A stretch of DNA of 64,000 nucleotides from Escherichia phage phiE142: the sequence record NC_055709.1; one strand, 5' to 3'. The notes beneath the pieces were generated by a model. That model did not search any database and was not told where the DNA came from. It saw only the letters and a list, made by a program, of their open reading frames with translations. The position numbers and the translations under genes are program-made. How positions within the stretch are numbered: the stretch's first letter is position 1; each line of letters opens with the position of its first letter. This document shows, one piece after another, positions 1-64,000 of the stretch.

Positions 1-19
1 CGCTCAAAACTAATCATAA

Positions 20-235
20 TTAAGCCTTTTTATCAAGAACAGAATTCAGTTTATTAGTAATTTTGTCCAAACGTTCATTGAATTCGCTGGAGGATAAACC
101 CTTTTCTGGAGAAATTAAACTAATCACGAAAAATACACCAGTAAAAGGAATAAGAAAAATAGCTCCAACTGCCATAAACAAAAAGAACGTTACAGTTGTA
201 AGAAAATCAGCTAAACCTTTACGAAATTTGTACAT
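20..235 (-). CDS. hypothetical small membrane protein (71 aa)
   Basis: ORF with one long hydrophobic stretch; lies downstream of nrdG on the minus strand. Confidence 0.4.
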   Translation of the reverse strand: MYKFRKGLADFLTTVTFFLFMAVGAIFLIPFTGVFFVISLISPEKGLSSSEFNERLDKITNKLNSVLDKKA

Positions 236-345
236 ATTTACCCTTAATTAACTAAGCATTGATAATCATTAAACTATATTGCGAATAAAATTCTGGACCA
301 AAACGAAAAATCATATCATTTATAGTATCCATAATGTAATTCAAT

Positions 346-816
346 TTAATCATGTTTCCACACCCCATCGGTATTTGACCAAAGACGCTGATTATCTGAT
401 CCTCGCCACAGTTTTTTGGTCGGAAGATTTTTCTCATACTTCCCATCAATAATAACATCAACATATTTAAGCATTTCTAGTTGTTTAATATCTTCAAACT
501 TATATCCTGTCCACAACCAAATGCTTTTATTAGGATAAAGATTTTTTACTGTTTGAGCAATGCGATGAATAACATCTCGGTTATCAGGATAGAGAGGGTC
601 TCCTCCGGTTATAGTTAATCCTTCTATATAATCATTATTCAAACATTCAATCAATTGTTCTAGTGTTTCACCAGTGAATGGAATACCATTTCTAGCATTC
701 CATGTTGATTTATTATAACACCCTTCGCATTTATGCAAACAACCTGTAACGAAAAGAACGACCCTGCATCCAGGGCCATTCACAAAATCGCAAGGATAAA
801 ATCTATCATAATTCAT
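346..816 (-). CDS. nrdG: anaerobic ribonucleotide reductase activating protein (radical SAM)
   Basis: N-terminal Cys cluster CDFVNGPGCRVVLFVTGCLHKCEGC typical of NrdG activases; 4-nt overlap with nrdD. Confidence 0.9.
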   Translation of the reverse strand: MNYDRFYPCDFVNGPGCRVVLFVTGCLHKCEGCYNKSTWNARNGIPFTGETLEQLIECLNNDYIEGLTITGGDPLYPDNRDVIHRIAQTVKNLYPNKSIWLWTGYKFEDIKQLEMLKYVDVIIDGKYEKNLPTKKLWRGSDNQRLWSNTDGVWKHD

Positions 817-2630
817 TGGTGTTTAACCCTATGCATGATTTCTTTATTTTTACCGAGATTAAATCCGCGTTCGTTCGGATTTCCCAAATAACCGCATGTT
901 CTTCTTATGGTGTTCATCTTTTTAGGATCAGTTTCTCCACAAACTGAACAAACAAATCCGTTTTCAGTAGGAGTCATTTCATGAGTACTTCCGCATGTAA
1001 AACATTTATCCACTGGCATATTAACACCAAAATAATCTAAATGTTGTGCAGCATAATCCCAGACGGCCTCAAGTCCTTTTAAGTTATTTTTCATATCAGG
1101 AAGTTCAACATAAGAAATGTGACCACCTGTCGCAATGAAATGATATGGCGCTTCACGAGAAATCTTTTCAAACGGAGTAATATTTTCTTCTACTGAAACG
1201 TGGAAACTATTAGTGTACCAGCCTTTATCGGTAACATCTTTTACGCTTCCATATTTTTCTGTATCAAGTTTACAGAAGCGATAACACAAGTTTTCAGCAG
1301 GAGTAGAATACAAGCTAAAAGCAAATCCAGTTCTTTCAGTCCACTGTTTAAGATGAGCATTCATTTTAGTTAAAATTTCTTGCCCAATATCACGACCGAC
1401 AAGAATATTCAATTCATGAATACCAATATATCCTAAAGACACTGAACTTCTACCGTTTTTAAATAACTCAATTATGTCGTCATCAGGTTTAAGACGAACA
1501 CCGAATGCACCTTCTTGGTAAAGAATAGGAGCAACAGTCGCTTTAACTCCTTTTAAGGAACTAATTCTACACATCAAAGCTTCAAAACATAAATCCATTC
1601 GTTCATTGAATAATTCAACAAATTTCTGTTCGTTAAATTGCGTTCCAATATAAGAATCTAATGCGATACGAGGAAGATTCAGTGTTACAACACCGAGATT
1701 ATTACGTCCATCAAGAATTTCATTACCAGTCGAATCTTTCCATACGCTCAAGAAACTACGACAGCCCATTGGAGAAACAGGAATAGATGAGCCAGTGATA
1801 GCTTTATTATTCTTAACAGAAATAATGTCAGGATACATTCTTTTGCTTGCACACTCTAGAGCGAGTTGCTTAATATCATAGTTCGGATCGTCTTTATAAA
1901 GATTAACACCCTCTTCGACAAACATAACAAGTTTAGGGAAAATAGGAGTTATTCCATCACGACCAAGTCCTTTAATCCGATTTTTCAGAATTGCTTTCTG
2001 AATCATTCGTTCAGTCCAATCAGTTCCAGTACCAAATGTAATTGTTACAAAAGGCGTTTGTCCGTTTGAACTAAAGAGAGTATTTACTTCATATTCATAA
2101 GCTTGAAATGCGTCATATACATCTTTTTCTGTTTTAGATTGAGCATAATTCAGAATGTCTGGTATTTGCCATTTTTCTGCATCTTCAACATGTTTAGCGT
2201 ATGTACGTTTAACATAAGGAGAAAGAACTTTATCGACATTCGCAAATGTAGTTCCGCCGTACTGATGTGAAGCAACTTGTGCAGTAATTTGTGCCATAAT
2301 TGCAGTAGCAACACCAATCGATTTAGGCGTTTCAATTTGAGCATTGCCTAATTTAAATCCGTTCTCAAGCATCCCCTTTAAATCGACTAAACAGCAATTG
2401 GTAAACGGAAGAGCAGGAGAATAATCAATATCATGCATGTGAATGATTCCGCTTTCATGCGCATGCATAATAAAAGACGGGACCATATTTTTAGCAATGT
2501 GCTTAGACACAATACCAGCCATAAGGTCCCGTTGAGTTGGAAAAACACGAGAATCTTTATTAGCATTCTCGTTCAAAAGATCTTTATTAGTTTTATAAAT
2601 TAATCCTTCAATTTCTTTTTCAATTTTCAT
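813..2630 (-). CDS. nrdD: anaerobic ribonucleoside-triphosphate reductase, class III
   Basis: 605-aa continuous ORF; C-terminal glycyl-radical motif RRTCGYLG and C-terminal Cys cluster; no intron interrupts the ORF. Confidence 0.95.
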   Translation of the reverse strand: MKIEKEIEGLIYKTNKDLLNENANKDSRVFPTQRDLMAGIVSKHIAKNMVPSFIMHAHESGIIHMHDIDYSPALPFTNCCLVDLKGMLENGFKLGNAQIETPKSIGVATAIMAQITAQVASHQYGGTTFANVDKVLSPYVKRTYAKHVEDAEKWQIPDILNYAQSKTEKDVYDAFQAYEYEVNTLFSSNGQTPFVTITFGTGTDWTERMIQKAILKNRIKGLGRDGITPIFPKLVMFVEEGVNLYKDDPNYDIKQLALECASKRMYPDIISVKNNKAITGSSIPVSPMGCRSFLSVWKDSTGNEILDGRNNLGVVTLNLPRIALDSYIGTQFNEQKFVELFNERMDLCFEALMCRISSLKGVKATVAPILYQEGAFGVRLKPDDDIIELFKNGRSSVSLGYIGIHELNILVGRDIGQEILTKMNAHLKQWTERTGFAFSLYSTPAENLCYRFCKLDTEKYGSVKDVTDKGWYTNSFHVSVEENITPFEKISREAPYHFIATGGHISYVELPDMKNNLKGLEAVWDYAAQHLDYFGVNMPVDKCFTCGSTHEMTPTENGFVCSVCGETDPKKMNTIRRTCGYLGNPNERGFNLGKNKEIMHRVKHQ

Positions 2631-3100
2631 TTTAAACTCTTTCTAAGCTGCTTTTTGAATGAAGCTATTAATTGTGTTTTAGTATCAGATTCATTATATT
2701 CAAATCCTCTTTGAAGCATCTCGGTCATCATTTCCTCTTTACCTAGTCTTGAGAACTCTTTAGTTTTGTCTGGAACAAAATTAGGATGGATATTATTATC
2801 AGAATAATCTTGTTTCAAATAAGCAAGAAGAGCTTCAAGCCATTCGAGGTAATCAACGTTTTGACCTTTAAGACCAGAACGGTTGAACTTATGCTTCATT
2901 TGACCTTCTGCTGCGTTGCACAGATTACAGAGTAATCCACGAACCTTACCAGCTTTTGGCCCGTTTAACTCGTGGTCGTGGTCAAGATGGTTACCTTGAA
3001 CATCAGGGTCTAATTCACGGTGGCAAATAGGACACTTACCGTTCTGTGCATCATAAAATTTTTGTTTTTCTTCTTTATATTTTGCGCCTGATAATAACAT
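2627..3100 (-). CDS. 49: recombination endonuclease VII (Holliday junction resolvase)
   Basis: 157 aa, Zn-binding CPICHRELD...HLDHDHELNGPKAGKVRGLLCNLCN signature of T4 gp49. Confidence 0.9.
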   Translation of the reverse strand: MLLSGAKYKEEKQKFYDAQNGKCPICHRELDPDVQGNHLDHDHELNGPKAGKVRGLLCNLCNAAEGQMKHKFNRSGLKGQNVDYLEWLEALLAYLKQDYSDNNIHPNFVPDKTKEFSRLGKEEMMTEMLQRGFEYNESDTKTQLIASFKKQLRKSLK

Positions 3101-3129
3101 GATAAACCCTTACCTTAAATAGATAAGGG

Positions 3130-3137
3130 TATTTATA
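3130..3137 (-). promoter_or_regulatory. T4-type late promoter TATAAATA upstream of gene 49
   Basis: plus-strand tatttata = minus-strand TATAAATA about 30 nt upstream of the gene 49 start. Confidence 0.5.
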
Positions 3138-3139
3138 AT

Positions 3140-3337
3140 TTAGTAAACGTTATAAAAGTTACGATGAGAACGTTTAGCTTTGCGAAGCTGACGTTTAGTA
3201 GGACGAACTGTAAATGGTTGTCCAGAGAAAAAATTCGGATCGGTTTTAATAAGCAAATACCAATCACGCTTGCCATTTTTTAATAAACGGTACAATAATT
3301 TAACTTGCATAATAATCTCTTCCCATTTCCATATCAA
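3140..3337 (-). CDS. hypothetical small basic protein
   Basis: ORF only; Lys/Arg-rich. Confidence 0.3.
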   Translation of the reverse strand: MIWKWEEIIMQVKLLYRLLKNGKRDWYLLIKTDPNFFSGQPFTVRPTKRQLRKAKRSHRNFYNVY

Positions 3338-3438
3338 TTAATTCATTTATTGAAGGTTCATCATAACATGGTTCTTCGTCGTTGTAAACCGTTTCGACGT
3401 CTGGCTCGACAGTCTCCCATCGAGCAGAATACCACGGT

Positions 3439-3795
3439 TTAACCCCGGAGTTTATTGAGCTCTTCATAATCAATCCAGGATTCTAGCCCTGACGGCAGGT
3501 CACATTCAATGTTCCACAGAAGCTCTTCAATGGCTTGCAGGCGATTATATTCTTCAACGGTAATGGTAACCATTGGTGCAACCGGTTCTGCCTTTTTAAC
3601 CATCATGTCATTCATCAGGACATACAAGTCATCACGAACAACAGTATCATTCCATCCCCATGATTTGGCTTCATACGCTAATGATGAAGGGAGCACATTT
3701 AAAACTTCAATAATAGATGGAGATTCAGGACCAAGCTCTGATACACAAACTTCGTATGCATCTTGGAAATCTTTAAGATTTAATGAATATGTCAT
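3439..3795 (-). CDS. hypothetical acidic protein (118 aa)
   Basis: ORF in conserved position between gene 49 and nrdC. Confidence 0.45.
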   Translation of the reverse strand: MTYSLNLKDFQDAYEVCVSELGPESPSIIEVLNVLPSSLAYEAKSWGWNDTVVRDDLYVLMNDMMVKKAEPVAPMVTITVEEYNRLQAIEELLWNIECDLPSGLESWIDYEELNKLRG

Positions 3796-3813
3796 TTAAA
3801 ATATTCTCGCAGT

Positions 3814-4110
3814 TTATTGTTCTACCCAGGCATAGGAAACTTCGAAATCAGGACCACCGTATTCCCAGTGATATTCACCAACAGGAATCCAGTCACCGTG
3901 CTCGTTTTCTTCATAGTCCTCAGCCTCAAGGCCAACGAATCGCCATTGGACACCGATGATTCGATTACCCATCATTACTCTAAATTCACCCCATGGATTA
4001 TCGATAGCATATTGGATATCGTTCTTAGCACGAGAACACATTTCTTGATATAACAAAGCTTCTAATTTACCCTGGTCATAAGAGCCCGGGAAAGTTAAAT
4101 CAATACTCAT
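3814..4110 (-). CDS. hypothetical protein (98 aa)
   Basis: ORF; stop overlaps the next start. Confidence 0.45.
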   Translation of the reverse strand: MSIDLTFPGSYDQGKLEALLYQEMCSRAKNDIQYAIDNPWGEFRVMMGNRIIGVQWRFVGLEAEDYEENEHGDWIPVGEYHWEYGGPDFEVSYAWVEQ

Positions 4111-4370
4111 TTAAAATATTCTCGCAGTTGGTCAAATCCACCAATATGACTTCCATCAGGAGCAAATATCTGTGGCATAGTCAATCCGACTTGTGATTCA
4201 CGTCCAAGCTTAACCAGAAGCTCAGCAATTTTCTCATCATCGAACACACCTTTTTCTGGCATAACATTAATGAATTCGAATGGTTGTTTTTTAACAGTCA
4301 GCAATCGTTTCGCATTATCACAATAAATGCATTTATGAATAGTAGAGTCATACCCGTACACTTTAAACAT
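4107..4370 (-). CDS. nrdC: phage thioredoxin/glutaredoxin
   Basis: MFKVYGYDSTIHKCIYCDNAKRLL... with CxxC active site; matches T4 NrdC; start taken at the internal Met (MFKVYG). Confidence 0.9.
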   Translation of the reverse strand: MFKVYGYDSTIHKCIYCDNAKRLLTVKKQPFEFINVMPEKGVFDDEKIAELLVKLGRESQVGLTMPQIFAPDGSHIGGFDQLREYFK

Positions 4371-4776
4371 TATTTTTCCTTTCATCGATTAAATATGCAA
4401 TGCCAAATACAATACATGTAATAAAACCTGTGATACAGATAGAAACCAACAACACTGTACCAAAGAACCAAATCAAGTTATCTTTAGTAGTTTGTTTGAT
4501 ATCCATCTCACGAATTTCTATAGCTATCGTATCACCTTTATTCAGAAGCGTATAAAACGACGGTGATACACGCCTGTCAAAAACTCGTCCTTGCTCATCT
4601 TTATAGACTGCAATAAATTCTAATTTAGAATATTTTCCTGTAGATTGGCCTGAGATTAATTCCACTACCTCCACAGGAATTACTTTAGTTTCCATGTAAG
4701 TATTCTGGCTGTTCCAAATGAATGGAATAATAGCAAAAACTAAAGCTGCGATAAAACAACGAAGGCTATATCTCAT
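4363..4776 (-). CDS. hypothetical membrane protein (137 aa), nrdC.1 position
   Basis: hydrophobic helices at both the N- and C-terminus. Confidence 0.5.
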   Translation of the reverse strand: MRYSLRCFIAALVFAIIPFIWNSQNTYMETKVIPVEVVELISGQSTGKYSKLEFIAVYKDEQGRVFDRRVSPSFYTLLNKGDTIAIEIREMDIKQTTKDNLIWFFGTVLLVSICITGFITCIVFGIAYLIDERKNNV

Positions 4777-5081
4777 TATAATGTTCTCTCAAATTTGTGG
4801 AAGCATTTACGGCATTTCAATTTCAAGTTATCAGTGGTCCAGTTAACCAGTTGGACTTGGATAGTTCCACATTCCGGACATGGATGTTTTGCTGCCGATT
4901 TGGCAGCATTTTCACGTCGTTCAACCATTTTCATGATTTCGTTCCATGCCGGAGGAACGAACTCTTCTTCATCGTGGATATTATCTCGCTGAACAAATTC
5001 AATCTTTGAACTATCATCAATAAACTTAACCAAGCTGTTATTAGTGCTCATATCAATATCCTCTAAAAGACGTAGGTTCAT
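4776..5081 (-). CDS. hypothetical zinc-ribbon protein (101 aa)
   Basis: C-terminal CPECG...CRKCFHKF four-Cys motif. Confidence 0.5.
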   Translation of the reverse strand: MNLRLLEDIDMSTNNSLVKFIDDSSKIEFVQRDNIHDEEEFVPPAWNEIMKMVERRENAAKSAAKHPCPECGTIQVQLVNWTTDNLKLKCRKCFHKFERTL

Positions 5082-6031
5082 TATAACACCTCAATGGCAT
5101 TTCGTAAACCATCCGCTTTCGCATTCAGAGCTTTTAACGATTTAGTTTGTTCTGCAATCTGGGCTTCGACTTCTTTCAGACGAGATTTGAGATATTCGCG
5201 TTCTTCTCTTAAGTTATCAACTTTTTCTGCTTTAGGTTCTTTAATAGGCTTAGGCTTATACTCGTTAGGGTTCTTCAACTTAATTTGAATGCGAGAACTG
5301 TATAACATTGAACCATTATCTTCGGTTTCATCATACATTTCTACCACGTCCATGATTCTTAACATCATGCGAAGTTTATAAGACAGCGAACGAATGGTTT
5401 TGTTGCGCTTATTAATTTCTTCGGCTTTCATAGTACCGAGATTACGTGAGTAATAATAAGGAACCTGGATATCAATTGATAACGACGCGGTGCCATTACC
5501 GGTTGGTTTGAATACTGCAGTAACCCAATCTTTAACATGAACTTTATTTGTACGATCATCACCGCCTGTGAATAATTTACGTGAATGTTTAAAAAGCATA
5601 TTCACTTGGTTATTGAATTCACAAGCAAATTTATCAGCAAATTTAGTTTCAGGAATGGTAGATAACCAATCAGCCAAATGAGTCTTTTTAACATCATTAA
5701 CAATAGTGAATTCAACCAAATCTGTTTTAGATGTCACAGATTTAATAAAGCTCGGTTTCATAAAGTTTTTAATGTTATCGCGAGCTACAGTAGAAGATAA
5801 TAAACGAGAACGTTTAAACCATTGAAGCAGCGTCCCTAATGAATGAGAATACGCATTTTGAGTATCTTTACAGATATGATTTTCTTGGCCTGTGTATGTA
5901 CCAAAATCGCGAAGAATACCACTTACTACATCTCGGTGTGGAACATCAAATCCTAGTGCGCCAACAGCGCGCTGGGCGTGAACGTTAGCGATAAGTCCTG
6001 CAAAGTAATCAATGTAATGTGAACGTGTCAT
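5081..6031 (-). CDS. hypothetical protein with C-terminal coiled coil (316 aa)
   Basis: long ORF; heptad-like C-terminal 50 aa; own early promoter upstream. Confidence 0.55.
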   Translation of the reverse strand: MTRSHYIDYFAGLIANVHAQRAVGALGFDVPHRDVVSGILRDFGTYTGQENHICKDTQNAYSHSLGTLLQWFKRSRLLSSTVARDNIKNFMKPSFIKSVTSKTDLVEFTIVNDVKKTHLADWLSTIPETKFADKFACEFNNQVNMLFKHSRKLFTGGDDRTNKVHVKDWVTAVFKPTGNGTASLSIDIQVPYYYSRNLGTMKAEEINKRNKTIRSLSYKLRMMLRIMDVVEMYDETEDNGSMLYSSRIQIKLKNPNEYKPKPIKEPKAEKVDNLREEREYLKSRLKEVEAQIAEQTKSLKALNAKADGLRNAIEVL

Positions 6032-6054
6032 AATATTTTCCTCTCGTTAAGATA

Positions 6055-6090
6055 GATTCATTATACTCCAACCATCCTTGGTTGTAAACT
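6055..6090 (-). promoter_or_regulatory. T4-type early promoter (GTTTAC-N18-TATAAT)
   Basis: minus strand reads GTTTACAACCAAGGATGGTTGGAGTATAAT then RBS GAGGAAAAT and ATG; near-identical copy at 7081-7106. Confidence 0.55.
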
Positions 6091-6093
6091 ATT

Positions 6094-7053
6094 TTATGAT
6101 TTTAATGCATTCATTGCGTTAAAAAGTTTAGAATACTGCAACTGGAGATTCGTTACAACACTTTGAGCATCACGAAGCTTAGCTTGTGCTTTGTCAAGTT
6201 CAACAGACAGTTGGTCTACAGTAGCCTTGATTTGATTGTAATGGTAATCTTCGGCCGGAATAAGGTCATTAGAAACATTTAGTTTTACTGCAGACAGTTT
6301 GCACACATTTGGCAAACCTTTAAACATTGATTTACCCGAAGTAGAATAAGCACTTAGGACTTCGGCCTGTTCAATTGGGGTCCCAGTAAGCGATGCTTCA
6401 AACAATGCATTTTCTTTTTTAAGATTTTGATAGTATTCAGAGTCTTTGTGCCACCATGGCGCAGGAACCTTTTTACCAATAGATACACGAGCCTGGATAG
6501 CGATATGGCCCTTATTCTTGATAGGGTCGATAATATTAAGCTCACGAGAATAAATTGCTTTAATCTGGTGAATATTATCACCTAACACTTCCAACGCTTG
6601 GTGGAATACACGAGCAACGTTATCATTCTTAGGTTTATACGTAAGAGTGAACTCGTTCTCACTGATAACCATGATTTCTAACTTATCATAAGTATATTTC
6701 AAATGTTTCATGTTAATTGCTTGAGGACGAATACGAGAAGCAATGGCCATCAGATTGTTAAGGTTATTCCGGAACTGCTTAGCGAAATATTGTCCTTCAC
6801 CGCCAATACAAAAATTACGAAGTTTCTGTTTGGCTAATAAACGGCTGAACTCGCCATTTTTAATGAACTCTTTAACTGGTGTGTTAGTAACGCATTCAAA
6901 TTGAGTAAACTTACGAGAAGTAATCCCATAATATGAACAGACTTCCTCAATCTCTTCAGGAGTCTTTACAGGCATACGGATAGGATTAGGTCCTGGAGTA
7001 TATGCGTTCGAGGTAAATTCTTTGATAAGTTCTTTACGTGTAATAAAAGCCAT
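6094..7053 (-). CDS. hypothetical protein with C-terminal coiled coil (319 aa)
   Basis: long ORF; preceded by a repeat of the 6061-6086 promoter sequence. Confidence 0.55.
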   Translation of the reverse strand: MAFITRKELIKEFTSNAYTPGPNPIRMPVKTPEEIEEVCSYYGITSRKFTQFECVTNTPVKEFIKNGEFSRLLAKQKLRNFCIGGEGQYFAKQFRNNLNNLMAIASRIRPQAINMKHLKYTYDKLEIMVISENEFTLTYKPKNDNVARVFHQALEVLGDNIHQIKAIYSRELNIIDPIKNKGHIAIQARVSIGKKVPAPWWHKDSEYYQNLKKENALFEASLTGTPIEQAEVLSAYSTSGKSMFKGLPNVCKLSAVKLNVSNDLIPAEDYHYNQIKATVDQLSVELDKAQAKLRDAQSVVTNLQLQYSKLFNAMNALKS

Positions 7054-7108
7054 TTTATATTCCTCATGTTGAAAAATTTATTATACTCCAACCATCCTTG
7101 GTTGTACA

Positions 7109-8104
7109 TCATTCCTTAAGAAGTTTTACTACTTGAATAAGATTAGCTCGTTCTGTTTTATTTTTACCATTTAAGCCTGCTAATCGTGAGATTTCATCGT
7201 CAGTCTGTTGAATAGTTACATTAAGTTCGTTAATCAAAGCTTCAAAGTATTTGATTTGCTCAGCATGTTTTGATTCAAATTTCTGAACAGGAATAACGTC
7301 TTGGTTCAGTTCATCAATAAGGTCTTTAAGAGCATCTTCTTGGTTGATATCATATTCAACTTCTTTTATTTCTTCAACGAGCTCGTCTTTATATCTAACG
7401 TCTTTTAGTCCTGGTGCTGGTCCTGAAATCTCTTCTTTAAGAGTACAAACATATCCAATACGGTATCCAGTTCCGTCTCGCTTGATATCAACTTCGTCGA
7501 TAAATCCACAATGTTTAAGCCCGGAGCCGATTATGTCAAAATATCCTTGACGTCGTCCTTCAAACGTTACACGAACTACTAAGACAGTTTTACCTGCAAC
7601 CTTTTGAAGCTCACATTTATAAAAGTCAGTTGAACCTGAATAACGTGGATGAGTTTTAAAGTTCATCTGACGATCTAGGCCCATTTGTAAGCGTGCTGTT
7701 ACGGCCATAAAACGTGTTTGGTTCTCGTTAAGATGAGCAACAATCCATTTCAAAGGCATTTTACACTGTTCACGGCCGAACAAATCAGTACGTCCTAGAT
7801 TACGCAGGATGTTGTTAGAGTTAATCATCGACAGAACGTTAAGTTTATTCAGCGCGCTGAAGATTCCATCAGCCATTGATTTTCCATAACCTTTACACGC
7901 TTTAATAAGTGCTCGCGGCAGATTAGTATAGATTTCAGACGGCATATGAAAATCAAATTTACTAGTCAGTAATTGATGAACTTGGATAGCAATTTGTTCA
8001 TAATTAAGTGCCCTGCGATCATTATGGTCTTTAAACCATACTTTAATCTGTGAAGCACATAAACCGTTAATTTCATGTTTTACCGCATCAGATGTAATGC
8101 TCAT
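7109..8104 (-). CDS. hypothetical protein with C-terminal coiled coil (331 aa)
   Basis: long ORF with same architecture as the two upstream ORFs. Confidence 0.55.
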   Translation of the reverse strand: MSITSDAVKHEINGLCASQIKVWFKDHNDRRALNYEQIAIQVHQLLTSKFDFHMPSEIYTNLPRALIKACKGYGKSMADGIFSALNKLNVLSMINSNNILRNLGRTDLFGREQCKMPLKWIVAHLNENQTRFMAVTARLQMGLDRQMNFKTHPRYSGSTDFYKCELQKVAGKTVLVVRVTFEGRRQGYFDIIGSGLKHCGFIDEVDIKRDGTGYRIGYVCTLKEEISGPAPGLKDVRYKDELVEEIKEVEYDINQEDALKDLIDELNQDVIPVQKFESKHAEQIKYFEALINELNVTIQQTDDEISRLAGLNGKNKTERANLIQVVKLLKE

Positions 8105-8166
8105 AACTATTTCCTCAGATTGAATTGGAACTCAAAACCATTATAACCCGTCCTTGGGTAAAGCGT

Positions 8167-8694
8167 TTATGCGTGAACCGTCTTTAAACGTTCTTCAAAT
8201 TTCCGAAGAGTACTAATACGTTCTGCTTTCTGTTTTGTATAGTTTGCAATACGTTCTGAAGTGAGAGCGTATCGTTCGTTTACTGATTCTTTCATGAAGT
8301 CAGGGATTTCACGAGAAGCTTTAATTTCATCAAACTTATCGAGTACTGCCTGGTCTTCAGCAATTAAATTTTCGTACATCTCGATATCTTTCTTGATGAA
8401 GTCGATATCTTCCTGGGTTACTTTGGATAAACGAGATGCTTTATCCTTTTTGTACTGTTCGTTAGTTTCACGAGACCAGAATAATGTACGTTTTTTGTTA
8501 GTGTTTTTATAGACTTCCACAATTCCAACTGAATCGATGATAACAATCCAATTCCAGCGAGATTTGAAAATCTGACCTCCGTCCACGGTAATCTCGTTAC
8601 CATAAGCAACGTCATTAAAGAACTTGCTTTGTGCTTCAGATTTAAATTTACCGTCGTTATAATTTACCAGGTTGAAAATATCTTTAGCGTTCAT
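8167..8694 (-). CDS. hypothetical protein (175 aa)
   Basis: ORF with GGAGG RBS and early promoter at 8712-8750. Confidence 0.5.
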   Translation of the reverse strand: MNAKDIFNLVNYNDGKFKSEAQSKFFNDVAYGNEITVDGGQIFKSRWNWIVIIDSVGIVEVYKNTNKKRTLFWSRETNEQYKKDKASRLSKVTQEDIDFIKKDIEMYENLIAEDQAVLDKFDEIKASREIPDFMKESVNERYALTSERIANYTKQKAERISTLRKFEERLKTVHA

Positions 8695-8752
8695 GTTTTA
8701 CCTCCAGTAGTTGATAGGTCTATAATAACATAACCATAGACCTTGTAAACAA

Positions 8753-9028
8753 CTAAAAGAAACTTTTTTCGGTATTTTTTCCACTGAACCAAACAGACTT
8801 CGGGATTTTTTGTAATTTTTCAGATTTAAGTTTCTCTTCCTGTTCTTTCTTATATACACTCTTGTCGTACTGGAGCATCTCTATGGCATTCTTTTGCAAA
8901 CGATCTAAGGTAATTAAGGCTTTAGTTTTTCCTTTCAAGGAAGAGTCCTGGCGAACCTCCTCGCTATATTGTTCTGTTGCACTAATCATACGATGGGCAT
9001 ATAATTCACGACTGGCTTGGATATTCAT
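8753..9028 (-). CDS. hypothetical charged protein (91 aa)
   Basis: ORF only. Confidence 0.4.
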   Translation of the reverse strand: MNIQASRELYAHRMISATEQYSEEVRQDSSLKGKTKALITLDRLQKNAIEMLQYDKSVYKKEQEEKLKSEKLQKIPKSVWFSGKNTEKSFF

Positions 9029-9035
9029 AATTTCC

Positions 9036-10028
9036 TCATTTCAGTAAAGTAACTTCCGAGATTTCCTCCCAACCATCTTTATCGGTTGAAATAAAATCTG
9101 CTACATAAAGAGCCGTACGTAATGATACATTGCGAAGACGAGATACGTTAGCCTTCATCCAGGACAATGCTTTGTACGTTTCAGCATCAGTCAAGCCACG
9201 TTTCTGCATCATGTCAGTAGATAATATTACATCTTCAACTCGAACCATAATCTCTTCATTAGAGTGTACTCCAAGGTCGAGATACACTGAACGAGATACT
9301 AAAGCTTGAAGGTGCGGAGCAAGTTTCGAACCGCGTTCTAACTCTTTATCAATATCAACGTTTGTAATGAAAACGATAGTACCTTCAAACTCAAATTCTT
9401 TATCAATACCCTTATCATCAAGATAAGATGACGCAGTGCTCCAGCAAACTTTGCGTTTATCGCCAGTATCTAATGCGGCTTTAAGAAGGTTCAAGATGTC
9501 CATATCCGAGAATACGTCAACGTCGTCGATTAAGAGAACGCTGTCTGCATCACGGTTGAGCCAAAGTTGTTCGTAAAGGCCAATACCTGAGATTTTACCA
9601 TTAATGCTTTTGTATTTGATGAAACCATTATCATTAGCATTATTAAGCGCTTTATCCAGAGAATACGTCTTACCAATACCTGCTGCACCTGAAATAATGA
9701 GTGAACGAATTTTGCCATCGATAATGCCATTCGTCATCATGTTCATTACTTTAAAGCGTTTGTTGATACGAGTTTTCATATCTTCCGCGTTTTCAACAAC
9801 TGCAACTGGTGATGTCTCAACTCCTTCCATTACGATGTCTGATTTGAAGACCCATACTCCACGTTCAGAACCATCAATCATAACGAAAATTTTACCGTCA
9901 CCTAAGTGGGAACATTCAGGATTAAGCTTTGCCGGGAACCATGTCTTTGTGGCAACATAAGAACCAGAGATTTCGTTATTACGATAGATACCTTTTTTGA
10001 TTTGAACGTTGAACATTTTATTCTCCAA
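9036..10028 (-). CDS. P-loop NTPase (AAA-like ATPase), 330 aa
   Basis: Walker A GAAGIGKT and Walker B LLIDDVD. Confidence 0.6.
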   Translation of the reverse strand: MENKMFNVQIKKGIYRNNEISGSYVATKTWFPAKLNPECSHLGDGKIFVMIDGSERGVWVFKSDIVMEGVETSPVAVVENAEDMKTRINKRFKVMNMMTNGIIDGKIRSLIISGAAGIGKTYSLDKALNNANDNGFIKYKSINGKISGIGLYEQLWLNRDADSVLLIDDVDVFSDMDILNLLKAALDTGDKRKVCWSTASSYLDDKGIDKEFEFEGTIVFITNVDIDKELERGSKLAPHLQALVSRSVYLDLGVHSNEEIMVRVEDVILSTDMMQKRGLTDAETYKALSWMKANVSRLRNVSLRTALYVADFISTDKDGWEEISEVTLLK

Positions 10029-10086
10029 ATTTACTCATTTCGTTTCGATAGGTCTATAATAACATGTTTAAAGCAAAAGTAAACAA

Positions 10087-10305
10087 TTATTTGCGATGAG
10101 ATTTTTTGGTAAGAGGTTGAAAGAACACTGCTTTACCAGCAGGAGTCAAAGTGACTCGTAATGCATTACCGATTCCCAAGGATGCTTTAACCAGACCTTT
10201 AGATTTCAGTTCACCGAATGCTTGTCGTTGGTCTGCATCACGAGTGTTAACCATAAGTCCTTTATCACCAGCTTCACGAATCATTTCTAACATTTTGGTT
10301 TTCAT
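10087..10305 (-). CDS. hypothetical small protein (72 aa)
   Basis: ORF only. Confidence 0.4.
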   Translation of the reverse strand: MKTKMLEMIREAGDKGLMVNTRDADQRQAFGELKSKGLVKASLGIGNALRVTLTPAGKAVFFQPLTKKSHRK

Positions 10306-10392
10306 TTTGTTTTCTCCTCTTGTTTTGATAGGTCTATAATAACATATCCTAAAAGCATGTACACTACTTTTTAAAAATATTTTGACCCCCTA

Positions 10393-10410
10393 AAGGGCCC
10401 GAAGGCCCTT
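10393..10410 (-). terminator. GC-rich stem-loop downstream of 10412..11398
   Basis: aagggcc-cgaa-ggccctt hairpin; short U tract, so weak as an intrinsic terminator. Confidence 0.4.
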
Positions 10411-10411
10411 A

Positions 10412-11398
10412 TCATTTATAGTATGAATTGTGATTTTCTAAGTAGACTTGCTCAAGGAAGTCATCCCAGAAACTCATATCTACTTTTTGCTGCATACCGT
10501 TCTTAGCAGCTTGTTCTGCCGCATGTTCAACTTGGTCAACGATATCTTCTAAGAATTCTTGTACGGTTTTAAACGTATGTTTACCAAGCTTAACATCGAG
10601 AATAAATGGAGCATCCTGAAGCGGGTAAACCAGGTCGCCGGTTTTGTAAATTTCTAAGAGCTGAAGTCCACCACGGCACGCGTGACTCAATGCTTTCCAA
10701 TCAATACCTTCATTGGCTTCTGCCTTACGAGCACGTTCACCGTAGTTCTCTTCAAGTTTAACCAGGATGGCATTGAACTCTTTGTTAGTTAACGTATCTT
10801 GGAATTTACGGTCTAACAGACTATAGAATGTTTGCTTACCTGTTTTCTCGTTTTCAGTTTCAACCCATGAAGCAAATTCACTTACAGGCAGAACATTCTT
10901 CATATGTGATAAACGAATTACTGCACCATTATCAAAGTATTGTCCCCATTCATTAGAACGTTTAAGGGCTTGACGAAGAACAGCCAGTCGAGAACCCTTG
11001 ACGCCATATTTAGAAGCTTGCTTACGGACATACCCTAAATAAGATTTCATGTTAGTGGTATAGAAACGAGACCTGTTGTCTTGAATATACTTCCATACAT
11101 CAGGCAAATCAGATTTAACTACTAGACTTTGTGGAGTGTGAAGCATATCTAATGCGACGGTTTCACCGTCTGCAGCTAGTTTAAAGAAATATTTGAGACT
11201 ATACAACTCATGATCCACGTCGTCTTTTGTGTTCTTAGAAGCAGTGTTATTCGTGTTCTTGCTCATGTGTTCTTTAACGTTACCGGTCAAGATATCACGA
11301 GCATGAGGGACATAAATTTCTTTAAAATCGACGTCAGATTCAGGAGTAGACGTTCCATAAAGGTGGCTACCAAAGTAAGCCTTAACAATCGTTTTCAT
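10412..11398 (-). CDS. Pol-beta superfamily nucleotidyltransferase-fold protein (328 aa)
   Basis: N-terminal FGSHLYGTSTPESDVDF fits the GS-x(9-13)-D-x-D NTase signature; candidate third acidic residue in ALDMLH. Confidence 0.55.
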   Translation of the reverse strand: MKTIVKAYFGSHLYGTSTPESDVDFKEIYVPHARDILTGNVKEHMSKNTNNTASKNTKDDVDHELYSLKYFFKLAADGETVALDMLHTPQSLVVKSDLPDVWKYIQDNRSRFYTTNMKSYLGYVRKQASKYGVKGSRLAVLRQALKRSNEWGQYFDNGAVIRLSHMKNVLPVSEFASWVETENEKTGKQTFYSLLDRKFQDTLTNKEFNAILVKLEENYGERARKAEANEGIDWKALSHACRGGLQLLEIYKTGDLVYPLQDAPFILDVKLGKHTFKTVQEFLEDIVDQVEHAAEQAAKNGMQQKVDMSFWDDFLEQVYLENHNSYYK

Positions 11399-11871
11399 TA
11401 TTTAGCCTTATATTCAAGAGTAGGACAGACTTTTTCTTTACGAGCTTTAAGGTATTCACCTATTAATGATTTCTTACGTTCAATAGGCTCAAGTCCATTT
11501 TTAATTCGTTCTTGGTTTTGTGCAATGAGCTCAACTTCTTTATAATACTTCCGCTCTCTGTATAAGTCGATTAGCCACGGTATGCCTAATACTAAAACTA
11601 TAGAAATACCAACACATAATGCAATGAATAAAACACCTACACCAATTGAGGCCGGAACCAATGTCCATAAACTACTAAAGACAAAGAATTTAGTTAAAAT
11701 TTCCTGGCCAATGATTGTGACTGCTGCTAAAATCGCAAATCCAATAATTGAAGCAGCCAATACCGGGATTAACGTTTTCCAAAAATAAGCACACAACGTT
11801 TTCGGACGATTCCATGTACTATTGAACGCGGCATAAATTTTAAAGTGCCAAGAGTTTTCATTGATAATCAT
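11398..11871 (-). CDS. hypothetical integral membrane protein (157 aa)
   Basis: three predicted TM helices, basic C-terminal tail. Confidence 0.5.
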   Translation of the reverse strand: MIINENSWHFKIYAAFNSTWNRPKTLCAYFWKTLIPVLAASIIGFAILAAVTIIGQEILTKFFVFSSLWTLVPASIGVGVLFIALCVGISIVLVLGIPWLIDLYRERKYYKEVELIAQNQERIKNGLEPIERKKSLIGEYLKARKEKVCPTLEYKAK

Positions 11872-11880
11872 AATAATTCC

Positions 11881-12423
11881 TTATTTCAAAGTTGGGATAA
11901 TGGAATCGAGATAAGCTTTAAGAGCTACAGCTTCGTCTTTGGTAAATGTAGTAACATGTGAACGTAAATCATCATTTTGGCGAATAGTTACTACATCACC
12001 ATCTTCATAAGAATTCATGACAGCCAAAGTCGTGGTATAGTTTGGAGCTATTGGATTAATAATGTAAGCACCACGACTGATACCCCATTTAAGTTTAGCC
12101 TTTTCAGGTGGTTCGGATTCCAAGAATTCTTTCACCTTAGCAACGAATGTTTTCCAGTTATCGATAGAAAGGCATTTGTCTTCAGTTTCGATATTAGCAC
12201 CGTTATAAAGCCCATGATAAAAACGAGCCTGAAGGTCTCCACCAATATTAATTGCCGATGCATGACCAGGCGGATTGAGTTTCAAAATCTCGTCTAGTTC
12301 CATAGGACAAATAGTAATACCATCATCTTCCTGAGTCAGAACGTATACATTACCACGTTTTTCGATAGTCAAATCACCGAACAGTTCGGTTGTTTCAATT
12401 ACAGTTTTCATATTATTCACCAA
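11881..12423 (-). CDS. hypothetical protein (180 aa)
   Basis: ORF; no HNH or GIY-YIG motif (T4 has homing endonuclease mobD near here). Confidence 0.5.
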   Translation of the reverse strand: MVNNMKTVIETTELFGDLTIEKRGNVYVLTQEDDGITICPMELDEILKLNPPGHASAINIGGDLQARFYHGLYNGANIETEDKCLSIDNWKTFVAKVKEFLESEPPEKAKLKWGISRGAYIINPIAPNYTTTLAVMNSYEDGDVVTIRQNDDLRSHVTTFTKDEAVALKAYLDSIIPTLK

Positions 12424-12756
12424 TTAAAGTTTCAACAAAATTCACCAAATCATTCTGACGAGCATCAACTTGTTTTTCATAAAAGTCTCCATAGTCATTT
12501 ACTGCATGATAAGCTACATCATTTAAATCTGAATCAGCTTCACGTAAGTCATGGATAAGGTCCATCAATTTATTAGCTTGTTCGCGTGTCATTTTACCAT
12601 ACTCGCTTCAATAAGATTCACTATGCCGTTTACCATGTTATAAGTAAACATCGGATAATTGTATTGTACTACAACATAAGCGATAAGCAAAAGTTTCATT
12701 TTGTTCTCCGTTCGTTTTGGTAGGACTACTATAACATAATCCTACCAAGATGTAAA

Positions 12757-12990
12757 CTACCGATTGTGTTTTAAATGTTGATAAAGTTCTTCAACTTGTT
12801 TAGGGTCCAAAACAATTAGGTCATTTTCTTGACGAAGATAAATCCATCCCTTATCCCCAGGTCCATTTTTACAAAACATCACCACCGTATCATCATCTTC
12901 AGCGCTTTCAGGTAAAAGTTCAAGTACACCGTCTTCAGATTTTCCAGTATAATCGTAAAGCATAATATCCTCACATAATCTCGTTAACAT
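12757..12990 (-). CDS. hypothetical protein (77 aa)
   Basis: ORF only. Confidence 0.4.
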   Translation of the reverse strand: MLTRLCEDIMLYDYTGKSEDGVLELLPESAEDDDTVVMFCKNGPGDKGWIYLRQENDLIVLDPKQVEELYQHLKHNR

Positions 12991-13150
12991 ACATTTGCAA
13001 TTCGGTGTGGGCTTCGGCCATCTTTTTCATAGCTCTGTTAATGTCGATGTCTCCATCTTCGCAACCATGAGCATTTTCCCAATCAGATACCGCATTAGCG
13101 TACTCTTCAATCAAAAACATCAACTTAGAAATCTTTTCTTTACGTGTCAT
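12971..13150 (-). CDS. hypothetical small protein
   Basis: start moved to internal ATG preceded by GAGGAG RBS and early promoter at 13165-13205. Confidence 0.4.
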   Translation of the reverse strand: MTRKEKISKLMFLIEEYANAVSDWENAHGCEDGDIDINRAMKKMAEAHTELQMYVNEIM

Positions 13151-13216
13151 AGCGTTCTCCTCTAGTAAGTAAGGTTTACTATAACACAACCTGAGGAGAA
13201 GTAAACTGATAGATGC

Positions 13217-13245
13217 CAAAAAGCCCCAACCATAAGGAAGGGGCT
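13217..13245 (-). terminator. intrinsic terminator downstream of rI
   Basis: hairpin agcccc...ggggct followed by U-run on the minus strand. Confidence 0.55.
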
Positions 13246-13251
13246 AGTAAA

Positions 13252-13554
13252 TTAGATAGATGTAGGCTCTAATTTTATTTTCATGAACTCGGCAAATTGT
13301 CTGGCAGTTTTTATGCCTTGTTCATGACATTCAAATGCATCATCACAGAGGCTATTTTTGTAATGCTTTGCCATATACTTATAGAATTTTTCAGAATTCT
13401 CAACATTTTGAATTTCGAACAAAGTATATACGTTTTTAATCCCTGATTCCATAAAGTTATCAAAGTATGGGTCAACATATGCAGTACCAACGATAGGAGT
13501 TGTTGCTGCAAAAAACCCTAGCATCGCCATGACAGCTATCGCTCTTAAGGCCAT
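13252..13554 (-). CDS. rI: lysis inhibition regulator (antiholin)
   Basis: 100 aa with N-terminal signal-anchor; VDPYFDNFMESGIKNVYTLFE and C-terminal KIKLE match T4 RI. Confidence 0.85.
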   Translation of the reverse strand: MALRAIAVMAMLGFFAATTPIVGTAYVDPYFDNFMESGIKNVYTLFEIQNVENSEKFYKYMAKHYKNSLCDDAFECHEQGIKTARQFAEFMKIKLEPTSI

Positions 13555-13566
13555 ATAGGCCTCCTG

Positions 13567-13779
13567 TTAATTTTGGCCAGTATTTATTTTTCGCCTTTGG
13601 ACGGCCTTAACATCTGTGAGGTATTTTTCCAGCTTGCGCTTGCGTGTATAATCAGCTTTAGAACCAGTTTGACGGATATCCTCGTTTAAATGAGAAATAG
13701 AATGTCCTAATTCTCTTCGGATTTCATCCAATTGGGTTACAGTAAGATTACGAAGTTGTCTTTCGTTTAATTGCTGCAT
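13567..13779 (-). CDS. hypothetical protein (70 aa)
   Basis: ORF only. Confidence 0.45.
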
Positions 13780-13806
13780 ATATACCTCTTGGTTAGATAT
13801 TAGTAT

Positions 13807-14388
13807 TTATAACAACCCTGTCAAATCATTCCAATGCTTCCGGCATAATGACACGTATCTATCGGTATCACCAATTTCAATTTGACTGCCATCTGTAATT
13901 GGAAGTCCGTCTTCCGTGACTCTAGCTACCATTGTGGCCTTTTTACCACAATGACAGACACCTTTAAGTTCAACAAGCTTATCGGCAATAGCCATTAATG
14001 CTTGAGAACCTTCAAATAGATTACCTTTAAAATCTGTTCGTAGTCCGTATGCCATTACCGGCACATTGTATACGTCAACAATACGACTAAGTTGATACAC
14101 CTTTTCAGTAGTTAAGAACTGAGCTTCGTCAACAAATACACAGTGAATATCCTTTTGTGCTGCAGCCCATTTATAAAATTCAAAGATATCCATGTCTTTT
14201 GTAATTATATTGGCATCCTGACGAATACCAATACGAGAGACTATTTCACCTTTTGAATCGCGAGTATCAATAGCCGGTTTAAGAACTAATACACCCATGC
14301 CACGTTCTTTATAGTTATGTGCGGCAGTAAGTAATGAAGCAGACTTACCAGCGTTCATAGCGGCATAGGTAAAAATTAAACTAGCCAT
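13807..14388 (-). CDS. tk: thymidine kinase
   Basis: 193 aa; P-loop NAGKSASLL and Zn-binding CHCGKKA motif. Confidence 0.9.
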   Translation of the reverse strand: MASLIFTYAAMNAGKSASLLTAAHNYKERGMGVLVLKPAIDTRDSKGEIVSRIGIRQDANIITKDMDIFEFYKWAAAQKDIHCVFVDEAQFLTTEKVYQLSRIVDVYNVPVMAYGLRTDFKGNLFEGSQALMAIADKLVELKGVCHCGKKATMVARVTEDGLPITDGSQIEIGDTDRYVSLCRKHWNDLTGLL

Positions 14389-14397
14389 AAGAGTCCC

Positions 14398-14580
14398 TTA
14401 TAGTGAATTCACGTAGTCAATGAGTTCTTGTTCTTTCCTGTCAAATGATTCCATCAATGCTTGATATTCTTCGTCTGTTAAAGGAGCATATTCATCGTAC
14501 GCATTGGTGGCTGCTTGCTCATCCAATAGGTCATGGATAAGTTCGAACAGTTTAGTTTTCTCTTCTTTAGTCAATTTCAT
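14398..14580 (-). CDS. hypothetical acidic small protein
   Basis: ORF only. Confidence 0.4.
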   Translation of the reverse strand: MKLTKEEKTKLFELIHDLLDEQAATNAYDEYAPLTDEEYQALMESFDRKEQELIDYVNSL

Positions 14581-14804
14581 TTAGGTTCACCTTCTTTAAC
14601 GAAATCTGGGTAAGGGTAAAATCCTGAGTAAAACCCTTCACCTTTATGATTGCTACAACCTTTGTTCGAACAGTAACACCAATAATCAAAATCACAAGCC
14701 ATTTCGTCATTGCATAAAGCAAAAACTACAGGCCATTCGCATTTTTCGCATTTAGCACCTGTAAGAATTTTTGTTTGGCTCATAACCATTTGACCTGCAT
14801 GCAA
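14577..14804 (-). CDS. hypothetical Cys-rich small protein
   Basis: multiple CxxC-like pairs. Confidence 0.4.
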   Translation of the reverse strand: MHAGQMVMSQTKILTGAKCEKCEWPVVFALCNDEMACDFDYWCYCSNKGCSNHKGEGFYSGFYPYPDFVKEGEPK

Positions 14805-15007
14805 TATTCTTCGACATGCTTTTTACGACCTTTCTTATCAATAAAGGTATATTCCATAAAGCGTCCATGATAACGACGTTCAACATCGTGAGGGGTGTTA
14901 ATAGGACACTTAGTCTGACGAATTTCTTCCCATTCACGAATAATAACTGCTTTATTCTTTGGGTCATACGGGTGAGGATAATGCACATTCATAACAATGG
15001 TTCCCAA
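14780..15007 (-). CDS. hypothetical protein (75 aa)
   Basis: preferred over the overlapping same-strand ORF 14752..14988 on composition. Confidence 0.4.
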   Translation of the reverse strand: MGTIVMNVHYPHPYDPKNKAVIIREWEEIRQTKCPINTPHDVERRYHGRFMEYTFIDKKGRKKHVEEYCMQVKWL

Positions 15008-15456
15008 TCAACAATCACAATTTCTAGTTTAGTGGAATATGTATCAAGAATTTCTTCAATGATATCCCAGTTTCCACCACCTATACCTGCTCCAATTCTT
15101 GGCATGTAAATCACAGGCTTTGTTATCTTATTTTTTCCGAATTCATTTAATTCTATTATACAATTCATTAAAGCAGAGTACTCAAAATTAGGTCCCGGCT
15201 CAAACTGAGTATAAAGATTAAAGCAATAAGCTTTATGAGTCTTAAAATATTTTTCATAAACCGAATAAGTCCCAAGTTTAGACTCGTCTCCGAATTCAGT
15301 TTGAAGTTTATCGGCTTCCAGAATTTTTGGATAAGCCTTTGCCAATTGACCTGCTACACCGGCGCCCATTGTATGAAAACAATTGCACCCATGAGCAATA
15401 TTATTACCTTTAGAAAACAGGGCGACAATATCGCCCTTGATATAGTTTTTAATCAC
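14989..15456 (-). CDS. macro-domain-like protein (155 aa)
   Basis: KGDIVALFSKGNNIAHGCNCFHTMGAGVAGQ and MPRIGAGIGGGNW resemble the two glycine-rich ADP-ribose-binding loops of macro domains. Confidence 0.55.
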   Translation of the reverse strand: MIKNYIKGDIVALFSKGNNIAHGCNCFHTMGAGVAGQLAKAYPKILEADKLQTEFGDESKLGTYSVYEKYFKTHKAYCFNLYTQFEPGPNFEYSALMNCIIELNEFGKNKITKPVIYMPRIGAGIGGGNWDIIEEILDTYSTKLEIVIVDWEPLL

Positions 15457-15796
15457 TTGCTACAAGTCCTCTAGTATAAGAGTCAACTAGACGGTCCACC
15501 ATAGAATTGCATGCTGCCTTATCTTTAGGTTCCGCCACCGAGCATTCTAATATTTGCCATTTTTTATGATATCGTTTAATTAAGGTAGACGCCTTGAACC
15601 TACTAGACGCCCCATCTTTTTCTCCGTCTTTATACGCATATAACAATTTTTGTGAAAAATCTACTTTACACTCTTGACTTTTACCACAGTAATCAGACGC
15701 CGTTCTGTTTGTATACTCCGTTACATCAGTATATGTAGTATTAGCAAGAGCGTTAAATGAAACCAAGCTAACTATTAAAGCCAACATTTTGGTCAT
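15449..15796 (-). CDS. secreted Cys-containing protein (115 aa)
   Basis: Sec-type signal peptide MTKMLALIVSLVSFNALA plus 4 Cys. Confidence 0.5.
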   Translation of the reverse strand: MTKMLALIVSLVSFNALANTTYTDVTEYTNRTASDYCGKSQECKVDFSQKLLYAYKDGEKDGASSRFKASTLIKRYHKKWQILECSVAEPKDKAACNSMVDRLVDSYTRGLVASD

Positions 15797-16335
15797 TCTT
15801 TTATTTCCAGTAGTTTATTTGATTTAAGGTAATTAGCCTTTTCTAGGACTTCAGAAGCATATTTACTTCCAGCACTTGTCTTCCATCCCGCATTATATGA
15901 GGATATAGCTTTTCTTATATCCCCGTTATGTATATTTAACCAATAAGAAAATTCGATATAAGCCCATCTGGCTGAATTAGACCGCTTAGATAGCATTTTC
16001 TTAATTTGGGCATCAGTCATATTATAACCAAGCTGGTTAATTCTTGCCCTCATTGTTGGTAGATAGTTTTGGAACATTCCATACGCATGGTGACCTTTCT
16101 TATCTTTAAGATTAATACCGGCAGATGATTCTTGCCATAGTATTGCGGCCATTATGTATCCAAGTCCTTTCTTATGCATATTTTCATGCGTTTTAAATTT
16201 TCCGTCCTTAGAAAACTGTTCCCCAAACTGATAAGCATAATTTAAGTTATCGAGTTGGACATTACTAAAAGTATGCTCGGAGCTATGTGCTGATAATGAA
16301 AGAGCAAATAGACCAGCGAGTAGTGCTTTTCTCAT
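15793..16335 (-). CDS. periplasmic SLT-domain lytic transglycosylase (180 aa)
   Basis: signal peptide MRKALLAGLFALSLSAHS; SLT motifs WQESSAG, YGMFQ, SYNAGW. Confidence 0.7.
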   Translation of the reverse strand: MRKALLAGLFALSLSAHSSEHTFSNVQLDNLNYAYQFGEQFSKDGKFKTHENMHKKGLGYIMAAILWQESSAGINLKDKKGHHAYGMFQNYLPTMRARINQLGYNMTDAQIKKMLSKRSNSARWAYIEFSYWLNIHNGDIRKAISSYNAGWKTSAGSKYASEVLEKANYLKSNKLLEIKE

Positions 16336-16343
16336 GTTTACCT

Positions 16344-16802
16344 CTAGATTTTAATCACTGCTTTAGAAGCTTTTCCTGGTAGTCGTTTACTGTTAATAAT
16401 AGCCATTCTACATTGAAGAGTCTTCATTTTGAATGCCGGATTTTCACGACAAACTGTAAGGCCTAACCAAAGATTTCCATCAGTTATTTCTAAACGGCCT
16501 GGGCGGTATTCGACACCTTCGACAAAATCTTCGTCAACATCTGGACGTGCAGGCATTGATAAAAATTCTGCAACTTCTTTAACGTGATTTTTTACTTTAC
16601 GAAATAATTCAAAAACGTAATTCTCATCTATTTCTCTCTGGATGGCACGATCTAAGAGATGTTGAGAATACTTGATATGAAAGCCTGGTAGTCCAAGAGA
16701 CTCTGCAGCATCTTTTATACCGGCATTGATTTGACGAAACTCCGTTTCAAAGATTCGACGGAGTTTATTGCGACGGATAAAAACTTCCGAATTGATAGTC
16801 AT
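16344..16802 (-). CDS. regB: sequence-specific endoribonuclease RegB
   Basis: 152 aa; MTINSEVFIRRNKLRR...YSQHLLDRAIQREIDE...GRLEITDGNLWLG matches T4 RegB. Confidence 0.85.
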   Translation of the reverse strand: MTINSEVFIRRNKLRRIFETEFRQINAGIKDAAESLGLPGFHIKYSQHLLDRAIQREIDENYVFELFRKVKNHVKEVAEFLSMPARPDVDEDFVEGVEYRPGRLEITDGNLWLGLTVCRENPAFKMKTLQCRMAIINSKRLPGKASKAVIKI

Positions 16803-16809
16803 TTTTATT

Positions 16810-16860
16810 TCTCCTCTAGTTGACAGGTCTATAGTAACACAACTAGAGGAGAAGTAAACT
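16810..16860 (-). promoter_or_regulatory. early promoter flanked by a 10-bp inverted repeat complementary to the regB RBS
   Basis: GTTTAC-N17-TACTAT on minus strand; ctcctctagt (16811-16820) is the reverse complement of actagaggag (16842-16851). Confidence 0.5.
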
Positions 16861-16863
16861 ACT

Positions 16864-17079
16864 TTATTGATAAAATGGAGTTAAAGCCCAAGATTCTTTA
16901 GATACTATATTAGCGAAATGCCTCATCTCTTCGATTTGGCGACGACGCTGGTCAGCATAATCTTCTTCGCCTTCTTCCTTACAATCTTCAAGGTCTTCTT
17001 CAAGATACTTTAAGTATTCACTACAAATTTTGTTAACCTTTTCTTGGAAGTCCAACAACCCAGTAATAGTAGAAGCCAT
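16864..17079 (-). CDS. hypothetical acidic protein (71 aa), vs.3 position
   Basis: ORF only. Confidence 0.4.
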   Translation of the reverse strand: MASTITGLLDFQEKVNKICSEYLKYLEEDLEDCKEEGEEDYADQRRRQIEEMRHFANIVSKESWALTPFYQ

Positions 17080-17345
17080 TAGTATTTTTCCTCAGGACGA
17101 AATACTGCACGACAGGCCCACATGCTGGCTTCTTTTAGATGTTGCTTAGCGTACTTAAGAGCCTGCACTGCATCCATATCTTCTTTGGTTTGATGCTCTG
17201 TTTCATTTTCTTTCAAGATATAGGCTTCTTCAATCAGAGCATCAAACATCAATCCAAGACGGACTTCTGCATCTTTAATAGCGTTCACTTTACCTATTTT
17301 ATCGTCGGTATGTGGCTTGTAGCCTTTAATATCTTCAATCGACAT
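17079..17345 (-). CDS. hypothetical protein at the T4 vs.4 position (possible Acb2-like sponge)
   Basis: 88 aa from internal ATG (MSIEDIKG...); assignment by gene order only. Confidence 0.35.
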   Translation of the reverse strand: MSIEDIKGYKPHTDDKIGKVNAIKDAEVRLGLMFDALIEEAYILKENETEHQTKEDMDAVQALKYAKQHLKEASMWACRAVFRPEEKY

Positions 17346-17559
17346 AAGGAATTTCCTCATCGGTGGCAAGGTCATATTCGACCAATTGGATAGGCTCATT
17401 AATACCATATCCACGTACAATGATATCAGTTGTCGGATAGTTTCCAGTAATATCACCCATTCTAAATGCTTCAGTGAATGATTGCTCGCCTGAGCAACTA
17501 AACCAGGCGGCAAAACATTTTAAAACATCTTCAGACCCTTCTATAATCAATTTAGCCAT
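17335..17559 (-). CDS. hypothetical protein (74 aa)
   Basis: ORF only. Confidence 0.4.
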   Translation of the reverse strand: MAKLIIEGSEDVLKCFAAWFSCSGEQSFTEAFRMGDITGNYPTTDIIVRGYGINEPIQLVEYDLATDEEIPYVD

Positions 17560-17921
17560 TATAGACTCTCAGTAAAGGTACGAGCGATAACGTCGCGCTG
17601 CTGTTCCGGAGTCAGAGAGTTAAAGCGAACTGCATAACCGGATACACGGATGGTCAGCTGCGGATATTTTTCCGGATGCTTAACTGCATCTTCCAGAGTT
17701 TCACGACGCAGAACGTTAACGTTCAGGTGTTGACCACCTTCAATTTTAACTTTAGGTTGATGTTCAATTTCAATTTCACGGGCATTCAAACCGTAGAAAA
17801 TTTCCGGGTCTACAATAGCGTCTTCTTTAAAAGTCTTAGAGACAATAATCCGGGCTTGAGTACCGTCTTCAAAATAAATAGTGCCTTTGTGTGTGCCTTC
17901 AAGAATTTGATATGCTTTCAT
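17559..17921 (-). CDS. autonomous glycyl-radical cofactor (GrcA/YfiD-like)
   Basis: C-terminal ~60 aa [59 protein letters not shown] essentially identical to E. coli GrcA as recalled; RVSGY glycyl-radical motif; T4 encodes a homolog (Y06I). Confidence 0.85.
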
Positions 17922-17927
17922 ATAACC

Positions 17928-18236
17928 TCAATTAGAAAATAAATTTATCCAAGTTTTTTCTTTAATCAAAAATGGGACGGAATTAAACGCCATTAAACTT
18001 TGAGTGATTAATCCCTTAAATGGCCCATCAATAAATTCCATTTTGAAATGTGGAATACTAGTCATCAACCGTGCATTAGGAGCAGTACAAAGAACCTGCT
18101 GCCCTGCGAACGGACCTTTAGTCAAACGATATCGTTTAGGTTTAAAATGGTAAATCTCGTAATTTTCTACAAGAGCCCTTTTATTGCATACTGGGCTGTT
18201 ATAACAATACTCAAAAACTTCAATAGTGGTCATCAT
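17928..18236 (-). CDS. hypothetical protein
   Basis: start placed at the ATG overlapping the upstream stop (ATGATGA). Confidence 0.4.
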   Translation of the reverse strand: MMTTIEVFEYCYNSPVCNKRALVENYEIYHFKPKRYRLTKGPFAGQQVLCTAPNARLMTSIPHFKMEFIDGPFKGLITQSLMAFNSVPFLIKEKTWINLFSN

Positions 18237-18772
18237 TGCATTCCAATCACAAAAAATTGAGGACGAGCAATACCACCGATGCAATATTTGCTTTTGCAAC
18301 AGTGTTGGACTGTTTTAATATGTATGTCGTAAATCTTATCCATATCAGGAGCTTTAATAGGCTCGTCAATTATATACAGAATACGAGAAAGCGTTAATCC
18401 ACGGAATTTAGAACCTTCATTGCCAATAAAACTACGAACAGAATCAGTAAATAAACGGAATCGAATATCATCGCTAGAATAACGAGAAAATTCTTTTTTA
18501 ATGTTGCCAACAGAAATTTTAGCATAAGCTGAAGTATTAGAAAGAACAATAACTGTTCCACCATCATACAGCCAATTAACAGCAAAATTAGTTACTGCGG
18601 TCGATTTACCTGATTGTCTGCCGCCGTCTAAACGAAGTGTACAGTACTGCTTGAGTACGTCTTCAAATAGTGGGGCATAACCGTTCTTACAAATTTCTTC
18701 TACTCTAGCATCAGAATGGTGTGTAAAAGCATTCATCAGGGATAGATAAGGTCCAGTTAAAAACGTTCTCAT
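18233..18772 (-). CDS. small P-loop NTPase (179 aa)
   Basis: Walker A GGRQSGKST; candidate Walker B LYIIDE. Confidence 0.5.
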   Translation of the reverse strand: MRTFLTGPYLSLMNAFTHHSDARVEEICKNGYAPLFEDVLKQYCTLRLDGGRQSGKSTAVTNFAVNWLYDGGTVIVLSNTSAYAKISVGNIKKEFSRYSSDDIRFRLFTDSVRSFIGNEGSKFRGLTLSRILYIIDEPIKAPDMDKIYDIHIKTVQHCCKSKYCIGGIARPQFFVIGMQ

Positions 18773-18950
18773 ATTATTTCTCTTAAGGTTTGGGCCGTTC
18801 CGTGGCGCATGAATTGTCCATTTCTGTATTTACCCATTACCGCACTTGGGCTCGACCTTATTACAGGTTGGCGGGAATCCCTCATAGAATCATGAGGTCC
18901 AGGTTGTTCTTATTTTATTTGAATGTAAATAGGCCTAAGTATAGGCCTTA

Positions 18951-19529
18951 TTAATTACCACGGGCTGCATTAGCAACGGCGTAAGCATACTGAATATTAG
19001 CGTCTTTAAACGTACCTTTAGAGGTATCTATTTCCGCCTTAAAGCCGCCTTTAGCCATAACATCGGCAAATTCTTTACGGAAAGCCATTGCATCAAGACC
19101 TTTCCATGATGATTTATGCTTGGCAAATTCAAGACCAGCGTAGTTGACAGCTTTAGCCAATTTATTATCAATGACCCATTTACCTGCTTTAGGCACAAAC
19201 TTCGGGCCTTTTTGTTTAGAGAACAGTTTTAAATTCCAGCGACGAAGGTCACTGTCGGCTTTAACAAAAGCTGCGTCTAAGTTACTAGCAACGACATCTT
19301 CAATATGAGCAAATTTAAGTCCGTCAACTTCAATATTTAGATCGTTACGCCAGCGTAGTCCTTCCCAAGCGAAGGCTTTAAAATCAGAAGCTTTTGTGGC
19401 TAGATATCGTTCAAGTGGAGCAGTTTTAGGGTCAAAACCATTTCCGCCACGATAATTCCACTCGTCCTTATTAATGCCTTGGACTTTTCCTGCAAAGGCC
19501 TCGGCGATAAATTCTTTATATGTTTTCAT
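18951..19529 (-). CDS. capsid internal protein, IPIII-like (192 aa)
   Basis: N-terminal capsid targeting sequence MKTYKEFIAEA. Confidence 0.7.
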   Translation of the reverse strand: MKTYKEFIAEAFAGKVQGINKDEWNYRGGNGFDPKTAPLERYLATKASDFKAFAWEGLRWRNDLNIEVDGLKFAHIEDVVASNLDAAFVKADSDLRRWNLKLFSKQKGPKFVPKAGKWVIDNKLAKAVNYAGLEFAKHKSSWKGLDAMAFRKEFADVMAKGGFKAEIDTSKGTFKDANIQYAYAVANAARGN

Positions 19530-19592
19530 TTTTGTTTCCTTGTTTGTTTTGATAGAGTAATTATACCATATTAATACTTAAGCGTAAACAAT

Positions 19593-19853
19593 TTAAGCTT
19601 TACCGCCAGAAATAATTCCGAAGTTGTTAAAATCGTATCCAATATCGTCAGCATCTACTTTAGGACTTGCTACAACATAAGCAATTTCACGACGTTTTGC
19701 ATAGGTGTTTATTTCTTTACCGTTGCCACCTAAGAAAGAATACCCATTACGTTTTAATGAGCCAAAGTCTTCGGCATCACCAACGAAAGCTTTAACTTTA
19801 AATTTGGGGTCTTTGGCATCCGCTTCAGTGATAAATTCTTGATACATTTTCAT
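19593..19853 (-). CDS. capsid internal protein, IPII-like (86 aa)
   Basis: N-terminal MKMYQEFITEA capsid targeting sequence. Confidence 0.65.
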   Translation of the reverse strand: MKMYQEFITEADAKDPKFKVKAFVGDAEDFGSLKRNGYSFLGGNGKEINTYAKRREIAYVVASPKVDADDIGYDFNNFGIISGGKA

Positions 19854-19859
19854 TTTTCC

Positions 19860-20273
19860 TTAGTAAATTGATTTACCATAGTATTTGTACCAAGTGGGAC
19901 GTTGAGCAATTTTTTCATCTAAGCGTGCTTGACTTATCGCAATGGACGCTTCGGACGGGACATAATTATTACGAAATTCTACAGGAATGTCGGAAATATC
20001 CTGGACTGTCGTGTCCTTGATTTTGAAACCACGTTTCAAACATTCAGCTATTAGCTCGATTTGACGTAAACGTAAAAATTCGAGTTTGTCGTAAAAGAAT
20101 GTTACGTGGCCCGTGCCTAAAATAAATGTTGGAGAGATTTTAAAATCTTTTACACGTTTACCATTTTGAACATGTTTACGGACTGCACCGAATACACGAG
20201 GTAATTCACGATACTCAGCCATAAGATGTTGGTCGGTCAGTTCAGAAACAAGTGTTAAATTGATACGAGTCAT
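19860..20273 (-). CDS. denV: endonuclease V (pyrimidine-dimer DNA glycosylase)
   Basis: [12 protein letters not shown]...[16 protein letters not shown]...[11 protein letters not shown] matches T4 DenV; start at MTRINL. Confidence 0.9.
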
Positions 20274-20331
20274 AATTTCCTCCAAGTAGTTGATAGATGT
20301 ATAGTATCAAAACCCTTGGAGGAAGTAAACA

Positions 20332-20613
20332 CTATTTTTCTGAAGCGCCTGAAATATATTTTTCAAGACGTTGTTTCATTAACGAGCCGTTCTTAGCGAT
20401 TTCTTCCGGTTTATCGCACATACGCAGCAGTGCTTCAAGCTTAACGATATCACTGGTGCGCTCAAATTTGCGAGTATCTATCTTACTGGCAAGTTCAGAA
20501 ATACGTGCTAATAGACTTTCAGCTTCAACTAAAGCTGCACCTAGCTTAGTTGCAAATGTGTCAGTAGCTTCATTAAGAATAGATTCTGATAAAAATTCAT
20601 TATATGTTTTCAT
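20332..20613 (-). CDS. capsid internal protein-like (CTS-bearing)
   Basis: [12 protein letters not shown]-terminus; start overlaps the e stop (ATGA). Confidence 0.6.
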
Positions 20614-21098
20614 ATATACGCTTTCCAAGTTCCTGTTTTAAATGTTGAGATTACGCGTTTCGCGCGATTAGGCGTCTGACGATACCATTTAGATTGGGCT
20701 AGATTTACTGCCGCTTCATCCCAACGTTTCTGTTGAAGCATACGAAGAGAATTAGTAAAACCGGCGACGCCTGATACGCCCATTTGGAAGACCATATTGA
20801 CCAATGCACATCGACGAACCGCATCTAAAGAATCATATACCGGTTTAAGTTTAGCATTACCCAAGATTCCGCGAATGGCTTTATCGACGTCTTCATTAAA
20901 TAACTTTTCAGCCTCATCAAGGGTAATTGTACCGTTGCATTTACGACCGATCATCCTGTCAAGTTCAGCTTTAGCTACGGCTAAAGACGGGTTCTTTGTT
21001 ACTAAATGGCCTATGCCAATCGTCCAAAAGCCTTCGGTGTCTTTGTATAAAGTCAGTCTAAGACCTTCGTCATTACGAAGCATTTCAAATATATTCAT
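20610..21098 (-). CDS. e: endolysin (T4 lysozyme family)
   Basis: [28 protein letters not shown]; roughly three-quarters identical to T4L from memory. Confidence 0.95.
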
Positions 21099-21100
21099 AA

Positions 21101-21126
21101 TACCTCCTACGTTTATAGGAGGTATT
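21101..21126 (-). promoter_or_regulatory. RBS-sequestering inverted repeat upstream of e
   Basis: atacctccta-cgttta-taggaggtat perfect 10-bp inverted repeat containing the Shine-Dalgarno. Confidence 0.6.
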
Positions 21127-21132
21127 TATTAC

Positions 21133-21591
21133 TTATAGGATGGTAGTGAGCACCTTATATAATGATTTGCCCATTACATATTCCCATTGAGAAGGTTTAA
21201 TTAAAGCGAATGCATCAAATTCAGGAATCTGTCGTCCGTCTGGGAATGTATGATAGGAATTACAAACACTGTTTCTGAATTGCTCGTGCTCTACAGGGAT
21301 GGTATATTGGAATAGATGAATATTCTTATTGTCTGAGTAATGATGTTCGCCTAGGTCTTTCAGGAAGGCAGGGTCATATTGTGTAAACCCAGTTTCTTCT
21401 TCGCATTCACGAATAGCGGCTTCAATAGGAGATTCACCTGGCTCGACACGGCCTTTAGGAATATCCCACCGATGAGCTAATGCACCTTTAGGACGAGAAC
21501 CAGTTACACGGCCCATGAATAACTCTTTATCTTTTGTCATGAAGATAATACCGGCTGATAGTTCTTTCACTTTATTTTTCTTACTCATCAT
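21133..21591 (-). CDS. nudE: Nudix hydrolase
   Basis: Nudix box GRVEPGESPIEAAIRECEEETGF. Confidence 0.85.
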   Translation of the reverse strand: MMSKKNKVKELSAGIIFMTKDKELFMGRVTGSRPKGALAHRWDIPKGRVEPGESPIEAAIRECEEETGFTQYDPAFLKDLGEHHYSDNKNIHLFQYTIPVEHEQFRNSVCNSYHTFPDGRQIPEFDAFALIKPSQWEYVMGKSLYKVLTTIL

Positions 21592-21832
21592 CTCGGTCCC
21601 ATGATTTGGCCATTAATTCGGACATAAATTCTTCAATGCGCGTTTCTTTAGATGGACTTTCACTATTAGAAACCGCAAGTTTGTAATCTGCAATAGGACA
21701 GAACATATCAAGGTCCATATTAAGATCGTCTTTGATTTTTTCTTCTGACACATCTTTATCATATGTGTACAGATAACTATCACATGATTCTGATTTAATG
21801 TAAATTGCTATACTCATCTCAAATTCCTGCAT
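21581..21832 (-). CDS. hypothetical acidic protein (83 aa)
   Basis: ORF only. Confidence 0.4.
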   Translation of the reverse strand: MQEFEMSIAIYIKSESCDSYLYTYDKDVSEEKIKDDLNMDLDMFCPIADYKLAVSNSESPSKETRIEEFMSELMAKSWDRDDE

Positions 21833-22305
21833 TCGGTAATAAAACGTTCAACTTCATTATTCTTGGCCTTTATCTTGTCTTTACGTTCCTGTAAACTACT
21901 TTTAACAAGATTAATAATGATGCCTATAGTACCTCCACCAATAATACCACCAATAATACTTACGATAGTAGATGCTAATAATATAGCGATAATATCTGGT
22001 ATGGCAAAGGCACTTACTTTAGTACTAAAAAACCATACCGACGGTACAAATATAATCCATCCTGTTATCCATTGGCACTTATTGAAAAACTTTTCAAGCT
22101 CAGCTTGAGTTGTTCTTATTACTTCATCGATAGGTTGATATCCATTAATGTATCTGTTCACGATAATACCTGCTGGCTGGTCGATTTTAAATTCTTGGCA
22201 AATACGTTTCACTAAGTAGGATGGACATCCTGTCCAATCTACTGAGTAGTACGAAATACCTTCATTACCGTCGTCTATATTAGACCAATATGTTTTGTTA
22301 ATCAT
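21814..22305 (-). CDS. hypothetical membrane protein (163 aa)
   Basis: two TM helices incl. Gly-zipper IIGGIIGGGTIGII; C-terminal ERFITECR tail. Confidence 0.45.
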   Translation of the reverse strand: MINKTYWSNIDDGNEGISYYSVDWTGCPSYLVKRICQEFKIDQPAGIIVNRYINGYQPIDEVIRTTQAELEKFFNKCQWITGWIIFVPSVWFFSTKVSAFAIPDIIAILLASTIVSIIGGIIGGGTIGIIINLVKSSLQERKDKIKAKNNEVERFITECRNLR

Positions 22306-22991
22306 TACCAGCCTTCCATAGGGAATTCCAGATAAACTTGAGCATTGACACGAATTTCATTGGTAATCTTTTTAACTCGGTCTGTATTACGAGATACACG
22401 TCCGAACCAACGCCATCCATTACTAATTGCACGAGATCCAGTGTGCCATGTTTGCCAATCAAACTGAAGAAGAGTACGGTCTGGAGCTTCCCATTTCTCT
22501 AGTTCACCTTTTTCAATTTTTTCGAGGACTTCTTTGTGCCACTGGCGATAGATAAGTTCGCCATCAGGAATCTGACTGAACTCTGCAGTTCCTGTTGCAA
22601 AATGAGTAGGACACACGTCAGCGTTAACAAGGCCAAGAATATGTTCAGACAAATAGCGAGGATTGTCATAGTCAGGTTGTCCTGCAGTAATAAAATGTTG
22701 ACCAACTGGAATATCCGGGCGTGGTACATCGTCATGGTGATAACCTGGGATAGCAGGGTACCAACCAGGCATCAGCATGTGGACTCGTGAATCAAATACT
22801 ACATCCGAGCCTTTCCAATCGTCAGGGAGATTTTGGATAAAGCTACGAGTAATTGGACCGCCATTATTAAAAGCAAAATTCAAATCGCAGTTAAAGAACA
22901 TAGGCTCGTTTTTAATCTGGTCATTTTTAATCTCATGAGCAAAACCACCTACTGCACGAGCTTGACTATTAAACACTTTAGAACTATTCAT
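22305..22991 (-). CDS. hypothetical protein (228 aa)
   Basis: long ORF, His/Asp-rich segment PGYHHDDVP; no family assigned. Confidence 0.5.
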   Translation of the reverse strand: MNSSKVFNSQARAVGGFAHEIKNDQIKNEPMFFNCDLNFAFNNGGPITRSFIQNLPDDWKGSDVVFDSRVHMLMPGWYPAIPGYHHDDVPRPDIPVGQHFITAGQPDYDNPRYLSEHILGLVNADVCPTHFATGTAEFSQIPDGELIYRQWHKEVLEKIEKGELEKWEAPDRTLLQFDWQTWHTGSRAISNGWRWFGRVSRNTDRVKKITNEIRVNAQVYLEFPMEGW

Positions 22992-22992
22992 A

Positions 22993-23298
22993 TTATTTTC
23001 CTCGACATTCTTTAATGAAATTTTCTAGATTGGTAGATTCAATAGCTTTTTTACGAGCTTCTGCATGTTCTTCTTCAGACAATTTACATTTATAATTAAC
23101 CCAGACGTTATGGTCAAAACTAGTCGTGGCATATAATAACAAAGCCCCGACGAATAATAAAAATGGTGATAAGAATACAAAACCAGGAGCACCATCCATA
23201 TCGTAAGCCTTTTGTAATACTGCAACAGAAAGAGCTGCGTAAAAAGGTGATGCAAATATTGTAAAAAGACCAATTCGGTTGGTTTCGCCTAATTTCAT
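22993..23298 (-). CDS. hypothetical membrane protein (101 aa)
   Basis: two TM helices; C-terminal NFIKECR tail resembling 21814..22305. Confidence 0.45.
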   Translation of the reverse strand: MKLGETNRIGLFTIFASPFYAALSVAVLQKAYDMDGAPGFVFLSPFLLFVGALLLYATTSFDHNVWVNYKCKLSEEEHAEARKKAIESTNLENFIKECRGK

Positions 23299-23368
23299 AA
23301 TATTCTCCTCATGTTTTAATAGGACTACTATAACATAGTCCTATAATTGTGTAAACAGTTTTGCGAAA

Positions 23369-24325
23369 TTATTTGAAAGGTTTTACCATATGGAAATTTT
23401 GTTTGAAACGTTTGACGTAATCATCATGTCCTAAGCTTTTATACATACTTACTACTTTGCTGTAGTTTTCCCAGGCGTATTCACGAAACCAACCGGAGGT
23501 GATGCTTGTACAGACTTTTTCCAATGCCATCATAAAACTATCACGTGGATGGATTTTAAAGTCATTAGGAATCTGAGAACGTTCTAATGCTAGTACACAT
23601 GATTCTTCGTATACACCGGCCAATTTGACCATTTCTGGTAATGATTCGAACTTCTCGCGTGAGGTCATGACTTCAGAACCATCTTTCATATAAAATGTAT
23701 ACGCTGGACGGTCCGTTAGTGCAATGGCTTCGTGAATAGTATCATGATCGTATGTGTAGATATCATCTTTAAAGAATGCGCTTTTAGAAGTGTCAAGAAC
23801 TGGGTGAGCATAGTTCAAGGTTTCTTTCTGGCGTTTCAGCATAATTTCAGTAAGTTCATCGTTCAGTTTAACACCTTTACCACGAAGATACTGAATATGG
23901 TTCATAGTCTTTAAAAAGAATGGATTATTTTTCTTGAAACGATGAGACATCTTAATTGCAAGACACATCTCAGGAGTTGCCCAGTAAAACCCGTTCAAAC
24001 GGTCTTTAGTCAAATTTTTCTTGGCGTATTTTAAAAGGTCATAAGAAGACGTGAAATCTTCAGGAGTGAGTTCACCGACTAATTCACGGACATTAGTGAT
24101 TGCCGGAACAATATATGCTTCAAAATGAGTTTCGCGTCCATTATGGAAGCATTTGAAAACTTGGACATCAGGGTTATCTTGGTGAACATATACGCCCATC
24201 ATTTGATTTTTGAATGCATTCCAAGAACCTTGGTCCGCAATAAAGTCCCAATCACTGTTTTTGATAGCGCTAGAATCAATAAGGCCGTGATAGTGAAGTG
24301 CACGAGAACCAATAACTAACATCAT
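23369..24325 (-). CDS. hypothetical protein (318 aa)
   Basis: long ORF with early promoter upstream; weak GS...SDWD N-terminal motif. Confidence 0.5.
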   Translation of the reverse strand: MMLVIGSRALHYHGLIDSSAIKNSDWDFIADQGSWNAFKNQMMGVYVHQDNPDVQVFKCFHNGRETHFEAYIVPAITNVRELVGELTPEDFTSSYDLLKYAKKNLTKDRLNGFYWATPEMCLAIKMSHRFKKNNPFFLKTMNHIQYLRGKGVKLNDELTEIMLKRQKETLNYAHPVLDTSKSAFFKDDIYTYDHDTIHEAIALTDRPAYTFYMKDGSEVMTSREKFESLPEMVKLAGVYEESCVLALERSQIPNDFKIHPRDSFMMALEKVCTSITSGWFREYAWENYSKVVSMYKSLGHDDYVKRFKQNFHMVKPFK

Positions 24326-24353
24326 AATATTTTCCTCTGATTAATTCATTAAC

Positions 24354-24605
24354 TTAAATTTCACGACATGCGATATTATATTCATCCCAGAGGTCGTCAT
24401 GTGAAGCCTCTACCAATGGAACGATTGTACCGTTTATGTCTTCATTATAAGGACAAATTGTACAGTGCGCATCTTCGAATCGTATGCCTTTGTGTTCAGA
24501 TTTTTTATAACGCATATCGAATATCTTTGCAAACTTTTCACGAGTAATAGTTTTAGCAACTACTTCGGTTCCGATACTTTCGTAATAAATCATTGTAGAC
24601 TCCAT
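24354..24605 (-). CDS. hypothetical protein (83 aa)
   Basis: ORF with early promoter at 24611-24651. Confidence 0.4.
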   Translation of the reverse strand: MESTMIYYESIGTEVVAKTITREKFAKIFDMRYKKSEHKGIRFEDAHCTICPYNEDINGTIVPLVEASHDDLWDEYNIACREI

Positions 24606-24655
24606 TTAATTTGATAGGACTACTATAACATAGCCCTATCTTGTTGTAAACTGTT

Positions 24656-24853
24656 TTAGCAAGAATAACTAGACGATACCCAGCCTTGAACAGTAATACT
24701 ATTATTTGATAACGAGATTGCGTCCTGGAGATTAAGACCTGCGTTATCTTCAATCCACAATGTAACTTCTTCACGCTCTTCGGTTGCAATCTGGAACAGG
24801 TTTTCTAGAGCAGCTACTGCGGTACGTACAGCACAATCTAATTCACGAGACAT
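24656..24853 (-). CDS. small paralog A with C-terminal GWVSSSYSC tail (65 aa)
   Basis: shares terminal G-W-V-[SA]-S-S-x-x-C with the next two ORFs. Confidence 0.5.
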   Translation of the reverse strand: MSRELDCAVRTAVAALENLFQIATEEREEVTLWIEDNAGLNLQDAISLSNNSITVQGWVSSSYSC

Positions 24854-24862
24854 ATGGTTTCC

Positions 24863-25135
24863 TTAGCAAGTGTGAGAAGATGCAACCCAACCGCCATCTT
24901 CAAGGCTCAAGTTGTAGTCGTATTGGTAAACATCGGCCCATTCAGCATAACCGTTTTTTGTACAACGTTCAAGATCGGCTTTAAGATGTCCGGGTGAATG
25001 ATAGGTTCCACCCATACCATAAGCTGGATACAAGTCGAATGTTGTGTTTTGTTTATTAGCAATTTCTTTGGCAGCCTCAATAGCTGCATAGATTTTTGCT
25101 ACGGCTTCAGCCAGTTCGGTTTGTTCTTTAGACAT
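24863..25135 (-). CDS. small paralog B with C-terminal GWVASSHTC tail (90 aa)
   Basis: tandem paralog; AAGGAA RBS coupling. Confidence 0.5.
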   Translation of the reverse strand: MSKEQTELAEAVAKIYAAIEAAKEIANKQNTTFDLYPAYGMGGTYHSPGHLKADLERCTKNGYAEWADVYQYDYNLSLEDGGWVASSHTC

Positions 25136-25144
25136 AATGATTCC

Positions 25145-25450
25145 TTAGCACAATGCAGAAGACGAAACCCAAGCACCTTCAGTAATAACATAACCATTAC
25201 CTTCACGCTTAACATCACCACCATTATTTTCAATTTCATCTTTCATCCACTGGGATACAATTTCACCCTTAGGATAATAAGTACGACCGCTACCATAATC
25301 ACCTACAGAAAACGATACGGCGTATTGGTCTGCGATCTTTGTTGCTTCTTCTTCGATACGTTCAGCTTGATTCAGAAGTTTATAAATTGCATCTGAAGCG
25401 GATTTGGCATCATTAAACTCTGGTACTTTAATTTCAATAATCTTACTCAT
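25145..25450 (-). CDS. small paralog C with C-terminal AWVSSSALC tail (101 aa)
   Basis: tandem paralog; shares MSK start and YG(S/M)G(R/G)TY core with paralog B. Confidence 0.5.
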   Translation of the reverse strand: MSKIIEIKVPEFNDAKSASDAIYKLLNQAERIEEEATKIADQYAVSFSVGDYGSGRTYYPKGEIVSQWMKDEIENNGGDVKREGNGYVITEGAWVSSSALC

Positions 25451-25548
25451 TTTCTACATTCCTTAATAAAGTTTTCGATTGTTTCATTTTCACGTCTAGC
25501 TAGGAGTTCATTATAACTAATCATTTGAGAAGCGTAAACAGCATAAAT

Positions 25549-25941
25549 TCAGTTCAGGCTTTTGCATCTTATTTCCTTAACGAATTCCATAGCTTCTTCA
25601 TATTCATACTTTTTAACAGCTTCATCATACTGAGCTTGGGCTTTTGCGCACTGAACTTTCCATTCTCTTAATCGGGCTCTGTGATGACGGCCTTGGTGCC
25701 AATATCCTACCCAATTAATAGGCATTAATAAAAACGGTACAATAAGTGGTGCGACGAACATTAATGAAAACGCTGCATCAGACGATATAACTTTATTGGA
25801 ATCTAAAATAGCTCCTATAATCATAAAGATTAAAAATGCTAAAGCTAAAATAGGACCAAATAGTACTTCATTTGGGATTAATTTACGCTTGTATTCATAC
25901 GCCCAGGGCTTAATTGGCATGTATAGGGTTGGCTTTGACAT
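25549..25941 (-). CDS. hypothetical membrane protein
   Basis: two TM helices; start trimmed to reduce overlap. Confidence 0.4.
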   Translation of the reverse strand: MSKPTLYMPIKPWAYEYKRKLIPNEVLFGPILALAFLIFMIIGAILDSNKVISSDAAFSLMFVAPLIVPFLLMPINWVGYWHQGRHHRARLREWKVQCAKAQAQYDEAVKKYEYEEAMEFVKEIRCKSLN

Positions 25942-26506
25942 ATTCTCTACATTCCATAATAAATTGCTCAAGGATTAAATTGTTAGTGAAATTAGGACTA
26001 ACAACCATAGTTTCATAAAGCGCATCAATAGCACTTAAAGCATCAACTCTTTTAAGCAAAGGCTTGCCTTCATACATAGTTTCAGAATCGACGATTAACG
26101 TAAAGTAATATTTTTTATTATCGACTAGAACTTCTGTATCGATATAAAACATATTAGACCTCAGAAGCTTATCTCTAAAACCATAATAATCTTCAGAGCG
26201 TTCGCTGATATATTCCAATTCAGTGTTTAAACAACAAACAGACCATGTAGGAGCAACGAAATCAGTGAATCTAATATCATGATCTGCAACTAGTTTAGCA
26301 ATAGCTCCGATATCATGAATCATAATACCTGGGGCTAATAAAGATTTTCGGTTATTTGCATATTCAGTTGTCTCATAAGAAGACGACCAATACCATTTAC
26401 GTCCAGTTGCAACATATCGTAATGAATCAACTAAAGACGTAGGTGGATTTACCTTATCTCGGAACTCTTCGAACATTGAGTCAATATCATTATTTTGGTT
26501 TCGCAT
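25910..26506 (-). CDS. hypothetical protein (198 aa)
   Basis: start at the ATG preceded by AAGGAG. Confidence 0.5.
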   Translation of the reverse strand: MRNQNNDIDSMFEEFRDKVNPPTSLVDSLRYVATGRKWYWSSSYETTEYANNRKSLLAPGIMIHDIGAIAKLVADHDIRFTDFVAPTWSVCCLNTELEYISERSEDYYGFRDKLLRSNMFYIDTEVLVDNKKYYFTLIVDSETMYEGKPLLKRVDALSAIDALYETMVVSPNFTNNLILEQFIMECREYVKANPIHAN

Positions 26507-26555
26507 GTTAACTCCTTTATTATCCAAAAGGAGGACCGGAGTCCTCCGTATTATT

Positions 26556-27149
26556 TTATTTCAAAGAGTTAATATATTCTTGTACATCAGCAGAAGTGGT
26601 TTCAACACCGGCTGGAGTGCCATTGAATGTTTCAACACGAGTCAGAGTGTCTTCGATATCAACCTTAGTCAGTGCAGCAATTTCGATTACATCATCAGCC
26701 GTAGAGATACCAAGGGCATTGGCTGCTCGAGTTTCGCGGATGTATTCAAGTTTGATTGCCAGATTCTGACGAGCATCATCAAGTTCAACCACCTTACGAG
26801 CAATTTCAATTCGCATGGCGGCATACCCGTCAGCTTTTGTATTAAGTTGTTCGGCGGTTCGACGATACAGAAGACCAAGCTTAGCATGCATGGTAACATC
26901 TTGTCCTTCAGCCAGGAGCTTACGAATTTCACGTTCCTTAGAAGCGGCTTGCTTGTTCTTTTCATTAACAAGTTCGCGAATACGTTTTTCTTCATTAATA
27001 GATTTAATAGAAGCAGTTTTTAGTTCTTTGATTTGGGTAATCAACTTATCTGCAGCTGCGTTATACTGTTCTTCGACAGTCAGATTTTTAGCCATAGCAG
27101 TACCCAGTTTAGTGCGGATGAATTCAACAAGTTTCTTCAGTGTGTTCAT
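26556..27149 (-). CDS. hypothetical coiled-coil protein (197 aa)
   Basis: start at ATG (MNTLKKL); largely alpha-helical heptad-rich sequence. Confidence 0.5.
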
Positions 27150-27220
27150 ATTATTACCTTTCAATTGGTGGTTTTATTATCCAACGAGAGCATTATACTC
27201 TGCTCTCAAGAGTTTGTAAA

Positions 27221-27448
27221 TTATTTTTTAATCAAATTGACATAAAACTTGGCGTCTTCTGGGTGCATGCCTTCGCAGTATTCTTCAACCATGAACTTCT
27301 TAACAGCTTCATAAGGACCACTCAGATTAAGCTCAGTTGTCCAGAACTTGGAATCTTGGACTGAATCGATACGAACTTCAGGGTGACGGTTGCGAATAAC
27401 TTCTTCGGTGTATTCATAATCAACGACATCAATACTAACTGTAGCCAT
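27221..27448 (-). CDS. hypothetical acidic protein (75 aa)
   Basis: ORF only. Confidence 0.4.
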   Translation of the reverse strand: MATVSIDVVDYEYTEEVIRNRHPEVRIDSVQDSKFWTTELNLSGPYEAVKKFMVEEYCEGMHPEDAKFYVNLIKK

Positions 27449-27506
27449 TTTGTTTCTCCTCTTGATTTGATAGGTCTATAGTAACACCGTCCATGGTGTT
27501 TGTACA

Positions 27507-28037
27507 TCATTTATTTTTAATTTTGCAAATTTTTCCAGCTTCGATACATGCAGCATAGATGATGCTCTGGGCAATTTTATTGCTAGTAGACCTTGCAATC
27601 ACACTAAGAACAATTTCTTTTTCTTCACCACCACAACCCCAGGACCTTTGCTCATGAGTACCTTTAACTACGGCTGAAACTTCAACAGAACGTCCGCCAT
27701 CAGAAGTTTTAACATCTACAACCCAATCGCCATCTTTCTCTTCAACCTGTGGTTTATCCCAAGAAATACTAATATATGATTCACTGTCAATAGAAGTCGC
27801 CGGGTTTTTCTTTACTGTAAGACCTTCACTTTCCAGCCATTCAATAGTATTTGCGCATAAATCAGAAGAACACCTCATCGGAAACTGGCAAGATTTTTCA
27901 CCTTTAGCTGCAGCGTTATACATCTTTTCTAAAATACGCTTTTGCACGTTTTTAAAAATAGTTTCAGCAGATTCTTCAGATTTTTTATTCAGTTCAGTAT
28001 AAAGACTCATAACATTCTTCTCATTAATAGGGCTCAT
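27507..28037 (-). CDS. hypothetical protein (176 aa)
   Basis: ORF only. Confidence 0.45.
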   Translation of the reverse strand: MSPINEKNVMSLYTELNKKSEESAETIFKNVQKRILEKMYNAAAKGEKSCQFPMRCSSDLCANTIEWLESEGLTVKKNPATSIDSESYISISWDKPQVEEKDGDWVVDVKTSDGGRSVEVSAVVKGTHEQRSWGCGGEEKEIVLSVIARSTSNKIAQSIIYAACIEAGKICKIKNK

Positions 28038-28067
28038 AATATCTCAATCATAAGCCCATGTACGCAT

Positions 28068-28343
28068 TTATTTCATATTATCGAAATATTCTTCAGCGAT
28101 TTCGACATTATCATGGTAAACTTTAGAAGACAGTTTAACATAACCTTCTGCTGCGAACATATTAATCACAACCTTTACAGTATACCATTGTCCGTCTTCA
28201 TTACCCATTACTGCGTAAGTTTCAAACATCGGATGGTTAGGTCCAATAACTTTAATATCATTCACCGTACGTCCGAAATCTTCTGGAACGCATTTCATAA
28301 AGAAATTGAACAGTTCACCGTAATTATCCATTTCATTCTCCAA
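28068..28343 (-). CDS. hypothetical protein (91 aa)
   Basis: ORF with early promoter GTTTAC-N17-TACTAT upstream. Confidence 0.45.
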   Translation of the reverse strand: MENEMDNYGELFNFFMKCVPEDFGRTVNDIKVIGPNHPMFETYAVMGNEDGQWYTVKVVINMFAAEGYVKLSSKVYHDNVEIAEEYFDNMK

Positions 28344-28539
28344 GGTTTTTCTGTATCAGTGGTTGATAGTTGTATAGTACCACGGAAGAACAGGGATGTA
28401 AACAGTTTTGTGAAAAAAAATTTAAAAAGTTTTTTTGGGGAATTCTAGAGCAGGGAGGGGAAATCAAAGGATAGAATAATATATTATAAAGGGCAGAAAC
28501 TAAATGATGCCTAGAGAGGCCTGGAAAGGCCTAGATACC

Positions 28540-28566
28540 AAAAAGCCCTATCTAAATGATAGGGAT
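28540..28566 (-). terminator. intrinsic terminator
   Basis: ccctatc-taaat-gataggg hairpin followed by U-run on the minus strand. Confidence 0.55.
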
Positions 28567-28572
28567 TTAAAA

Positions 28573-29136
28573 TTATTTACCTAGTTTAGTTATTATAGCT
28601 TCGGCAGCAGCTTTTAGCTTAGATGCAGTGTTAATACGATTTTTAATTTCAGTATACGCATCGCCAAGAACATCAAGGCTATCAGAATAAACACTTACAC
28701 TATTGCGTTCGCTATTTGAAATAGAACCTTTAGTTTTACGATCAAAATCAGTGTACACGTCTTGAAGATCACGGGCCGCCTTCTTTGCATCATCCAATGC
28801 ATCAAGAGCTTTATTCAAAGCATTGACATATTTTTTAGTGTCAAACATATTCTTAGAAATTTTAACGGGTGCACGTTCAGGAGTAGCTAAGGCGGATTTA
28901 GGAACCTGCGTGCCAGATGCCAGTTTCTTAGAAATTTTGAAAAACGCTTTATTGAAACTATTTTCTTGACTCATCGTAAAAGAACTAGTATCGATGTTAT
29001 ACATTTCAATAGCTTTAGCTTTCCACTTAAGAAAATCGCCACGGTCTTTTGGATCCAAGTTGAAGAATACTTTAGTAAGATCTGCTTCAGATGGTAATTT
29101 TGCTGCTTCGGTTAAAAATTCGGCGTAGGTTTTCAT
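28573..29136 (-). CDS. capsid internal protein-like (CTS-bearing, 187 aa)
   Basis: MKTYAEFLTEA N-terminus. Confidence 0.6.
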   Translation of the reverse strand: MKTYAEFLTEAAKLPSEADLTKVFFNLDPKDRGDFLKWKAKAIEMYNIDTSSFTMSQENSFNKAFFKISKKLASGTQVPKSALATPERAPVKISKNMFDTKKYVNALNKALDALDDAKKAARDLQDVYTDFDRKTKGSISNSERNSVSVYSDSLDVLGDAYTEIKNRINTASKLKAAAEAIITKLGK

Positions 29137-29225
29137 TTAAAATCCTTGAAATAATTTATCGGTTGGTTATTAATTATTTATTACTTTGGTATTATCAGTA
29201 ACAGCATTCTCTGAGAGATTCAAAC

Positions 29226-29254
29226 TAAAAAGCCCCAACCTTTTGGCTAGGGCT
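29226..29254 (-). terminator. intrinsic terminator
   Basis: agcccctagcc...ggttggggct hairpin plus U-run on the minus strand. Confidence 0.5.
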
Positions 29255-29261
29255 AAGAATG

Positions 29262-29726
29262 TTATTTGATTTGTTTAGCAGACCAAATGCGGTCTTTAAT
29301 AAGTTTTTGGATATCTTCAACATACTCAAGGCTATGAGCGTGAGGATTATCTTTGAAGCTATGTGCTCGTGCCAGTTTCTGGCCTTCAGTTTTGATTACC
29401 AAAAGTTCTTTAAGAATTGCTTCATACTTAGAAATAATTCCTTTGGCGATATTTTTTTCTTGAGCTGCTTTAGGGCCCGCTTTTGGTGCTGGTGCTTTAC
29501 CTGTAGCTTTCTGGAACAATTCACCTGATGCAGCTAGGCTTTTAAAAACTCGGCTAACAGTATTAGCATTAGTAAAACCTTCGGCTTTAAAATCTCTAAT
29601 AAAACGGAAACGTTCTTCATCAGAGGCGTCTTTGTAAGAATATTTACCTGCTTGAATTGCTGCAATCGCAGCGGCTTTTACATCTGAACTAGATTGTTCA
29701 GTCAAAAATTCTGCATATGATTTCAT
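29262..29726 (-). CDS. capsid internal protein-like (CTS-bearing, 154 aa)
   Basis: MKSYAEFLTEQ N-terminus. Confidence 0.6.
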   Translation of the reverse strand: MKSYAEFLTEQSSSDVKAAAIAAIQAGKYSYKDASDEERFRFIRDFKAEGFTNANTVSRVFKSLAASGELFQKATGKAPAPKAGPKAAQEKNIAKGIISKYEAILKELLVIKTEGQKLARAHSFKDNPHAHSLEYVEDIQKLIKDRIWSAKQIK

Positions 29727-29773
29727 GTTACTTTTCCTAAGTTAATTAACTTATCTATTTATTATTATTATGC

Positions 29774-29802
29774 AAAAAAGCCCCAACCTTTCGGAAGGGG
29801 CT
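29774..29802 (-). terminator. intrinsic terminator downstream of the tRNA cluster
   Basis: gcccc-aacctttcggaa-ggggc hairpin plus U5 on the minus strand. Confidence 0.55.
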
Positions 29803-29853
29803 AAGCCTTGCGGCAGCCTTGTCGGGGTTCCACCTGCTAAGGCAAGTGTTTGT

Positions 29854-29944
29854 ACGAAACGCCGGGATTCGAACCCGGTTATTAAGCAGTTGACGCTACT
29901 CAATATTTTTAAAGGCCATATCTCGACCATATCCGAACGTTCCG
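29854..29944 (-). tRNA. tRNA-like element (about 91 nt, anticodon not resolved)
   Basis: canonical T-arm CCGGGTTCGAATCCCGG and 7-bp acceptor pairing CGGAACG/CGTTTCG; no encoded CCA; remaining arms do not fold cleanly by eye. Confidence 0.4.
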
Positions 29945-30114
29945 TCAAAAACGCTACTCGGCTTACGGCAAAGATATTTCCTCGAATCGATAATTCTGTG
30001 CGCCGTTTCTGCTGTGATGTAAGGGGATATTAACGAATCATAAAGATTTATTAAGACCAGTCCTTACTCAGGGAACATCAGTCCGACGACTTGCCGGTAG
30101 CGACCCGGCTTCTC

Positions 30115-30459
30115 TTATTTTGGCATATCATCAATTTGCTCTCTACGCCGACGCCATAGATTAATCGCTTCATAGGCACATTCTGCGTTTGGTATATGAC
30201 GGCAATAATATAATGATTCACGTTTCTGAAACCGATGTTGCAATGGGATTTCGTTTAAAAGGTCTTTGCGATCAAAGTATTCAAAACTAGTTAACCCGGA
30301 ACGGTTTTTAATGAACTTCCAATGACCGAATTCATTTTGAACATAGATGTAATCGGCATGCTGATAAAGTGAATTAATCAATCGATGAGAAATAACTGTA
30401 TCATATTCATTAAAATAAAACGTTAAATCATGAACTACTAAGTAAACATTACCTTTCAT
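30115..30459 (-). CDS. hypothetical protein embedded in the tRNA cluster
   Basis: ORF between tRNA-Arg and the tRNA-like element; start trimmed to internal Met to avoid overlapping tRNA-Arg. Confidence 0.4.
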   Translation of the reverse strand: MKGNVYLVVHDLTFYFNEYDTVISHRLINSLYQHADYIYVQNEFGHWKFIKNRSGLTSFEYFDRKDLLNEIPLQHRFQKRESLYYCRHIPNAECAYEAINLWRRRREQIDDMPK

Positions 30460-30477
30460 ATTTTCCTCACTTATAAT

Positions 30478-30554
<77 letters not shown>

Positions 30555-30560
30555 AATATA

Positions 30561-30634
30561 TGACCCAGACCAGATTCGAACTGGTAACCTTTCCCTTATG
30601 AGGGGACTGCTGCTAACCGTTGAGCTACAGGGCC
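30561..30634 (-). tRNA. tRNA with CAU anticodon (Ile2 or Met)
   Basis: T-arm ACCAG-TTCGAAT-CTGGT, anticodon loop CUCAUAA; acceptor has one U-U mismatch and the D-arm is irregular. Confidence 0.6.
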
Positions 30635-30713
30635 TAAATAACTTTCTATTATGAAAGGCACTTTAGAGCACCTTTGGTAATAGAGGGTATGAATTAATAA
30701 TAACACATAATTC

Positions 30714-31229
30714 TTAAAGCAAATCAATCATTTTAACAGTCGGCAAAATGATTTCTTCTTCAATATAAGCAAATTCAACACATTCAACTACACGCAAGAA
30801 ATCATAATCATAATATTCAGAAGCATGGCCAAGAATATCAATGAGACCTTCTGATACTAAATATCCATTCTCACGGAACAGGTCAAATACACGTGATTCG
30901 TCTTCTTCAGATTTATTACCAAGGTCGACTTCAATATCAAAGACCTTTTTAATGAATTCTGGATAAAGCTGGTCTGAGAACAGTCCTTCAACCAGATATT
31001 CGTAGATAATAAGCGAGCAATCACTGAATGGTGTATTACCGCAATAACGTTCGGCTTTGGTGCTAGAATGACGACTCTTAAATTTCTTCAAAAGATATTT
31101 AAACTGTTGGAGCTCATGCTCTTCCACTTCAAACAATGTTTTGGTTTTATAGTTGTCACCATCGTTTTCATAGGTAGTGACATCAATTACGTAACCTTTA
31201 GGTATTGTACTGCCTAAACAAATATTCAT
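30714..31229 (-). CDS. hypothetical acidic protein (171 aa)
   Basis: ORF only. Confidence 0.5.
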   Translation of the reverse strand: MNICLGSTIPKGYVIDVTTYENDGDNYKTKTLFEVEEHELQQFKYLLKKFKSRHSSTKAERYCGNTPFSDCSLIIYEYLVEGLFSDQLYPEFIKKVFDIEVDLGNKSEEDESRVFDLFRENGYLVSEGLIDILGHASEYYDYDFLRVVECVEFAYIEEEIILPTVKMIDLL

Positions 31230-31233
31230 TTAC

Positions 31234-31524
31234 TCACCGTACCATATTAATGTAATTATATTCAATGCAACGTAATTTCAAAGGATTCTTGAAAATATCA
31301 TATTCAAGAGGGCCTTTTTCTGTTTCAATAAAGAAATCAAAGTTAACTGTGTTAAATTTATAATCTTCACAGAGTAATTTAACTTGCGAAGACGAACGGT
31401 CGATATAAACCTTTTCAACCTCAAAGTTAGTCAGAATACCGTAGTCATCAACTAGTGCTTTAGCTGCACGTTGATCGCTTTCGTATCCGTTCTCAATAGA
31501 TGACACTTTAGCATAAAGAATCAT
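31234..31524 (-). CDS. hypothetical protein (96 aa)
   Basis: ORF only. Confidence 0.45.
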   Translation of the reverse strand: MILYAKVSSIENGYESDQRAAKALVDDYGILTNFEVEKVYIDRSSSQVKLLCEDYKFNTVNFDFFIETEKGPLEYDIFKNPLKLRCIEYNYINMVR

Positions 31525-31883
31525 GAATGTTCCACCACTTCAAAGCTATGGGCATCAACAATATGATACCAGTCAAAATTTTCTTCTGCGTTTTTATAAA
31601 TTTCGCGAAGAGCCTCAACGGTTTTTCCTGTAGCAACAAGGTCGTCAATACCACCAAGAGGATAACAGTCGTAACCAGCAAACAGAAGGAAATTAATAGT
31701 TTCTGTAGGTTCTGGATGCAGAACACCGTTATCATCTACCACTTCAAAGAAAGTGTAAGAAGGAGTACAAGTTTTAATCCAAGCCCATGCTTGAGCTGCC
31801 GAATCAAATGGTCTACGTATCAAACGACAATCAGGGTCTTTAGAAGGATTTGCTTCAAAATCTGCATATACATGATATTTCAT
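31521..31883 (-). CDS. hypothetical protein (120 aa)
   Basis: ORF; 4-nt overlap with the next gene. Confidence 0.45.
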   Translation of the reverse strand: MKYHVYADFEANPSKDPDCRLIRRPFDSAAQAWAWIKTCTPSYTFFEVVDDNGVLHPEPTETINFLLFAGYDCYPLGGIDDLVATGKTVEALREIYKNAEENFDWYHIVDAHSFEVVEHS

Positions 31884-32090
31884 TTACTCACCTTTTGCAA
31901 TTTTATCCATAACAATAGCGATTAAACCGATTAGAAATGCTACTACCAATGAGATAGAATTTTCGGTTGTTGTCAGTAGTCCGCAAATGAATCCTACAAA
32001 CATCGAAAAACTAAAAGCCATTGAAGCAATTACTACAGCAACATTACGAATCAGTTCAGCGCGTTTCATTTTATTTCTCCATTTACTCAT
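31884..32090 (-). CDS. hypothetical small membrane protein (68 aa)
   Basis: two hydrophobic helices. Confidence 0.4.
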   Translation of the reverse strand: MSKWRNKMKRAELIRNVAVVIASMAFSFSMFVGFICGLLTTTENSISLVVAFLIGLIAIVMDKIAKGE

Positions 32091-32139
32091 TTTGTTTTGA
32101 TAGGACTACTATAACATAGTCCTATAGGCTTGTATACCT

Positions 32140-32403
32140 TTATTTCAAATATATTGCGTATTTTTTATAGCCACCAGGCTCATGTCGAAGACCTTTATCA
32201 TTCGCAAAACGTTGAATGTTATTGAACTGATTTTCGTCAAGTTCGGATGTGTTAAATATGAAAAAGTTTCGTTTGTTACCAAGCGTGATATGCGGAGTTA
32301 AGTCAATGTTATACAAATTAAGAATATCAGCAATAACCTGATTGACCGCTTTGTTAATTTTCACACCAGACGATTCTGAGATGAATTCGTTGAAAGTTTT
32401 CAT
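32140..32403 (-). CDS. capsid internal protein-like (CTS-bearing)
   Basis: MKTFNEFISES N-terminus taken from the internal Met. Confidence 0.55.
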   Translation of the reverse strand: MKTFNEFISESSGVKINKAVNQVIADILNLYNIDLTPHITLGNKRNFFIFNTSELDENQFNNIQRFANDKGLRHEPGGYKKYAIYLK

Positions 32404-32464
32404 TTTAGGTTCCATTTTGTTGTTTTGTTAGGACTACTATAACATAGTCCTACCAAGATGTAAA

Positions 32465-32776
32465 CTATTTTATGCCTTTAGATGAAATAGTGTTCTGGCG
32501 TTTAACCCCAGTTTGTGAAAAATCATGGTTATCAATTTGGTCAACTCGCATAACACCAAACGCAGATTTAATTTTGGCCTTTGAACCTTTTTTGATACTA
32601 ATTACCATATAAGTGTCATTTTTCTTATATTCGTAATTTGATACTTCAACGCCTTGATTAGAAATTGACTTAATAATAGCATTAGCGTATTCATCATCTA
32701 ATGGGCCGTTAGTGTTAATAACAAAATTTTTATCCGCTTTAGTAGCTTCAGCGATGAATTCTTTATAGGTTTTCAT
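32465..32776 (-). CDS. capsid internal protein-like (CTS-bearing, 103 aa)
   Basis: MKTYKEFIAEA N-terminus. Confidence 0.6.
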   Translation of the reverse strand: MKTYKEFIAEATKADKNFVINTNGPLDDEYANAIIKSISNQGVEVSNYEYKKNDTYMVISIKKGSKAKIKSAFGVMRVDQIDNHDFSQTGVKRQNTISSKGIK

Positions 32777-32853
32777 TTTATTTCCTTGAGGCTGTTTATT
32801 TGATAGGATGATAGTAACACACCATCATCTTTATGTAAACTGTTTTGTGAAAA

Positions 32854-33539
<686 letters not shown>

Positions 33540-33543
33540 TTTA

Positions 33544-34278
33544 TTACCTTAAGATTTTTTCAATTTTAGAATAAAGCTCTTCTAACGAGCCGTCGTTTGT
33601 AATAACTAAGTCGCCTTCTTCAATAGGCAACCCAGCTTCTGTAATATGTTTATCAGTGGATTCCGTACCAGAGCGAACCACATGAATAACTGTAGCACCC
33701 ATCGCTCTAGCGGTTTCCATTTCATGGACTTGGCGTGTATCGGTCACAACGTAGTAATCGAAATCACTTCCAATATAATCCATATAATTTAATGCAAAAA
33801 GCTTAACCCAATACATACGGTCAAATAAATTAACGACAACATCCGTACCGAGGGCTTGCATAAGACGGCGGATCGACCATGTGTCGTTGATATTATTTAT
33901 AGCTTCACGCAAGGCTTCGTACGGTTTAATATCTAGATATGAATATCCACCTTCTAACGATGATAATACTTTAACATTATTAATTGGTAAATATTGACTT
34001 TGCAAATAAATTAGCGCTTCTTCCAATAATTCAATAACATCCAACTTATTGAGATTTAATGGTGTTTCACGGTCGTATCCAATGCCTTCAAAGTATTCAT
34101 ATTTCAACTCGGTGAATACATCAGGGTTTTCGACATGTTTACGCTCCCAAGCTATTGCTAGAGCGTCTTTAATTGGATATGCTAATTGATATTTTATGGA
34201 TTTAAAGTTTGAATTGATGTAATCAGCAGTAGTGTCTTTACCACTACGTTTGATGCCGCTTAAAAAGATTAGCTCCAT
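33544..34278 (-). CDS. 1: deoxynucleoside monophosphate kinase
   Basis: P-loop GIKRSGKDTTADYI; FDRMYWVKLFAL and ARAMGATVIHVVR match T4 gp1. Confidence 0.9.
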   Translation of the reverse strand: MELIFLSGIKRSGKDTTADYINSNFKSIKYQLAYPIKDALAIAWERKHVENPDVFTELKYEYFEGIGYDRETPLNLNKLDVIELLEEALIYLQSQYLPINNVKVLSSLEGGYSYLDIKPYEALREAINNINDTWSIRRLMQALGTDVVVNLFDRMYWVKLFALNYMDYIGSDFDYYVVTDTRQVHEMETARAMGATVIHVVRSGTESTDKHITEAGLPIEEGDLVITNDGSLEELYSKIEKILR

Positions 34279-34331
34279 AGGTTTTCCTCATATAATTTAT
34301 GAACGATTATAACATATGGAGCTAGAAGCGA

Positions 34332-34916
34332 TTAGCGCAAGGAAGGGTGTCTAGAAATGGATTTAGATTCGGCAGCCTGACGTGGTTGTTGAGATACAAT
34401 GACTTCACCGTCTTTTTCTATCGTCATATACGCGTAATGAATAGTTGCTACGCAAGTAACGGCAGGGTCAGAGTCTTCAGTGTAACTAAATTCAATTTCG
34501 CTCAAATCAGAAATCCATGGTTTATAGAAATTTGCCGTCAAAACCACTTCAGTCTTATTGTTGTTTAAAATGTGTAAAGTAACAAACTCAGGACCATCGG
34601 CATGGGCTGTATTATGACCGGTTATATAGTTATTAGTGCTGAGCATCCATTTATACATGTTCATCCAGGACGTCATGTCTTCATCAACTATAAATCGTAC
34701 AATAAAAGGGTCATATTCAAATGTTGTGCCTGCACGCATTGCACGCCCTAGCCCCATTGTGCCAGTCACAGTTTCAACAACAGGAATTCTCACACCAGGT
34801 AATGGAGCTGTTTGAGCATTAAGCACAAAACCTGAAGTTCGTGTACTATCCGGGATATCCACAACAAAGTTTGTTATATTTGTTTGGTTAAAAATCTGTC
34901 TCGCTGGACGAGTCAT
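34332..34916 (-). CDS. 3: tail completion / sheath stabiliser protein
   Basis: position between genes 1 and 2; start uncertain. Confidence 0.55.
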   Translation of the reverse strand: MTRPARQIFNQTNITNFVVDIPDSTRTSGFVLNAQTAPLPGVRIPVVETVTGTMGLGRAMRAGTTFEYDPFIVRFIVDEDMTSWMNMYKWMLSTNNYITGHNTAHADGPEFVTLHILNNNKTEVVLTANFYKPWISDLSEIEFSYTEDSDPAVTCVATIHYAYMTIEKDGEVIVSQQPRQAAESKSISRHPSLR

Positions 34917-35018
34917 AAGCACCTCAAAAACGCTTTAATAAAAATGCAGTATAATGGTTTTAGGTCTCTTCCATTAATCCGGTTTAGCAGAATATCAGAA
35001 GAACGGAAGAGAATAGAA

Positions 35019-35840
35019 TTAAGATTTCCAAACAGTATTCGCAGAGAAACGTTTTCCTTTTGACATAAACTGCTGAGTAGGTAACATGATTATGTTAGCC
35101 CAGTCTTTAGGAGCTATTTCTGTTATTGTTCCTCTAATGTGGCCTGGCAGGTATGCTTTAATCATTTTGTCAGCACCTTGAAATCCTTTCACCTTGCTCC
35201 AGTCTATCTTCAACTTTGTGTTATTAGTAATAGTAGTTGTGCTAGCATATTGCTTCAGCAATTCTTCAAGAAACTGTTGACGTGCTTTAGGCGGGATATA
35301 GTGCAAGTTTAGCCCATACATCAAATTATGTTTACCTAATCCTAAATAAATAATCAAAGGATATCTGTCCCAATACGGCAGAGTATCTTTATGTTTAGCA
35401 TCATACACGTAAGTATAAATTTTGCCTGGCGTAGGCTTGACTACTTTATGACCTTTTACACTTTTCTTAATTGTTTCAACAAACCATTTAGATGATTTGT
35501 TGTTTACTGCTGCGCCTTCATTTCTAATCTTTTCTCGTATTGAACTGCGAAACGAGTTTATCATCAGAAGTTGACGTTCTTGCTTATTGAGTTTATTTTT
35601 AGGTTTAGATTCAAGCGTTTCAATTTTCTGTGCAGTCTTAATAGATGATGCATATCTAGACATTGCAGATGTAAACGACGAGTATTTTATTCCTTTTGAT
35701 TCTGCAAATGCTTTTGCGGTGATTCCTTTCTCTTTAGCTTTCTTGTATTCTAATCCTATCTCAATCCATTTTCTTTCATTCATAGACTGAGCAATCTTAG
35801 GGGCTTGTACGCCTTCAGATATAATTTGGAATATGCTCAT
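35019..35840 (-). CDS. 2: DNA end-protector protein
   Basis: 273 aa, basic, in conserved position. Confidence 0.7.
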
Positions 35841-35842
35841 AA

Positions 35843-36292
35843 TTACCCCTTGTATCCGAGTTTCCTAAGTCCGTCTTCGGTTAGAACTCGAAATTTTATA
35901 TTTCTCTTTTCTGCGACAGCAGAAGCAGCTTTCCATTTGTCACAATTCACAGACCAGGTGTATATTTCATTCATATAACGTTTCTTTGCTGCGGTCGTAA
36001 GATTTGCAGGCTTAATAGGTGGCTGAGTTTCTTTCTTTGGTTTTATTTCTACAAAGAACTCTTGACCTGATGCATCTTTCATCCATATATCCATAAAGTA
36101 TCGACGTTTTTTACCTTCTGCGTTACAGAAATATGGAATTACTGCCGTTTCGCTGCCCCATGCAATAATTTCTGGATTTTTATCTAACCATTCGAAAAAG
36201 AATTTTTCCCAGTTTGAACGATACGTTATTTTGGTATGGTCTCCACGGTATTTTTTTAAATTTTTTGGGACCCATTTACCAGAGTAGGCCAT
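35843..36292 (-). CDS. 4: head completion protein
   Basis: start at internal MAYSGKW giving about 150 aa; divergent late promoter upstream. Confidence 0.7.
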
Positions 36293-36303
36293 GTTGTCCT
36301 CCT

Positions 36304-36311
36304 TATAAATA
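36304..36311 (+). promoter_or_regulatory. late promoter TATAAATA for genes 53-5
   Basis: TATAAATA about 40 nt upstream of the gene 53 TTG start with GGAGAC RBS. Confidence 0.55.
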
Positions 36312-36318
36312 GTATTAT

Positions 36319-36326
36319 TATTTATA
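36319..36326 (-). promoter_or_regulatory. late promoter TATAAATA for gene 4
   Basis: plus-strand tatttata in the 4/53 divergent intergenic region. Confidence 0.5.
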
Positions 36327-36353
36327 CCAATTTCATATTGGAAGGAGACTATC

Positions 36354-36929
36354 TTGTTATTTACATTCTTCGACCCAATAGGATATAGTGCTAAAACCAT
36401 TAATAAGAATGCACCTACTATTCCTATGACAGACATATTTCGTAATTATAAAGAGTACTTTAAACGTGTTGCGACCAACTATAGATTACAAACTTATTAT
36501 ATTAAAGGTTCTCCACGCCCAGAAGAACTAGCAAATATCATTTATGGTAATCCACAATTATACTGGGTCCTTTTGATGTGTAATGACAATTACGACCCGT
36601 ATTATGGTTGGATTACATCTCAGGAAGCAGCGTATCAAGCGTCTATTCAGAAATATGCAAATGCTGGCGGAGACCAAATTCTTTATCATATTAACGAAAA
36701 ACGCGAGAAATTTTATAACTTAGTTTCATATCCAGATGAGCCATTAGTATGGTATGATAAAGGCGATAAAGCTCGTAAGTATCCACAATATAAAGGACCT
36801 TTAGCTGCAGTAGATACTTATGAAGCTGCTGTACTAGATAATGAAAAACTTCGTAAAATAAAAATTGTTGCAAAAGAAGATATAAACTCGTTTATTACTG
36901 ATTTGATTCGTGAGATGGAGATTGCATAA
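36354..36929 (+). CDS. 53: baseplate wedge subunit gp53
   Basis: MLFTFFDPIGYSAKT...GNPQLYWVLLMCNDNYDPYYGWITSQEAAYQ matches T4 gp53; TTG start. Confidence 0.85.
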   Translation: MLFTFFDPIGYSAKTINKNAPTIPMTDIFRNYKEYFKRVATNYRLQTYYIKGSPRPEELANIIYGNPQLYWVLLMCNDNYDPYYGWITSQEAAYQASIQKYANAGGDQILYHINEKREKFYNLVSYPDEPLVWYDKGDKARKYPQYKGPLAAVDTYEAAVLDNEKLRKIKIVAKEDINSFITDLIREMEIA

Positions 36930-38662
36930 TGGAAATGATTAGTAGTAGCCTTAATTGGTTCGTGGGTGTTGTCGAGGACAGAATGGACCCATTGAAACAA
37001 GGGCGTGTTCGAGTACGAGTCGTAGGACTTCATCCAGCGCAGAGAGCACAAGGTGACGTACAAGGTATTCCTACCGAAAAACTTCCATGGATGACTGTTA
37101 TTCAACCTATTACATCGGCATCAATGTCGGGTATTGGTGGTTCTGTTACAGGCCCTGTCGAAGGAACTCGAGTATATGGTCATTTCTTAGACAAATGGAA
37201 AACAAACGGTATTGTACTCGGTACATATGGTGGAATTGTACGCGAAAAGCCTAATAGACTCGAAGGTTTTTCCGACCCTACAGGTCAATATCCACGACGT
37301 TTAGGTAATGATACGAACGTATTAAACCAAGGTGGTGAAGCTGGTTATTATTCGAATTCTAACGTAATTCAAGACAACAACTTGGATTATGGTATAAACC
37401 CAGATGATACAGATTTAGCAAATATTCCAGAAGATGATGACCCTAATTTTACAATAACAGAAATGTTACGTCGTGATGAAGGTCTTCGTGATAAAGTGTA
37501 TTGGGACCATCTAGGGTATCCTACAGTAGGTATTGGACACCTTATCGTAATGGAAAAGACCCGAGACATGACTCGAATTAATAAATTGTTATCCGATCAA
37601 GTAGGGCGTGAAGTAACAGGAAATCCAGGAACTATTACATTAGAAGAAGCAACAGCTCTATTTGAGAAGGACCTTGCTAAGATGCAGAAAGACATTCGTT
37701 CTAATTCTAAAGTAGGTCCTGTTTATGCTAAAATGAACAGGTCTCGTCAAATGGCATTAGAAAACATGTGCTTCCAAATGGGCGTTGGCGGTGTAGCAAA
37801 ATTCAATACTATGCTTAAAGCAATGGCCACAGGTGATTGGAAAACTGCATACAAATCTGGGCGTGATTCATTATGGTTCCAACAGACTAAAGGGCGTGCT
37901 TCACGTGTAACAACAATTATTTTAACTGGTAATATGGAATCATATGGCGTTCCTGTTAAAACACCACCTTCACCAGGAGTCGGTGCCGATTTAGTTACTA
38001 GAAATACCGATCCAGAAGACCCGGCTGGTCCTCCTGTTCCATTAGATTCACGCATCCTTTTTAAAGAACCGGAATCAAGTTATCGTGGTGAGTATCCATA
38101 CGTTCATGCTATGGAAACAGAAAGTGGTCATATCCAAGAATTTGACGATACTCCAGGTAATGAACGTTATCGCTTAGTTCATCCAACAGGGTCATATGAG
38201 GAAGTTTCTCCATCCGGGCGTCGTACTCGTAAAACTGTAGAAGACCTTTTTGACATCACTAATGGTGATGGGAACTTTTTGATTTCTGGCGATAAGCTTG
38301 TTAACGTTGGTGCTAATGAAATATATTATAACATGGCAGACCGCCTCCATCAAATAGATGGCAATGACACAATCTTTATTCGTGGCAACCAAGTTAAAAC
38401 TGTTGAAGGCGATGGAACTCTTTACGTTAAGGGCAATATCAAAATAGTCGTTGACGGGAATGCAGATATTCTTGTTAAAGGCGATGCTAAAACTCAAGTT
38501 GAAGGGAATCATGACTATACTGTCAATGGTAATGTTAAATGGACTGTTAATGGTAATGTTGATATGACTGTTGCTGGGGATTGGGCAGAAACGATGTCTA
38601 CAATGAGCTCAATAGCTTCAGGACAATATACTGTTGACGGATCTCGTATTGATATTGGGTAA
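36929..38662 (+). CDS. 5: baseplate hub / cell-puncturing protein with tail lysozyme domain
   Basis: 577 aa; N-terminal OB domain, central lysozyme domain (RRDEGLRDKVYWD...GIGHL), C-terminal beta-helix VxGxxxx repeats. Confidence 0.95.
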   Translation: MEMISSSLNWFVGVVEDRMDPLKQGRVRVRVVGLHPAQRAQGDVQGIPTEKLPWMTVIQPITSASMSGIGGSVTGPVEGTRVYGHFLDKWKTNGIVLGTYGGIVREKPNRLEGFSDPTGQYPRRLGNDTNVLNQGGEAGYYSNSNVIQDNNLDYGINPDDTDLANIPEDDDPNFTITEMLRRDEGLRDKVYWDHLGYPTVGIGHLIVMEKTRDMTRINKLLSDQVGREVTGNPGTITLEEATALFEKDLAKMQKDIRSNSKVGPVYAKMNRSRQMALENMCFQMGVGGVAKFNTMLKAMATGDWKTAYKSGRDSLWFQQTKGRASRVTTIILTGNMESYGVPVKTPPSPGVGADLVTRNTDPEDPAGPPVPLDSRILFKEPESSYRGEYPYVHAMETESGHIQEFDDTPGNERYRLVHPTGSYEEVSPSGRRTRKTVEDLFDITNGDGNFLISGDKLVNVGANEIYYNMADRLHQIDGNDTIFIRGNQVKTVEGDGTLYVKGNIKIVVDGNADILVKGDAKTQVEGNHDYTVNGNVKWTVNGNVDMTVAGDWAETMSTMSSIASGQYTVDGSRIDIG

Positions 38663-38665
38663 TAT

Positions 38666-39181
38666 ATGGCACAAATACTTCCTTTAAATACCAACTTAGG
38701 AGAAGACATGGAAGGGGCGTCTATTGACGTCCTTTTTACTCCGCAGTTAGAAACTACCGAAACTTTGGTGTCAATAAATATAATAGATTATGAACCAACA
38801 CAAGGCATTACAGTTGACGGTAATCACTTATATGGAACATATGAAAGCGTATTTAGCTTTTCTTCAGATGCATTGAAATATCGATTAAACGATGATTTTA
38901 AAACTGCATCTTCATGGGAAGATTTACCACAAGACCAAAGCACTCAACTATATTTGTGGAGAGCTCCTCAGAACCTCCGTAAAGTATTTAGTTATACGGT
39001 TGAAATGATTTATAACTACCAAGAAGAAAGTTCATCAGGCGGTTCTAGAAGTGACTCTGGTACAGAACCTCCACCGGCTCCAGTACAAAAAACTCTTACT
39101 AAGGTTTATACAAAAACTATAGTAGGAAATTGGAGCAAATGGGCTCAACAATTACGAAACTATGTTTATGCGAGGCCATAA
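38666..39181 (+). CDS. 5.1: baseplate-associated protein gp5.1
   Basis: 171-aa ORF in conserved position. Confidence 0.6.
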
Positions 39182-39183
39182 AA

Positions 39184-39477
39184 ATGTCTGGATTAAGTTA
39201 CGACCAGTGCGTTACAACAGGTCATGAAGCATGGCCTCCTACAGTAATTAATGCTTCTCAATCTAAAGTATTCACCGGCGGTATTCCTGTTCTTGTAGCA
39301 GGAGACCAAATAACACCTCATACAGAAATTAAAAAACCGTACGAGACTCATGGCGGTGTTACTGAACCTCGTACATCTAAAGTATATGTCACCGGTAAAA
39401 AGGCCGTTCAAATGGCTGACCCAATTTCATGCGGGGACACTGTTTCTCAGGCCTCGTCAAAAGTCTTTATAAAATAG
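39184..39477 (+). CDS. 5.4: PAAR-repeat spike tip protein gp5.4
   Basis: 97 aa from MSGLSYDQ; PAAR-like spike-tip assignment by size and position. Confidence 0.7.
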
Positions 39478-39485
39478 GAATTAAA

Positions 39486-41456
39486 ATGGCAAACACTCCT
39501 GTAAATTATCAGTTAGTCAGAACGGCGAATGCTATTCCCGAAATTTTTATCGGGGGCACATTTGCCGAAATTAAAACAAATATAATCGAATGGCTCAATG
39601 GACAGAACGAATTTCTTGATTATGATTTTGAAGGTTCACGTTTAAACGTATTGTGTGACCTTTTAGCATATAATACTCTTTATATCCAACAGTTCAGTAA
39701 TAGTGCAGTGTATGAAAGCTTTATGCGTACTGCTAACTTGCGCAGTTCCGTTGTACAAGCGGCTCAGGATAATGGATATCTGCCTGCATCTAAATCAGCA
39801 GCACAAACAGAAATTATGCTCACATGTACGGATGCATTAAATAGAAACTATATCACTATTCCGCGTGGTACTCGTTTCCTGGCGTATGCTAAAGGTACTT
39901 CTGTAAATCCATATAACTTTGTTTCCACCGAAGACGTCATTGTAGTTAAAGACAAAAATAATCAATATTTCCCACGTCTTAGGTTAGCTCAGGGACGTAT
40001 TGTTCGTACTGAATTAACATTTGATAAATTAAAACCTATCATTATTCGTGATAAGAACATTGACCGTAATTTGGTTAAATTGTATGTTGACGGAGCAGAA
40101 TGGATTAACTGGACTCGCAAATCGATGGTTCATGCTGGTTCTACTTCAACCATTTATTATATGCGAGAAACTGTTGACGGGAACACTGAATTTTATTTTG
40201 GTGAAGGTGAAATCTCTATTAACACGTCAGAAGGTGCTTTAACATCTAACTACATTGGCGGCCTTAAACCTGTCCAGGGTTCTAAAATCGTAATTGAATA
40301 TATTTCTACTAATGGTGCTGAAGCAAATGGTGCAGTAGGATTCTCTTATGCTGATACATTAGCTAATATCACAGTTATTGGAATTAATGAAAACCCAAGT
40401 AATAACCCTGACTTCGTTGGTGCTGATGGCGGTGGCGACCCTGAAGATATTGAACGTATCCGTGAATTAGGTACAATTAAACGCGAAACTCAACAACGAT
40501 GTGTGACTGCGACCGATTACGACACATTCGTCTCTGAACGATTTGGTTCTATTATTCAAGCGGTTCAGACATTTACGGATTCATCTAAGCCTGGGTACGC
40601 ATTTATTGCTGCTAAACCTAAGTCTGGGCTATATTTGACTTCCGTCCAACGAGACGATATTAAAAATTATCTTAATGAGTATAACTTAGGGACGATAACT
40701 CCTGTTGTTATTTCTCCTGATTATTTGTTTATTAAAATGAATATTCGCGTTACGTATGCATTGAACAAATTACAGGAATCTGAACAATGGTTAGAAGGCC
40801 AAATTATTAATAAAATCGACCGGTATTATATTGAAGACGTGGAAATTTTTAACTCGTCATTCGCAAAATCTAAAATGCTAACGTATGTAGATGACGCAGA
40901 TATTTCTATCATTGGTTCGTCTGCGACTATTCAAATGGTTCGCGAGGTACAGAACTTCTACAAAACACCTGAAACAGGTATTAAATACAATAACCAGATT
41001 AAAGATAGAACATTAGAATCTAACGTGTTTTCATTTGATAGTTTACGCGTTGACCCTGAAACGGAAGCTACTATTAAATACGACGTTCGCATTGTAGGTT
41101 CAGATAGAAATGACCGTGGCATTGGACAAGTTATTATTGGCCCGTTTGCAGATGGCGACGTTATAGAAAATGCTTATATTCAACCATATACTGGTGACGA
41201 TTTTAATAAACTTCATGTTACGGACGGAAGAAACAAATATTACTCTATAGGTGAAGTAAATTATCCGGCTGATTCAATTTATTGGAATATAGCTAAAATT
41301 GATTTAACTTCTGATAGGTTTGAAGTTCAAACTATTGAACTCTATTCAGACCCAGCTGATGATGTTATCTTTACTAAAGACGGGTCATTAATTGTATTTG
41401 AAAATGACTTACGTCCGCAATATTTAACCATAGATTTGGAGCCTATTTCACAATGA
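39486..41456 (+). CDS. 6: baseplate wedge subunit gp6
   Basis: MANTPVNYQLVRTANAIPEIF...; start at the Met matching the T4 N-terminus. Confidence 0.9.
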   Translation: MANTPVNYQLVRTANAIPEIFIGGTFAEIKTNIIEWLNGQNEFLDYDFEGSRLNVLCDLLAYNTLYIQQFSNSAVYESFMRTANLRSSVVQAAQDNGYLPASKSAAQTEIMLTCTDALNRNYITIPRGTRFLAYAKGTSVNPYNFVSTEDVIVVKDKNNQYFPRLRLAQGRIVRTELTFDKLKPIIIRDKNIDRNLVKLYVDGAEWINWTRKSMVHAGSTSTIYYMRETVDGNTEFYFGEGEISINTSEGALTSNYIGGLKPVQGSKIVIEYISTNGAEANGAVGFSYADTLANITVIGINENPSNNPDFVGADGGGDPEDIERIRELGTIKRETQQRCVTATDYDTFVSERFGSIIQAVQTFTDSSKPGYAFIAAKPKSGLYLTSVQRDDIKNYLNEYNLGTITPVVISPDYLFIKMNIRVTYALNKLQESEQWLEGQIINKIDRYYIEDVEIFNSSFAKSKMLTYVDDADISIIGSSATIQMVREVQNFYKTPETGIKYNNQIKDRTLESNVFSFDSLRVDPETEATIKYDVRIVGSDRNDRGIGQVIIGPFADGDVIENAYIQPYTGDDFNKLHVTDGRNKYYSIGEVNYPADSIYWNIAKIDLTSDRFEVQTIELYSDPADDVIFTKDGSLIVFENDLRPQYLTIDLEPISQ

Positions 41457-44400
41457 CAGTAAAAGCGCCAGCAGTCACGAGTCTCAGATTATCTAAATTG
41501 TCCGCAAACCAAGTTCAAATTCGCTGGGATGAGGTTGGCGCTAATTTCTACTATTTTGTGGAAATAGCTGAGACCAAAACAGCTAACGGGGAAGCAATTC
41601 CCCGTAATAGCTATAGATGGACTAATTTAGGATATACCGCTGATAACAATTTCTTTGAGTCTGGTTTAAATTCATTAACAACATATATGATGCGTGTGGC
41701 TACAGCAGCGGAGGGATTTGAGCAGTCTGATTGGAGATACACTGAAGAGTTTGAAACATTTGAAATAAACGCTTACACATTCCAACATATGATTGAAATG
41801 CAATTAGCTAACGAGTTTATTTCTGAAAAATTTACAAAAAATAATACAAACTACGTTGATTTTAATAATGACACGATCATGGCAGCACTGATGAGCGAGT
41901 CGTTCCAATTCAGTCCTGCATACACCGATGTGTCATCGATTAGAAATTTTATAATTGGTGAAAATCAGTATCATGAAATCCAGGGGCATATCCAGGATGT
42001 ATGTAAAGATATAAATCGAGTATATCTAATGGAATCTGAAGGAATTCTTTACCTTTTTGAAAGATTCCAACCTATTGTAAAAGTGTCTAATGATAAAGGC
42101 CAAACATGGAAAGCGGTTAAATTGCTTAATGACCGTGTAGGATATCCACTTTCACGAACCGTATATTACCAATCAGAATATACGACGTATTTGCTCGGCT
42201 ATGATAAGATTTTTTACGGGCGTAAATCATCCGATATTCGTTGGTCTGCTGATGATGTTCGTTTCAGTTCACAAGACGTAACATTTGCTAAAATCTGGGA
42301 TCAATTAAATTTAGGTTTTGATGTAGAGATTTTCGGTACATACGCGTCATTACCAGGAAACGTATCACGTATTGCAGAAGCTATTACTTGTAATGATGAC
42401 TATGTTTATATTGCGGCCAGAGATAAAGTTCGCTTCGTTAAAACCAGTAACGCTCCTATTGATTCAGATCCATTATCTCCGACCTATTCCGAACGGTTGT
42501 TTGAACCTGAGACGTTTACAATAACAGGCAACCCTAAAGCAGTTTGTTATAAAATGGATTCTGTTGGTGGAAGAATATTCGCTCTTATTATTGGTGAAGT
42601 TGAAAACGTTAATGACGACCCAAGAACAAAGCCTATTTTGGATTCCGTTGATAAAGGTGTATACGTTTTAGACCATGACGCTGGAACATTTAAAAGGATA
42701 TTTGGTAATACCGAAGAAGAACGCCGTCGTATAGAACCGGCTTTCACCAATATGTCTACTGATGGTGTTGAGCTTTATATCTCTTCTAGTAATTTTAAAT
42801 TTTTAGAATCTGATATTGTTGACGACCCAGAAACGCAATCTAAGTACGGACTTTTGGGAGCAGTTAAGTATGAATATCCTAGAGAATGGCTCGCAGATAA
42901 ACATTACCATATGATGATTTTCGCATCAAACGAAGAAAGTAATTGGGAAACTTTTTCACCAACTCCTATGCAGTATTATGCAGAACCTTTCTTTAGTTAT
43001 TCTAGAAAATCAGGCACACGTTCTTGGATTAATAACTCTGATAGAGCGGTAGTGATTTATTCTGATTTGCTTTACACAAAGGTAGTGGAAAGCTACCCTA
43101 GCACTTCACCTGATCGTAAAGTTCACGAATACTGGAATGACGGCGATTGTAAGATTGTTATGCCGAATATAGAATTCACTGGATTTAAAAAATACGCATC
43201 TGGTATGTTGTTTTATAAATCATCAGGTGAAATAATTTCATATTACGATTTTAGTTATCGTGTTAGAAATAACGTTTCTATAATTTGGAAGCCCACTAAC
43301 GTATTTTTGACCGCCTCATTACAAAACCAAGAAAAAGAAACTTCTTGGGTTCCTGTTGAAGAGACAGGTCTAGCTGACCCGGATTTACGCCCATTACTCA
43401 CTACAATGATGCCAGAGTCTTATCTGTTGGATAATACAAACTTTGAAGCATTTTGTGAAGCGTATATTCAATATCTTTCTGATGGATATGGGACTCATTA
43501 TAATAACTTATTGAATTTGATTAAAAATAAATACCCACGAGAAGAACACGCATGGGAATATCTTTGGTCTGAAATTTATAAACGGAACATTTATTTGAAT
43601 GCTGAGAAACGTGATTTAGTTTCTAGGTTCTTTGAGTCCAGAAGTTATGATTTTTATTCTACTAAAGGAACTGAAGCATCGTATAAGTTTTTGTTTAAAG
43701 TTCTTTATAACGAAGACGTTGAAGTAGAAATCGAGTCATCTGCTGGAACAGAGTATGATATCATAATTCAATCTGATTCTATAAGTGAAGATTTGGTTGG
43801 ACAAACTATATACACCGCTACAGGTAGATGTAATGTTACATATTTAGAAAGAAGCTATTCTAAAGGTAAATTACAATGGACTGTGACTATTCATAACCTT
43901 TTAGGTAGGCTTTTAGTCGGTCAAGAAGTAAAAGCCGAAAGACTAGCAGATTTTGAAGGTGAAATAGTTCGCGGTATTAAAGGTAAAGAACTTGCCCAAA
44001 ACACTATCGATTATTTTAATCGTGGTAGAGCTTATTACGTCATGAAAATAAAGTCAAATCTTCCATCCTCTCGTTGGAAATCTGACGTACTACGTTTTGT
44101 ACATCCGGTAGGATTTGGATTTATTGCAATAACCTTATTAACAATGTTTATTAATACAGGATTAACGCTTAAACATGTTGAAACTATTATTAATAAATAT
44201 AAAAATTATAAGTGGGATTCCGGACTGCCTACGGAATATGCAGACCGCGTCGCTCGTTTAGACCCTCAAGGTAATGTAGAATTCAATCCTGTTACAGGTG
44301 AAGTAATTTATGATGCTGGTCCTTATGCCGGTATCGAATACCCTTTACCTGCAAATTATAATGAAGAAAATGATAACTCTATTTTCCAAGGACAATTACC

Positions 44401-44551
44401 GTCCGAACGACGCAAGCCGATGAGCCCATTATTTGATGCATCAGGTACAACGTTCTCTAGATTTAGAGAGCTTGTTAATGAAAGATTGTTAGATAACGTG
44501 GGAAATCCTAGAGACCCGATTAATCCACCACAGGTTAAATTAGATGAATGA
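41453..44551 (+). CDS. 7: baseplate wedge initiator gp7
   Basis: 1032 aa, same length as T4 gp7; overlapping start/stop with gene 6. Confidence 0.9.
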   Translation: MTVKAPAVTSLRLSKLSANQVQIRWDEVGANFYYFVEIAETKTANGEAIPRNSYRWTNLGYTADNNFFESGLNSLTTYMMRVATAAEGFEQSDWRYTEEFETFEINAYTFQHMIEMQLANEFISEKFTKNNTNYVDFNNDTIMAALMSESFQFSPAYTDVSSIRNFIIGENQYHEIQGHIQDVCKDINRVYLMESEGILYLFERFQPIVKVSNDKGQTWKAVKLLNDRVGYPLSRTVYYQSEYTTYLLGYDKIFYGRKSSDIRWSADDVRFSSQDVTFAKIWDQLNLGFDVEIFGTYASLPGNVSRIAEAITCNDDYVYIAARDKVRFVKTSNAPIDSDPLSPTYSERLFEPETFTITGNPKAVCYKMDSVGGRIFALIIGEVENVNDDPRTKPILDSVDKGVYVLDHDAGTFKRIFGNTEEERRRIEPAFTNMSTDGVELYISSSNFKFLESDIVDDPETQSKYGLLGAVKYEYPREWLADKHYHMMIFASNEESNWETFSPTPMQYYAEPFFSYSRKSGTRSWINNSDRAVVIYSDLLYTKVVESYPSTSPDRKVHEYWNDGDCKIVMPNIEFTGFKKYASGMLFYKSSGEIISYYDFSYRVRNNVSIIWKPTNVFLTASLQNQEKETSWVPVEETGLADPDLRPLLTTMMPESYLLDNTNFEAFCEAYIQYLSDGYGTHYNNLLNLIKNKYPREEHAWEYLWSEIYKRNIYLNAEKRDLVSRFFESRSYDFYSTKGTEASYKFLFKVLYNEDVEVEIESSAGTEYDIIIQSDSISEDLVGQTIYTATGRCNVTYLERSYSKGKLQWTVTIHNLLGRLLVGQEVKAERLADFEGEIVRGIKGKELAQNTIDYFNRGRAYYVMKIKSNLPSSRWKSDVLRFVHPVGFGFIAITLLTMFINTGLTLKHVETIINKYKNYKWDSGLPTEYADRVARLDPQGNVEFNPVTGEVIYDAGPYAGIEYPLPANYNEENDNSIFQGQLPSERRKPMSPLFDASGTTFSRFRELVNERLLDNVGNPRDPINPPQVKLDE

Positions 44552-45548
44552 TTCAAGTGTTGTCTATCGTGCGATAGTTACTTCAAAATTTAGAACTGAA
44601 AAAATGTTGAATTTCTACAATTCAATAGGTGATGGTGATAATAAAAACACCATCTTTATAACGTTTGGTCGGTCTGAACCATGGGCTGCTAATGAAAATG
44701 AGGTGGGCTTCGCCCCACCGTATCCAACAGACTCGGTTTTAGGTGTAACAGATATGTGGACTAACATGATGGGTTTAGTTAAAGTTATCCCATCTATGTT
44801 AGACTCTGTTATTCCTAGACGTGACTGGGGAGATATTCGTTATCCGGACCCTTATACATTCAAAATAAATGATATAGTCGTATGTAATACAGCCCCATAT
44901 AATGCCACTGAAGTCGGAGCTGGATGGTTAGTATACCGTTGCGTAGATGTTCCTGATGTTGGGATGTGTTCTATTGAGTCTCTCGACAACAAAGAAGAAT
45001 GTCTTAAATTAGGCGGTAAATGGACTCCATCTGTTAGGTCTTTAACCCCTCCTGAAGGCCGTGGAGACGCTGAAGGGATTATCGAAGTTGGTGATGGATA
45101 TATATGGGAGTATCTTTATGAGATTCCACCCGATGTGTCTATAAACCGATGTACTAATGAATATATAGTCGTTCCATGGCCGGAAGAAGTTAAAGAAGAC
45201 CCTGCTCGTTGGGGATATGAAAACAATCTAACCTGGCAACAAGATGATTTTGGCCTTGTGTATAGAGTTAAAGCAAACATAATTCGTTTTAAAGCCTATT
45301 TAGACTCAGTTTATTTCCCTAATGCAGCACTGCCTGGTAATAAAGGATTTAGACAAATTTCTATTATCACAAACCCGTTGGAAGCTAAACTCCGTCCTAA
45401 TGACCCTAATATAAAAGCTGAAAAGGATTATTATGACCCCAGAGATTTACAGCGTCATTCCGGTGAAATGATTTATATGGAAAACCGTCCACCTATTATT
45501 ATGGCAATGGACCAAACCGAAGAGATCAATATTTTGTTTATGTTCTAA
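44544..45548 (+). CDS. 8: baseplate wedge subunit gp8
   Basis: 334 aa as in T4. Confidence 0.9.
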   Translation: MNDSSVVYRAIVTSKFRTEKMLNFYNSIGDGDNKNTIFITFGRSEPWAANENEVGFAPPYPTDSVLGVTDMWTNMMGLVKVIPSMLDSVIPRRDWGDIRYPDPYTFKINDIVVCNTAPYNATEVGAGWLVYRCVDVPDVGMCSIESLDNKEECLKLGGKWTPSVRSLTPPEGRGDAEGIIEVGDGYIWEYLYEIPPDVSINRCTNEYIVVPWPEEVKEDPARWGYENNLTWQQDDFGLVYRVKANIIRFKAYLDSVYFPNAALPGNKGFRQISIITNPLEAKLRPNDPNIKAEKDYYDPRDLQRHSGEMIYMENRPPIIMAMDQTEEINILFMF

Positions 45549-45552
45549 TTTA

Positions 45553-45573
45553 GGGAGACTTCGGTCTCCCTTT
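45553..45573 (+). terminator. stem-loop after gene 8
   Basis: gggagac-ttcg-gtctccc followed by TTT. Confidence 0.45.
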
Positions 45574-45577
45574 CGTG

Positions 45578-45585
45578 TATAAATA
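45578..45585 (+). promoter_or_regulatory. late promoter TATAAATA for gene 9
   Basis: 26 nt upstream of the gene 9 ATG. Confidence 0.55.
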
Positions 45586-45610
45586 GTATAAACTATTAAG
45601 GATTAGCCAC

Positions 45611-46474
45611 ATGTATATTCAAACTCCAAAACAATTGATTGACGTTGGCGAAATTGGTACCGCTTCTACAGGCGATATCCTTTTTGACGGCGGTGTTAAA
45701 ATAAACAATGATATAAATGCTATTTACAATGCGTTTGGCGACCAACGAAAAATGGCAACTGCTAATGGGACAGGACCAAATGGACAAATAATCCATGCTA
45801 CTGGATACTACCAAAAAGGAGGTCCTACTGATTATTTCACCCCTGTTCCAGTAGGAAGTAGACACGACATAGATGCTTCTACTGGTGGTGTTATTGTTAC
45901 TGTTGCTAGAGGTGAACTCGGTGATTCCGTGGAATTTATAAATTCAAACGGGTCAATTTCGGTAAACAACCCATTAAGTATCCAAGCATTAGATTCTATT
46001 AAAGGTGTTGCAGGTAATTTAGTTATAACTACACCTTATACTAAAGTTACTCTTCGTTGTATTTCTTCTGGTACAGGCGGTTCAATATGGGATTATTCTA
46101 CAGAAAGTATGTTTAGTCATACCGAAATTCCTGTAGACGGGACATGGAATATTATTTCAGACTATATCAATATTCCTCTATTTTATAAAACTGAATATAA
46201 TGCTGCTAAACTTTTGGTTACATGCCAATCTGCCAACGGCAGAAAAATTAAATCATGCGAAATAAATATTCTAATAGATACAATTAATTCAAGAGTTATT
46301 TCAACCGAATACGCAGTGATGCGCATTGGTAATGATAACGAAGAAGATGAAATTGCGAATATTAGTTTTTCGATAATTAACAATTTTGCCACTATGACAG
46401 TTTCTTCACATATAAATGGTCTTCGAGTGGCAGCTAAAGTTATTTCAACTCAGAAAATTAGGGTCGCTCAATAA
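45611..46474 (+). CDS. 9: baseplate wedge / long tail-fibre socket gp9
   Basis: 287 aa in conserved position. Confidence 0.85.
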   Translation: MYIQTPKQLIDVGEIGTASTGDILFDGGVKINNDINAIYNAFGDQRKMATANGTGPNGQIIHATGYYQKGGPTDYFTPVPVGSRHDIDASTGGVIVTVARGELGDSVEFINSNGSISVNNPLSIQALDSIKGVAGNLVITTPYTKVTLRCISSGTGGSIWDYSTESMFSHTEIPVDGTWNIISDYINIPLFYKTEYNAAKLLVTCQSANGRKIKSCEINILIDTINSRVISTEYAVMRIGNDNEEDEIANISFSIINNFATMTVSSHINGLRVAAKVISTQKIRVAQ

Positions 46475-48288
46475 TGAAACAAAATATTAAAATTGGGAAC
46501 GTCGTTGATGACGGACAAGGCGATTACCTTCGTCGTGGTGGTGCAAAAATTAATGAAAACTTTGATGAGTTGTATTATGAATTAGGCGATGGCGAAGTTC
46601 CATATTCCGCTGGTGCCTGGAAAACATACCATTCTTCAGATGGACTTAATTTAGCTGCTGAATGGGGTAAATCATACGCAATTGATACTTCAACAGGGCG
46701 TGTTTCTATAAATTTACCTAAAGGAACAGTGGAAGATTATAATAAAGTAATTAGAGCCCGTGATGTATTCGCCACGTGGAATATTAACCCTGTAACATTA
46801 ATTGCTGCCAGCGGTGATACTATTAAAGGTTCTTCCAGCCCAGTAGAAATCAATGTGCAGTTTTCAGACTTAGAATTAGTTTACTGTTCTCCTGGGCGCT
46901 GGGAATACGTTAAAAATAAACAAATAGACAAAATTACTAGTTCTGATATTAGTAGTGTAGCTCGTAAAGAATTTTTAGTCGAAGTTCAAGGTCAAACTGA
47001 TTTTCTTGATGTATTTGGGCCTGTTTCTTATAATGTGAATAATATCCGTGTAAAACATCGTGGTAACGAATTATACTACGGTGATGCGTTCAGTGACAAT
47101 AGTGACTTTGGTTCACCAGGAGCTAATCCTGGTGAAATCGTTGCATTAGATGGTAAAAACATCCGTCTAAGACAACCGTGTAATATCGGCGACACCGTAC
47201 AAATTGAAACCTTTTTGGATGGGATTACACAATTACGCAGTTCTTATTCTCGCCGCCAAATACGTATTTTAGATTCGAAATTAACAACCCGTCCTTCCTT
47301 AGAAGGAAGTGTATATGTCGCTGATTTGTCAACTTTGAAATCTATTCCTTTTTCCGCATTTGGAGTTAATCCTTCAGAACCGGTCAATACCAATTCTTTA
47401 GAAGTTCGTTTTAACGGTATTCTTCAAGAATTAGCTGGTACTGTTGGTTTACCTATGTTCAGATGTGAAGGAGCTGACGCAGAAACTTCTACTGAGTGTT
47501 CAGCTTTAGGTGGGACTTGGGTTACATCTAACACAGATTATTCTATTGAATATGATGATAACGATGCAACTATCGCACGTGCTTTAGTCTTTGACCGTAA
47601 GTTTGAAGACCAAGACATTATTGATATTACATGGTTTAATAACGATTTAGGCACTTTATTAAGTATCGATGACATTTTAGATACAACTGATGAAAGGTAT
47701 GTCGCACAAGGTGCAACCGTAAATGTGACAGGCGATGTGGCTTTGACCGATTTCAATAATATCGGATGGCCTAATGTAGAATCTGTTCCTGCATATAGCA
47801 GGGAATTCTCGTCTATTGCAAATATTTTTAACACCATTTACCCTGTCGGTACTATTTACGAAAATGCAGTGAACCCTAATAACCCAGCCACGTATTTAGG
47901 ATTTGGCTCTTGGAAATTATGGGGGCAAGGAAAAGTATTAGTTGGATGGAACGACGATATTAGCGATCCTAATTTTGCATTAAATAATAACGACCTTGAT
48001 TCTAGCGGGAATCCTACACATACCGCCGGTGGAACAGTCGGAACAACGTCTAACACACTAACTAATTCTGATTTACCTCCTACTCAAACTGACGAGAAAG
48101 TTCTTATTTCCGATGAGAACGGTACAATTATTATTGGTGGTTGTCAATACGACCCTGATGCAGAAGGTCCTATATACACCAAATACCGTGAAGGCCACGC
48201 CACAACGAATAGTACACACATACCGCCTCAAGCCGTAAATAATATTCAACCGTCAGTTACCGTATACCGTTGGGTAAGGATTGCATAA
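46474..48288 (+). CDS. 10: baseplate wedge subunit gp10
   Basis: 604 aa (T4 about 602). Confidence 0.9.
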
Positions 48289-48947
48289 TGACCATACTTA
48301 ATACTAAAGCGGGAGTAATATCCCGCGAAGCAGATTTTTTAGGATTTAGAAAAAATCCTACTCAAATTGATATTTTAAACAACCAAGGCGTAGGTTCTGT
48401 AACTATTTCTCAATTGGCAAAAGGATTCTACGACGATAACGTAGAATCTGCAATAAACGATGTTCATAATATTGCTAGAGCAGATGTAGGAACAGTTACA
48501 ATTAACACCTCAGGTGTATCTCCTGAAGGAACTTCACAGGTAGATTATTGGTCCTTTAGTGGAAGTGTAACTGACCCTAGTTTGCCCGATGGAAGCCCTG
48601 TTATTGTAAAAGTTTACGGGCTTCCTGTTAATGCTACTGTAGGTATGACAGCCGACGAATTTGTTGTACAATTACGTACTACTCTCCGGAATGCGATTTC
48701 CGACCAAATGGCTATTGCAGAGTATAAAGATGACCCTACTGTTGGGACTAAATTACAAATAACATATTTAGATAACCAAAGACACGTACTCCCAACGTAT
48801 TCCTCTTATGGTATCACGGTTTCTCAAGAAATAGTGTCTCAGGCTAAGTCCGGGTACGGCACTTGGAATTTACTAGGTGCGCAAACCATTACTCTTGACA
48901 ACCATATTTCACCTACAACCTTTTATTATTTTGTGAGAACCGCATGA
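48288..48947 (+). CDS. 11: baseplate wedge subunit gp11
   Basis: 219 aa from the TAATG overlap start; [11 protein letters not shown]...[12 protein letters not shown] matches T4 gp11. Confidence 0.9.
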
Positions 48948-50494
48948 GTAACAATACATATCAACACGTTTCGAATGAATCGGTATATGTTGAATTTGAC
49001 CCGGTAGGGTCAAATTTTGATAGTTCAATAACCAATGTCCAGGCAGCCTTAGCCTCAATTAGCGCATATGGTGTTAAAGGTGTTCCGGACGCAAGCGAAG
49101 CAGAAAAAGGTGTAATTCAATTAGCGACAGAACAAGAAGTTCTTGATGGATTTAATAGTACTAAAGCCGTTACACCAGCCACATTAAATGCAAGACTTCA
49201 GTATCCGAACGCGTCAGAAACACAATACGGTGTAACTAAATATGCAACACAAGAGGAAGCCATTGCCGGCACTTTAGACACTGTTTCTATTACTCCACTT
49301 AAATTAAACCAAACTATTGATAACACGTTCTCTACTCGTTATTCCACCGAAACAACTAACGGTGTTATTAAAATTGCAACTCAAACCGCTGCACTTGCCG
49401 GGTCTGATGATACCACGGCAATGACACCGCTTAAAACTCAGCAATTAGCAATAAAATTAATTTCTCAAATAGCTCCTAATAACGACCCGGCTTCAGAATC
49501 TATTACTGGTGTTGTGCGTTTAGCTACGGTGGCTCAAACACGTCAAGGAACTCTTCGCGAAGGATATGCAATTTCCCCATATACCTTTATGAATTCTGTT
49601 GCAACACAAGAATATAAAGGTGTTATACGTCTAGGAACACAAACGGAAATTAATAGTAATTTAGGAGATGTTGCTGTAACAGGTGAAACGCTAAATGGTA
49701 GAGGAGCTACCGGTTCTATGCGTGGAGTCGTAAAATTAACGACGCAGGCCGGTGTTGCACCCGAAGGCGATAGTTCTGGAGCATTAGCATGGAACGCAGA
49801 TGTAATTAATACACGCGGTGGGCAAACTATTAATGGTTCTTTAAATTTAGACCATCTCACGGCAAATGGAATTTGGTCACGTGGTGGAATGTGGAAAAAC
49901 GGTGACCAGCCGGTTGCAACAGAGCGATATGCATCTGAACGTGTTCCTGTTGGAACAATTCAAATGTTCGCAGGTGATAGCGCTCCTCCAGGTTGGGTTT
50001 TATGTCATGGCGGGACCGTTTCTGGGAACCAATTTCCAGACTATCGAAATGTGGTTGGAACGAGATTTGGCGGTGATTGGAATAATCCTGGAATTCCAGA
50101 CATGCGCGGTCTTTTTGTTAGAGGAGCTGGTACAGGCAGCCATATTTTAAATAATCGCGGTCAAGATGGCTATGGAAAGGATAGATTAGGTGTAGGATGT
50201 GACGGTATGCATGTTGGTGGTGTCCAAGCACAGCAAATGTCATATCATAAACACGCTGGTGGATGGGGCGAATATCAACGTCATGAGGCACCATTCGGAG
50301 CATCCGTATATCAAGGTTATTTGGGTACTAGAAAATACGCTGATTGGGATAACGCATCATATTTCACAAATGACGGCTTCGAATTAGGTGGTCACCGCGA
50401 CGCAACAGGCACTCTTAACCGTGAAGGACTTATCGGATATGAGACTCGTCCATGGAATATATCTTTAAATTATATTATTAAAGTCCATTACTAA
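48944..50494 (+). CDS. 12: short tail fibre gp12
   Basis: 516 aa; repetitive central region and receptor-binding C-terminus; 21 nt longer than copy 2. Confidence 0.9.
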
Positions 50495-50503
50495 GGGTAA
50501 AAA

Positions 50504-51946
50504 ATGATCGAATTAAAAAGTCTACCATACGTTGATGGCCCTCCTGATGAGGGTCAAAAACGCTTAAACTGGATTAAAAATTCAGAAGAAATAACTGGCG
50601 CTGATACGTTATACGGTTCTGAAGGAGTAATGAACCGTCCAATAACAGAAGTTCAACGAAATGTAGAAACAATTAACGATAACGTTAAGACTATCGCAGA
50701 ATCTTTAGATACCGCTAATGCTGATATTGTCACAATTAAAAGTATCTTGGATGTTTCTGGTGATGTAGATGCTTTAGCACAAATTGGACATAACACTGAT
50801 GATATTGAAGTATTAAAACACACTGTAAATTCACACGGTGTTGATATTTTAAACACTGAAGAAAAACTAGATGATACTATTGCTAATATCGGAGTAGTTA
50901 ATCCAGAAACAGATTCAGTGTATCGTACGGTGCGTAACGACCTTCTTTGGATTAAAACCGAATTAGGGCAATATACTGGGCAAGATATTAATGGTGTCCC
51001 GACCGAAGGTAATGAAAGCACCGGGATGAAACGACGTATTATTACTAACAGCTCAGTGTTGGTTGACCAAGGCGTTCGTTTAACCGAGTTAGAAAATAAA
51101 TTTGCCGATTCTGATGTTGGGGCTCTGACAACCGAAGTTGAAAACCTCCGTCAAGAAATAGGTCCTAGACCATCGTTAACAGTACCGGTTTACACTCGTT
51201 TATCCGGTATTGATTCATCCATTTCTATCCAAACTAGAGATATTGCGGCATTAAAAGATTTTGTTGGATATCCTAATTCAACCGCTATTAAAACTCAAGT
51301 CGAGGCCAATCGTCTTTCTATATCAACAATAAATTCAGACATTAACTCGCCTGGCGGTATTAAACCACGTTTGACAACGTTAGAAACTACTATAGGCTCT
51401 CCAGATTTACCAACTACTCTTCAGGGTAAGATCAAATTAAATACCGATTCCATTTCAGGTATTAACACAGTTTTAGGTGTTGATTCTTCTAGTGGTTTAC
51501 GTTTTAATGTAGCATGGCTTAATCAGGTGGTTGGAGTTGATTCAAACGGTGGACAACCTGAACCGGCTGGTTCACTTTTATATAGGACTCGTGTTCTTGA
51601 AACTGGTGTTACCGACCTAGGCAATAACATTCAAAACGTTCAAACTGAATTGGGAACTAATTCGTCCGGTATTAAAGGACAAGTAACTAGTTTAAATAAA
51701 CTTATAAGCGGTACCAACCCAAACGGTCAAACCGTAGAAGAACGTGGTATATTGCCAACGGTTAAAAACCATGACACAACAATTATGGCTTTAACTACGC
51801 GTGTTACCACTTTAGAAACCGACCTTGCTGAAGCAGAAGCAGAAATTCAGGCCCTTAAAGAGGCTGGATATATCGAAGATGCTCCTTCAGACGGTAAATT
51901 CTATGTTCGTAAAGATGGTGCTTGGGTTGAACTTCCTACAGCTTAA
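50504..51946 (+). CDS. wac: fibritin (whisker protein)
   Basis: 480 aa coiled-coil protein with C-terminal foldon GYIEDAPSDGKFYVRKDGAWVELPTA. Confidence 0.85.
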   Translation: MIELKSLPYVDGPPDEGQKRLNWIKNSEEITGADTLYGSEGVMNRPITEVQRNVETINDNVKTIAESLDTANADIVTIKSILDVSGDVDALAQIGHNTDDIEVLKHTVNSHGVDILNTEEKLDDTIANIGVVNPETDSVYRTVRNDLLWIKTELGQYTGQDINGVPTEGNESTGMKRRIITNSSVLVDQGVRLTELENKFADSDVGALTTEVENLRQEIGPRPSLTVPVYTRLSGIDSSISIQTRDIAALKDFVGYPNSTAIKTQVEANRLSISTINSDINSPGGIKPRLTTLETTIGSPDLPTTLQGKIKLNTDSISGINTVLGVDSSSGLRFNVAWLNQVVGVDSNGGQPEPAGSLLYRTRVLETGVTDLGNNIQNVQTELGTNSSGIKGQVTSLNKLISGTNPNGQTVEERGILPTVKNHDTTIMALTTRVTTLETDLAEAEAEIQALKEAGYIEDAPSDGKFYVRKDGAWVELPTA

Positions 51947-51948
51947 TG

Positions 51949-51970
51949 AAAAGGGCCTTCGGGCCCTAAA
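51949..51970. other. GC-rich stem-loop between wac and gene 13
   Basis: aaagggcc-ttcg-ggcccttt; same stem family as the hairpin at 10393-10410. Confidence 0.4.
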
Positions 51971-51978
51971 GGATTTAT

Positions 51979-52876
51979 ATGTCAGGTTATAATGCACAAA
52001 ACCCTAAAGAATTAAAGGATGTAATATTACGTCGTTTAGGCGCTCCTATTGTAAATGTTGAATTAACTACAGACCAAATTTATGATTGTATTTCCAGAGC
52101 ATTAGAACTTTATGGCGAATATCATTTTGATGGATTGAATAAAGGTTTCCATGTATTTTTTGTTGACGACGAAGAAAAATACCGTCACGGCGTATTTGAT
52201 ATGCGTGGTTCTAATGTATTTGCTGTAACAAGAATTATAAGAACAAACGTTGGCTCTATTACTTCAATGGATGGTAACGCAACTTATCCATGGTTCACTG
52301 ATTTCCTTTTAGGAATGGCAGGCGTTTCTGGTGGTATGGGTAGTAATTGTGGTAAATTCTACGGTCCGAACGCTTTTGGTGCCGACCTCGGGTATTATTC
52401 TCAATTAGTATCTTATATGGGTATGCTTCAAGATATGATTGCTCCTCTTCCAGATTTTTGGTTTAACTCTGCAAACGAGCAATTAAAAGTAATGGGTAAC
52501 TTTAGACAGAAAGATGTTATTATCGTTGAATCGTATGTTCGCTCTTATATTGAGACACATAAGATGGTAGGAAATACAGTAGGTTATGGACAGGTCGGTC
52601 CTCGTGATTCATGGTCTATTTCTGAGCGGTATGACAACCCAGACCATAATTTAGTCGGACGTCGAGTTGGTGAAGATCCTGCAACTAAACAAGGCGCATA
52701 TAACAACCGCTGGGTTAAAGATTATGCAACTGCATTAGCTAAAGAGCTTAATGGACAAATTCTTGCTAAACATCAAGGTATGATGTTACCAGGCGGTGTC
52801 ACTGTTGATGGTGTTCGATTAATTGAAGAAGCCCGTTTAGAGAAAGAAGCTTTACGAGAAGAGTTATATTTACTGG
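51979..52876 (+). CDS. 13: neck protein gp13, 3' end lost in N-gap
   Basis: ORF in conserved position after wac; runs into the N-run at 52877 roughly 10 codons short of the T4 length. Confidence 0.75.
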
Positions 52877-52924
52877 NNNNNNNNNNNNNNNNTNNNGTAN
52901 NTNNNNNNGGNNANNNNNNNNNNN
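52877..52924. other. N-masked junction
   Basis: 48 positions, mostly N; the 8 called bases all match gp5.4 sequence at 39378-39398 under the +13515 offset. Confidence 0.9.
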
Positions 52925-52992
52925 AAATGGCTGACCCAATTTCATGCGGGGACACTGTTTCTCAGGCCTCGTCAAAAGTCTTTATAAAATAG
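52925..52992 (+). other. 3' fragment of a second gp5.4 copy
   Basis: identical to 39410-39477; no start codon of its own. Confidence 0.6.
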
Positions 52993-53000
52993 GAATTAAA

Positions 53001-54971
53001 ATGGCAAACACTCCTGTAAATTATCAGTTAGTCAGAACGGCGAATGCTATTCCCGAAATTTTTATCGGGGGCACATTTGCCGAAATTAAAACAAATATAA
53101 TCGAATGGCTCAATGGACAGAACGAATTTCTTGATTATGATTTTGAAGGTTCACGTTTAAACGTATTGTGTGACCTTTTAGCATATAATACTCTTTATAT
53201 CCAACAGTTCAGTAATAGTGCAGTGTATGAAAGCTTTATGCGTACTGCTAACTTGCGCAGTTCCGTTGTACAAGCGGCTCAGGATAATGGATATCTGCCT
53301 GCATCTAAATCAGCAGCACAAACAGAAATTATGCTCACATGTACGGATGCATTAAATAGAAACTATATCACTATTCCGCGTGGTACTCGTTTCCTGGCGT
53401 ATGCTAAAGGTACTTCTGTAAATCCATATAACTTTGTTTCCACCGAAGACGTCATTGTAGTTAAAGACAAAAATAATCAATATTTCCCACGTCTTAGGTT
53501 AGCTCAGGGACGTATTGTTCGTACTGAATTAACATTTGATAAATTAAAACCTATCATTATTCGTGATAAGAACATTGACCGTAATTTGGTTAAATTGTAT
53601 GTTGACGGAGCAGAATGGATTAACTGGACTCGCAAATCGATGGTTCATGCTGGTTCTACTTCAACCATTTATTATATGCGAGAAACTGTTGACGGGAACA
53701 CTGAATTTTATTTTGGTGAAGGTGAAATCTCTATTAACACGTCAGAAGGTGCTTTAACATCTAACTACATTGGCGGCCTTAAACCTGTCCAGGGTTCTAA
53801 AATCGTAATTGAATATATTTCTACTAATGGTGCTGAAGCAAATGGTGCAGTAGGATTCTCTTATGCTGATACATTAGCTAATATCACAGTTATTGGAATT
53901 AATGAAAACCCAAGTAATAACCCTGACTTCGTTGGTGCTGATGGCGGTGGCGACCCTGAAGATATTGAACGTATCCGTGAATTAGGTACAATTAAACGCG
54001 AAACTCAACAACGATGTGTGACTGCGACCGATTACGACACATTCGTCTCTGAACGATTTGGTTCTATTATTCAAGCGGTTCAGACATTTACGGATTCATC
54101 TAAGCCTGGGTACGCATTTATTGCTGCTAAACCTAAGTCTGGGCTATATTTGACTTCCGTCCAACGAGACGATATTAAAAATTATCTTAATGAGTATAAC
54201 TTAGGGACGATAACTCCTGTTGTTATTTCTCCTGATTATTTGTTTATTAAAATGAATATTCGCGTTACGTATGCATTGAACAAATTACAGGAATCTGAAC
54301 AATGGTTAGAAGGCCAAATTATTAATAAAATCGACCGGTATTATATTGAAGACGTGGAAATTTTTAACTCGTCATTCGCAAAATCTAAAATGCTAACGTA
54401 TGTAGATGACGCAGATATTTCTATCATTGGTTCGTCTGCGACTATTCAAATGGTTCGCGAGGTACAGAACTTCTACAAAACACCTGAAACAGGTATTAAA
54501 TACAATAACCAGATTAAAGATAGAACATTAGAATCTAACGTGTTTTCATTTGATAGTTTACGCGTTGACCCTGAAACGGAAGCTACTATTAAATACGACG
54601 TTCGCATTGTAGGTTCAGATAGAAATGACCGTGGCATTGGACAAGTTATTATTGGCCCGTTTGCAGATGGCGACGTTATAGAAAATGCTTATATTCAACC
54701 ATATACTGGTGACGATTTTAATAAACTTCATGTTACGGACGGAAGAAACAAATATTACTCTATAGGTGAAGTAAATTATCCGGCTGATTCAATTTATTGG
54801 AATATAGCTAAAATTGATTTAACTTCTGATAGGTTTGAAGTTCAAACTATTGAACTCTATTCAGACCCAGCTGATGATGTTATCTTTACTAAAGACGGGT
54901 CATTAATTGTATTTGAAAATGACTTACGTCCGCAATATTTAACCATAGATTTGGAGCCTATTTCACAATGA
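53001..54971 (+). CDS. 6: gp6, second copy
   Basis: protein identical to 39486..41456. Confidence 0.6.
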   Translation: MANTPVNYQLVRTANAIPEIFIGGTFAEIKTNIIEWLNGQNEFLDYDFEGSRLNVLCDLLAYNTLYIQQFSNSAVYESFMRTANLRSSVVQAAQDNGYLPASKSAAQTEIMLTCTDALNRNYITIPRGTRFLAYAKGTSVNPYNFVSTEDVIVVKDKNNQYFPRLRLAQGRIVRTELTFDKLKPIIIRDKNIDRNLVKLYVDGAEWINWTRKSMVHAGSTSTIYYMRETVDGNTEFYFGEGEISINTSEGALTSNYIGGLKPVQGSKIVIEYISTNGAEANGAVGFSYADTLANITVIGINENPSNNPDFVGADGGGDPEDIERIRELGTIKRETQQRCVTATDYDTFVSERFGSIIQAVQTFTDSSKPGYAFIAAKPKSGLYLTSVQRDDIKNYLNEYNLGTITPVVISPDYLFIKMNIRVTYALNKLQESEQWLEGQIINKIDRYYIEDVEIFNSSFAKSKMLTYVDDADISIIGSSATIQMVREVQNFYKTPETGIKYNNQIKDRTLESNVFSFDSLRVDPETEATIKYDVRIVGSDRNDRGIGQVIIGPFADGDVIENAYIQPYTGDDFNKLHVTDGRNKYYSIGEVNYPADSIYWNIAKIDLTSDRFEVQTIELYSDPADDVIFTKDGSLIVFENDLRPQYLTIDLEPISQ

Positions 54972-57900
54972 CAGTAAAAGCGCCAGCAGTCACGAGTCTC
55001 AGATTATCTAAATTGTCCGCAAACCAAGTTCAAATTCGCTGGGATGAGGTTGGCGCTAATTTCTACTATTTTGTGGAAATAGCTGAGACCAAAACAGCTA
55101 ACGGGGAAGCAATTCCCCGTAATAGCTATAGATGGACTAATTTAGGATATACCGCTGATAACAATTTCTTTGAGTCTGGTTTAAATTCATTAACAACATA
55201 TATGATGCGTGTGGCTACAGCAGCGGAGGGATTTGAGCAGTCTGATTGGAGATACACTGAAGAGTTTGAAACATTTGAAATAAACGCTTACACATTCCAA
55301 CATATGATTGAAATGCAATTAGCTAACGAGTTTATTTCTGAAAAATTTACAAAAAATAATACAAACTACGTTGATTTTAATAATGACACGATCATGGCAG
55401 CACTGATGAGCGAGTCGTTCCAATTCAGTCCTGCATACACCGATGTGTCATCGATTAGAAATTTTATAATTGGTGAAAATCAGTATCATGAAATCCAGGG
55501 GCATATCCAGGATGTATGTAAAGATATAAATCGAGTATATCTAATGGAATCTGAAGGAATTCTTTACCTTTTTGAAAGATTCCAACCTATTGTAAAAGTG
55601 TCTAATGATAAAGGCCAAACATGGAAAGCGGTTAAATTGCTTAATGACCGTGTAGGATATCCACTTTCACGAACCGTATATTACCAATCAGAATATACGA
55701 CGTATTTGCTCGGCTATGATAAGATTTTTTACGGGCGTAAATCATCCGATATTCGTTGGTCTGCTGATGATGTTCGTTTCAGTTCACAAGACGTAACATT
55801 TGCTAAAATCTGGGATCAATTAAATTTAGGTTTTGATGTAGAGATTTTCGGTACATACGCGTCATTACCAGGAAACGTATCACGTATTGCAGAAGCTATT
55901 ACTTGTAATGATGACTATGTTTATATTGCGGCCAGAGATAAAGTTCGCTTCGTTAAAACCAGTAACGCTCCTATTGATTCAGATCCATTATCTCCGACCT
56001 ATTCCGAACGGTTGTTTGAACCTGAGACGTTTACAATAACAGGCAACCCTAAAGCAGTTTGTTATAAAATGGATTCTGTTGGTGGAAGAATATTCGCTCT
56101 TATTATTGGTGAAGTTGAAAACGTTAATGACGACCCAAGAACAAAGCCTATTTTGGATTCCGTTGATAAAGGTGTATACGTTTTAGACCATGACGCTGGA
56201 ACATTTAAAAGGATATTTGGTAATACCGAAGAAGAACGCCGTCGTATAGAACCGGCTTTCACCAATATGTCTACTGATGGTGTTGAGCTTTATATCTCTT
56301 CTAGTAATTTTAAATTTTTAGAATCTGATATTGTTGACGACCCAGAAACGCAATCTAAGTACGGACTTTTGGGAGCAGTTAAGTATGAATATCCTAGAGA
56401 ATGGCTCGCAGATAAACATTACCATATGATGATTTTCGCATCAAACGAAGAAAGTAATTGGGAAACTTTTTCACCAACTCCTATGCAGTATTATGCAGAA
56501 CCTTTCTTTAGTTATTCTAGAAAATCAGGCACACGTTCTTGGATTAATAACTCTGATAGAGCGGTAGTGATTTATTCTGATTTGCTTTACACAAAGGTAG
56601 TGGAAAGCTACCCTAGCACTTCACCTGATCGTAAAGTTCACGAATACTGGAATGACGGCGATTGTAAGATTGTTATGCCGAATATAGAATTCACTGGATT
56701 TAAAAAATACGCATCTGGTATGTTGTTTTATAAATCATCAGGTGAAATAATTTCATATTACGATTTTAGTTATCGTGTTAGAAATAACGTTTCTATAATT
56801 TGGAAGCCCACTAACGTATTTTTGACCGCCTCATTACAAAACCAAGAAAAAGAAACTTCTTGGGTTCCTGTTGAAGAGACAGGTCTAGCTGACCCGGATT
56901 TACGCCCATTACTCACTACAATGATGCCAGAGTCTTATCTGTTGGATAATACAAACTTTGAAGCATTTTGTGAAGCGTATATTCAATATCTTTCTGATGG
57001 ATATGGGACTCATTATAATAACTTATTGAATTTGATTAAAAATAAATACCCACGAGAAGAACACGCATGGGAATATCTTTGGTCTGAAATTTATAAACGG
57101 AACATTTATTTGAATGCTGAGAAACGTGATTTAGTTTCTAGGTTCTTTGAGTCCAGAAGTTATGATTTTTATTCTACTAAAGGAACTGAAGCATCGTATA
57201 AGTTTTTGTTTAAAGTTCTTTATAACGAAGACGTTGAAGTAGAAATCGAGTCATCTGCTGGAACAGAGTATGATATCATAATTCAATCTGATTCTATAAG
57301 TGAAGATTTGGTTGGACAAACTATATACACCGCTACAGGTAGATGTAATGTTACATATTTAGAAAGAAGCTATTCTAAAGGTAAATTACAATGGACTGTG
57401 ACTATTCATAACCTTTTAGGTAGGCTTTTAGTCGGTCAAGAAGTAAAAGCCGAAAGACTAGCAGATTTTGAAGGTGAAATAGTTCGCGGTATTAAAGGTA
57501 AAGAACTTGCCCAAAACACTATCGATTATTTTAATCGTGGTAGAGCTTATTACGTCATGAAAATAAAGTCAAATCTTCCATCCTCTCGTTGGAAATCTGA
57601 CGTACTACGTTTTGTACATCCGGTAGGATTTGGATTTATTGCAATAACCTTATTAACAATGTTTATTAATACAGGATTAACGCTTAAACATGTTGAAACT
57701 ATTATTAATAAATATAAAAATTATAAGTGGGATTCCGGACTGCCTACGGAATATGCAGACCGCGTCGCTCGTTTAGACCCTCAAGGTAATGTAGAATTCA
57801 ATCCTGTTACAGGTGAAGTAATTTATGATGCTGGTCCTTATGCCGGTATCGAATACCCTTTACCTGCAAATTATAATGAAGAAAATGATAACTCTATTTT

Positions 57901-58066
57901 CCAAGGACAATTACCGTCCGAACGACGCAAGCCGATGAGCCCATTATTTGATGCATCAGGTACAACGTTCTCTAGATTTAGAGAGCTTGTTAATGAAAGA
58001 TTGTTAGATAACGTGGGAAATCCTAGAGACCCGATTAATCCACCACAGGTTAAATTAGATGAATGA
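54968..58066 (+). CDS. 7: gp7, second copy
   Basis: protein identical to 41453..44551. Confidence 0.6.
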   Translation: MTVKAPAVTSLRLSKLSANQVQIRWDEVGANFYYFVEIAETKTANGEAIPRNSYRWTNLGYTADNNFFESGLNSLTTYMMRVATAAEGFEQSDWRYTEEFETFEINAYTFQHMIEMQLANEFISEKFTKNNTNYVDFNNDTIMAALMSESFQFSPAYTDVSSIRNFIIGENQYHEIQGHIQDVCKDINRVYLMESEGILYLFERFQPIVKVSNDKGQTWKAVKLLNDRVGYPLSRTVYYQSEYTTYLLGYDKIFYGRKSSDIRWSADDVRFSSQDVTFAKIWDQLNLGFDVEIFGTYASLPGNVSRIAEAITCNDDYVYIAARDKVRFVKTSNAPIDSDPLSPTYSERLFEPETFTITGNPKAVCYKMDSVGGRIFALIIGEVENVNDDPRTKPILDSVDKGVYVLDHDAGTFKRIFGNTEEERRRIEPAFTNMSTDGVELYISSSNFKFLESDIVDDPETQSKYGLLGAVKYEYPREWLADKHYHMMIFASNEESNWETFSPTPMQYYAEPFFSYSRKSGTRSWINNSDRAVVIYSDLLYTKVVESYPSTSPDRKVHEYWNDGDCKIVMPNIEFTGFKKYASGMLFYKSSGEIISYYDFSYRVRNNVSIIWKPTNVFLTASLQNQEKETSWVPVEETGLADPDLRPLLTTMMPESYLLDNTNFEAFCEAYIQYLSDGYGTHYNNLLNLIKNKYPREEHAWEYLWSEIYKRNIYLNAEKRDLVSRFFESRSYDFYSTKGTEASYKFLFKVLYNEDVEVEIESSAGTEYDIIIQSDSISEDLVGQTIYTATGRCNVTYLERSYSKGKLQWTVTIHNLLGRLLVGQEVKAERLADFEGEIVRGIKGKELAQNTIDYFNRGRAYYVMKIKSNLPSSRWKSDVLRFVHPVGFGFIAITLLTMFINTGLTLKHVETIINKYKNYKWDSGLPTEYADRVARLDPQGNVEFNPVTGEVIYDAGPYAGIEYPLPANYNEENDNSIFQGQLPSERRKPMSPLFDASGTTFSRFRELVNERLLDNVGNPRDPINPPQVKLDE

Positions 58067-59063
58067 TTCAAGTGTTGTCTATCGTGCGATAGTTACTTCA
58101 AAATTTAGAACTGAAAAAATGTTGAATTTCTACAATTCAATAGGTGATGGTGATAATAAAAACACCATCTTTATAACGTTTGGTCGGTCTGAACCATGGG
58201 CTGCTAATGAAAATGAGGTGGGCTTCGCCCCACCGTATCCAACAGACTCGGTTTTAGGTGTAACAGATATGTGGACTAACATGATGGGTTTAGTTAAAGT
58301 TATCCCATCTATGTTAGACTCTGTTATTCCTAGACGTGACTGGGGAGATATTCGTTATCCGGACCCTTATACATTCAAAATAAATGATATAGTCGTATGT
58401 AATACAGCCCCATATAATGCCACTGAAGTCGGAGCTGGATGGTTAGTATACCGTTGCGTAGATGTTCCTGATGTTGGGATGTGTTCTATTGAGTCTCTCG
58501 ACAACAAAGAAGAATGTCTTAAATTAGGCGGTAAATGGACTCCATCTGTTAGGTCTTTAACCCCTCCTGAAGGCCGTGGAGACGCTGAAGGGATTATCGA
58601 AGTTGGTGATGGATATATATGGGAGTATCTTTATGAGATTCCACCCGATGTGTCTATAAACCGATGTACTAATGAATATATAGTCGTTCCATGGCCGGAA
58701 GAAGTTAAAGAAGACCCTGCTCGTTGGGGATATGAAAACAATCTAACCTGGCAACAAGATGATTTTGGCCTTGTGTATAGAGTTAAAGCAAACATAATTC
58801 GTTTTAAAGCCTATTTAGACTCAGTTTATTTCCCTAATGCAGCACTGCCTGGTAATAAAGGATTTAGACAAATTTCTATTATCACAAACCCGTTGGAAGC
58901 TAAACTCCGTCCTAATGACCCTAATATAAAAGCTGAAAAGGATTATTATGACCCCAGAGATTTACAGCGTCATTCCGGTGAAATGATTTATATGGAAAAC
59001 CGTCCACCTATTATTATGGCAATGGACCAAACCGAAGAGATCAATATTTTGTTTATGTTCTAA
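58059..59063 (+). CDS. 8: gp8, second copy
   Basis: identical to the first copy. Confidence 0.6.
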   Translation: MNDSSVVYRAIVTSKFRTEKMLNFYNSIGDGDNKNTIFITFGRSEPWAANENEVGFAPPYPTDSVLGVTDMWTNMMGLVKVIPSMLDSVIPRRDWGDIRYPDPYTFKINDIVVCNTAPYNATEVGAGWLVYRCVDVPDVGMCSIESLDNKEECLKLGGKWTPSVRSLTPPEGRGDAEGIIEVGDGYIWEYLYEIPPDVSINRCTNEYIVVPWPEEVKEDPARWGYENNLTWQQDDFGLVYRVKANIIRFKAYLDSVYFPNAALPGNKGFRQISIITNPLEAKLRPNDPNIKAEKDYYDPRDLQRHSGEMIYMENRPPIIMAMDQTEEINILFMF

Positions 59064-59125
59064 TTTAGGGAGACTTCGGTCTCCCTTTCGTGTATAAATA
59101 GTATAAACTATTAAGGATTAGCCAC

Positions 59126-59989
59126 ATGTATATTCAAACTCCAAAACAATTGATTGACGTTGGCGAAATTGGTACCGCTTCTACAGGCGATATCCTTTTT
59201 GACGGCGGTGTTAAAATAAACAATGATATAAATGCTATTTACAATGCGTTTGGCGACCAACGAAAAATGGCAACTGCTAATGGGACAGGACCAAATGGAC
59301 AAATAATCCATGCTACTGGATACTACCAAAAAGGAGGTCCTACTGATTATTTCACCCCTGTTCCAGTAGGAAGTAGACACGACATAGATGCTTCTACTGG
59401 TGGTGTTATTGTTACTGTTGCTAGAGGTGAACTCGGTGATTCCGTGGAATTTATAAATTCAAACGGGTCAATTTCGGTAAACAACCCATTAAGTATCCAA
59501 GCATTAGATTCTATTAAAGGTGTTGCAGGTAATTTAGTTATAACTACACCTTATACTAAAGTTACTCTTCGTTGTATTTCTTCTGGTACAGGCGGTTCAA
59601 TATGGGATTATTCTACAGAAAGTATGTTTAGTCATACCGAAATTCCTGTAGACGGGACATGGAATATTATTTCAGACTATATCAATATTCCTCTATTTTA
59701 TAAAACTGAATATAATGCTGCTAAACTTTTGGTTACATGCCAATCTGCCAACGGCAGAAAAATTAAATCATGCGAAATAAATATTCTAATAGATACAATT
59801 AATTCAAGAGTTATTTCAACCGAATACGCAGTGATGCGCATTGGTAATGATAACGAAGAAGATGAAATTGCGAATATTAGTTTTTCGATAATTAACAATT
59901 TTGCCACTATGACAGTTTCTTCACATATAAATGGTCTTCGAGTGGCAGCTAAAGTTATTTCAACTCAGAAAATTAGGGTCGCTCAATAA
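59126..59989 (+). CDS. 9: gp9, second copy
   Basis: identical to the first copy. Confidence 0.6.
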   Translation: MYIQTPKQLIDVGEIGTASTGDILFDGGVKINNDINAIYNAFGDQRKMATANGTGPNGQIIHATGYYQKGGPTDYFTPVPVGSRHDIDASTGGVIVTVARGELGDSVEFINSNGSISVNNPLSIQALDSIKGVAGNLVITTPYTKVTLRCISSGTGGSIWDYSTESMFSHTEIPVDGTWNIISDYINIPLFYKTEYNAAKLLVTCQSANGRKIKSCEINILIDTINSRVISTEYAVMRIGNDNEEDEIANISFSIINNFATMTVSSHINGLRVAAKVISTQKIRVAQ

Positions 59990-61803
59990 TGAAACAAAAT
60001 ATTAAAATTGGGAACGTCGTTGATGACGGACAAGGCGATTACCTTCGTCGTGGTGGTGCAAAAATTAATGAAAACTTTGATGAGTTGTATTATGAATTAG
60101 GCGATGGCGAAGTTCCATATTCCGCTGGTGCCTGGAAAACATACCATTCTTCAGATGGACTTAATTTAGCTGCTGAATGGGGTAAATCATACGCAATTGA
60201 TACTTCAACAGGGCGTGTTTCTATAAATTTACCTAAAGGAACAGTGGAAGATTATAATAAAGTAATTAGAGCCCGTGATGTATTCGCCACGTGGAATATT
60301 AACCCTGTAACATTAATTGCTGCCAGCGGTGATACTATTAAAGGTTCTTCCAGCCCAGTAGAAATCAATGTGCAGTTTTCAGACTTAGAATTAGTTTACT
60401 GTTCTCCTGGGCGCTGGGAATACGTTAAAAATAAACAAATAGACAAAATTACTAGTTCTGATATTAGTAGTGTAGCTCGTAAAGAATTTTTAGTCGAAGT
60501 TCAAGGTCAAACTGATTTTCTTGATGTATTTGGGCCTGTTTCTTATAATGTGAATAATATCCGTGTAAAACATCGTGGTAACGAATTATACTACGGTGAT
60601 GCGTTCAGTGACAATAGTGACTTTGGTTCACCAGGAGCTAATCCTGGTGAAATCGTTGCATTAGATGGTAAAAACATCCGTCTAAGACAACCGTGTAATA
60701 TCGGCGACACCGTACAAATTGAAACCTTTTTGGATGGGATTACACAATTACGCAGTTCTTATTCTCGCCGCCAAATACGTATTTTAGATTCGAAATTAAC
60801 AACCCGTCCTTCCTTAGAAGGAAGTGTATATGTCGCTGATTTGTCAACTTTGAAATCTATTCCTTTTTCCGCATTTGGAGTTAATCCTTCAGAACCGGTC
60901 AATACCAATTCTTTAGAAGTTCGTTTTAACGGTATTCTTCAAGAATTAGCTGGTACTGTTGGTTTACCTATGTTCAGATGTGAAGGAGCTGACGCAGAAA
61001 CTTCTACTGAGTGTTCAGCTTTAGGTGGGACTTGGGTTACATCTAACACAGATTATTCTATTGAATATGATGATAACGATGCAACTATCGCACGTGCTTT
61101 AGTCTTTGACCGTAAGTTTGAAGACCAAGACATTATTGATATTACATGGTTTAATAACGATTTAGGCACTTTATTAAGTATCGATGACATTTTAGATACA
61201 ACTGATGAAAGGTATGTCGCACAAGGTGCAACCGTAAATGTGACAGGCGATGTGGCTTTGACCGATTTCAATAATATCGGATGGCCTAATGTAGAATCTG
61301 TTCCTGCATATAGCAGGGAATTCTCGTCTATTGCAAATATTTTTAACACCATTTACCCTGTCGGTACTATTTACGAAAATGCAGTGAACCCTAATAACCC
61401 AGCCACGTATTTAGGATTTGGCTCTTGGAAATTATGGGGGCAAGGAAAAGTATTAGTTGGATGGAACGACGATATTAGCGATCCTAATTTTGCATTAAAT
61501 AATAACGACCTTGATTCTAGCGGGAATCCTACACATACCGCCGGTGGAACAGTCGGAACAACGTCTAACACACTAACTAATTCTGATTTACCTCCTACTC
61601 AAACTGACGAGAAAGTTCTTATTTCCGATGAGAACGGTACAATTATTATTGGTGGTTGTCAATACGACCCTGATGCAGAAGGTCCTATATACACCAAATA
61701 CCGTGAAGGCCACGCCACAACGAATAGTACACACATACCGCCTCAAGCCGTAAATAATATTCAACCGTCAGTTACCGTATACCGTTGGGTAAGGATTGCA
61801 TAA
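59989..61803 (+). CDS. 10: gp10, second copy
   Basis: identical to the first copy. Confidence 0.6.
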
Positions 61804-62462
61804 TGACCATACTTAATACTAAAGCGGGAGTAATATCCCGCGAAGCAGATTTTTTAGGATTTAGAAAAAATCCTACTCAAATTGATATTTTAAACAACCA
61901 AGGCGTAGGTTCTGTAACTATTTCTCAATTGGCAAAAGGATTCTACGACGATAACGTAGAATCTGCAATAAACGATGTTCATAATATTGCTAGAGCAGAT
62001 GTAGGAACAGTTACAATTAACACCTCAGGTGTATCTCCTGAAGGAACTTCACAGGTAGATTATTGGTCCTTTAGTGGAAGTGTAACTGACCCTAGTTTGC
62101 CCGATGGAAGCCCTGTTATTGTAAAAGTTTACGGGCTTCCTGTTAATGCTACTGTAGGTATGACAGCCGACGAATTTGTTGTACAATTACGTACTACTCT
62201 CCGGAATGCGATTTCCGACCAAATGGCTATTGCAGAGTATAAAGATGACCCTACTGTTGGGACTAAATTACAAATAACATATTTAGATAACCAAAGACAC
62301 GTACTCCCAACGTATTCCTCTTATGGTATCACGGTTTCTCAAGAAATAGTGTCTCAGGCTAAGTCCGGGTACGGCACTTGGAATTTACTAGGTGCGCAAA
62401 CCATTACTCTTGACAACCATATTTCACCTACAACCTTTTATTATTTTGTGAGAACCGCATGA
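61803..62462 (+). CDS. 11: gp11, second copy
   Basis: identical to the first copy. Confidence 0.6.
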
Positions 62463-63988
62463 GTAACAATACATATCAACACGTTTCGAATGAATCGGTA
62501 TATGTTGAATTTGACCCGGTAGGGTCAAATTTTGATAGTTCAATAACCAATGTCCAGGCAGCCTTAGCCTCAATTAGCGCATATGGTGTTAAAGGTGTTC
62601 CGGACGCAAGCGAAGCAGAAAAAGGTGTAATTCAATTAGCGACAGAACAAGAAGTTCTTGATGGATTTAATAGTACTAAAGCCGTTACACCAGCCACATT
62701 AAATGCAAGACTTCAGTATCCGAACGCGTCAGAAACACAATACGGTGTAACTAAATATGCAACACAAGAGGAAGCCATTGCCGGCACTTTAGACACTGTT
62801 TCTATTACTCCACTTAAATTAAACCAAACTATTGATAACACGTTCTCTACTCGTTATTCCACCGAAACAACTAACGGTGTTATTAAAATTGCAACTCAAA
62901 CCGCTGCACTTGCCGGGTCTGATGATACCACGGCAATGACACCGCTTAAAACTCAGCAATTAGCAATAAAATTAATTTCTCAAATAGCTCCTAATAACGA
63001 CCCGGCTTCAGAATCTATTACTGGTGTTGTGCGTTTAGCTACGGTGGCTCAAACACGTCAAGGAACTCTTCGCGAAGGATATGCAATTTCCCCATATACC
63101 TTTATGAATTCTGTTGCAACACAAGAATATAAAGGTGTTATACGTCTAGGAACACAAACGGAAATTAATAGTAATTTAGGAGATGTTGCTGTAACAGGTG
63201 AAACGCTAAATGGTAGAGGAGCTACCGGTTCTATGCGTGGAGTCGTAAAATTAACGACGCAGGCCGGTGTTGCACCCGAAGGCGATAGTTCTGGAGCATT
63301 AGCATGGAACGCAGATGTAATTAATACACGCGGTGGGCAAACTATTAATGGTTCTTTAAATTTAGACCATCTCACGGCAAATGGAATTTGGTCACGTGGT
63401 GGAATGTGGAAAAACGGTGACCAGCCGGTTGCAACAGAGCGATATGCATCTGAACGTGTTCCTGTTGGAACAATTCAAATGTTCGCAGGTGATAGCGCTC
63501 CTCCAGGTTGGGTTTTATGTCATGGCGGGACCGTTTCTGGGAACCAATTTCCAGACTATCGAAATGTGGTTGGAACGAGATTTGGCGGTGATTGGAATAA
63601 TCCTGGAATTCCAGACATGCGCGGTCTTTTTGTTAGAGGAGCTGGTACAGGCAGCCATATTTTAAATAATCGCGGTCAAGATGGCTATGGAAAGGATAGA
63701 TTAGGTGTAGGATGTGACGGTATGCATGTTGGTGGTGTCCAAGCACAGCAAATGTCATATCATAAACACGCTGGTGGATGGGGCGAATATCAACGTCATG
63801 AGGCACCATTCGGAGCATCCGTATATCAAGGTTATTTGGGTACTAGAAAATACGCTGATTGGGATAACGCATCATATTTCACAAATGACGGCTTCGAATT
63901 AGGTGGTCACCGCGACGCAACAGGCACTCTTAACCGTGAAGGACTTATCGGATATGAGACTCGTCCATGGAATAAAGTCCATTACTAA
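62459..63988 (+). CDS. 12: gp12, second copy (7 codons shorter at C-terminus)
   Basis: 509 aa; identical to copy 1 except it lacks 21 nt (ISLNYII); sequence after the stop differs from copy 1. Confidence 0.6.
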
Positions 63989-64000
63989 TGTTCTCCTGAA

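Follow-up and report, generated by a model that had tools for sequence, protein, structure and literature searches.

The 328-residue open reading frame (ORF) at positions 10412-11398 of the window, the 64,000-nucleotide stretch of Escherichia phage phiE142 DNA analyzed here (NC_055709.1), is the RB69-type orthologue of phage T4 nrdC.11. Its product is a nucleotidyltransferase (NTase) of the Pol-beta superfamily and the RlaP family (PF10127), predicted from its motifs to be catalytically intact, and the gene is an ordinary member of this recently characterized, already known family. The NrdC.11-type proteins are a distinct clade, which has the NTase core and first helices in common with the characterized RlaPs and a C-terminal module of its own. 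In bacteria, this clade has an RNA-repair operon context. We lean toward a role for NrdC.11 as an RNA 3'-end "refill" enzyme that works after the phage polynucleotide kinase-phosphatase (Pnkp) and before RNA ligase to counter anticodon nucleases that excise nucleotides.

Identification of the nrdC.11 orthologue

The ORF list of the window gives a reading frame from ATG to stop on the minus strand, with the N-terminal sequence MKTIVKAYFGSHLYGTSTPESDVDF:

10412..11398, minus strand: nrdC.11 orthologue, RlaP-family (PF10127) Pol-beta nucleotidyltransferase of the NrdC.11-type clade (ORF, Pfam, PHROG, RB69 synteny, AF2 model)

The first-pass annotation had reported this ORF with the strand left out; the ORF is real, and its placement in the nrdC-to-rI block agrees with the RB69 annotation of the syntenic region. 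The window belongs to an RB69-like T4-type phage, and the 100%-identical phiE142 protein in GenBank is named "nucleotidyltransferase". T4 NrdC.11 (NP_049709, gene T4p095), which RefSeq also annotates as a nucleotidyltransferase, is 77% identical over the full length and has the same catalytic and C-terminal motifs. Its gene maps identically, flanked by nrdC.10 on one side and the mobD.1/rI/tk genes on the other. Relative to T4 NrdC.11, the window protein lacks 8 residues, a difference that falls in the variable region 148-165. The ORF is under purifying selection, with 24 synonymous and 4 amino-acid-changing codon differences compared to RB69, and 102 synonymous and 67 amino-acid-changing differences compared to T4. 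The T4 orthologue has been detected as RNA and protein and classed as early RNA and middle protein (supplement of PMC9697503), which fits the early timing proposed previously. T4 is viable despite a deletion from nrdC.11 through mobD.3 (PMC9825161).

The Pfam RlaP profile (PF10127) matched residues 6-138 of the ORF at profile positions 23-146 of 249, with an E value of 1.1e-12 and 48.6 bits (gathering threshold 23). The protein also matched phrog_388, "nucleotidyltransferase", at E 1.4e-125. Homologues were found in 1566 phage records and 3267 protein clusters. The direct homologue search returned near-identical proteins only, and a diverse set was obtained from a search of representatives; conservation was scored in 113 of these diverse homologues (34-52% identity), 112 of which match PF10127. 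Alignment with canonical RlaP by hhalign covered residues 5-169 (probability 94.5%, E 8e-8). No PDB relative was found by sequence, either with the single protein as query or with the 113-sequence profile, and the NTase and three of its neighbours matched nothing in NCBIfam or PADLOC. The earlier view that the sequence does not allow the substrate to be deduced was too pessimistic and is now outdated, since the sequence falls in Pfam RlaP.

Catalytic motifs, fold, and C-terminal module

The N-terminal part of the protein carries the GS-x(9-13)-D-x-D signature that had been noticed previously. Ten residues separate G10-S11 from D22-V-D24, in agreement with hG[GS] and [DE]-h-[DE] at a spacing of 9-13. 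A third carboxylate, D62, is aligned to an Asp that is invariant in canonical RlaP; T4 has N in place of the adjacent D60. Among the 113 homologues, G10 and S11 never vary, and D22, D24, and D62 are 97-99% conserved. The corresponding features are:

11063..11398, minus strand: N-terminal NTase core, about residues 1-112, with strands 2-9, 23-30, 44-48, and 61-67 and helices between them (DSSP of model)
11366..11371, minus strand: G10-S11 codons (hG[GS] motif), invariant in the diverse homologues
11327..11335, minus strand: D22-V-D24 codons, predicted first two metal-binding carboxylates, 99% conserved
11213..11215, minus strand: D62 codon, putative third catalytic carboxylate, in strand 61-67, 97% conserved

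The AF2 model of the ORF has a pLDDT of 94.2, and every meaningful structural match of this model is an NTase. The Pol-beta NTase fold assigned at first pass is thereby borne out, and the Foldseek run on a structure model, which had been suggested as a check, returned NTases.

Residues following the core differ from those of known family members:

10412..10888, minus strand: clade-specific C-terminal module, about residues 171-328 (model, hhalign)
10673..10708, minus strand: codons of residues 231-242, G-I-D-W-K-A-L-S-H-A-C-R, the most conserved block of the protein

By DSSP of the model, this module consists of a small beta subdomain (residues 176-200) followed by five helices. Its last 129 residues (200-328) are not significantly similar to canonical RlaP (E 0.34). 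The sole local alignment of the C-terminal half to canonical RlaP pairs R242 with a conserved Arg of a canonical helix, a hint only that the C-terminal parts may be related. K235 and R242 are invariant in the 113 homologues, and D233 and H239 are conserved in at least 97%. Residues 231-242 are a candidate RNA- or NTP-phosphate-binding helix.

The window protein has the Pfam family and the GS/DxD/D set in common with the Pseudomonas enzymes PfRlaP and PaRlaP, and in both, a helical C-terminal part with a long final helix comes after the N-terminal NTase. In contrast, the window protein has about 330 residues, compared to a length of about 250-280 in the canonical RlaPs of the alignment; it contains the extra beta subdomain, and its C-terminal half does not align. 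In the sequence similarity network (SSN), its type falls in cluster 5, whereas the Pseudomonas RlaPs fall in cluster 1a.

Neighbouring genes and transcript signals

Upstream of nrdC.11, the window contains a membrane ORF in the position that the homing endonuclease gene mobD occupies in T4, which has no membrane ORF there:

11398..11871, minus strand: 157-residue membrane ORF, about 3 transmembrane (TM) segments, immediately upstream of nrdC.11
9036-10028: nrdC.10, P-loop protein with Walker A GAAGIGKT
10384-10410 or, more narrowly, 10393-10410, minus strand: GC-rich UUCG-loop hairpin, beginning 2 nt past the nrdC.11 stop codon
10363-10336: promoter-like site between nrdC.11 and nrdC.10
12728..12756, minus strand: sigma-70-like promoter match, TTTACA-17-TATAGT with TG

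The hydrophobic stretches of the membrane ORF (residues 29-60 and 62-105) fit about three TM segments. Its stop codon overlaps the ATG of nrdC.11 (TAATG), and the two genes are therefore probably co-transcribed and translationally coupled. The site at 12728..12756 is the best sigma-70-like match upstream of the co-oriented gene run from 12592 to 10412 and is a candidate early promoter (a consensus match only). The UUCG hairpin is a probable transcript 3' end or stabilizer, and it does not stand out against shuffled sequences (z -1.3).

The first-pass annotation had placed the gene next to a 3-TM membrane protein and a P-loop ATPase. The membrane ORF is indeed directly upstream, but nrdC.10 is not directly adjacent, as a 72-residue ORF, the hairpin, and the promoter-like site intervene; T4 lacks this 72-residue ORF. 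The functional link implied by that description does not hold. Of 38 divergent phage loci, only 5-6 retain these neighbours, and no bacterial locus does; a link of NrdC.11 to nrdC.10 or the membrane ORF was rejected, as they co-occur in close relatives only. The P-loop ATPase and membrane neighbours are local synteny only.

RNA-repair context in bacteria, archaea, and phages

At least 175 species of bacteria and archaea have a full-length NrdC.11-type homologue. RNA-repair genes or canonical RlaP lie within 8 kb in 36 of 80 bacterial and archaeal loci (canonical RlaP in 25, RtcB in 11, Pnkp in 9, Hen1 in 8, and Ro60-vWA in 6), and representatives of these neighbours were confirmed by Pfam. Once generic ABC ATPases and phage-like helicases are set aside, repair genes are the top recurrent neighbours in bacteria, in operons such as Hen1-Pnkp-NTase-RlaP and Ro60-RtcB-NTase-RlaP-Hen1. 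Pseudomonas RlaP is also associated with RNA-repair operons, an association that the window protein has through its bacterial homologues. As these are of exactly the same subtype, their context also speaks against the "unknown specificity" of the first-pass annotation. Canonical RlaP is the immediate downstream gene of the NrdC.11-type gene in 23 loci, so that the bacterial NrdC.11-type occurs alongside canonical RlaP and not as its replacement. This usual adjacency suggests that the two enzymes are non-redundant, and NrdC.11-type enzymes may therefore do something different from PfRlaP.

Among phages, the NrdC.11-type dominates T4-like viruses (the 1566 records above), whereas canonical RlaP was found in 86 phages, mostly jumbo phages and none of them an Escherichia phage. 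RNA-repair genes were found within 8 kb in 0 of 80 phage loci and nowhere in the 64-kb window. The nearest relative, phiC120, has an NrdC.11 identical to the window protein, and its genome encodes polynucleotide kinase, RNA ligase 1 (RnlA), and a second RNA ligase, all about 85-115 kb from nrdC.11. Proximity to tRNA genes was rejected as a general clue, with tRNA genes within 3 kb in 2 of 80 phage and 3 of 80 bacterial loci. A "polynucleotide kinase" annotated beside the homologue of phage ESCO10 looks like a shifted or mistaken label of the small membrane ORF and was not used.

Biochemistry of characterized RlaPs

PfRlaP and PaRlaP add one or two NMPs to the 3'-OH of RNA, do not use DNA or protein as substrates, and prefer Mn2+ and a broken-tRNA mimic (PMC12776372). 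In the case of PfRlaP, the end of the 5' half was preferred over the acceptor end (PMC12776372). Nucleotide addition before ligation restored the aminoacylation of a tRNA missing one nucleotide (PMC12776372). In total E. coli RNA, RlaP labelled rRNA-sized, full-length tRNA-sized, and other RNAs with little NTP specificity, while E. coli proteins remained unlabelled by the characterized enzymes (PMC12776372). All of this biochemistry comes from cluster-1a Pseudomonas enzymes and from a 2025 preprint that is not peer reviewed (PMC12776372). The same source places T4 NrdC.11 in the RlaP family; with two RlaPs adding NMP to RNA 3'-OH and T4 NrdC.11 a named family member, "unknown specificity" is outdated (PMC12776372). 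The same repair role has been predicted for phage RlaPs (PMC7824862).

Proposed mechanism and alternatives

We infer for NrdC.11 an RNA substrate, a number of added nucleotides, and a counter-defence role in the phage as follows. NrdC.11 is an accessory protein made ahead of phage DNA replication. With D22, D24, and D62 binding two divalent metals, it would move one or two untemplated NMPs from NTP to the 3'-OH of broken RNA. It would act chiefly on tRNA 5' halves short of anticodon-loop nucleotides, which would have been lost to host nucleases that cut and trim, such as RloC. This step would come after Pnkp, which leaves a 3'-OH and a 5'-phosphate, and precede resealing of the tRNA by RNA ligase 1 or 2, and part of the repaired tRNA would regain the correct length and sequence. 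A more specific version, possible but doubtful, is that two enzymes form a nucleotide-restoration module with the NrdC.11-type as its second, functionally distinct half, the only half that T4-like phages retain, and that the C-terminal module gives this half its own preference for a substrate or nucleotide. In that case, the C-terminal module might recognize, for example, a trimmed anticodon loop.

NrdC.11 might instead repair or tail the 3'-terminal (CCA) ends of tRNAs, of the phage or the host, after damage from host exonucleases or toxins that attack the acceptor end, with no refilling of the anticodon loop. The chemistry would be that of RlaP, which also labelled full-length tRNA-sized RNAs (PMC12776372), and the homologue in Phaeobacter phage MD18, a single anecdote that counts for the refill reading as well, sits in a cluster of 16 tRNA genes. 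Class I and II CCA-adding enzymes belong to the same superfamily and are functional analogues, as their template-independent addition to RNA 3'-OH restores tRNA function. However, they match the window protein in sequence and fold only in the superfamily core, differ in architecture, and make a defined product, CCA. The ORF has no Pfam match to CCA-adding or poly(A) polymerase families, no CCA-adding enzyme is among its listed structural matches, and neither a head-neck-body-tail architecture nor a match by the PolyA_pol or class I CCA profile criteria was found. Certain T4 tRNAs need the host cca enzyme, and the bacterial operons hold ligase and end-healing enzymes (RtcB, Pnkp/Hen1), which handle internal breaks. 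Together with the preference of PfRlaP for the 5'-half end, these findings make repair at the acceptor end unlikely. Short 3' tailing of host or phage mRNAs or decay fragments, altering RNA stability during host shut-off and unrelated to repair, would be consistent with early production of the protein and with the broad labelling of total RNA by RlaP. Yet the recurrent bacterial neighbours of the clade are repair enzymes and include no RNA-decay genes, and one or two nucleotides make a poor degradation tag; we consider such tailing highly improbable.

The substrate may also not be RNA: NrdC.11 could directly inactivate PrrC/RloC-like HEPN nucleases through AMPylation of a host protein, in the manner of MNT antitoxins acting on HEPN RNases, or it could modify a small molecule, as aminoglycoside NTases do. 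Foldseek matches do include kanamycin NTase, ANT(4'), LinB, AadA, and an MNT antitoxin, and the clade-specific C-terminal module could recognize another substrate. These matches are weak (E 5e-3 to 0.3, TM 0.2-0.4), with the MNT structure 7ae9_G at E 0.27 only. Kanamycin NTase/ANT(4') and the structural-genomics NTase 3c18 are 8-11% identical to the window protein at TM-scores of 0.25-0.40, and they differ from it in having small-molecule antibiotic substrates and no RNA-repair context. The ORF, with 328 residues, is much longer than MNT antitoxins (about 100-150), its neighbours gave no HEPN match, and PADLOC gave no match either. The absence of protein labelling by characterized RlaPs and the RNA end-healing and sealing enzymes next to the bacterial homologues also argue against this alternative, which is very unlikely. 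A cGAS/DncV-like CD-NTase (CBASS) had no match in PADLOC or Pfam and is absent from the listed structural matches.

HalB acts as a regulator in bacterial defence; it synthesizes tyrosine-primed oligo-dA and is paired with the HalA channel (PMC13434031). Similar template-independent oligonucleotide synthesis by NrdC.11 could provide a decoy or signal, for example one holding a Hailong-type DNA-gated channel closed, and the co-translated membrane ORF might participate. HalB (PDB 9dbh/9dbj) is only 16% identical to the window protein, and no Hailong-like partner or context was found for the ORF, with no PADLOC match and a membrane ORF that has no PDB sequence match and is not conserved with the NTase. 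This role is extremely improbable. Refilling of broken tRNA 3' ends by NrdC.11 remains our preferred explanation.

Significance

RNA repair was discovered in T4, where PrrC cleaves tRNA-Lys and the break is mended by Pnkp and Rnl1. By removing the wobble nucleotide, RloC-type nucleases are believed to beat this repair. The practical outcome of the present analysis is an improved annotation and a defined experiment, and no new kind of system; with partner enzymes, hosts, and genetics in place, the gene can readily serve as a test case. If the two-enzyme version is true, the T4 Pnkp/Rnl1 pathway would resist nucleotide-excising anticodon nucleases (RloC), adding a third layer to the PrrC-T4 arms race. 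If NrdC.11 refills the gap, it would be the missing phage answer to RloC-type nucleases, and this would explain why an apparently dispensable gene is retained in more than 1500 sequenced T4-like phages.

The nrdC.11 gene and its surroundings

The nrdC.11 gene and the genes around it are all encoded on the minus strand.

Features around nrdC.11
9036-10028, minus: nrdC.10, P-loop protein (Walker A GAAGIGKT, DD-type Walker B)
10087-10305, minus: 72-aa ORF (phrog_6001) between nrdC.10 and nrdC.11
10363-10336, minus: promoter-like TGTACA-16-TATTAT (consensus match only)
10393-10410, minus: GC-rich UUCG hairpin, 7 bp, two bases past the nrdC.11 stop
10412-11398, minus: nrdC.11 ORF, 328 aa, ATG to stop
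TAATG at 11398, minus: stop of the upstream membrane ORF (157 aa, ORF call), overlapping the nrdC.11 ATG
12756-12728, minus: best upstream promoter-like site of the nrdC.11 unit (consensus match only)

The surrounding DNA matches Escherichia phage phiC120 at 96.6% identity and RB69 at 93.7%; both phages belong to the genus Mosigvirus (Tevenvirinae). The syntenic gene in the RB69 record is nrdC.11, with the product "nucleotidyltransferase". The RB69 gene run nrdC ... nrdC.10 - ORF102c - nrdC.11 - membrane protein - mobD.1 ... rI - tk confirmed the nrdC-to-rI location assigned in the first-pass annotation. The query matches a phage phiE142 protein in GenBank at 100% identity and T4 NrdC.11 at 77% over the full length. 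nrdC.11 is a genuine gene under purifying selection; the codon differences from the window gene are 24 synonymous and 4 amino-acid-changing for RB69, and 102 synonymous and 67 amino-acid-changing for T4. Many GenBank/UniRef records of identical or near-identical proteins (e.g., phages AV109, mobillu, and ESh27) are labeled 'thioredoxin', a label whose spread probably began with the name of the gene, nrdC.11; others read nucleotidyltransferase or hypothetical protein. In the RB49-like phages JSE and AV108 (matches H69/H70), only 66% of the protein is covered by the nrdC.11 match, which is split in two. A truncation or an internal deletion, perhaps of the beta subdomain, may account for this.

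Two hydrophobic stretches of the 157-aa ORF (residues 29-60 and 62-105) are compatible with ~3 TM segments. The UUCG hairpin has a folding energy of -13.4 kcal/mol, with a z of only -1.3, and the promoter-like site at 10363-10336 is followed by the 72-aa ORF and then nrdC.10. Because of this hairpin and promoter-like site, nrdC.11 and nrdC.10 look like parts of separate transcription units, nrdC.11 being the final gene of one and nrdC.10 belonging to the next. The mechanically called nrdC.10 ORF begins at a TTG that precedes the RB69-annotated start; its product gave only sub-threshold Pfam AAA matches and no match in PDB, NCBIfam, or PADLOC. T4 lacks the 72-aa ORF. The T4 orthologue is expressed, since its RNA is assigned to the early class and its protein to the middle class (supplement of PMC9697503). 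A viable T4 deletion spans nrdC.11 to mobD.3 (PMC9825161).

Other features of the window

A stretch of 40 N's lies at 52877-52924, and a direct repeat of 11.07 kb then occupies 52915-63988. This is a copy of 39400-50473 (99.8% identical, offset 13,515 bp), in which a block of large plus-strand ORFs appears a second time, as far as the end of the window. phiC120, the matching record, is 186.6 kb long, compared with ~168 kb in its relatives. The repeat seems to have arisen in assembly or scaffolding and not by true duplication. One further RNA feature was called by ARAGORN:

29852-29945, minus: 'tRNA-Stop', 94 nt, anticodon UUA

The adjoining tRNA-Arg(UCU) and tRNA-Met(CAU) were both confirmed by the Rfam tRNA model, and the 94-nt feature had no Rfam tRNA match at E ≤0.01. 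It probably represents either a spurious call or a structured RNA other than a tRNA.

NrdC.11 has a nucleotidyltransferase fold

The N-terminus of the query protein is MKTIVKAYFGSHLYGTSTPESDVDF. The GS/DxD signature noted earlier was borne out by the ORF translation, with G10-S11, a 10-residue gap, and D22-V-D24. The sole Pfam match was RlaP (PF10127, "RNA repair pathway DNA polymerase beta family"; E 1.1e-12, 48.6 bits against a cut-off of 23), covering residues 6-138 and profile positions 23-146 of 249. The protein belongs to phrog_388, "nucleotidyltransferase" (E 1.4e-125). NCBIfam, PADLOC, and sequence searches of PDB (single protein or profile) gave no match. An exhaustive representative search returned 3267 homologue clusters at E ≤1e-3 and 752 at E ≤1e-30; the best 150 are mostly full length (~300-350 aa). 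When the query was aligned with 112 homologues (34-52% identity), G10, S11, Y131, K235, R242, and G272 were invariant, and D22, D24, D62, D84, Q127, R222, D233, and H239 were at least 96% conserved.

The AlphaFold2 model built from this alignment is confident (pLDDT 94.2, pTM 0.84). In it, an N-terminal alpha/beta core (strands 2-9, 23-30, 44-48, and 61-67) leads into two long helices (118-154) and a small beta subdomain (176-200); the rest of the chain, up to the C terminus, forms five more helices. Foldseek against PDB gave only weak matches (E ~5e-3), of which the better-scoring were nearly all NTases, among them 3c18, kanamycin NTase/ANT(4'), Hailong HalB, LinB, AadA, Tam41, and an MNT antitoxin. 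BFVD returned a long run of viral "nucleotidyltransferases", baculovirus HE65 among them. The Pol-beta fold proposed in the first-pass annotation therefore stands, as neither a non-NTase fold nor a characterised T4 match of a different fold emerged. The query protein is very probably an active Pol-beta NTase.

NrdC.11 represents a subfamily distinct from characterised RlaPs

The RlaPs of Pseudomonas fluorescens and P. aeruginosa were studied by Carruthers, Fatma and Huang (preprint, 30 Dec 2025, PMC12776372). Both add 1-2 NMPs (or dNMPs) to RNA 3'-OH ends, prefer Mn2+, and are inactive on DNA and protein. In a nicked tRNA mimic they favour the 5' half, and RlaP treatment before ligation partly restored aminoacylation of a tRNA lacking one anticodon-loop nucleotide. 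The authors proposed RlaP as an antidote to cut-then-trim nucleases such as RloC, a role predicted earlier for phage RlaPs by comparative genomics (PMC7824862). They count T4 NrdC.11 among the family, labelled "of unknown function", and assign it to the separate similarity cluster 5.

For comparison, 14 canonical RlaPs adjoining query homologues were aligned; their representative aligns with PF10127 over its whole length (E 5.9e-81). Profile-profile comparison with the NrdC.11 type gave 94.5% probability (E 8e-8), over query residues 5-169 only, and similarity of the C-terminal 129 residues was not significant (E 0.34). The NrdC.11 type therefore appears from these profiles to be a distinct subfamily, with a common core and a C-terminal module that is different or has diverged past recognition. 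In a single local C-terminal alignment, R242 lies opposite a conserved Arg of the canonical helix. D62 aligns with an invariant Asp of canonical RlaPs and is retained in T4, which has Asn at position 60; D22, D24, and D62 are thus taken as the putative catalytic triad.

Prokaryotic relatives are tied to RNA repair operons

A scan of one genome per species with the C-terminal motif found full-length relatives in 175 prokaryotic species (33-52% identity). Eighty loci were fetched, neighbour ORFs were clustered, and HMMs from recurrent clusters were searched within 8 kb of the NTase. Canonical RlaP was found in 25 of the 80 loci, RtcB in 11, Pnkp in 9, Hen1 in 8, and Ro60-like vWA in 6; at least one of them was present in 36 (raw counts, without formal background control). 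Pfam supported the neighbour representatives (RtcB 1e-68, Hen1_L 9e-114, PNKP_ligase 4e-163). Such RNA-repair genes are usually single-copy per genome. Because they are nevertheless the top recurrent neighbours, generic ABC ATPases and phage-like helicases apart, the NrdC.11-type clade itself, beyond PF10127 generally, is tied to RNA end-healing and sealing systems.

In 23 of the 80 loci, canonical RlaP lies directly downstream of the NrdC.11-type NTase on the same strand, and this tandem is a two-NTase module. Typical orders are Hen1-Pnkp-[NrdC.11-type]-RlaP, RtcB-[NrdC.11-type]-RlaP, and Ro60-RtcB-[NrdC.11-type]-RlaP-Hen1...Pnkp. The tandems often sit within Hen1-Pnkp or RtcB operons (bacterial loci L009-L082; e.g., L068 5307-9796 and L029 3525-16623).

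Phage loci

RNA-repair genes were found neither in the 64-kb window nor within 8 kb of the NTase in any of 80 viral loci. The phiC120 genome encodes polynucleotide kinase, RNA ligase 1, and a second RNA ligase, so that partner enzymes for a refill role are present in the same genome type. The NrdC.11 type occurs in 1566 phage records, mostly T4-like; canonical RlaP occurs in 86, mostly jumbo phages, with none in Escherichia phages. In phage ESCO10 (L002, OM386655; 3552-4004), product names seem shifted or wrong across a long stretch (e.g., 'polynucleotide kinase' on a 150-aa ORF, 'RNA ligase 1' on a 69-aa ORF) and could mislead context inference.

The adjacency to the P-loop ATPase and the membrane protein, remarked on in the first-pass annotation, did not hold up as a functional link. 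The membrane ORF (44/80) and nrdC.10 (36/80) accompany the NTase mainly in close relatives. They are retained in just 5-6 of the 38 viral loci whose NTase is <55% identical and beside it in no bacterial locus, and T4 has mobD in place of the membrane ORF; the link was therefore rejected. Adjacency to tRNA genes was likewise dismissed as a general feature (2/80 viral loci). One of these two loci is striking: Phaeobacter phage MD18 (L003, MT270409), which is unrelated to T4, carries a homologue of 28% identity at 4989-5978 within a cluster of 16 annotated tRNA genes. A Ruegeria phage has a similar homologue.

Proposed role in RNA repair

Host anticodon nucleases cut tRNA to leave 2',3'-cyclic phosphate and 5'-OH ends, RloC also removes the wobble nucleotide, and T4 heals the ends with Pnkp before sealing by Rnl1 (literature cited in PMC12776372). 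NrdC.11, using D22/D24/D62 and two metal ions, would extend the healed 3'-OH by 1-2 untemplated nucleotides. Sealing by the ligase would then give a loop of the right length, and some of the products would be functional. NTP or RNA phosphates may be bound by the conserved basic helix 231-242 (K235, R242) and by the helix that carries Q127, K130, and Y131. The predicted product, a 3'-OH end, would directly suit phage 5'-phosphate ligases, which fits the frequent Pnkp/Hen1 association of the clade. A role of some kind at RNA 3' ends is likely, and nucleotide refill of broken tRNA between Pnkp and ligase is somewhat favoured as the specific one. The most serious caveat for refill is the tandem with canonical RlaP, the only type assayed; this pairing points to separate tasks for the two enzymes.

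Repair of CCA ends, also a 3'-end reaction, is rather unlikely, given that the protein lacks similarity to CCA enzymes and that its relatives occur with ligase and healing operons. The weak fold matches and the absence of a HEPN partner make nucleotidylation of proteins or small molecules very unlikely, and mRNA tailing, for which an RNA-decay context is absent, is highly improbable.

The nrdC.11 gene, its fold prediction, family name, and proposed role are already on record, and the 2025 preprint (PMC12776372) mentions the T4 orthologue by name. The present analysis adds confirmation by a high-confidence model, the delimitation of a distinct subfamily, and evidence from operons that is specific to the clade and includes the NTase tandem. 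A known kind of protein was correctly recognised in nrdC.11; the practical value lies in a well-defined experiment that can be carried out in a classic system.

Follow-up and report, generated by a model that had tools for sequence, protein, structure and literature searches.

The stretch of DNA analysed here (the window) comprises 64,000 nucleotides of Escherichia phage phiE142 (NC_055709.1). It contains, between vs and a tk.3-like ORF, an ORF that starts with GTG, ends with TGA and encodes a protein of 155 amino acids (Table 1). Its limits in the ORF list are exactly those claimed in the first-pass annotation, the coding strand being the minus strand, and a CDS with identical coordinates is annotated in the related record OL960576. 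On the other hand, the earlier placement of the ORF downstream of tk does not hold for the direction of transcription: every gene of the region is encoded on the minus strand, regB being followed by vs.1, vs, the ORF and, farther on, tk, so that the ORF lies upstream of tk. The GTG used as start is also annotated as such in JK45 and SA79RD, while the T4 counterpart is an ATG; the GAGGA element found at the end of vs is present at the corresponding place upstream of T4 tk.4. Three small ORFs (14398-14992, minus strand), which chain by overlap with the 155-codon gene, fill the space up to tk and match DUF7202, Phage_zn_bind and DUF7438, all of them Pfam families confined to phages. Over the 3.5 kb around the ORF, Escherichia phages Av-05 and phiC120 share 99.5% identity with the window, and many other T-even-type phages 96-98%; several of the latter are classed as Mosigvirus (the RB69-like genus). 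A scan for sigma-70 promoters around the gene returned 11 sites, fewer than the 14.2 obtained with shuffled sequence, and is therefore uninformative on its transcription.

Table 1. Genes and sequence elements at the vs–tk locus of phiE142 (positions of the window).
Feature	Position	Strand	Basis or remark
regB	16344-16802	-	region gene order
vs.1	15793-16335	-	region gene order
vs	15449-15796	-	directly upstream of the predicted tk.4/adfM ortholog
Shine-Dalgarno-like GAGGA, 10 nt 5' of the GTG, inside the end of vs	15467..15471	-	sequence
GTG start overlapping the vs stop codon by 8 nt (GTGATTAA)	15449..15456	-	sequence
Predicted tk.4/adfM ortholog, CDS (155 aa, single macro domain)	14989..15456	-	ORF list
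GC-rich hairpin (8 bp stem, 3-nt loop) followed by a U-run, codons 7-13	15419..15437	-	terminator-like match in scan
Glycine-rich loop 1, residues 22-37, HGCNCFHTMGAGVAGQ, includes N25	15346..15393	-	BLAST against PhiKZ gp104
N-L-Y-T-Q motif, residues 80-84	15205..15219	-	hmmalign and hhalign to DarG NFPTK
Glycine-rich loop 2, residues 119-130, PRIGAGIGGGNW	15067..15102	-	alignments
ATGA overlap of the tk.4/adfM ortholog TGA with the ATG of the next ORF (tk.3-like, DUF7202)	14989..14992	-	sequence
tk.3-like ORF	14780-14992	-	DUF7202 match, E=1.3e-37
tk	13807-14388	-	three small ORFs between the tk.4/adfM ortholog and tk

The beginning of the coding region carries a hairpin with the sequence AGGGCGA-TAT-TGTCGCCCT and a folding energy of about -13 kcal/mol. 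Over these 23 nt, T4, JK45 and SA79RD show no difference from the window, not even at synonymous sites, although the gene-wide synonymous divergence is about 60%. The element might serve as an attenuator, as a site of RNA processing or in translational control between vs and tk.4.

The first-pass annotation had likened the encoded protein to ADP-ribose-binding macro domains on account of two glycine-rich strings. Both are present, at residues 22-37 and 119-130, and the resemblance is borne out by profile, fold and both loops. The Pfam Macro model (PF01661) matches with 28.6 bits (curated cut-off 22; E=1.5e-6) and is covered from position 2 to 117 of 118; the solved structures matched by sequence are BT1257 (E=4.5e-11), yeast Poa1p, SCO6735, TARG1 and DarG. 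AlphaFold2 run on the single sequence gave an unusable model (pLDDT 36), which was remedied by an alignment of 92 homologs (pLDDT 96.1, pTM 0.91). The fold predicted in this way is the three-layer alpha/beta/alpha macro fold, and the assignment, which the first-pass annotation had made dependent on the outcome of structure prediction, stands. A Foldseek search of the PDB returned solely macrodomains or macro-fold-like designed proteins, with TARG1, Poa1p and DarG at the top (TM 0.7-0.8), and these nearest structural neighbours of the model place the protein structurally in the TARG1/ALC1-like class. Overall, the ORF is predicted to encode a stand-alone macrodomain of 155 amino acids that binds ADP-ribose. 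The comparison with its T4 counterpart (pS 0.61, synonymous sites being nearly saturated; pN 0.083; dN/dS 0.07) shows a real gene under purifying selection, and homologs are present in 2,797 of the 50,697 phage records searched by tblastn.

By sequence and synteny, the gene is assigned as the ortholog of T4 tk.4/adfM. T4 Tk.4 is 85% identical to the window protein, with 155/155 amino acids aligned without gaps (E=5e-105, 23 substitutions), and its gene (NC_000866, 60922-61389) lies between vs and tk.3 in the same flanking order as in the window. The two genes have the same overlapping layout and their products share every family-invariant residue. They differ in the start, which is ATG with a 4-nt vs overlap in T4 and GTG with an 8-nt overlap in phiE142, and in loop 2, where the window protein has the family consensus GIGGGNW and T4 has GIGKGNW; furthermore, phiE142, unlike T4, is RB69-like, with Mosigvirus relatives.

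The function of the T4 gene was recently approached by genetics. In the HIDEN-SEQ preprint of November 2025, a T4 transposon library propagated on a host expressing DarTG2 had tk.4 as its sole significant hit, a clean tk.4 knockout rendered T4 DarTG2-sensitive, and the gene was named adfM (anti-DarT factor Macrodomain); the DarTG2 phenotype of T4 depends on slow growth (30°C, M9), and enzymatic removal of ADP-ribose from DNA by AdfM was inferred by the authors, to whom it "seems likely" (bioRxiv 10.1101/2025.11.20.689424). A DarTG2 role of tk.4 is consistent with earlier work on the NADAR enzyme AdfN, which counters DarTG1: T2 and T4 mutants devoid of it stay DarTG2-resistant (PMC11825919). 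In infected cells, the Tk.4 protein of T2 can be detected. Searching for other published functions of tk.4, we found only the binding of T2 tk.4 mRNA to the sRNA ArcZ, which leaves the protein level unaffected (bioRxiv 10.64898/2026.06.19.733364). The involvement in DarTG defence suggested by the first-pass annotation thus agrees with the published genetics of an ortholog that is 85% identical, the DarTG2 requirement having been shown only in T4; the reading as a macro domain that possibly counters DarTG is correct, and is already known biology. The other two roles proposed in the first-pass annotation, reversal of the Alt/ModA/ModB marks of the phage itself and breakdown of Thoeris signals, found no support in our analysis.

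Considering the macro fold, the orthology, the purifying selection and the phenotype of the T4 knockout on DarTG2 hosts, the gene probably protects the phage from DarTG2, most likely by hydrolysing the ADP-ribose-thymine bond. This role in phiE142 itself is an inference, and so is the enzymatic mode of action. The gene would be transcribed with the early/middle vs-tk gene block. DarT2 places ADP-ribose on thymidines of single-stranded phage DNA, at TNTC motifs, and blocks replication; the macrodomain would then bind the DNA-attached ADP-ribose in the pocket formed by the two glycine loops and hydrolyse the glycosidic bond between ribose and thymine, leaving clean DNA on which replication may continue.

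The pocket was examined by aligning the protein with its relatives. Its two loops, N..GxG[IV]A (residues 25-35) and GxGxxGG (residues 122-128), align with those of DarG, TARG1, Poa1p and BT1257 and are near-invariant among 260 relatives. In the 92-homolog alignment P119, I121, G122 and G124 do not vary. Across the 260 family proteins, Q84, Y82 and D49 are each found in 260/260, C26, N80 and G33 in 259/260, N25 in 258/260 and H22 in 253/260. We consider N25, H22, Q84, Y82 and D49 as candidate catalytic or substrate-positioning residues, for the sole reason that they are near-invariant. Q84 occupies the position of the catalytic lysine (DarG K80 / TARG1 K84), both with hmmalign to the family profile and with hhalign (98.8% probability), and the position of the catalytic D125 of TARG1 corresponds to G126, which is A or G family-wide. 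The TARG1 sequence used in these alignments is presumably the right one, its K84 and D125 numbering agreeing with the published catalytic positions. The window protein thus lacks the lysine of the 'TK' motif of TARG1 and DarG, in whose place 260/260 relatives have Q; BT1257 likewise has Q at this position, and the Poa1p sequence has no lysine there in the printed alignment. The signature of DarG is TK-G-G and mutation of K80 inactivates it, while TARG1 uses K84 and D125 (PMC8120803). Since an invariant Q84 replaces the lysine essential to DarG, the chemistry of the window protein, if it is an enzyme, must differ from the DarG lysine mechanism.

A missing catalytic lysine could also mean that the protein is a non-catalytic binder, which masks ADP-ribosylated DNA or blocks DarT2 directly in the manner of the small inhibitors AdfA and AdfB; indeed, related phages have direct DarT inhibitors. 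We regard this as highly improbable. A pocket that is near-invariant in 260 diverse proteins, including those found in bacterial housekeeping contexts, is more readily expected of an enzyme than of a phage-specific inhibitor, the single domain of 155 amino acids is devoid of the C-terminal region by which DarG binds DarT, and Poa1p and SCO6735 are active enzymes despite being lysine-less.

Poa1p (6LFQ-6LFU) and human TARG1/OARD1 (4J5Q-S) belong to the same structural class as the window protein and have the H-x-C-N-C / G-x-G loop 1 in common with it. The residues H23, S30 and F152 of Poa1p, which were probed in its structures, align with H22 (conserved in 253/260), T29 and G126. Poa1p is the closest solved relative of known activity, and its being an ADP-ribose-1''-phosphate phosphatase, acting on a soluble phosphate ester unlike the DNA substrate proposed here, weighs against hydrolysis of the ADP-ribose-thymine bond. 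The protein might instead hydrolyse soluble ADP-ribose derivatives, such as ADP-ribose-1''-phosphate, O-acetyl-ADP-ribose or ADP-ribose-based immune signals or toxins, with a DarTG2 phenotype that would be indirect or due to a secondary activity. This explanation is unlikely, given that a DarTG2-specific phenotype is the only one on record for the ortholog and that the known product of DarTG2 is thymidine-ADP-ribosylated DNA. To our knowledge, DarTG2 immunity has no small-molecule step. Moreover, NADAR, a fusion partner of this family (see below), is the fold of the DNA-base de-ADP-ribosylase AdfN.

The TARG1/ALC1-like structural tier also leads to proteins as possible substrates. The window protein could remove mono-ADP-ribose from acidic residues, as TARG1 and SCO6735 do, and in this way tune or erase marks set by host enzymes or by the Alt/ModA/ModB transferases of the phage. 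T4-type phages ADP-ribosylate many host proteins; however, the Alt and Mod enzymes modify arginine, and we know of no macrodomain that cleaves arginine-ADP-ribose. Such arginine marks are removed by DraG/ARH-type enzymes (PMC8120803). As for acidic residues, TARG1 acts on protein-Glu-ADPr through K84 and D125, neither of which is present in the window protein, but SCO6735, which is without the catalytic Lys/Asp pair, removes Glu-linked ADP-ribose in vitro (PMC8120803). In addition, tk.4 is not reported to be essential on plain E. coli K-12, its depletion being specific to the DarTG2 host (bioRxiv 10.1101/2025.11.20.689424), and we consider a role in protein de-ADP-ribosylation very unlikely.

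The name AdfM was also given to PhiKZ gp104 (Cell Rep 2026), which removes DarT2-made ADP-ribose from a TNTC oligonucleotide in vitro and whose N23A mutant has weaker activity (PMC13309987). Both proteins are stand-alone phage macrodomains directed against DarTG2, in the case of phiE142 by prediction, and share the loop-1 asparagine, N23..GAG of gp104 (translated from the sequence printed in PMC13309987) being aligned by BLAST with N25..GAG of the window protein. However, this alignment extends over only 23 residues around loop 1. Furthermore, gp104 is DarG-type (E=9e-25 to Mtb DarG), with FPTK and the catalytic lysine where the window protein has YTQ, and scores 132.9 bits with the PADLOC DarG model as compared to 32.6 bits for the window protein. 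The two are judged not to be orthologs. Similarly, the NCBIfam DarG equivalog NF048014 gives the window protein 30.8 bits against a cut-off of 250, over profile positions 4-146 of 338. The DarG macrodomains of known structure (T. aquaticus 5M31/5M3E, M. tuberculosis 5M3I) are about 20% identical to the window protein, which differs from DarG in the invariant Q replacing K80 and in having no C-terminal DarT-binding domain. No darT is found next to the window gene, whose neighbours are vs and the DUF7202 ORF. The weak matches to both DarG models, the invariant Q at the K80 position and the G/A at that of D125 count against cleavage of thymidine-linked ADP-ribose by the window protein.

The spread of the family was then considered. 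An exhaustive profile search collected 18,446 clusters with E<=1e-3, of which 9,071 remained when the threshold was lowered to 1e-10 and 1,256 when it was lowered to 1e-30; in addition, 382 relatives were found by scanning one genome per bacterial species. At the best 80 of these 382 bacterial loci, Q84, Y82, N80 and D49, which lie outside the pattern used for the bacterial search, are each conserved in 80/80. No DarT2 homolog was detected within 5 kb of these 80 loci by single-sequence phmmer with P. aeruginosa DarT2 as query, a search that could miss very divergent DarTs. At most 9/80 loci share a neighbour family, and the recurrent neighbours are housekeeping genes, namely those of RpoC, SecA, IleS, M23 and M16 peptidases, HAD and alpha/beta hydrolases, together with a semialdehyde dehydrogenase (ArgC by eye). 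The lack of DarT2 matches in this single-sequence search and the housekeeping surroundings likewise speak against a substrate made by DarT2.

We also considered that the protein might be an orphan antitoxin derived from DarG. This was rejected on account of the weak match to the DarG models, the non-conservation of the lysine, and the bacterial loci, where single-sequence phmmer found no DarT2 near the 80 members and no neighbour is common to more than 9/80. The T4-type protein derives from a widespread family of stand-alone macrodomains, and not from a DarG antitoxin. A T4-type protein without the DarG lysine, coming from a widespread stand-alone bacterial family, makes both its mechanism and the natural substrate of the bacterial members worth attention. 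BT1257 of Bacteroides thetaiotaomicron (PDB 2FG1/2AFC), which has IGQ instead of YTQ, is a bacterial structural-genomics deposit entered as a conserved hypothetical protein, and no described function of it was found in the literature.

Some members of the family are fused to other domains. A protein of 472 amino acids (P0184), encoded on virus-like metagenomic contigs (L005, 6268-7686; L006, 8001-9419), consists of a YTQ-type macrodomain joined to NADAR and DUF4326, and another representative has the macrodomain fused to DUF4326 alone. DUF4326 is a predicted ribose-phosphate phosphatase (PMC9503650). In P0184, the AdfM and AdfN folds, those of the two anti-DarT enzymes of T4, are united with this predicted phosphatase in a single protein. 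The fusions are consistent both with the removal of ADP-ribose from DNA and with the processing of soluble ADP-ribose derivatives. Tentatively, and with some doubt, we propose that the 'NxYTQ' family as a whole, with at least 1,256 clusters at E<=1e-30 in phages and bacteria, removes ADP-ribose from DNA thymidine without the lysine essential to DarG. If so, a second chemistry would have been recruited, independently, to the same counter-defence, and many uncharacterised bacterial members of the family, BT1257 for instance, would be housekeeping enzymes repairing ADP-ribosylated DNA or nucleic acids, not antitoxins.

The names in use for these genes are heterogeneous. The T4 RefSeq product of tk.4 is "phosphatase; contains A1pp phosphatase motif", PHROG 335 is labelled "phosphatase", and several GenBank phage records have "macro domain protein"; in a 2026 preprint the T2 gene is misnamed 'putative thymidine kinase' (bioRxiv 10.64898/2026.06.19.733364). 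In the record of Shigella phage JK45 (3794-4336), the vs.1 homolog is mislabelled 'endoribonuclease RegB', the true regB being the next gene. As for AdfM, two phage macrodomains that are not orthologous received this name independently, T4 Tk.4, with a YTQ motif and genetic evidence only, and PhiKZ gp104, which is DarG-like, has a PTK motif and is backed by biochemical evidence. Carrying the biochemistry of gp104 over to T4-type genes by name is unsafe. We found no discussion in the literature of this name clash, of the Lys-to-Gln difference or of the non-DarG origin. The window gene can be annotated as adfM/tk.4 (macrodomain, anti-DarTG2), in place of "hypothetical protein" or "phosphatase".

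Three further observations concern other parts of the window. The ORF at 17079-17345 (minus strand) encodes a homolog of T4 Vs.4 (66% identity) that matches Pfam Acb2_Tad1_hairpin (E=6e-18) and is accordingly annotated here as the predicted anti-CBASS sponge Acb2 (acb2/vs.4). It precedes the macrodomain gene by only 1.6 kb, which suggests a block with at least two counter-defence genes. The ORF at 21133-21591, also on the minus strand, encodes a NUDIX hydrolase (Pfam NUDIX, E=1.3e-15) and is named NudE in relatives. ADP-ribose is among the substrates of T4 NudE, and by analogy this enzyme could dispose of the product of the macrodomain. Finally, a 94-nt 'tRNA-Stop' (anticodon tta; 29852-29945, minus strand) called by ARAGORN is probably a false positive, with no Rfam tRNA match at E<=0.01, while ARAGORN and the Rfam tRNA model agree on the neighbouring tRNA-Arg(tct) (30478-30554) and tRNA-Met (30561-30634).

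What the first reader, a model, noticed from the sequence alone, without database searches (positions are those of the whole stretch)
18951..32776. Seven proteins carry the capsid-targeting N-terminus (MKTY-x-EF-x-x-E)
ORFs at 18951, 19593, 20332, 28573, 29262, 32140 and 32465 all begin with the T4 internal-protein capsid targeting sequence, which is cleaved by the prohead protease. T4 has three classical internal proteins (one, IPI*, blocks a type IV restriction system) plus Alt. Seven diverse cargo domains behind the same delivery tag suggests an expanded set of injected effectors, plausibly anti-defence.
Basis: partly seen in the sequence, partly recalled or inferred. Interest (0 to 1): 0.55.

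Follow-up and report, generated by a model that had tools for sequence, protein, structure and literature searches.

The report
Seven T4-type injected internal proteins
This RB69-like phage encodes seven small proteins that start with the well-known T4 "capsid targeting" leader, which loads them into the phage head so they are injected with the DNA; this class of anti-restriction cargo is real but already described, and only two of the seven belong to a family that no record or paper checked labels as such.

Summary
Exactly seven ORFs in the 64 kb window, all on the minus strand, begin with M-K-[T/S/M]-[Y/F]-x-E-F-[I/L]-x-E. About 0.0003 matches are expected by chance. The window is a Mosigvirus (98.7% to phiC120, 96% to RB69).

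The leader matches the T4 capsid targeting sequence, including the residues that mutagenesis showed matter for targeting (4, 7) and for gp21 cleavage (8, 10). Identity drops from 70% in residues 1-10 to 8% afterwards.

- One protein is the ortholog of T4 IPIII/Ip3 (92% identical). Ip3 is an experimentally shown inhibitor of a GmrSD type IV restriction enzyme.
- Four fall in PHROG families annotated "internal head protein".
- Two (28573-29136 and 29262-29726, PHROG 2280) lie in a third locus between e.8 and rnaC. They are "hypothetical" in every record sampled.

RB69 and phiC120 also carry seven such genes each, in different combinations. Breakpoints between genomes fall at the end of the leader and at promoter/stem-loop repeats.

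Diverse internal proteins sharing only this leader have been known since 1994. The anti-defence reading is current literature (Ip1-3 against GmrSD variants; a Bas37 Ip against McrBC). The finding is therefore a correct rediscovery of low novelty. Packaging and targets of six of the seven remain untested.

The parts
18951..19529 (-). w1: ortholog of T4 internal protein III (Ip3). 192 aa, leader MKTYKEFIAE|A, predicted mature form 20.3 kDa with pI 9.6.
   Evidence: 91.7% identical to T4 IPIII over 192 aa. PHROG 5341 'internal virion protein', E 3e-117. Found in 259 phage records, including Klebsiella phages. A single I-x-E site lies at residues 8-10.
19593..19853 (-). w2: 86-aa internal-protein candidate, leader MKMYQEFITE|A. 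Ortholog of RB69ORF125c. Starts 6 nt after the denV stop.
   Evidence: 92% identical to RB69ORF125c. PHROG 2667 'internal head protein', E 1.5e-21. Found in 218 phage records, some annotated as internal head protein.
20332..20613 (-). w3: 93-aa internal-protein candidate, leader [10 protein letters not shown]|S. Its ATG overlaps the stop codon of lysozyme gene e (ATGA).
   Evidence: PHROG 3499 'internal head protein', E 1e-46. 92% identical to RB69ORF127c and 48% to PST IpV / Bas37_0261, which lie at the ipI locus in those phages. Found in 495 records.
28573..29136 (-). w4: 187-aa CTS-bearing protein, leader MKTYAEFLTE|A, mature pI 9.5. It lies in a third locus between e.8 and rnaC. Not annotated as an internal protein in any record sampled.
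   Evidence: PHROG 2280 'unknown function', E 4e-53. Found in 163 phage records at 85-99.5% identity; all 40 listed are 'hypothetical' or carry no annotation. Equals RB69ORF149c+148c, which are split in RB69. Absent from T4 and PST. The AF2 model is all-helical and of low confidence, pLDDT 54.
29262..29726 (-). w5: 154-aa CTS-bearing protein, leader MKSYAEFLTE|Q, mature pI 9.7. Distant paralog of w4 in the same e.8-rnaC locus. Not annotated as an internal protein in any record sampled.
   Evidence: PHROG 2280, E 3e-53. Collinear alignment with w4 at 26% identity. Found in 510 phage records; the 15 listed are 'hypothetical' or carry no annotation. It is an insertion relative to RB69. Distant relatives keep an M-x-x-[FY]-x-EF-[LV]-x-E N-terminus.
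32140..32403 (-). w6: 87-aa internal-protein candidate at the ipI locus, leader MKTFNEFISE|S. It occupies the position of ipI in RB69 and phiC120.
   Evidence: PHROG 7673 'internal head protein', E 2e-48. Relatives are annotated as internal head protein or ip7. Homology with RB69 stops at 32137, just past the stop codon, and resumes at 32377, inside the leader.
32465..32776 (-). w7: 103-aa internal-protein candidate at the ipI locus next to 57B, leader MKTYKEFIAE|A.
   Evidence: 97% identical to RB69ORF156c. PHROG 2667, E 2e-38. Relatives are named Ip7 or internal head protein. The AF2 core (residues 15-82) has pLDDT about 90 with a beta-alpha-beta-beta-alpha-beta topology and a disordered basic tail. 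Foldseek finds only generic ACT/ferredoxin-like matches.
19560..19588 (-). T4-early-type promoter-like site (TTTACG-N17-TATAAT) upstream of w1.
   Evidence: It fits the T-even PeSL promoter consensus TTTACW-N17-TAYWAT reported in PMC4122927. This is a consensus match only; no expression data.
32436..32464 (-). Promoter-plus-stem-loop (PeSL-like) element upstream of w6. It contains the 24-nt hairpin TAGGACTATGTTATAGTAGTCCTA at 32429-32452.
   Evidence: The same 24-mer recurs at 32101-32124, just downstream of w6, and at 23320-23343. blastn shows this intergenic repeat at several RB69 and phiC120 intergenic sites.
32101..32124 (-). Second copy of the 24-nt PeSL-like hairpin, immediately downstream of w6. 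With the upstream copy it brackets the w6 cassette.
32811..32839 (-). T4-early-type promoter-like site (TTTACA-N17-TACTAT) upstream of w7.
29227..29254 (-). Terminator-like hairpin (AGCCC..GGTTGGGGCTTTTT) between w5 and w4. It repeats the hairpin at 29774-29802 at the end of the rnaC homolog. Each copy is followed by AATAAATA (29174-29182 and 29755-29763), one mismatch from the T4 late promoter TATAAATA.
   Evidence: The repeats coincide with the boundaries of the w5 insertion relative to RB69.

Best explanation
The seven genes are the internal-protein (Ip) repertoire of an RB69-like T-even phage (Mosigvirus).

Proposed mechanism:
1. The ~10-residue N-terminal capsid targeting sequence binds each protein to the gp22/gp21/gp67/gp68 scaffolding core while the prohead forms.
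2. The prohead protease gp21 cuts after Glu10 of the I/L-x-E motif. This frees the mature, mostly basic 8-20 kDa protein inside the head.
3. The protein is then ejected with the DNA into the next host.
4. There it acts before any phage gene is expressed, most likely as a stoichiometric inhibitor of one variant of a modification-dependent (type IV) restriction enzyme.

How firmly each step is supported:
- w1 is the Ip3 ortholog and is expected to block Ip3's target, the GmrSD variant of E. coli ECOR17.
- The leader-to-core-to-cleavage-to-injection pathway has been shown experimentally for T4 IPs only.
- That the seven proteins here follow this pathway is inferred from the conserved leader and from homology.
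- An anti-defence role is shown for the IPIII family and is inferred for the other six.

The repertoire evolves by cassette exchange. The leader-coding 30 nt and the flanking promoter/stem-loop repeats mark the junctions at which cargoes are swapped between phages.
For: Identity of the phage:
- The window is 98.7% identical to phiC120 and 96% to RB69.
- It shows T4 synteny: vs.8, denV, e, nudE, e.2-e.8, rnaC/D, tRNAs, 57B, 57A and gene 1.

The leader:
- There are seven matches against 0.0003 expected by chance.
- All seven have Y/F at 4, F at 7, I/L at 8 and E at 10. These are the positions that mutagenesis identified for targeting (4, 7) and processing (8, 10) (PMC9026906).
- Residues 1-10 are 70% identical against 8% afterwards, with 36 pairwise synonymous codon differences within the leader. 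The conservation therefore acts on the peptide.

Homology:
- w1 is 92% identical to T4 IPIII.
- w2, w3, w6 and w7 fall in PHROGs annotated as internal head protein.
- w3 is 48% identical to PST IpV.

Physical properties and machinery:
- Five of the seven predicted mature forms have pI 9.3-9.7, like T4 IPII and IPIII.
- RB69 encodes gp67, gp68, gp21 and gp22.

Function, from the literature:
- Ip3 is needed on ECOR17 and works without its CTS when expressed in the host (PMC9391042).
- Ip1, Ip2 and Ip3 each inhibit one GmrSD variant (PMC12373910).
- Bas37_0260, a CTS-bearing protein at the ipI locus, inhibits McrBC (preprint 10.1101/2025.11.20.689424).
- Mosigvirus DNA is arabinosylated and is cut by the GmrSD-family enzyme BrxU (PMC13390438).

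Cassette exchange:
- Homology with RB69 resumes at 19501 (w1 starts at 19529) and at 32377 (w6 starts at 32403).
- Homology with phiC120 resumes at 32754 (w7 starts at 32776).
- The break on the 3' side falls right after the stop codon.
- PeSL-like repeats bracket w6 (PMC4122927).
- RB69, phiC120 and this phage each have seven leaders but different sets.

The w4/w5 family:
- Relatives below 50% identity still begin M-x-x-[FY]-x-EF-[LV]-x-E.
Against: - There is no virion proteomics, N-terminal sequencing or genetics for this phage or for six of the seven families. Packaging and cleavage are inferred.
- The prohead protease and scaffold genes are not in the window, which ends in gene 12. Their presence is inferred from RB69.
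- No canonical late promoter TATAAATA lies within 120 nt upstream of any of the seven. Expression timing is therefore not established from the sequence.
- w2 and w3 have near-neutral mature pI (8.2 and 6.3), unlike classical basic IPs.
- w3 has additional L-x-E sites at residues 13, 28 and 38, so its mature N-terminus is uncertain.
- Cargo folds gave no functional clue: no Pfam hit, no PDB sequence relative, and only generic fold matches for w7.
- Ip3's known target recognises glucosyl-hmC DNA. This phage probably has arabinosylated DNA, so the relevant enzyme variants may differ.
Confidence: 0.85

Rival explanations
1. The proteins are packaged through the leader, but their main role is structural or physical rather than anti-defence. 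As abundant basic proteins they would neutralise DNA charge, aid prohead core assembly or affect packaging and ejection. Cargo diversity would then reflect weak constraint, not an arms race.
For: - Five of the seven mature forms are basic, with pI 9.3-9.7.
- T4 packages about 1000 IP molecules per head, and lysines of the IPs contact DNA phosphates (PMC3012670).
- T4 IPIII mutants assemble heads at about half the rate, give a burst about 40% of normal and accumulate more polyheads (PMC9026906).
- w4 is predicted to be largely helical or disordered, with a Pro/Lys-rich linker.
Against: - All three T4 IPs now have specific restriction-enzyme targets, with no cross-protection between them (PMC12373910).
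- Ip3 rescues infection when expressed in the host without its leader.
- Presence or absence of whole cassettes between near-identical phages is the pattern of accessory counter-defence genes.
- w2 and w3 are not basic.
- The two roles are not mutually exclusive.
Confidence: 0.2
2. The two unannotated proteins (w4 and w5, PHROG 2280) carry the leader only as an evolutionary remnant or by recombination with neighbouring ip genes. They are not packaged and act inside the infected cell.
For: - They lie outside the two classical ip loci (PMC12373910).
- None of the 40 and 15 listed GenBank records for w4 and w5 calls them internal proteins.
- PHROG 2280 is 'unknown function'.
- RB69 tolerates a split w4 gene, ORF149c/148c.
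Against: - The leader is retained, with the I/L-x-E cleavage motif, in every full-length family member. This includes representatives below 50% identity: MLKFNEFLAE, MLEYSEFLKE, MKFKEFLIE and MISFNEFVDGNLITE.
- Leader codons differ synonymously from those of the other ip genes.
- Both are basic like IPII and IPIII.
- The family is confined to T4-like phages, with 13 representatives among 1.84 billion proteins.
Confidence: 0.15
3. The shared N-terminus is a translation-initiation or RBS-proximal nucleotide signal (or chance), not a protein targeting signal.
For: - The leader codons are A/T-rich, all seven begin ATGAAA, and five are preceded by a purine-rich AGGAA or AAGGA stretch.
Against: - Conservation extends through codon 10. 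Five of the ten leader residues are invariant, while codons 3, 4, 7, 8 and 10 vary synonymously.
- The conserved positions coincide with those mapped by mutagenesis for targeting and cleavage.
- The chance expectation is 0.0003, and no other ORF in the window has the motif.
- The other ORFs of the window share the same genomic context and lack it.
Confidence: 0.02

Closest known systems
T4 internal protein III (IPIII / Ip3)
   Same: w1 is 91.7% identical over its full length. It has an almost identical leader (MKTYKEFIAE against MKTYQEFIAE), the same size and the same pI. It belongs to the same PHROG, 5341.
   Different: Gene order differs. In T4 the order is denV-ipII-ipIII-e. Here it is vs.8-ipIII-w2-denV-w3-e. 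The phage probably has arabinosylated rather than glucosylated cytosines, so the restriction-enzyme variant it meets may differ.
T4 IPI* and IPII (Ip1, Ip2), inhibitors of GmrSD variants
   Same: They share the same delivery principle: a CTS leader, a gp21 site and a small mature protein. w6 and w7 lie at the same locus as ipI, between tRNA.4 and 57B.
   Different: No cargo homolog of IPI (PHROG 4363) or IPII (PHROG 7857) is present in the window. IPI has a 19-residue propeptide, whereas all seven here have the 10-residue form. The predicted w7 fold did not retrieve IPI*.
Ip genes of other T-even phages: Repoila et al. 1994 'at least 10' Ips; PST IpIV-IpVI; Bas37_0260, an McrBC inhibitor
   Same: w3 is 48% identical to PST IpV / Bas37_0261. 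w6 and w7 relatives are annotated Ip7 or internal head protein. All share only the leader with one another.
   Different: PST IpIV and IpVI / Bas37_0260 have no cargo homolog here. w4 and w5 are absent from PST and T4 and were not named as Ips in any record or paper I could check.
PeSL (promoter-early stem-loop) mobile regulatory cassettes of T4-type phages (Arbiol 2010; Comeau 2014)
   Same: TTTACW-N17-TAYWAT promoter-like sites with an embedded hairpin flank w6 and w7. The element is repeated elsewhere in the region, and indel boundaries coincide with it.
   Different: At the 5' side of the cargoes the junction lies inside the coding leader, not only in the PeSL. w4 and w5 are instead flanked by a terminator-like hairpin plus AATAAATA.
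Phage P1 Dar (defence against restriction) head proteins
   Same: They work alike: proteins packed in the head and injected with the DNA to block restriction (papers listed; I did not read them).
   Different: The phage lineage is unrelated and there is no CTS leader. These are large proteins with a different incorporation pathway. No sequence relation was tested or expected.

Membership tests
T4-type internal proteins (CTS-delivered head cargo) | N-terminal capsid targeting sequence with the residues needed for targeting (aromatic at position 4, Phe at 7) | tested here: met
   All seven have Y or F at position 4 and F at 7. M1, K2 and E6 are invariant. The requirement is taken from mutagenesis summarised in PMC9026906.
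T4-type internal proteins (CTS-delivered head cargo) | gp21 prohead-protease cleavage motif (I/L-x-E) at the end of the leader, with Glu rather than Asp at position 10 | tested here: met
   IAE, ITE, LSE, LTE, LTE, ISE and IAE at residues 8-10. Actual cleavage was not observed.
T4-type internal proteins (CTS-delivered head cargo) | Encoded by a phage with the T4 prohead core (gp21 protease, gp22 scaffold, gp67, gp68) | tested here: inconclusive
   These genes lie outside the window, which ends in gene 12. RB69, 96% identical over the region, encodes all four.
T4-type internal proteins (CTS-delivered head cargo) | Similarity between members confined to the leader, with unrelated cargoes | tested here: met
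   Residues 1-10 are 70% identical against 8% for residues 11-70. BLAST alignments between families cover only about 11 residues. Exceptions are the two paralog pairs, w2/w7 and w4/w5.
T4-type internal proteins (CTS-delivered head cargo) | Located in the known ip loci (vs.8-denV-e region; tRNA.4-57B region) | tested here: met
   Met for w1, w2, w3, w6 and w7. Not met for w4 and w5, which sit between e.8 and rnaC.
T4-type internal proteins (CTS-delivered head cargo) | Physically present in mature virions in processed form and ejected into the host | not testable with these tools
   This needs virion mass spectrometry or N-terminal sequencing. No proteomic study covering these families was found in the held literature.
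IPIII / Ip3 family (inhibitor of GmrSD-ECOR17) | Full-length sequence homology to T4 IPIII | tested here: met
   w1 is 91.7% identical over 192 aa. PHROG 5341, E 3e-117, covering positions 1-192 of 192.
IPIII / Ip3 family (inhibitor of GmrSD-ECOR17) | Inhibits its cognate type IV restriction enzyme | not testable with these tools
   Shown for T4 Ip3 only (PMC9391042; PMC12373910).
IPI* family (GmrSD-CT596 inhibitor) | Sequence or fold similarity of the cargo to IPI* | tested here: not met
   None of the seven hits PHROG 4363, the family of T4 and RB69 IPI. There is no BLAST similarity beyond the leader. No PDB sequence hit was found for w1, w3, w6, w7 or the w4/w5 profile. Foldseek with the w7 model returned no IPI* entry among its top matches.

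The most novel reading that the evidence does not exclude
The e.8-rnaC interval is a third, so far unrecognised internal-protein locus of T-even phages. Its two products (w4 and w5, PHROG 2280, 'hypothetical' in every listed GenBank record of the 163 and 510 with matches) would be packaged via the leader and injected. They would neutralise a first-line defence different from the GmrSD and McrBC targets known for other Ips. One candidate target is an enzyme that recognises the arabinosylated cytosines of Mosigvirus DNA.
Probability: 0.3. Interest if true: 0.45.

Novelty: already known. Interest (0 to 1): 0.22.

Why it matters
Internal proteins are the only phage counter-defences present in the cell at the moment the DNA enters. 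They therefore help set the host range of T-even phages, which are widely used in therapy and biocontrol.

The class, its leader and its anti-restriction role are established, so this finding adds no new principle. Its practical value has three parts:
- It gives a clean inventory of the seven leader-bearing genes of one Mosigvirus. Only one of them (Ip3) has a known target.
- It identifies a widespread family (PHROG 2280, in hundreds of sequenced phages) that fits the sequence criteria for an Ip but sits at a new locus and is called hypothetical in all records sampled.
- It shows that cargo swaps between close relatives break at the end of the leader.

These proteins are ready-made candidates for screens against type IV restriction enzymes.

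Tried and rejected
- **Pfam scan of all seven.** No significant family. There was only a sub-threshold cytochrome b562-like hit on the C-terminal helices of w4.
- **PDB sequence searches** for w1, w3, w6, w7 and the w4/w5 profile. Nothing below E 0.1.
- **AlphaFold2 of w4** with a 12-sequence alignment. pLDDT was 54, too low for a fold search, so none was run.
- **AlphaFold2 of w7.** The core was good, but Foldseek against the PDB gave only generic ACT/ferredoxin-like matches (E at least 1.8e-3, TM about 0.45) and no IPI*. I do not infer function from this.
- **Canonical T4 late promoter TATAAATA** within 120 nt upstream of each gene. None was found. Only one-mismatch AATAAATA sites precede w4 and w5, and early-type promoter-like sites precede w1, w6 and w7.
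- **Profile comparison of the w4 and w5 families** without the leader. There is only a weak 25-residue C-terminal match, so their relationship rests on PHROG 2280 and a collinear 26% alignment.
- **Bas37_0260 (McrBC inhibitor) or PST IpIV/IpVI homologs** in the window. None is present.
- **Virion proteomics** covering these families. The fPS-65/fPS-90 paper has none, and a wider literature search found none.
- **Repoila et al. 1994** is not held in the library. Its content is cited only through papers that quote it.
- **Petrov 2010** does not discuss IPs.

Full report
**What the window is.** Region 18.9-33 kb is 98.7% identical to Escherichia phage phiC120 and about 96% to RB69, both genus Mosigvirus. 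The gene order is that of T4. On the minus strand it reads vs.6-vs.8, an ip cluster with denV and lysozyme e, nudE, e.2-e.8, homologs of rnaC/rnaD, two tRNAs, tRNA.2-4, a second ip cluster, 57B, 57A and gene 1. Tail and baseplate genes follow on the plus strand, as far as gene 12.

**The observation.** A six-frame scan for M[KR][TSMA][YFW]x[ED]F[ILVM]x[ED] finds exactly seven matches in 64 kb.
- Residue frequencies predict 0.0003 matches, and 200 shuffles gave none.
- The mechanical ORF list extends two of the ORFs upstream. The leader-bearing ATGs are at 20613 and 32403.
- The leaders are [60 protein letters not shown] and MKTYKEFIAE.
- Pairwise identity is 70% over residues 1-10 and 8% over residues 11-70.
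- Codons 3, 4, 7, 8 and 10 differ synonymously between genes, giving 36 pairwise synonymous differences. The peptide is what is conserved, not an RBS-proximal nucleotide signal.

**Match to the T4 capsid targeting sequence.** T4 IPII and IPIII begin MKTYQEFIAE, and IPI begins MKTFKEF. A review of the Black laboratory's work reports three points (PMC9026906):
- The first 10 residues of IPIII suffice for packaging.
- Residues 4 and 7 matter most for targeting, and residues 8 and 10 for processing.
- Asp at position 10 blocks cleavage.

All seven proteins here have Y/F4, F7, I/L8 and E10, which gives a predicted gp21 cut after residue 10. Predicted mature masses are 8-20 kDa. Five of the seven are basic (pI 9.3-9.7), like IPII and IPIII; w2 (8.2) and w3 (6.3) are not. 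The protease and scaffold genes lie beyond the window, but RB69 encodes gp67, gp68, gp21 and gp22.

**What each protein is.**
- w1 (18951-19529) is the IPIII ortholog: 91.7% identity, PHROG 5341.
- w2 (19593-19853) and w7 (32465-32776) are distant paralogs in PHROG 2667, 'internal head protein'. They are orthologs of RB69ORF125c and RB69ORF156c.
- w3 (20332-20613) is in PHROG 3499. It is the ortholog of RB69ORF127c and is 48% identical to PST IpV and Bas37_0261.
- w6 (32140-32403) is in PHROG 7673, whose relatives are annotated ip7 or internal head protein.
- w4 (28573-29136) and w5 (29262-29726) both match PHROG 2280, 'unknown function', end to end. They align collinearly at 26% identity: leader, a helical N-terminal part, a Pro/Lys-rich linker and a C-terminal helical part.

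There are therefore five cargo families, not seven. No homolog of IPI or IPII is present. None of the seven has a Pfam domain or a sequence relative in the PDB.

**The w4/w5 family.**
- Relative to T4, both genes are inserted between e.8 and rnaC. Relative to RB69, w5 is an extra insertion. PST lacks both.
- w4 occurs in 163 phage records and w5 in 510. These span Tequatrovirus and Mosigvirus. Every listed record annotates them as 'hypothetical' or 'phage protein', or carries no annotation.
- In a library of 1.84 billion representative proteins the family has only 13 members.
- Its distant full-length members still begin MLKFNEFLAE, MLEYSEFLKE, MKFKEFLIE or MISFNEFVDGNLITE. Closer members show [11 protein letters not shown] and MKSYAQFLNEAVLNE.
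- Retention of the aromatic-x-EF-L-x-E leader across this divergence is the best available evidence that these are true internal proteins.
- Silas et al. speak of 'two Ip loci'. The e.8-rnaC interval would be a third.

**Cargo structure.** The w4 model is of low confidence (pLDDT 54) and all-helical, so I did not search folds with it. The w7 model has a confident beta-alpha-beta-beta-alpha-beta core (pLDDT about 90), a helical leader and a disordered basic tail. Foldseek returns only generic ACT/ferredoxin-like matches and not IPI*. Neither model gives a functional clue, which is not surprising: Silas et al. report that Ip1, Ip2 and Ip3 share nothing beyond the leader.

**How the repertoire evolves.** RB69, phiC120 and this phage each carry seven leader-bearing genes, but not the same seven. 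T4 carries three.
- At the vs.8 side, RB69 has ORF123c and ORF124c where this phage has ipIII. Homology with RB69 is lost at 18871 and resumes at 19501, 28 nt inside the w1 coding sequence.
- At the ipI locus, RB69 has ipI where this phage has w6. Homology stops at 32137, three bases past the w6 stop codon, and resumes at 32377, 26 nt inside the leader.
- phiC120 lacks the w6 and w7 cargoes and has a single ipI-type gene at this locus. Homology stops at 32137 and resumes at 32754, inside the w7 leader.
- A 24-nt hairpin embedded in a TTTACA-N17-TATAGT promoter-like site lies on both sides of w6 and again at 23320-23343.
- w4 and w5 are each preceded by a repeated terminator-like hairpin plus AATAAATA.
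- These elements match the PeSL regulatory cassettes that Arbiol and Comeau proposed as mediators of modular shuffling in T4-type phages. The T-even consensus is TTTACW-N17-TAYWAT.
- The leader-coding segment itself appears to be the other recombination junction.

**Function.** What is established comes from the literature:
- IPI* inhibits GmrSD of strain CT596.
- T4 lacking ipIII cannot infect ECOR17, and leaderless IPIII expressed in the host restores infection.
- Ip2 and Ip3 inhibit the GmrSD variants of ECOR21 and ECOR17 respectively, with no cross-protection. The authors propose that the other proteins of the Ip loci target further GmrSD variants.
- A 2025 preprint shows that Bas37_0260, a leader-bearing protein at the ipI locus, inhibits McrBC. 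That protein equals PST IpVI and has no homolog here.
- Mosigvirus DNA carries mono- and di-arabinosylated cytosines and is cleaved by the GmrSD-family enzyme BrxU. Type IV restriction is therefore a relevant threat for this phage too.

By homology, w1 should inhibit an ECOR17-type GmrSD. For the other six, anti-defence activity is an inference from class membership.

- Repoila et al. 1994 had already found about ten Ips by their leader (cited).
- Seven is the normal number for a Mosigvirus.

I therefore rate the finding as already known and of low interest. One modest residue remains: PHROG 2280 at the e.8-rnaC locus looks like an unannotated Ip family.

**What remains unproven:** packaging, cleavage and targets for six of the seven proteins, and the timing of expression. 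No canonical late promoter was found within 120 nt upstream of any of the genes.

Noticed in passing
window 24656-24853, 24863-25135, 25145-25450 (minus strand): Three tandem small ORFs (65, 90 and 101 aa) all end in the same C-terminal motif, G-W-V-(A/S)-S-S-x-x-C. The two larger ones match the C-terminal part of PHROG 899 and the smallest matches PHROG 4882, both of unknown function.
   Followed up: partly
window 29775-30114 (minus strand): This stretch is 92% identical to T4 rnaC/rnaD, the stable species 1 and 2 RNAs. ARAGORN calls a 94-nt 'tRNA-Stop (anticodon tta)' at 29852-29945 inside it, while Rfam has no family matching it. Only two real tRNAs are present in the window (Arg-TCT at 30478-30554, Met-CAT at 30561-30634), against eight in T4.
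   Followed up: partly
L001 (RB69 AY303349) 8815-9096 versus window 20332-20613: RB69ORF127c is 92% identical to w3, but residues 5-12 read MNFYQNLS instead of NEFLSESI. This looks like a -1/+1 frameshift pair within the leader (inferred from the two protein sequences, not aligned at DNA level). Either RB69 has lost the targeting sequence of this protein or the 2003 sequence has errors. RB69ORF149c/148c is likewise a split version of w4.
   Followed up: partly
window 23320-23343, 32101-32124, 32429-32452 (minus strand): An identical 24-nt hairpin, TAGGACTATGTTATAGTAGTCCTA, occurs three times in intergenic positions. Two of the copies bracket w6. It looks like a PeSL-type promoter/stem-loop mobile regulatory element.
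   Followed up: partly
window 22305-22991 and 23369-24325 (minus strand): Two larger conserved ORFs (228 and 318 aa; PHROG 1843 and PHROG 2141, both of unknown function) lie between e.2 and the small-ORF cluster. They correspond to RB69ORF132c and RB69ORF134c, and T4 annotates nothing equivalent at this position between e.2 and e.3.
   Followed up: no
L004 (Bas37 / KarlGJung MZ501089) 5902-7064: Bas37, the phage used in the HIDEN-SEQ essentiality screen, carries homologs of both w5 (bas37_0244, 75% identical) and w4 (bas37_0243, 97% identical). Published or forthcoming fitness data for those two genes on different hosts could test the third-locus idea directly.
   Followed up: no

Follow-up and report, generated by a model that had tools for sequence, protein, structure and literature searches.

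The nucleotidyltransferases MenT and AbiEii are known as bacterial toxins and anti-phage effectors. In M. tuberculosis, the menA1 gene lies upstream of menT1 on the same strand. Among other nucleotidyltransferases of the polymerase beta (Pol-beta) type there are precedents for the modification of proteins; in the MntA-HepT (MNT-HEPN) and GlnD-PII pairs, the enzyme nucleotidylates its partner protein. The MenT/AbiEii toxins add nucleotides to the 3′ ends of tRNA (PMC11375011). The N-terminal helix of MenA1, a 7.4-kDa protein, suffices by itself to bind MenT1, and MenA1 induces auto-phosphorylation of the MenT1 active site on Thr39 (PMC11375011). Here we describe a locus in which a MenT-like enzyme, carried by many large virulent phages, is accompanied by three small proteins (the trio) that share a C-terminal motif (the tail) ending in cysteine. 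These proteins are best read as cognate partners of the enzyme, acting either as antitoxin-like regulators or as acceptor substrates, with the tail as the common element that would engage it.

The locus lies in a 64-kb stretch of DNA (the window, meaning the whole of the stretch analysed) whose corresponding region shares 99.1% identity with Escherichia phage phiC120 and about 96-97% identity with RB69 and its relatives (Mosigvirus, Straboviridae). As an earlier note on this DNA stated, three consecutive minus-strand ORFs (24656-25450) encode proteins that begin with MS(K/R) and have Cys as the final residue, within a variable region bounded by nudE and the tRNA genes (Table 1). The ORFs are tightly spaced and share the end GxWV(S/A)SSxxC-stop, with TAA following the Cys codon in each. 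Their RB69 counterparts are RB69ORF136c, ORF137c and ORF139c+138c, all of which are labelled “hypothetical” in the RB69 record. According to the same record, ORF134c-139c have no T4 counterpart and the flanking genes e.2-e.6 have one. In T4 itself, e.2 abuts e.3 with nothing of the trio type between them, and a scan of T4 from 60 to 76 kb returned zero ORFs with the tail. Thus, the block is an accessory insertion, and the possibility, raised earlier, that the three genes belong to a characterised T4 e.x family falls away.

Table 1. Features of the locus, with positions in the window
Feature	Position	Strand	Details
nudE (NUDIX)	21133-21591		One edge of the variable region holding the trio
DUF7277+DUF7275 protein, 318 aa	23369..24325	-	MenT/AbiEii-like Pol-beta-type nucleotidyltransferase
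83-aa acidic ORF	24354..24605	-	phrog_3723; contains H-C-x-x-C; between the trio and the nucleotidyltransferase
Promoter-like site	24622..24650	-	(G)TTTACA-N17-TATAGT with TG; in a gap of 50 nt downstream of the trio
Paralog 3, 65 aa	24656..24853	-	MSR...TVQGWVSSSYSC, ending GWVSSSYSC; tail codons 24659-24682
Junction of paralogs 2 and 3, 9 nt	24854..24862	-	GGAAACCAT
Paralog 2, 90 aa	24863..25135	-	MSK...EDGGWVASSHTC, ending GWVASSHTC; tail codons 24866-24889
Junction of paralogs 1 and 2, 9 nt	25136..25144	-	GGAATCATT
Paralog 1, 101 aa	25145..25450	-	MSK...TEGAWVSSSALC, ending AWVSSSALC; tail codons 25148-25171
Promoter-like site	25510..25538	-	(G)TTTACG-N17-TATAAT; in a gap of 98 nt ahead of the trio
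tRNA genes	29852-30634		Other edge of the region holding the trio

Both junctions within the trio read TGC-TAA-GGAA-N5-ATG. The shared sequence is the one described in the earlier note, but the spacing given there (N4) is N5 at both junctions, each of which is a 9-nt spacer. The stop TAA together with GGAA forms a Shine-Dalgarno-like TAAGGA five bases before each ATG, and it is reasonable to infer that translation is coupled across both junctions. Promoter-like sites occur on either side of the trio; both are consensus matches only, and matches of this kind are not enriched over the region.

The proposal that the three proteins are diverged paralogs held up well. Pairwise BLASTP among them gave E-values of 7e-6, 3e-4 and 7e-4, with similarity that extends beyond the tail, and a family HMM matched the trio and no other ORF in the window (E = 3.9e-33, 3e-21 and 3.6e-7 for paralogs 1, 2 and 3). 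All three are acidic, with net charges of -6 (paralog 1, pI 4.6), -6 (paralog 2) and -7 (paralog 3, pI 4.05). Paralogs 1 and 2 have in common a helix, a (D/A)YG-G-TY motif (DYGSGRTYYP and AYGMGGTYH, respectively) and the tail; the YG-G-TY hairpin is absent from paralog 3. Identity between the window paralogs is only 25-33%. In several other T4-like lineages examined, each has an ortholog of 50-63% identity, with the gene order kept. In detail, identities are 45-63% for the orthologs of paralog 1 in other genera, 53-55% for those of paralog 2, which are also second in the array in other genera, and 55-63% for those of paralog 3. The three genes represent separately conserved lineages rather than redundant copies.

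The trio belongs to a large family. A word-indexed search returned 62 relatives, and an exhaustive HMM search of 1.84 billion representatives returned 630 at E ≤ 1e-3, of which 87 reach E ≤ 1e-10; the exact Cys end is present in 128 of the 137 newly returned representatives that were inspected. By tblastn, members were detected in many T4-like genera, Aeromonas phages, Stephanstirmvirinae and a Xanthomonas jumbo phage. The earlier note had suggested that copy number at this locus might vary, and we found 0 to 6 tail genes in different phages. Altogether, 421 distinct tail-matching proteins were gathered with a pattern that itself demands W and the terminal C. Medians for this set are 87 aa in length and -8 in net charge, with 98% of the proteins acidic. 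Most (370 of the 421) have an eight-residue form of the tail, with the consensus G-[G/x]-W-[V/I/L/M...]-[S>A>P]-S-S-x-x-C. Two serines are near-invariant among these 370, namely S-5 (369/370) and S-4 (357/370). All three ORFs in the window fit the family C-terminus G-x-W-x-[SAP]-S-S-x-x-C-stop. A few family proteins extend one or two residues past the Cys, and the thiol therefore seems more critical than a free carboxylate.

Some members hold additional internal W-x-S-S-x-C copies, and a second, “double-motif” subfamily has the arrangement ...DWLSSSC-YGE...W-x-x-S-S-C-end. The 83-aa ORF downstream of the trio was considered as a degenerate member of this subfamily; an alignment made by eye was suggestive, and the subfamily HMM gave no match. 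The ORF lies within the module, yet it is not a detectable member of the family. In other phages, members of the double-motif subfamily fill the same position.

Might the tail reflect codon or ribosome binding site (RBS) constraints at coupled gene junctions rather than selection on the protein, as the earlier note had allowed? Across 198 distinct tail-encoding 3′ ends from many phages, all six Ser codons are used at the invariant Ser positions, the terminal Cys is encoded by TGC in 127 and TGT in 71, TAA, TGA and TAG all occur as stops, and the four bases past the stop vary. Moreover, the 65-aa gene in the window retains the tail without any coupled gene after it. Given this variety, an RBS or codon artefact fails as an explanation; the tail is selected at the protein level.

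The earlier note did not recognise the family. Profile searches of Pfam, NCBIfam and PADLOC likewise gave no real match to the trio, the sole PADLOC match being at chance level (E = 0.01, 12.5 bits). Paralogs 1 and 2 match phrog_899 (E = 1.3e-22 and 2.2e-18) and paralog 3 matches phrog_4882 (E = 1.1e-36), both of which are annotated as “unknown function.” A sequence-profile search of the PDB returned nothing for the small proteins or for the enzyme, and we found no likeness of the Cys-tail proteins, in fold or sequence, to any PDB chain. Literature searches with the ORF names, PHROG identifiers, tail motif strings and DUF7275/DUF7277 retrieved nothing relevant. The family, its tail and its link to DUF7275 are not described in the literature searched or in the curated libraries.

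An AlphaFold2 model of the 101-aa paralog, built from a 39-sequence alignment, is confident (pLDDT 90.9). It comprises a long helix at residues 15-43 and a small sheet, and the tail contributes a strand (93-96) and then a short helix (97-100), with a mean pLDDT of 89 over residues 91-100. According to this model, the tail sits inside the fold and is not a floppy tag. The idea in the earlier note of a shared processing, modification or docking signal is strengthened, in that it gains a putative reader in the MenT-like nucleotidyltransferase described below, a gene that the note had overlooked.

We considered two readings that rest on the terminal Cys. The first, also raised in the earlier note, is that the tail is a signal for virion packaging or a structural element, by way of a disulfide or capsid targeting. 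The invariant Cys is the one feature in its favour. The genes lie in an early-type accessory region behind early-promoter-like sites, the trio proteins have no similarity to structural proteins in BFVD or the PDB, and the known T4 capsid-targeting signals are N-terminal. Packaging thus found no support, and we consider it highly improbable.

The second reading is that the S-x-x-Cys end is a RiPP-like site, at which a lanthionine or AviCys-type ring would close between the terminal Cys and a dehydrated Ser, or which would receive a radical-SAM crosslink. AviCys peptides end in S/C-x-x-C, and the Ser(-4)...Cys(-1) spacing of the tail resembles such ends. Against this, we detected no dehydratase, LanD/HFCD decarboxylase or radical-SAM gene among the conserved neighbours, of which the nucleotidyltransferase is the only conserved partner; dehydratase and HFCD domains were absent from the window neighbours and from related loci alike. 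The trio proteins, moreover, are folded domains of 65-100 aa and not leader-core peptides, and this chemistry is very unlikely to apply. A “sulfurtransferase” label in phage JK45, taken up as a possible clue to Cys chemistry, was discarded, as it belongs to a homolog of the e.4 membrane protein outside the module.

The 318-aa enzyme is encoded ~330 bp downstream of the trio on the same strand. Its N-terminal DUF7277 part carries the Pol-beta nucleotidyltransferase signature G6-S7...D25-x-D27...E69. None of the five named residues varies in a set of 38 sequences, and all are near-invariant in 112 distinct ones. Pol-beta motif I (hG[GS]-x(9-13)-Dh[DE]h) was identified together with the acidic motif II, with a motif I spacing of 17 residues in the window enzyme and 12 in XbC2-type proteins. 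Invariant residues of the DUF7275 part include K125, H128, H174, H194-D195, H198, E248-R249, K270 and C272. The last of these was considered, together with C243, as a Cys that might co-vary with the tail genes; C272 is near-invariant whether or not tail genes are present, and C243 is variable (C/Y/M/L/T). The catalytic residues are kept in every lineage.

The overall fold of the enzyme is similar to solved MenT structures. However, the 38 members gave zero matches to the Pfam AbiEii/DUF1814 model at E ≤ 5, and the enzyme matched no PDB sequence. Given likeness in fold and motifs but no profile match to AbiEii/DUF1814, we refer to the enzyme as MenT-like and not as a demonstrated member of that family. 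GenBank phage records with the enzyme number 733, and its protein clusters 2,214; among 185,579 prokaryotic genomes it was found on five MAG contigs only. The enzyme is essentially confined to phages. No fusion of the tail domain to the enzyme was found among 120 enzyme homologs.

The trio lies within about 4 kb upstream of the DUF7275 gene, both being on the minus strand, and the same arrangement recurs widely. Using the enzyme as the query, we retrieved 76 IMG/VR loci with about 15,700 stop-to-stop ORFs. The tail pattern occurs in 194 of these ORFs, and 190 of the 194 sit 0-4 kb upstream of the enzyme on the same strand (177 at ≤2 kb). This concentration in one genomic position bears out the view that the pattern is not due to chance; the corresponding Fisher p of about 1e-160 is overstated, since the loci are not phylogenetically independent. 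By the strict pattern, 70 of the 76 loci contain one tail ORF or more, the largest arrays reaching 5-6. Of the loci that seem to lack a tail, at least one (L040) does have one, which escaped the strict pattern. The true exceptions, with the enzyme and no tail genes, are L034, L058, L093 and DSS3_VP1, the last with a 26%-identical homolog.

The converse search began from the small proteins. The family alignment has no conserved stretch long enough for locus retrieval, and 42 family loci were instead retrieved with a degenerate YGMGGTY DNA pattern. The enzyme is encoded downstream in 32 of the 42, and the other 10 end within 1 kb; that is, it was found at every locus with sufficient flanking DNA (32/32).

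Individual genomes show the same adjacency. Tail genes lie upstream of the enzyme in Aeromonas phage CC2, Xanthomonas jumbo phage XbC2, Acinetobacter phage KARL-1, Phapecoctavirus phiWec181 and Justusliebigvirus FKP3. Five tail-bearing ORFs precede the enzyme in Pseudomonas phage psageK4, and two tandem family members lie upstream of the DUF7275 protein on a 371-kb jumbo-phage contig. The tail genes of Stenotrophomonas phage Ps15 are downstream of the enzyme. Overall, the linkage spans Straboviridae, Stephanstirmvirinae, Otagovirus, Menderavirus and Mimasvirus jumbo phages, with arrays of 1-6 tail genes, and it is near-obligate. Outside the module, the neighbourhoods differ among the phages that have both components. 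In XbC2-like phages, the module is near Rnl1 and PNKP.

The trio could be early host-takeover or anti-defence proteins that are independent of the enzyme and simply share an accessory island with it by co-inheritance. They might, for example, mimic nucleic acids or serve as decoys that neutralise host toxins of the AbiEii/MenT type or others that target tRNA. Small, strongly acidic proteins encoded behind early-promoter-like sites in a hypervariable region are typical of phage anti-defence genes, and diversified arrays fit an arms race. AbiE has been described among the most abundant defence systems (PMC11375011). A promoter-like site also stands between the trio and the downstream genes in the window. 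Co-inheritance, however, poorly explains a near-obligate adjacency that holds in both directions across unrelated phage groups with different neighbourhoods, and the trio matched no PADLOC or anti-defence family. We regard an independent role as unlikely.

The role that we favour for the trio, tentatively, is that of an antitoxin-like regulator or pseudo-substrate of the enzyme; gene order, protein size and the helix parallel MenA1-MenT1. The trio would then be the small-protein half, and the enzyme the other half, of a phage-specific module of the two-gene type. The acidic 65-101-aa proteins, each with a long N-terminal helix, a small beta unit and the end G-x-W-x-S-S-S-x-x-Cys, would be produced early, as a translationally coupled unit. 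Every paralog would bind the enzyme, as the small upstream antitoxin MenA1 binds MenT1, and its tail (Trp, Ser-Ser and the terminal Cys thiol) would meet the enzyme in the region of its active site or metal, as a pseudo-substrate or an acceptor. The paralogs may in this way switch or direct nucleotidyl- or phospho-transfer by the enzyme, the target of which, by analogy of fold, could be tRNA 3′ ends. Differences in timing or target specificity might come from the diverged bodies of these separately conserved paralogs. A further idea is a putative metal site shared by the tail thiolate and the His/Cys272 cluster of the enzyme.

Several observations count against this antitoxin-like role. One enzyme should need only one inhibitor, and 1-6 diverged paralogs fit substrates or adaptors equally well or better. 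The tail is modelled within the fold and not as a free peptide, a few enzyme loci have no tail genes, and the gene order is reversed in Ps15. No AbiEii/DUF1814 Pfam model detects the enzyme even at the permissive threshold used, and a promoter-like site and the unrelated 83-aa ORF intervene between the trio and the enzyme in the window.

The number of paralogs brings in another possibility, that the trio proteins are substrates or carriers onto which the enzyme puts an NMP, a phosphate or a nucleotide-linked group, at Ser-5/Ser-4 or at the Cys thiol. Several paralogs would share one modifying enzyme through their common tail, and the modified proteins would be the active agents, much as in MntA-HepT, GlnD-PII and CitX-ACP. 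A tail that stays invariant while the bodies diverge, and several separately conserved paralogs to each enzyme, are what would be expected of many substrates with one handle, and substrates account for this more naturally. The additional internal W-x-S-S-x-C copies would suit a repeated acceptor motif, and the enzyme retains all of its catalytic residues in every lineage. In their own active site, MenT-type enzymes can also phosphorylate a Ser or Thr residue (PMC11375011). On the other hand, in the predicted structure the tail forms part of the domain and is not exposed, and the closest structural relatives of the enzyme have tRNA or small molecules, not proteins, as substrates. We consider a substrate role, the chief competitor of the regulator reading, possible but rather unlikely.

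A more speculative form of this idea is that the tail Ser or Cys serves as an acceptor or primer, and that several of the resulting protein-nucleotide conjugates, as mimics of the tRNA acceptor end, are used by the phage as decoys or inhibitors against host immune toxins that target tRNA. Such toxins might be AbiEii/MenT, CapRel-type enzymes or anticodon/CCA nucleases. We think this improbable; if true, it would define a new class of enzymatically matured anti-defence proteins, marked by the genetically encoded C-terminal W-x-S-S-S-x-x-Cys handle.

Whether its small proteins are regulators, as we favour, or substrates, the linkage points to an undescribed two-part phage module, and a pool of “hypothetical” early phage genes would become a defined two-component system. 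The module could show how phages manipulate tRNA and translation or counter tRNA-directed immunity, and it could reveal a new way to regulate or use Pol-beta-type nucleotidyltransferases. With the tail motif, members of the family can be annotated by a simple rule in hundreds of phage genomes.

Among described groupings, the closest for the small proteins are PHROG 899 and 4882, of which the trio proteins are full members by HMM. The family is divided between these two entries, which are silent on the tail and on the linkage to the enzyme. For the enzyme, RlaP (PF10127) was considered, an RNA-ligase-associated Pol-beta nucleotidyltransferase that jumbo phages encode close to genes for RNA ligase and PNKP. 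We rejected this identity because the window enzyme has no PF10127 match; in addition, the description of RlaP that was consulted mentions no tail-protein partners.

MntA-HepT and GlnD-PII are alike in that a nucleotidyltransferase is genetically paired with a small protein, a defined residue of which is the acceptor. That residue is a Tyr in a different fold, and the phage tail motif is unrelated to it. AbiE (AbiEi-AbiEii, DUF1814) has a nucleotidyltransferase of the same structural class and an adjoining partner gene. Its partner AbiEi, however, is a wHTH regulator of roughly 200 aa, AbiE is host-borne whereas the phage module is virus-borne, and the AbiEii Pfam model does not detect the phage enzyme.

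Another close parallel is MenAT1 of M. tuberculosis, in which a small protein with an N-terminal helix is likewise paired with a MenT-type nucleotidyltransferase; the phage enzyme keeps the G-S...D-x-D metal motifs. We found no similarity in sequence or fold between the trio and MenA1. MenAT1 has a single partner, whereas the phage arrays have 1-6 diverged ones, and the W-x-S-S-S-x-x-Cys end has no counterpart in MenA1. A large additional helical region, which is conserved and contains His, Cys, Glu and Arg residues that are invariant, also sets the phage enzyme apart, and the module is found in virulent phages and not in bacterial chromosomes. In combination, the architecture resembles that of nucleotidyltransferase toxin-antitoxin pairs and differs from them in four respects: it is phage-borne, its partners come in arrays, these end in a Cys-terminated motif, and the enzyme has an extra domain.

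The window encodes three Cys-tail paralogs, small acidic proteins sharing the C-terminal end G-x-W-x-S-S-S-x-x-Cys. Among the Mosigviruses, LF82-1 and LF82-31 are otherwise near-identical but carry a variant of the 90-aa paralog at 76.7% identity, whereas the neighboring 65-aa and 101-aa genes keep at least 98% identity, which suggests that this one paralog was locally diversified or exchanged. In the RB69 reference record, the counterpart of the 101-aa paralog is broken in two, with the 100% identical N-terminal part in ORF139c (71 aa) and the tail on ORF138c (33 aa). Either a frameshift or a sequencing error in the RB69 reference genome accounts for this split.

The flanks of the trio also vary. 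In RB69 and JK45, gene e.3 separates the trio from e.4, and in T4 it adjoins e.4; both phiE142 and phiC120 are without it, and in the window its place is taken by a short gap (see table). On the other side, the position held in the window by an acidic ORF is occupied in other phages by a member of a second Cys-tail subfamily, which has two copies of the motif (...DWLSSSC-YGE...DG(S/K)IW-x-x-SSC-end). Members of this double-motif subfamily were found at loci L025, L023, L007, L009 and L010, from Dhakavirus-like phages, Aeromonas phage CC2, phiWec181 and FKP3. The subfamily is absent from the window, and its HMM gave no match to the acidic ORF.

Features of the window and of related phage loci (coordinates local to each sequence)
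Feature	Sequence	Coordinates	Strand	Remarks
83-aa acidic ORF, phrog_3723	Window	24354-24605	-	H-C-x-x-C motif; between trio and nucleotidyltransferase
98-nt gap in place of e.3	Window	25451-25548		Promoter-like site GTTTAC-N17-TATAAT
Perfect GC-rich hairpin GGAGGACTCCGGTCCTCC	Window	26530-26547		Between e.5 and e.6 homologs
94-nt "tRNA-Stop", anticodon TTA	Window	29852-29945	-	ARAGORN
Split Cys-tail paralog	RB69 (L001, AY303349)	4845-5151		Counterpart of window 25145-25450
e.4 membrane-protein homolog	JK45 (L003)	3255-3650		GenBank label "sulfurtransferase"
Three Cys-tail genes	Stenotrophomonas phage Ps15 (L012)	4001-5960		Downstream, not upstream, of DUF7275 gene
Double-motif member	L025	4706-4933		

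Farther along the window, the hairpin has a terminator-like score on both strands. The "tRNA-Stop" adjoins tRNA-Arg and tRNA-Met. The call may be false, or the feature may represent a suppressor-like tRNA or a stable RNA that resembles tRNA.

In Klebsiella phage VAC36, the homolog of the DUF7275 nucleotidyltransferase carries the GenBank label "prohead assembly scaffold protein." This label and that of the JK45 e.4 homolog are probable misannotations.

The order of Cys-tail and DUF7275 genes in Ps15 is the sole inversion among the loci examined. In XbC2-like jumbo phages (L004/L008), genes for RNA ligase 1, PNKP and DNA ligase and a Gad2-like gene lie within a few kb of the module formed by the enzyme and Cys-tail genes, and in DSS3_VP1 (L014) a 26%-identical enzyme homolog, without tail genes, adjoins RNA ligase 2. 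These surroundings may point to an RNA-repair context.
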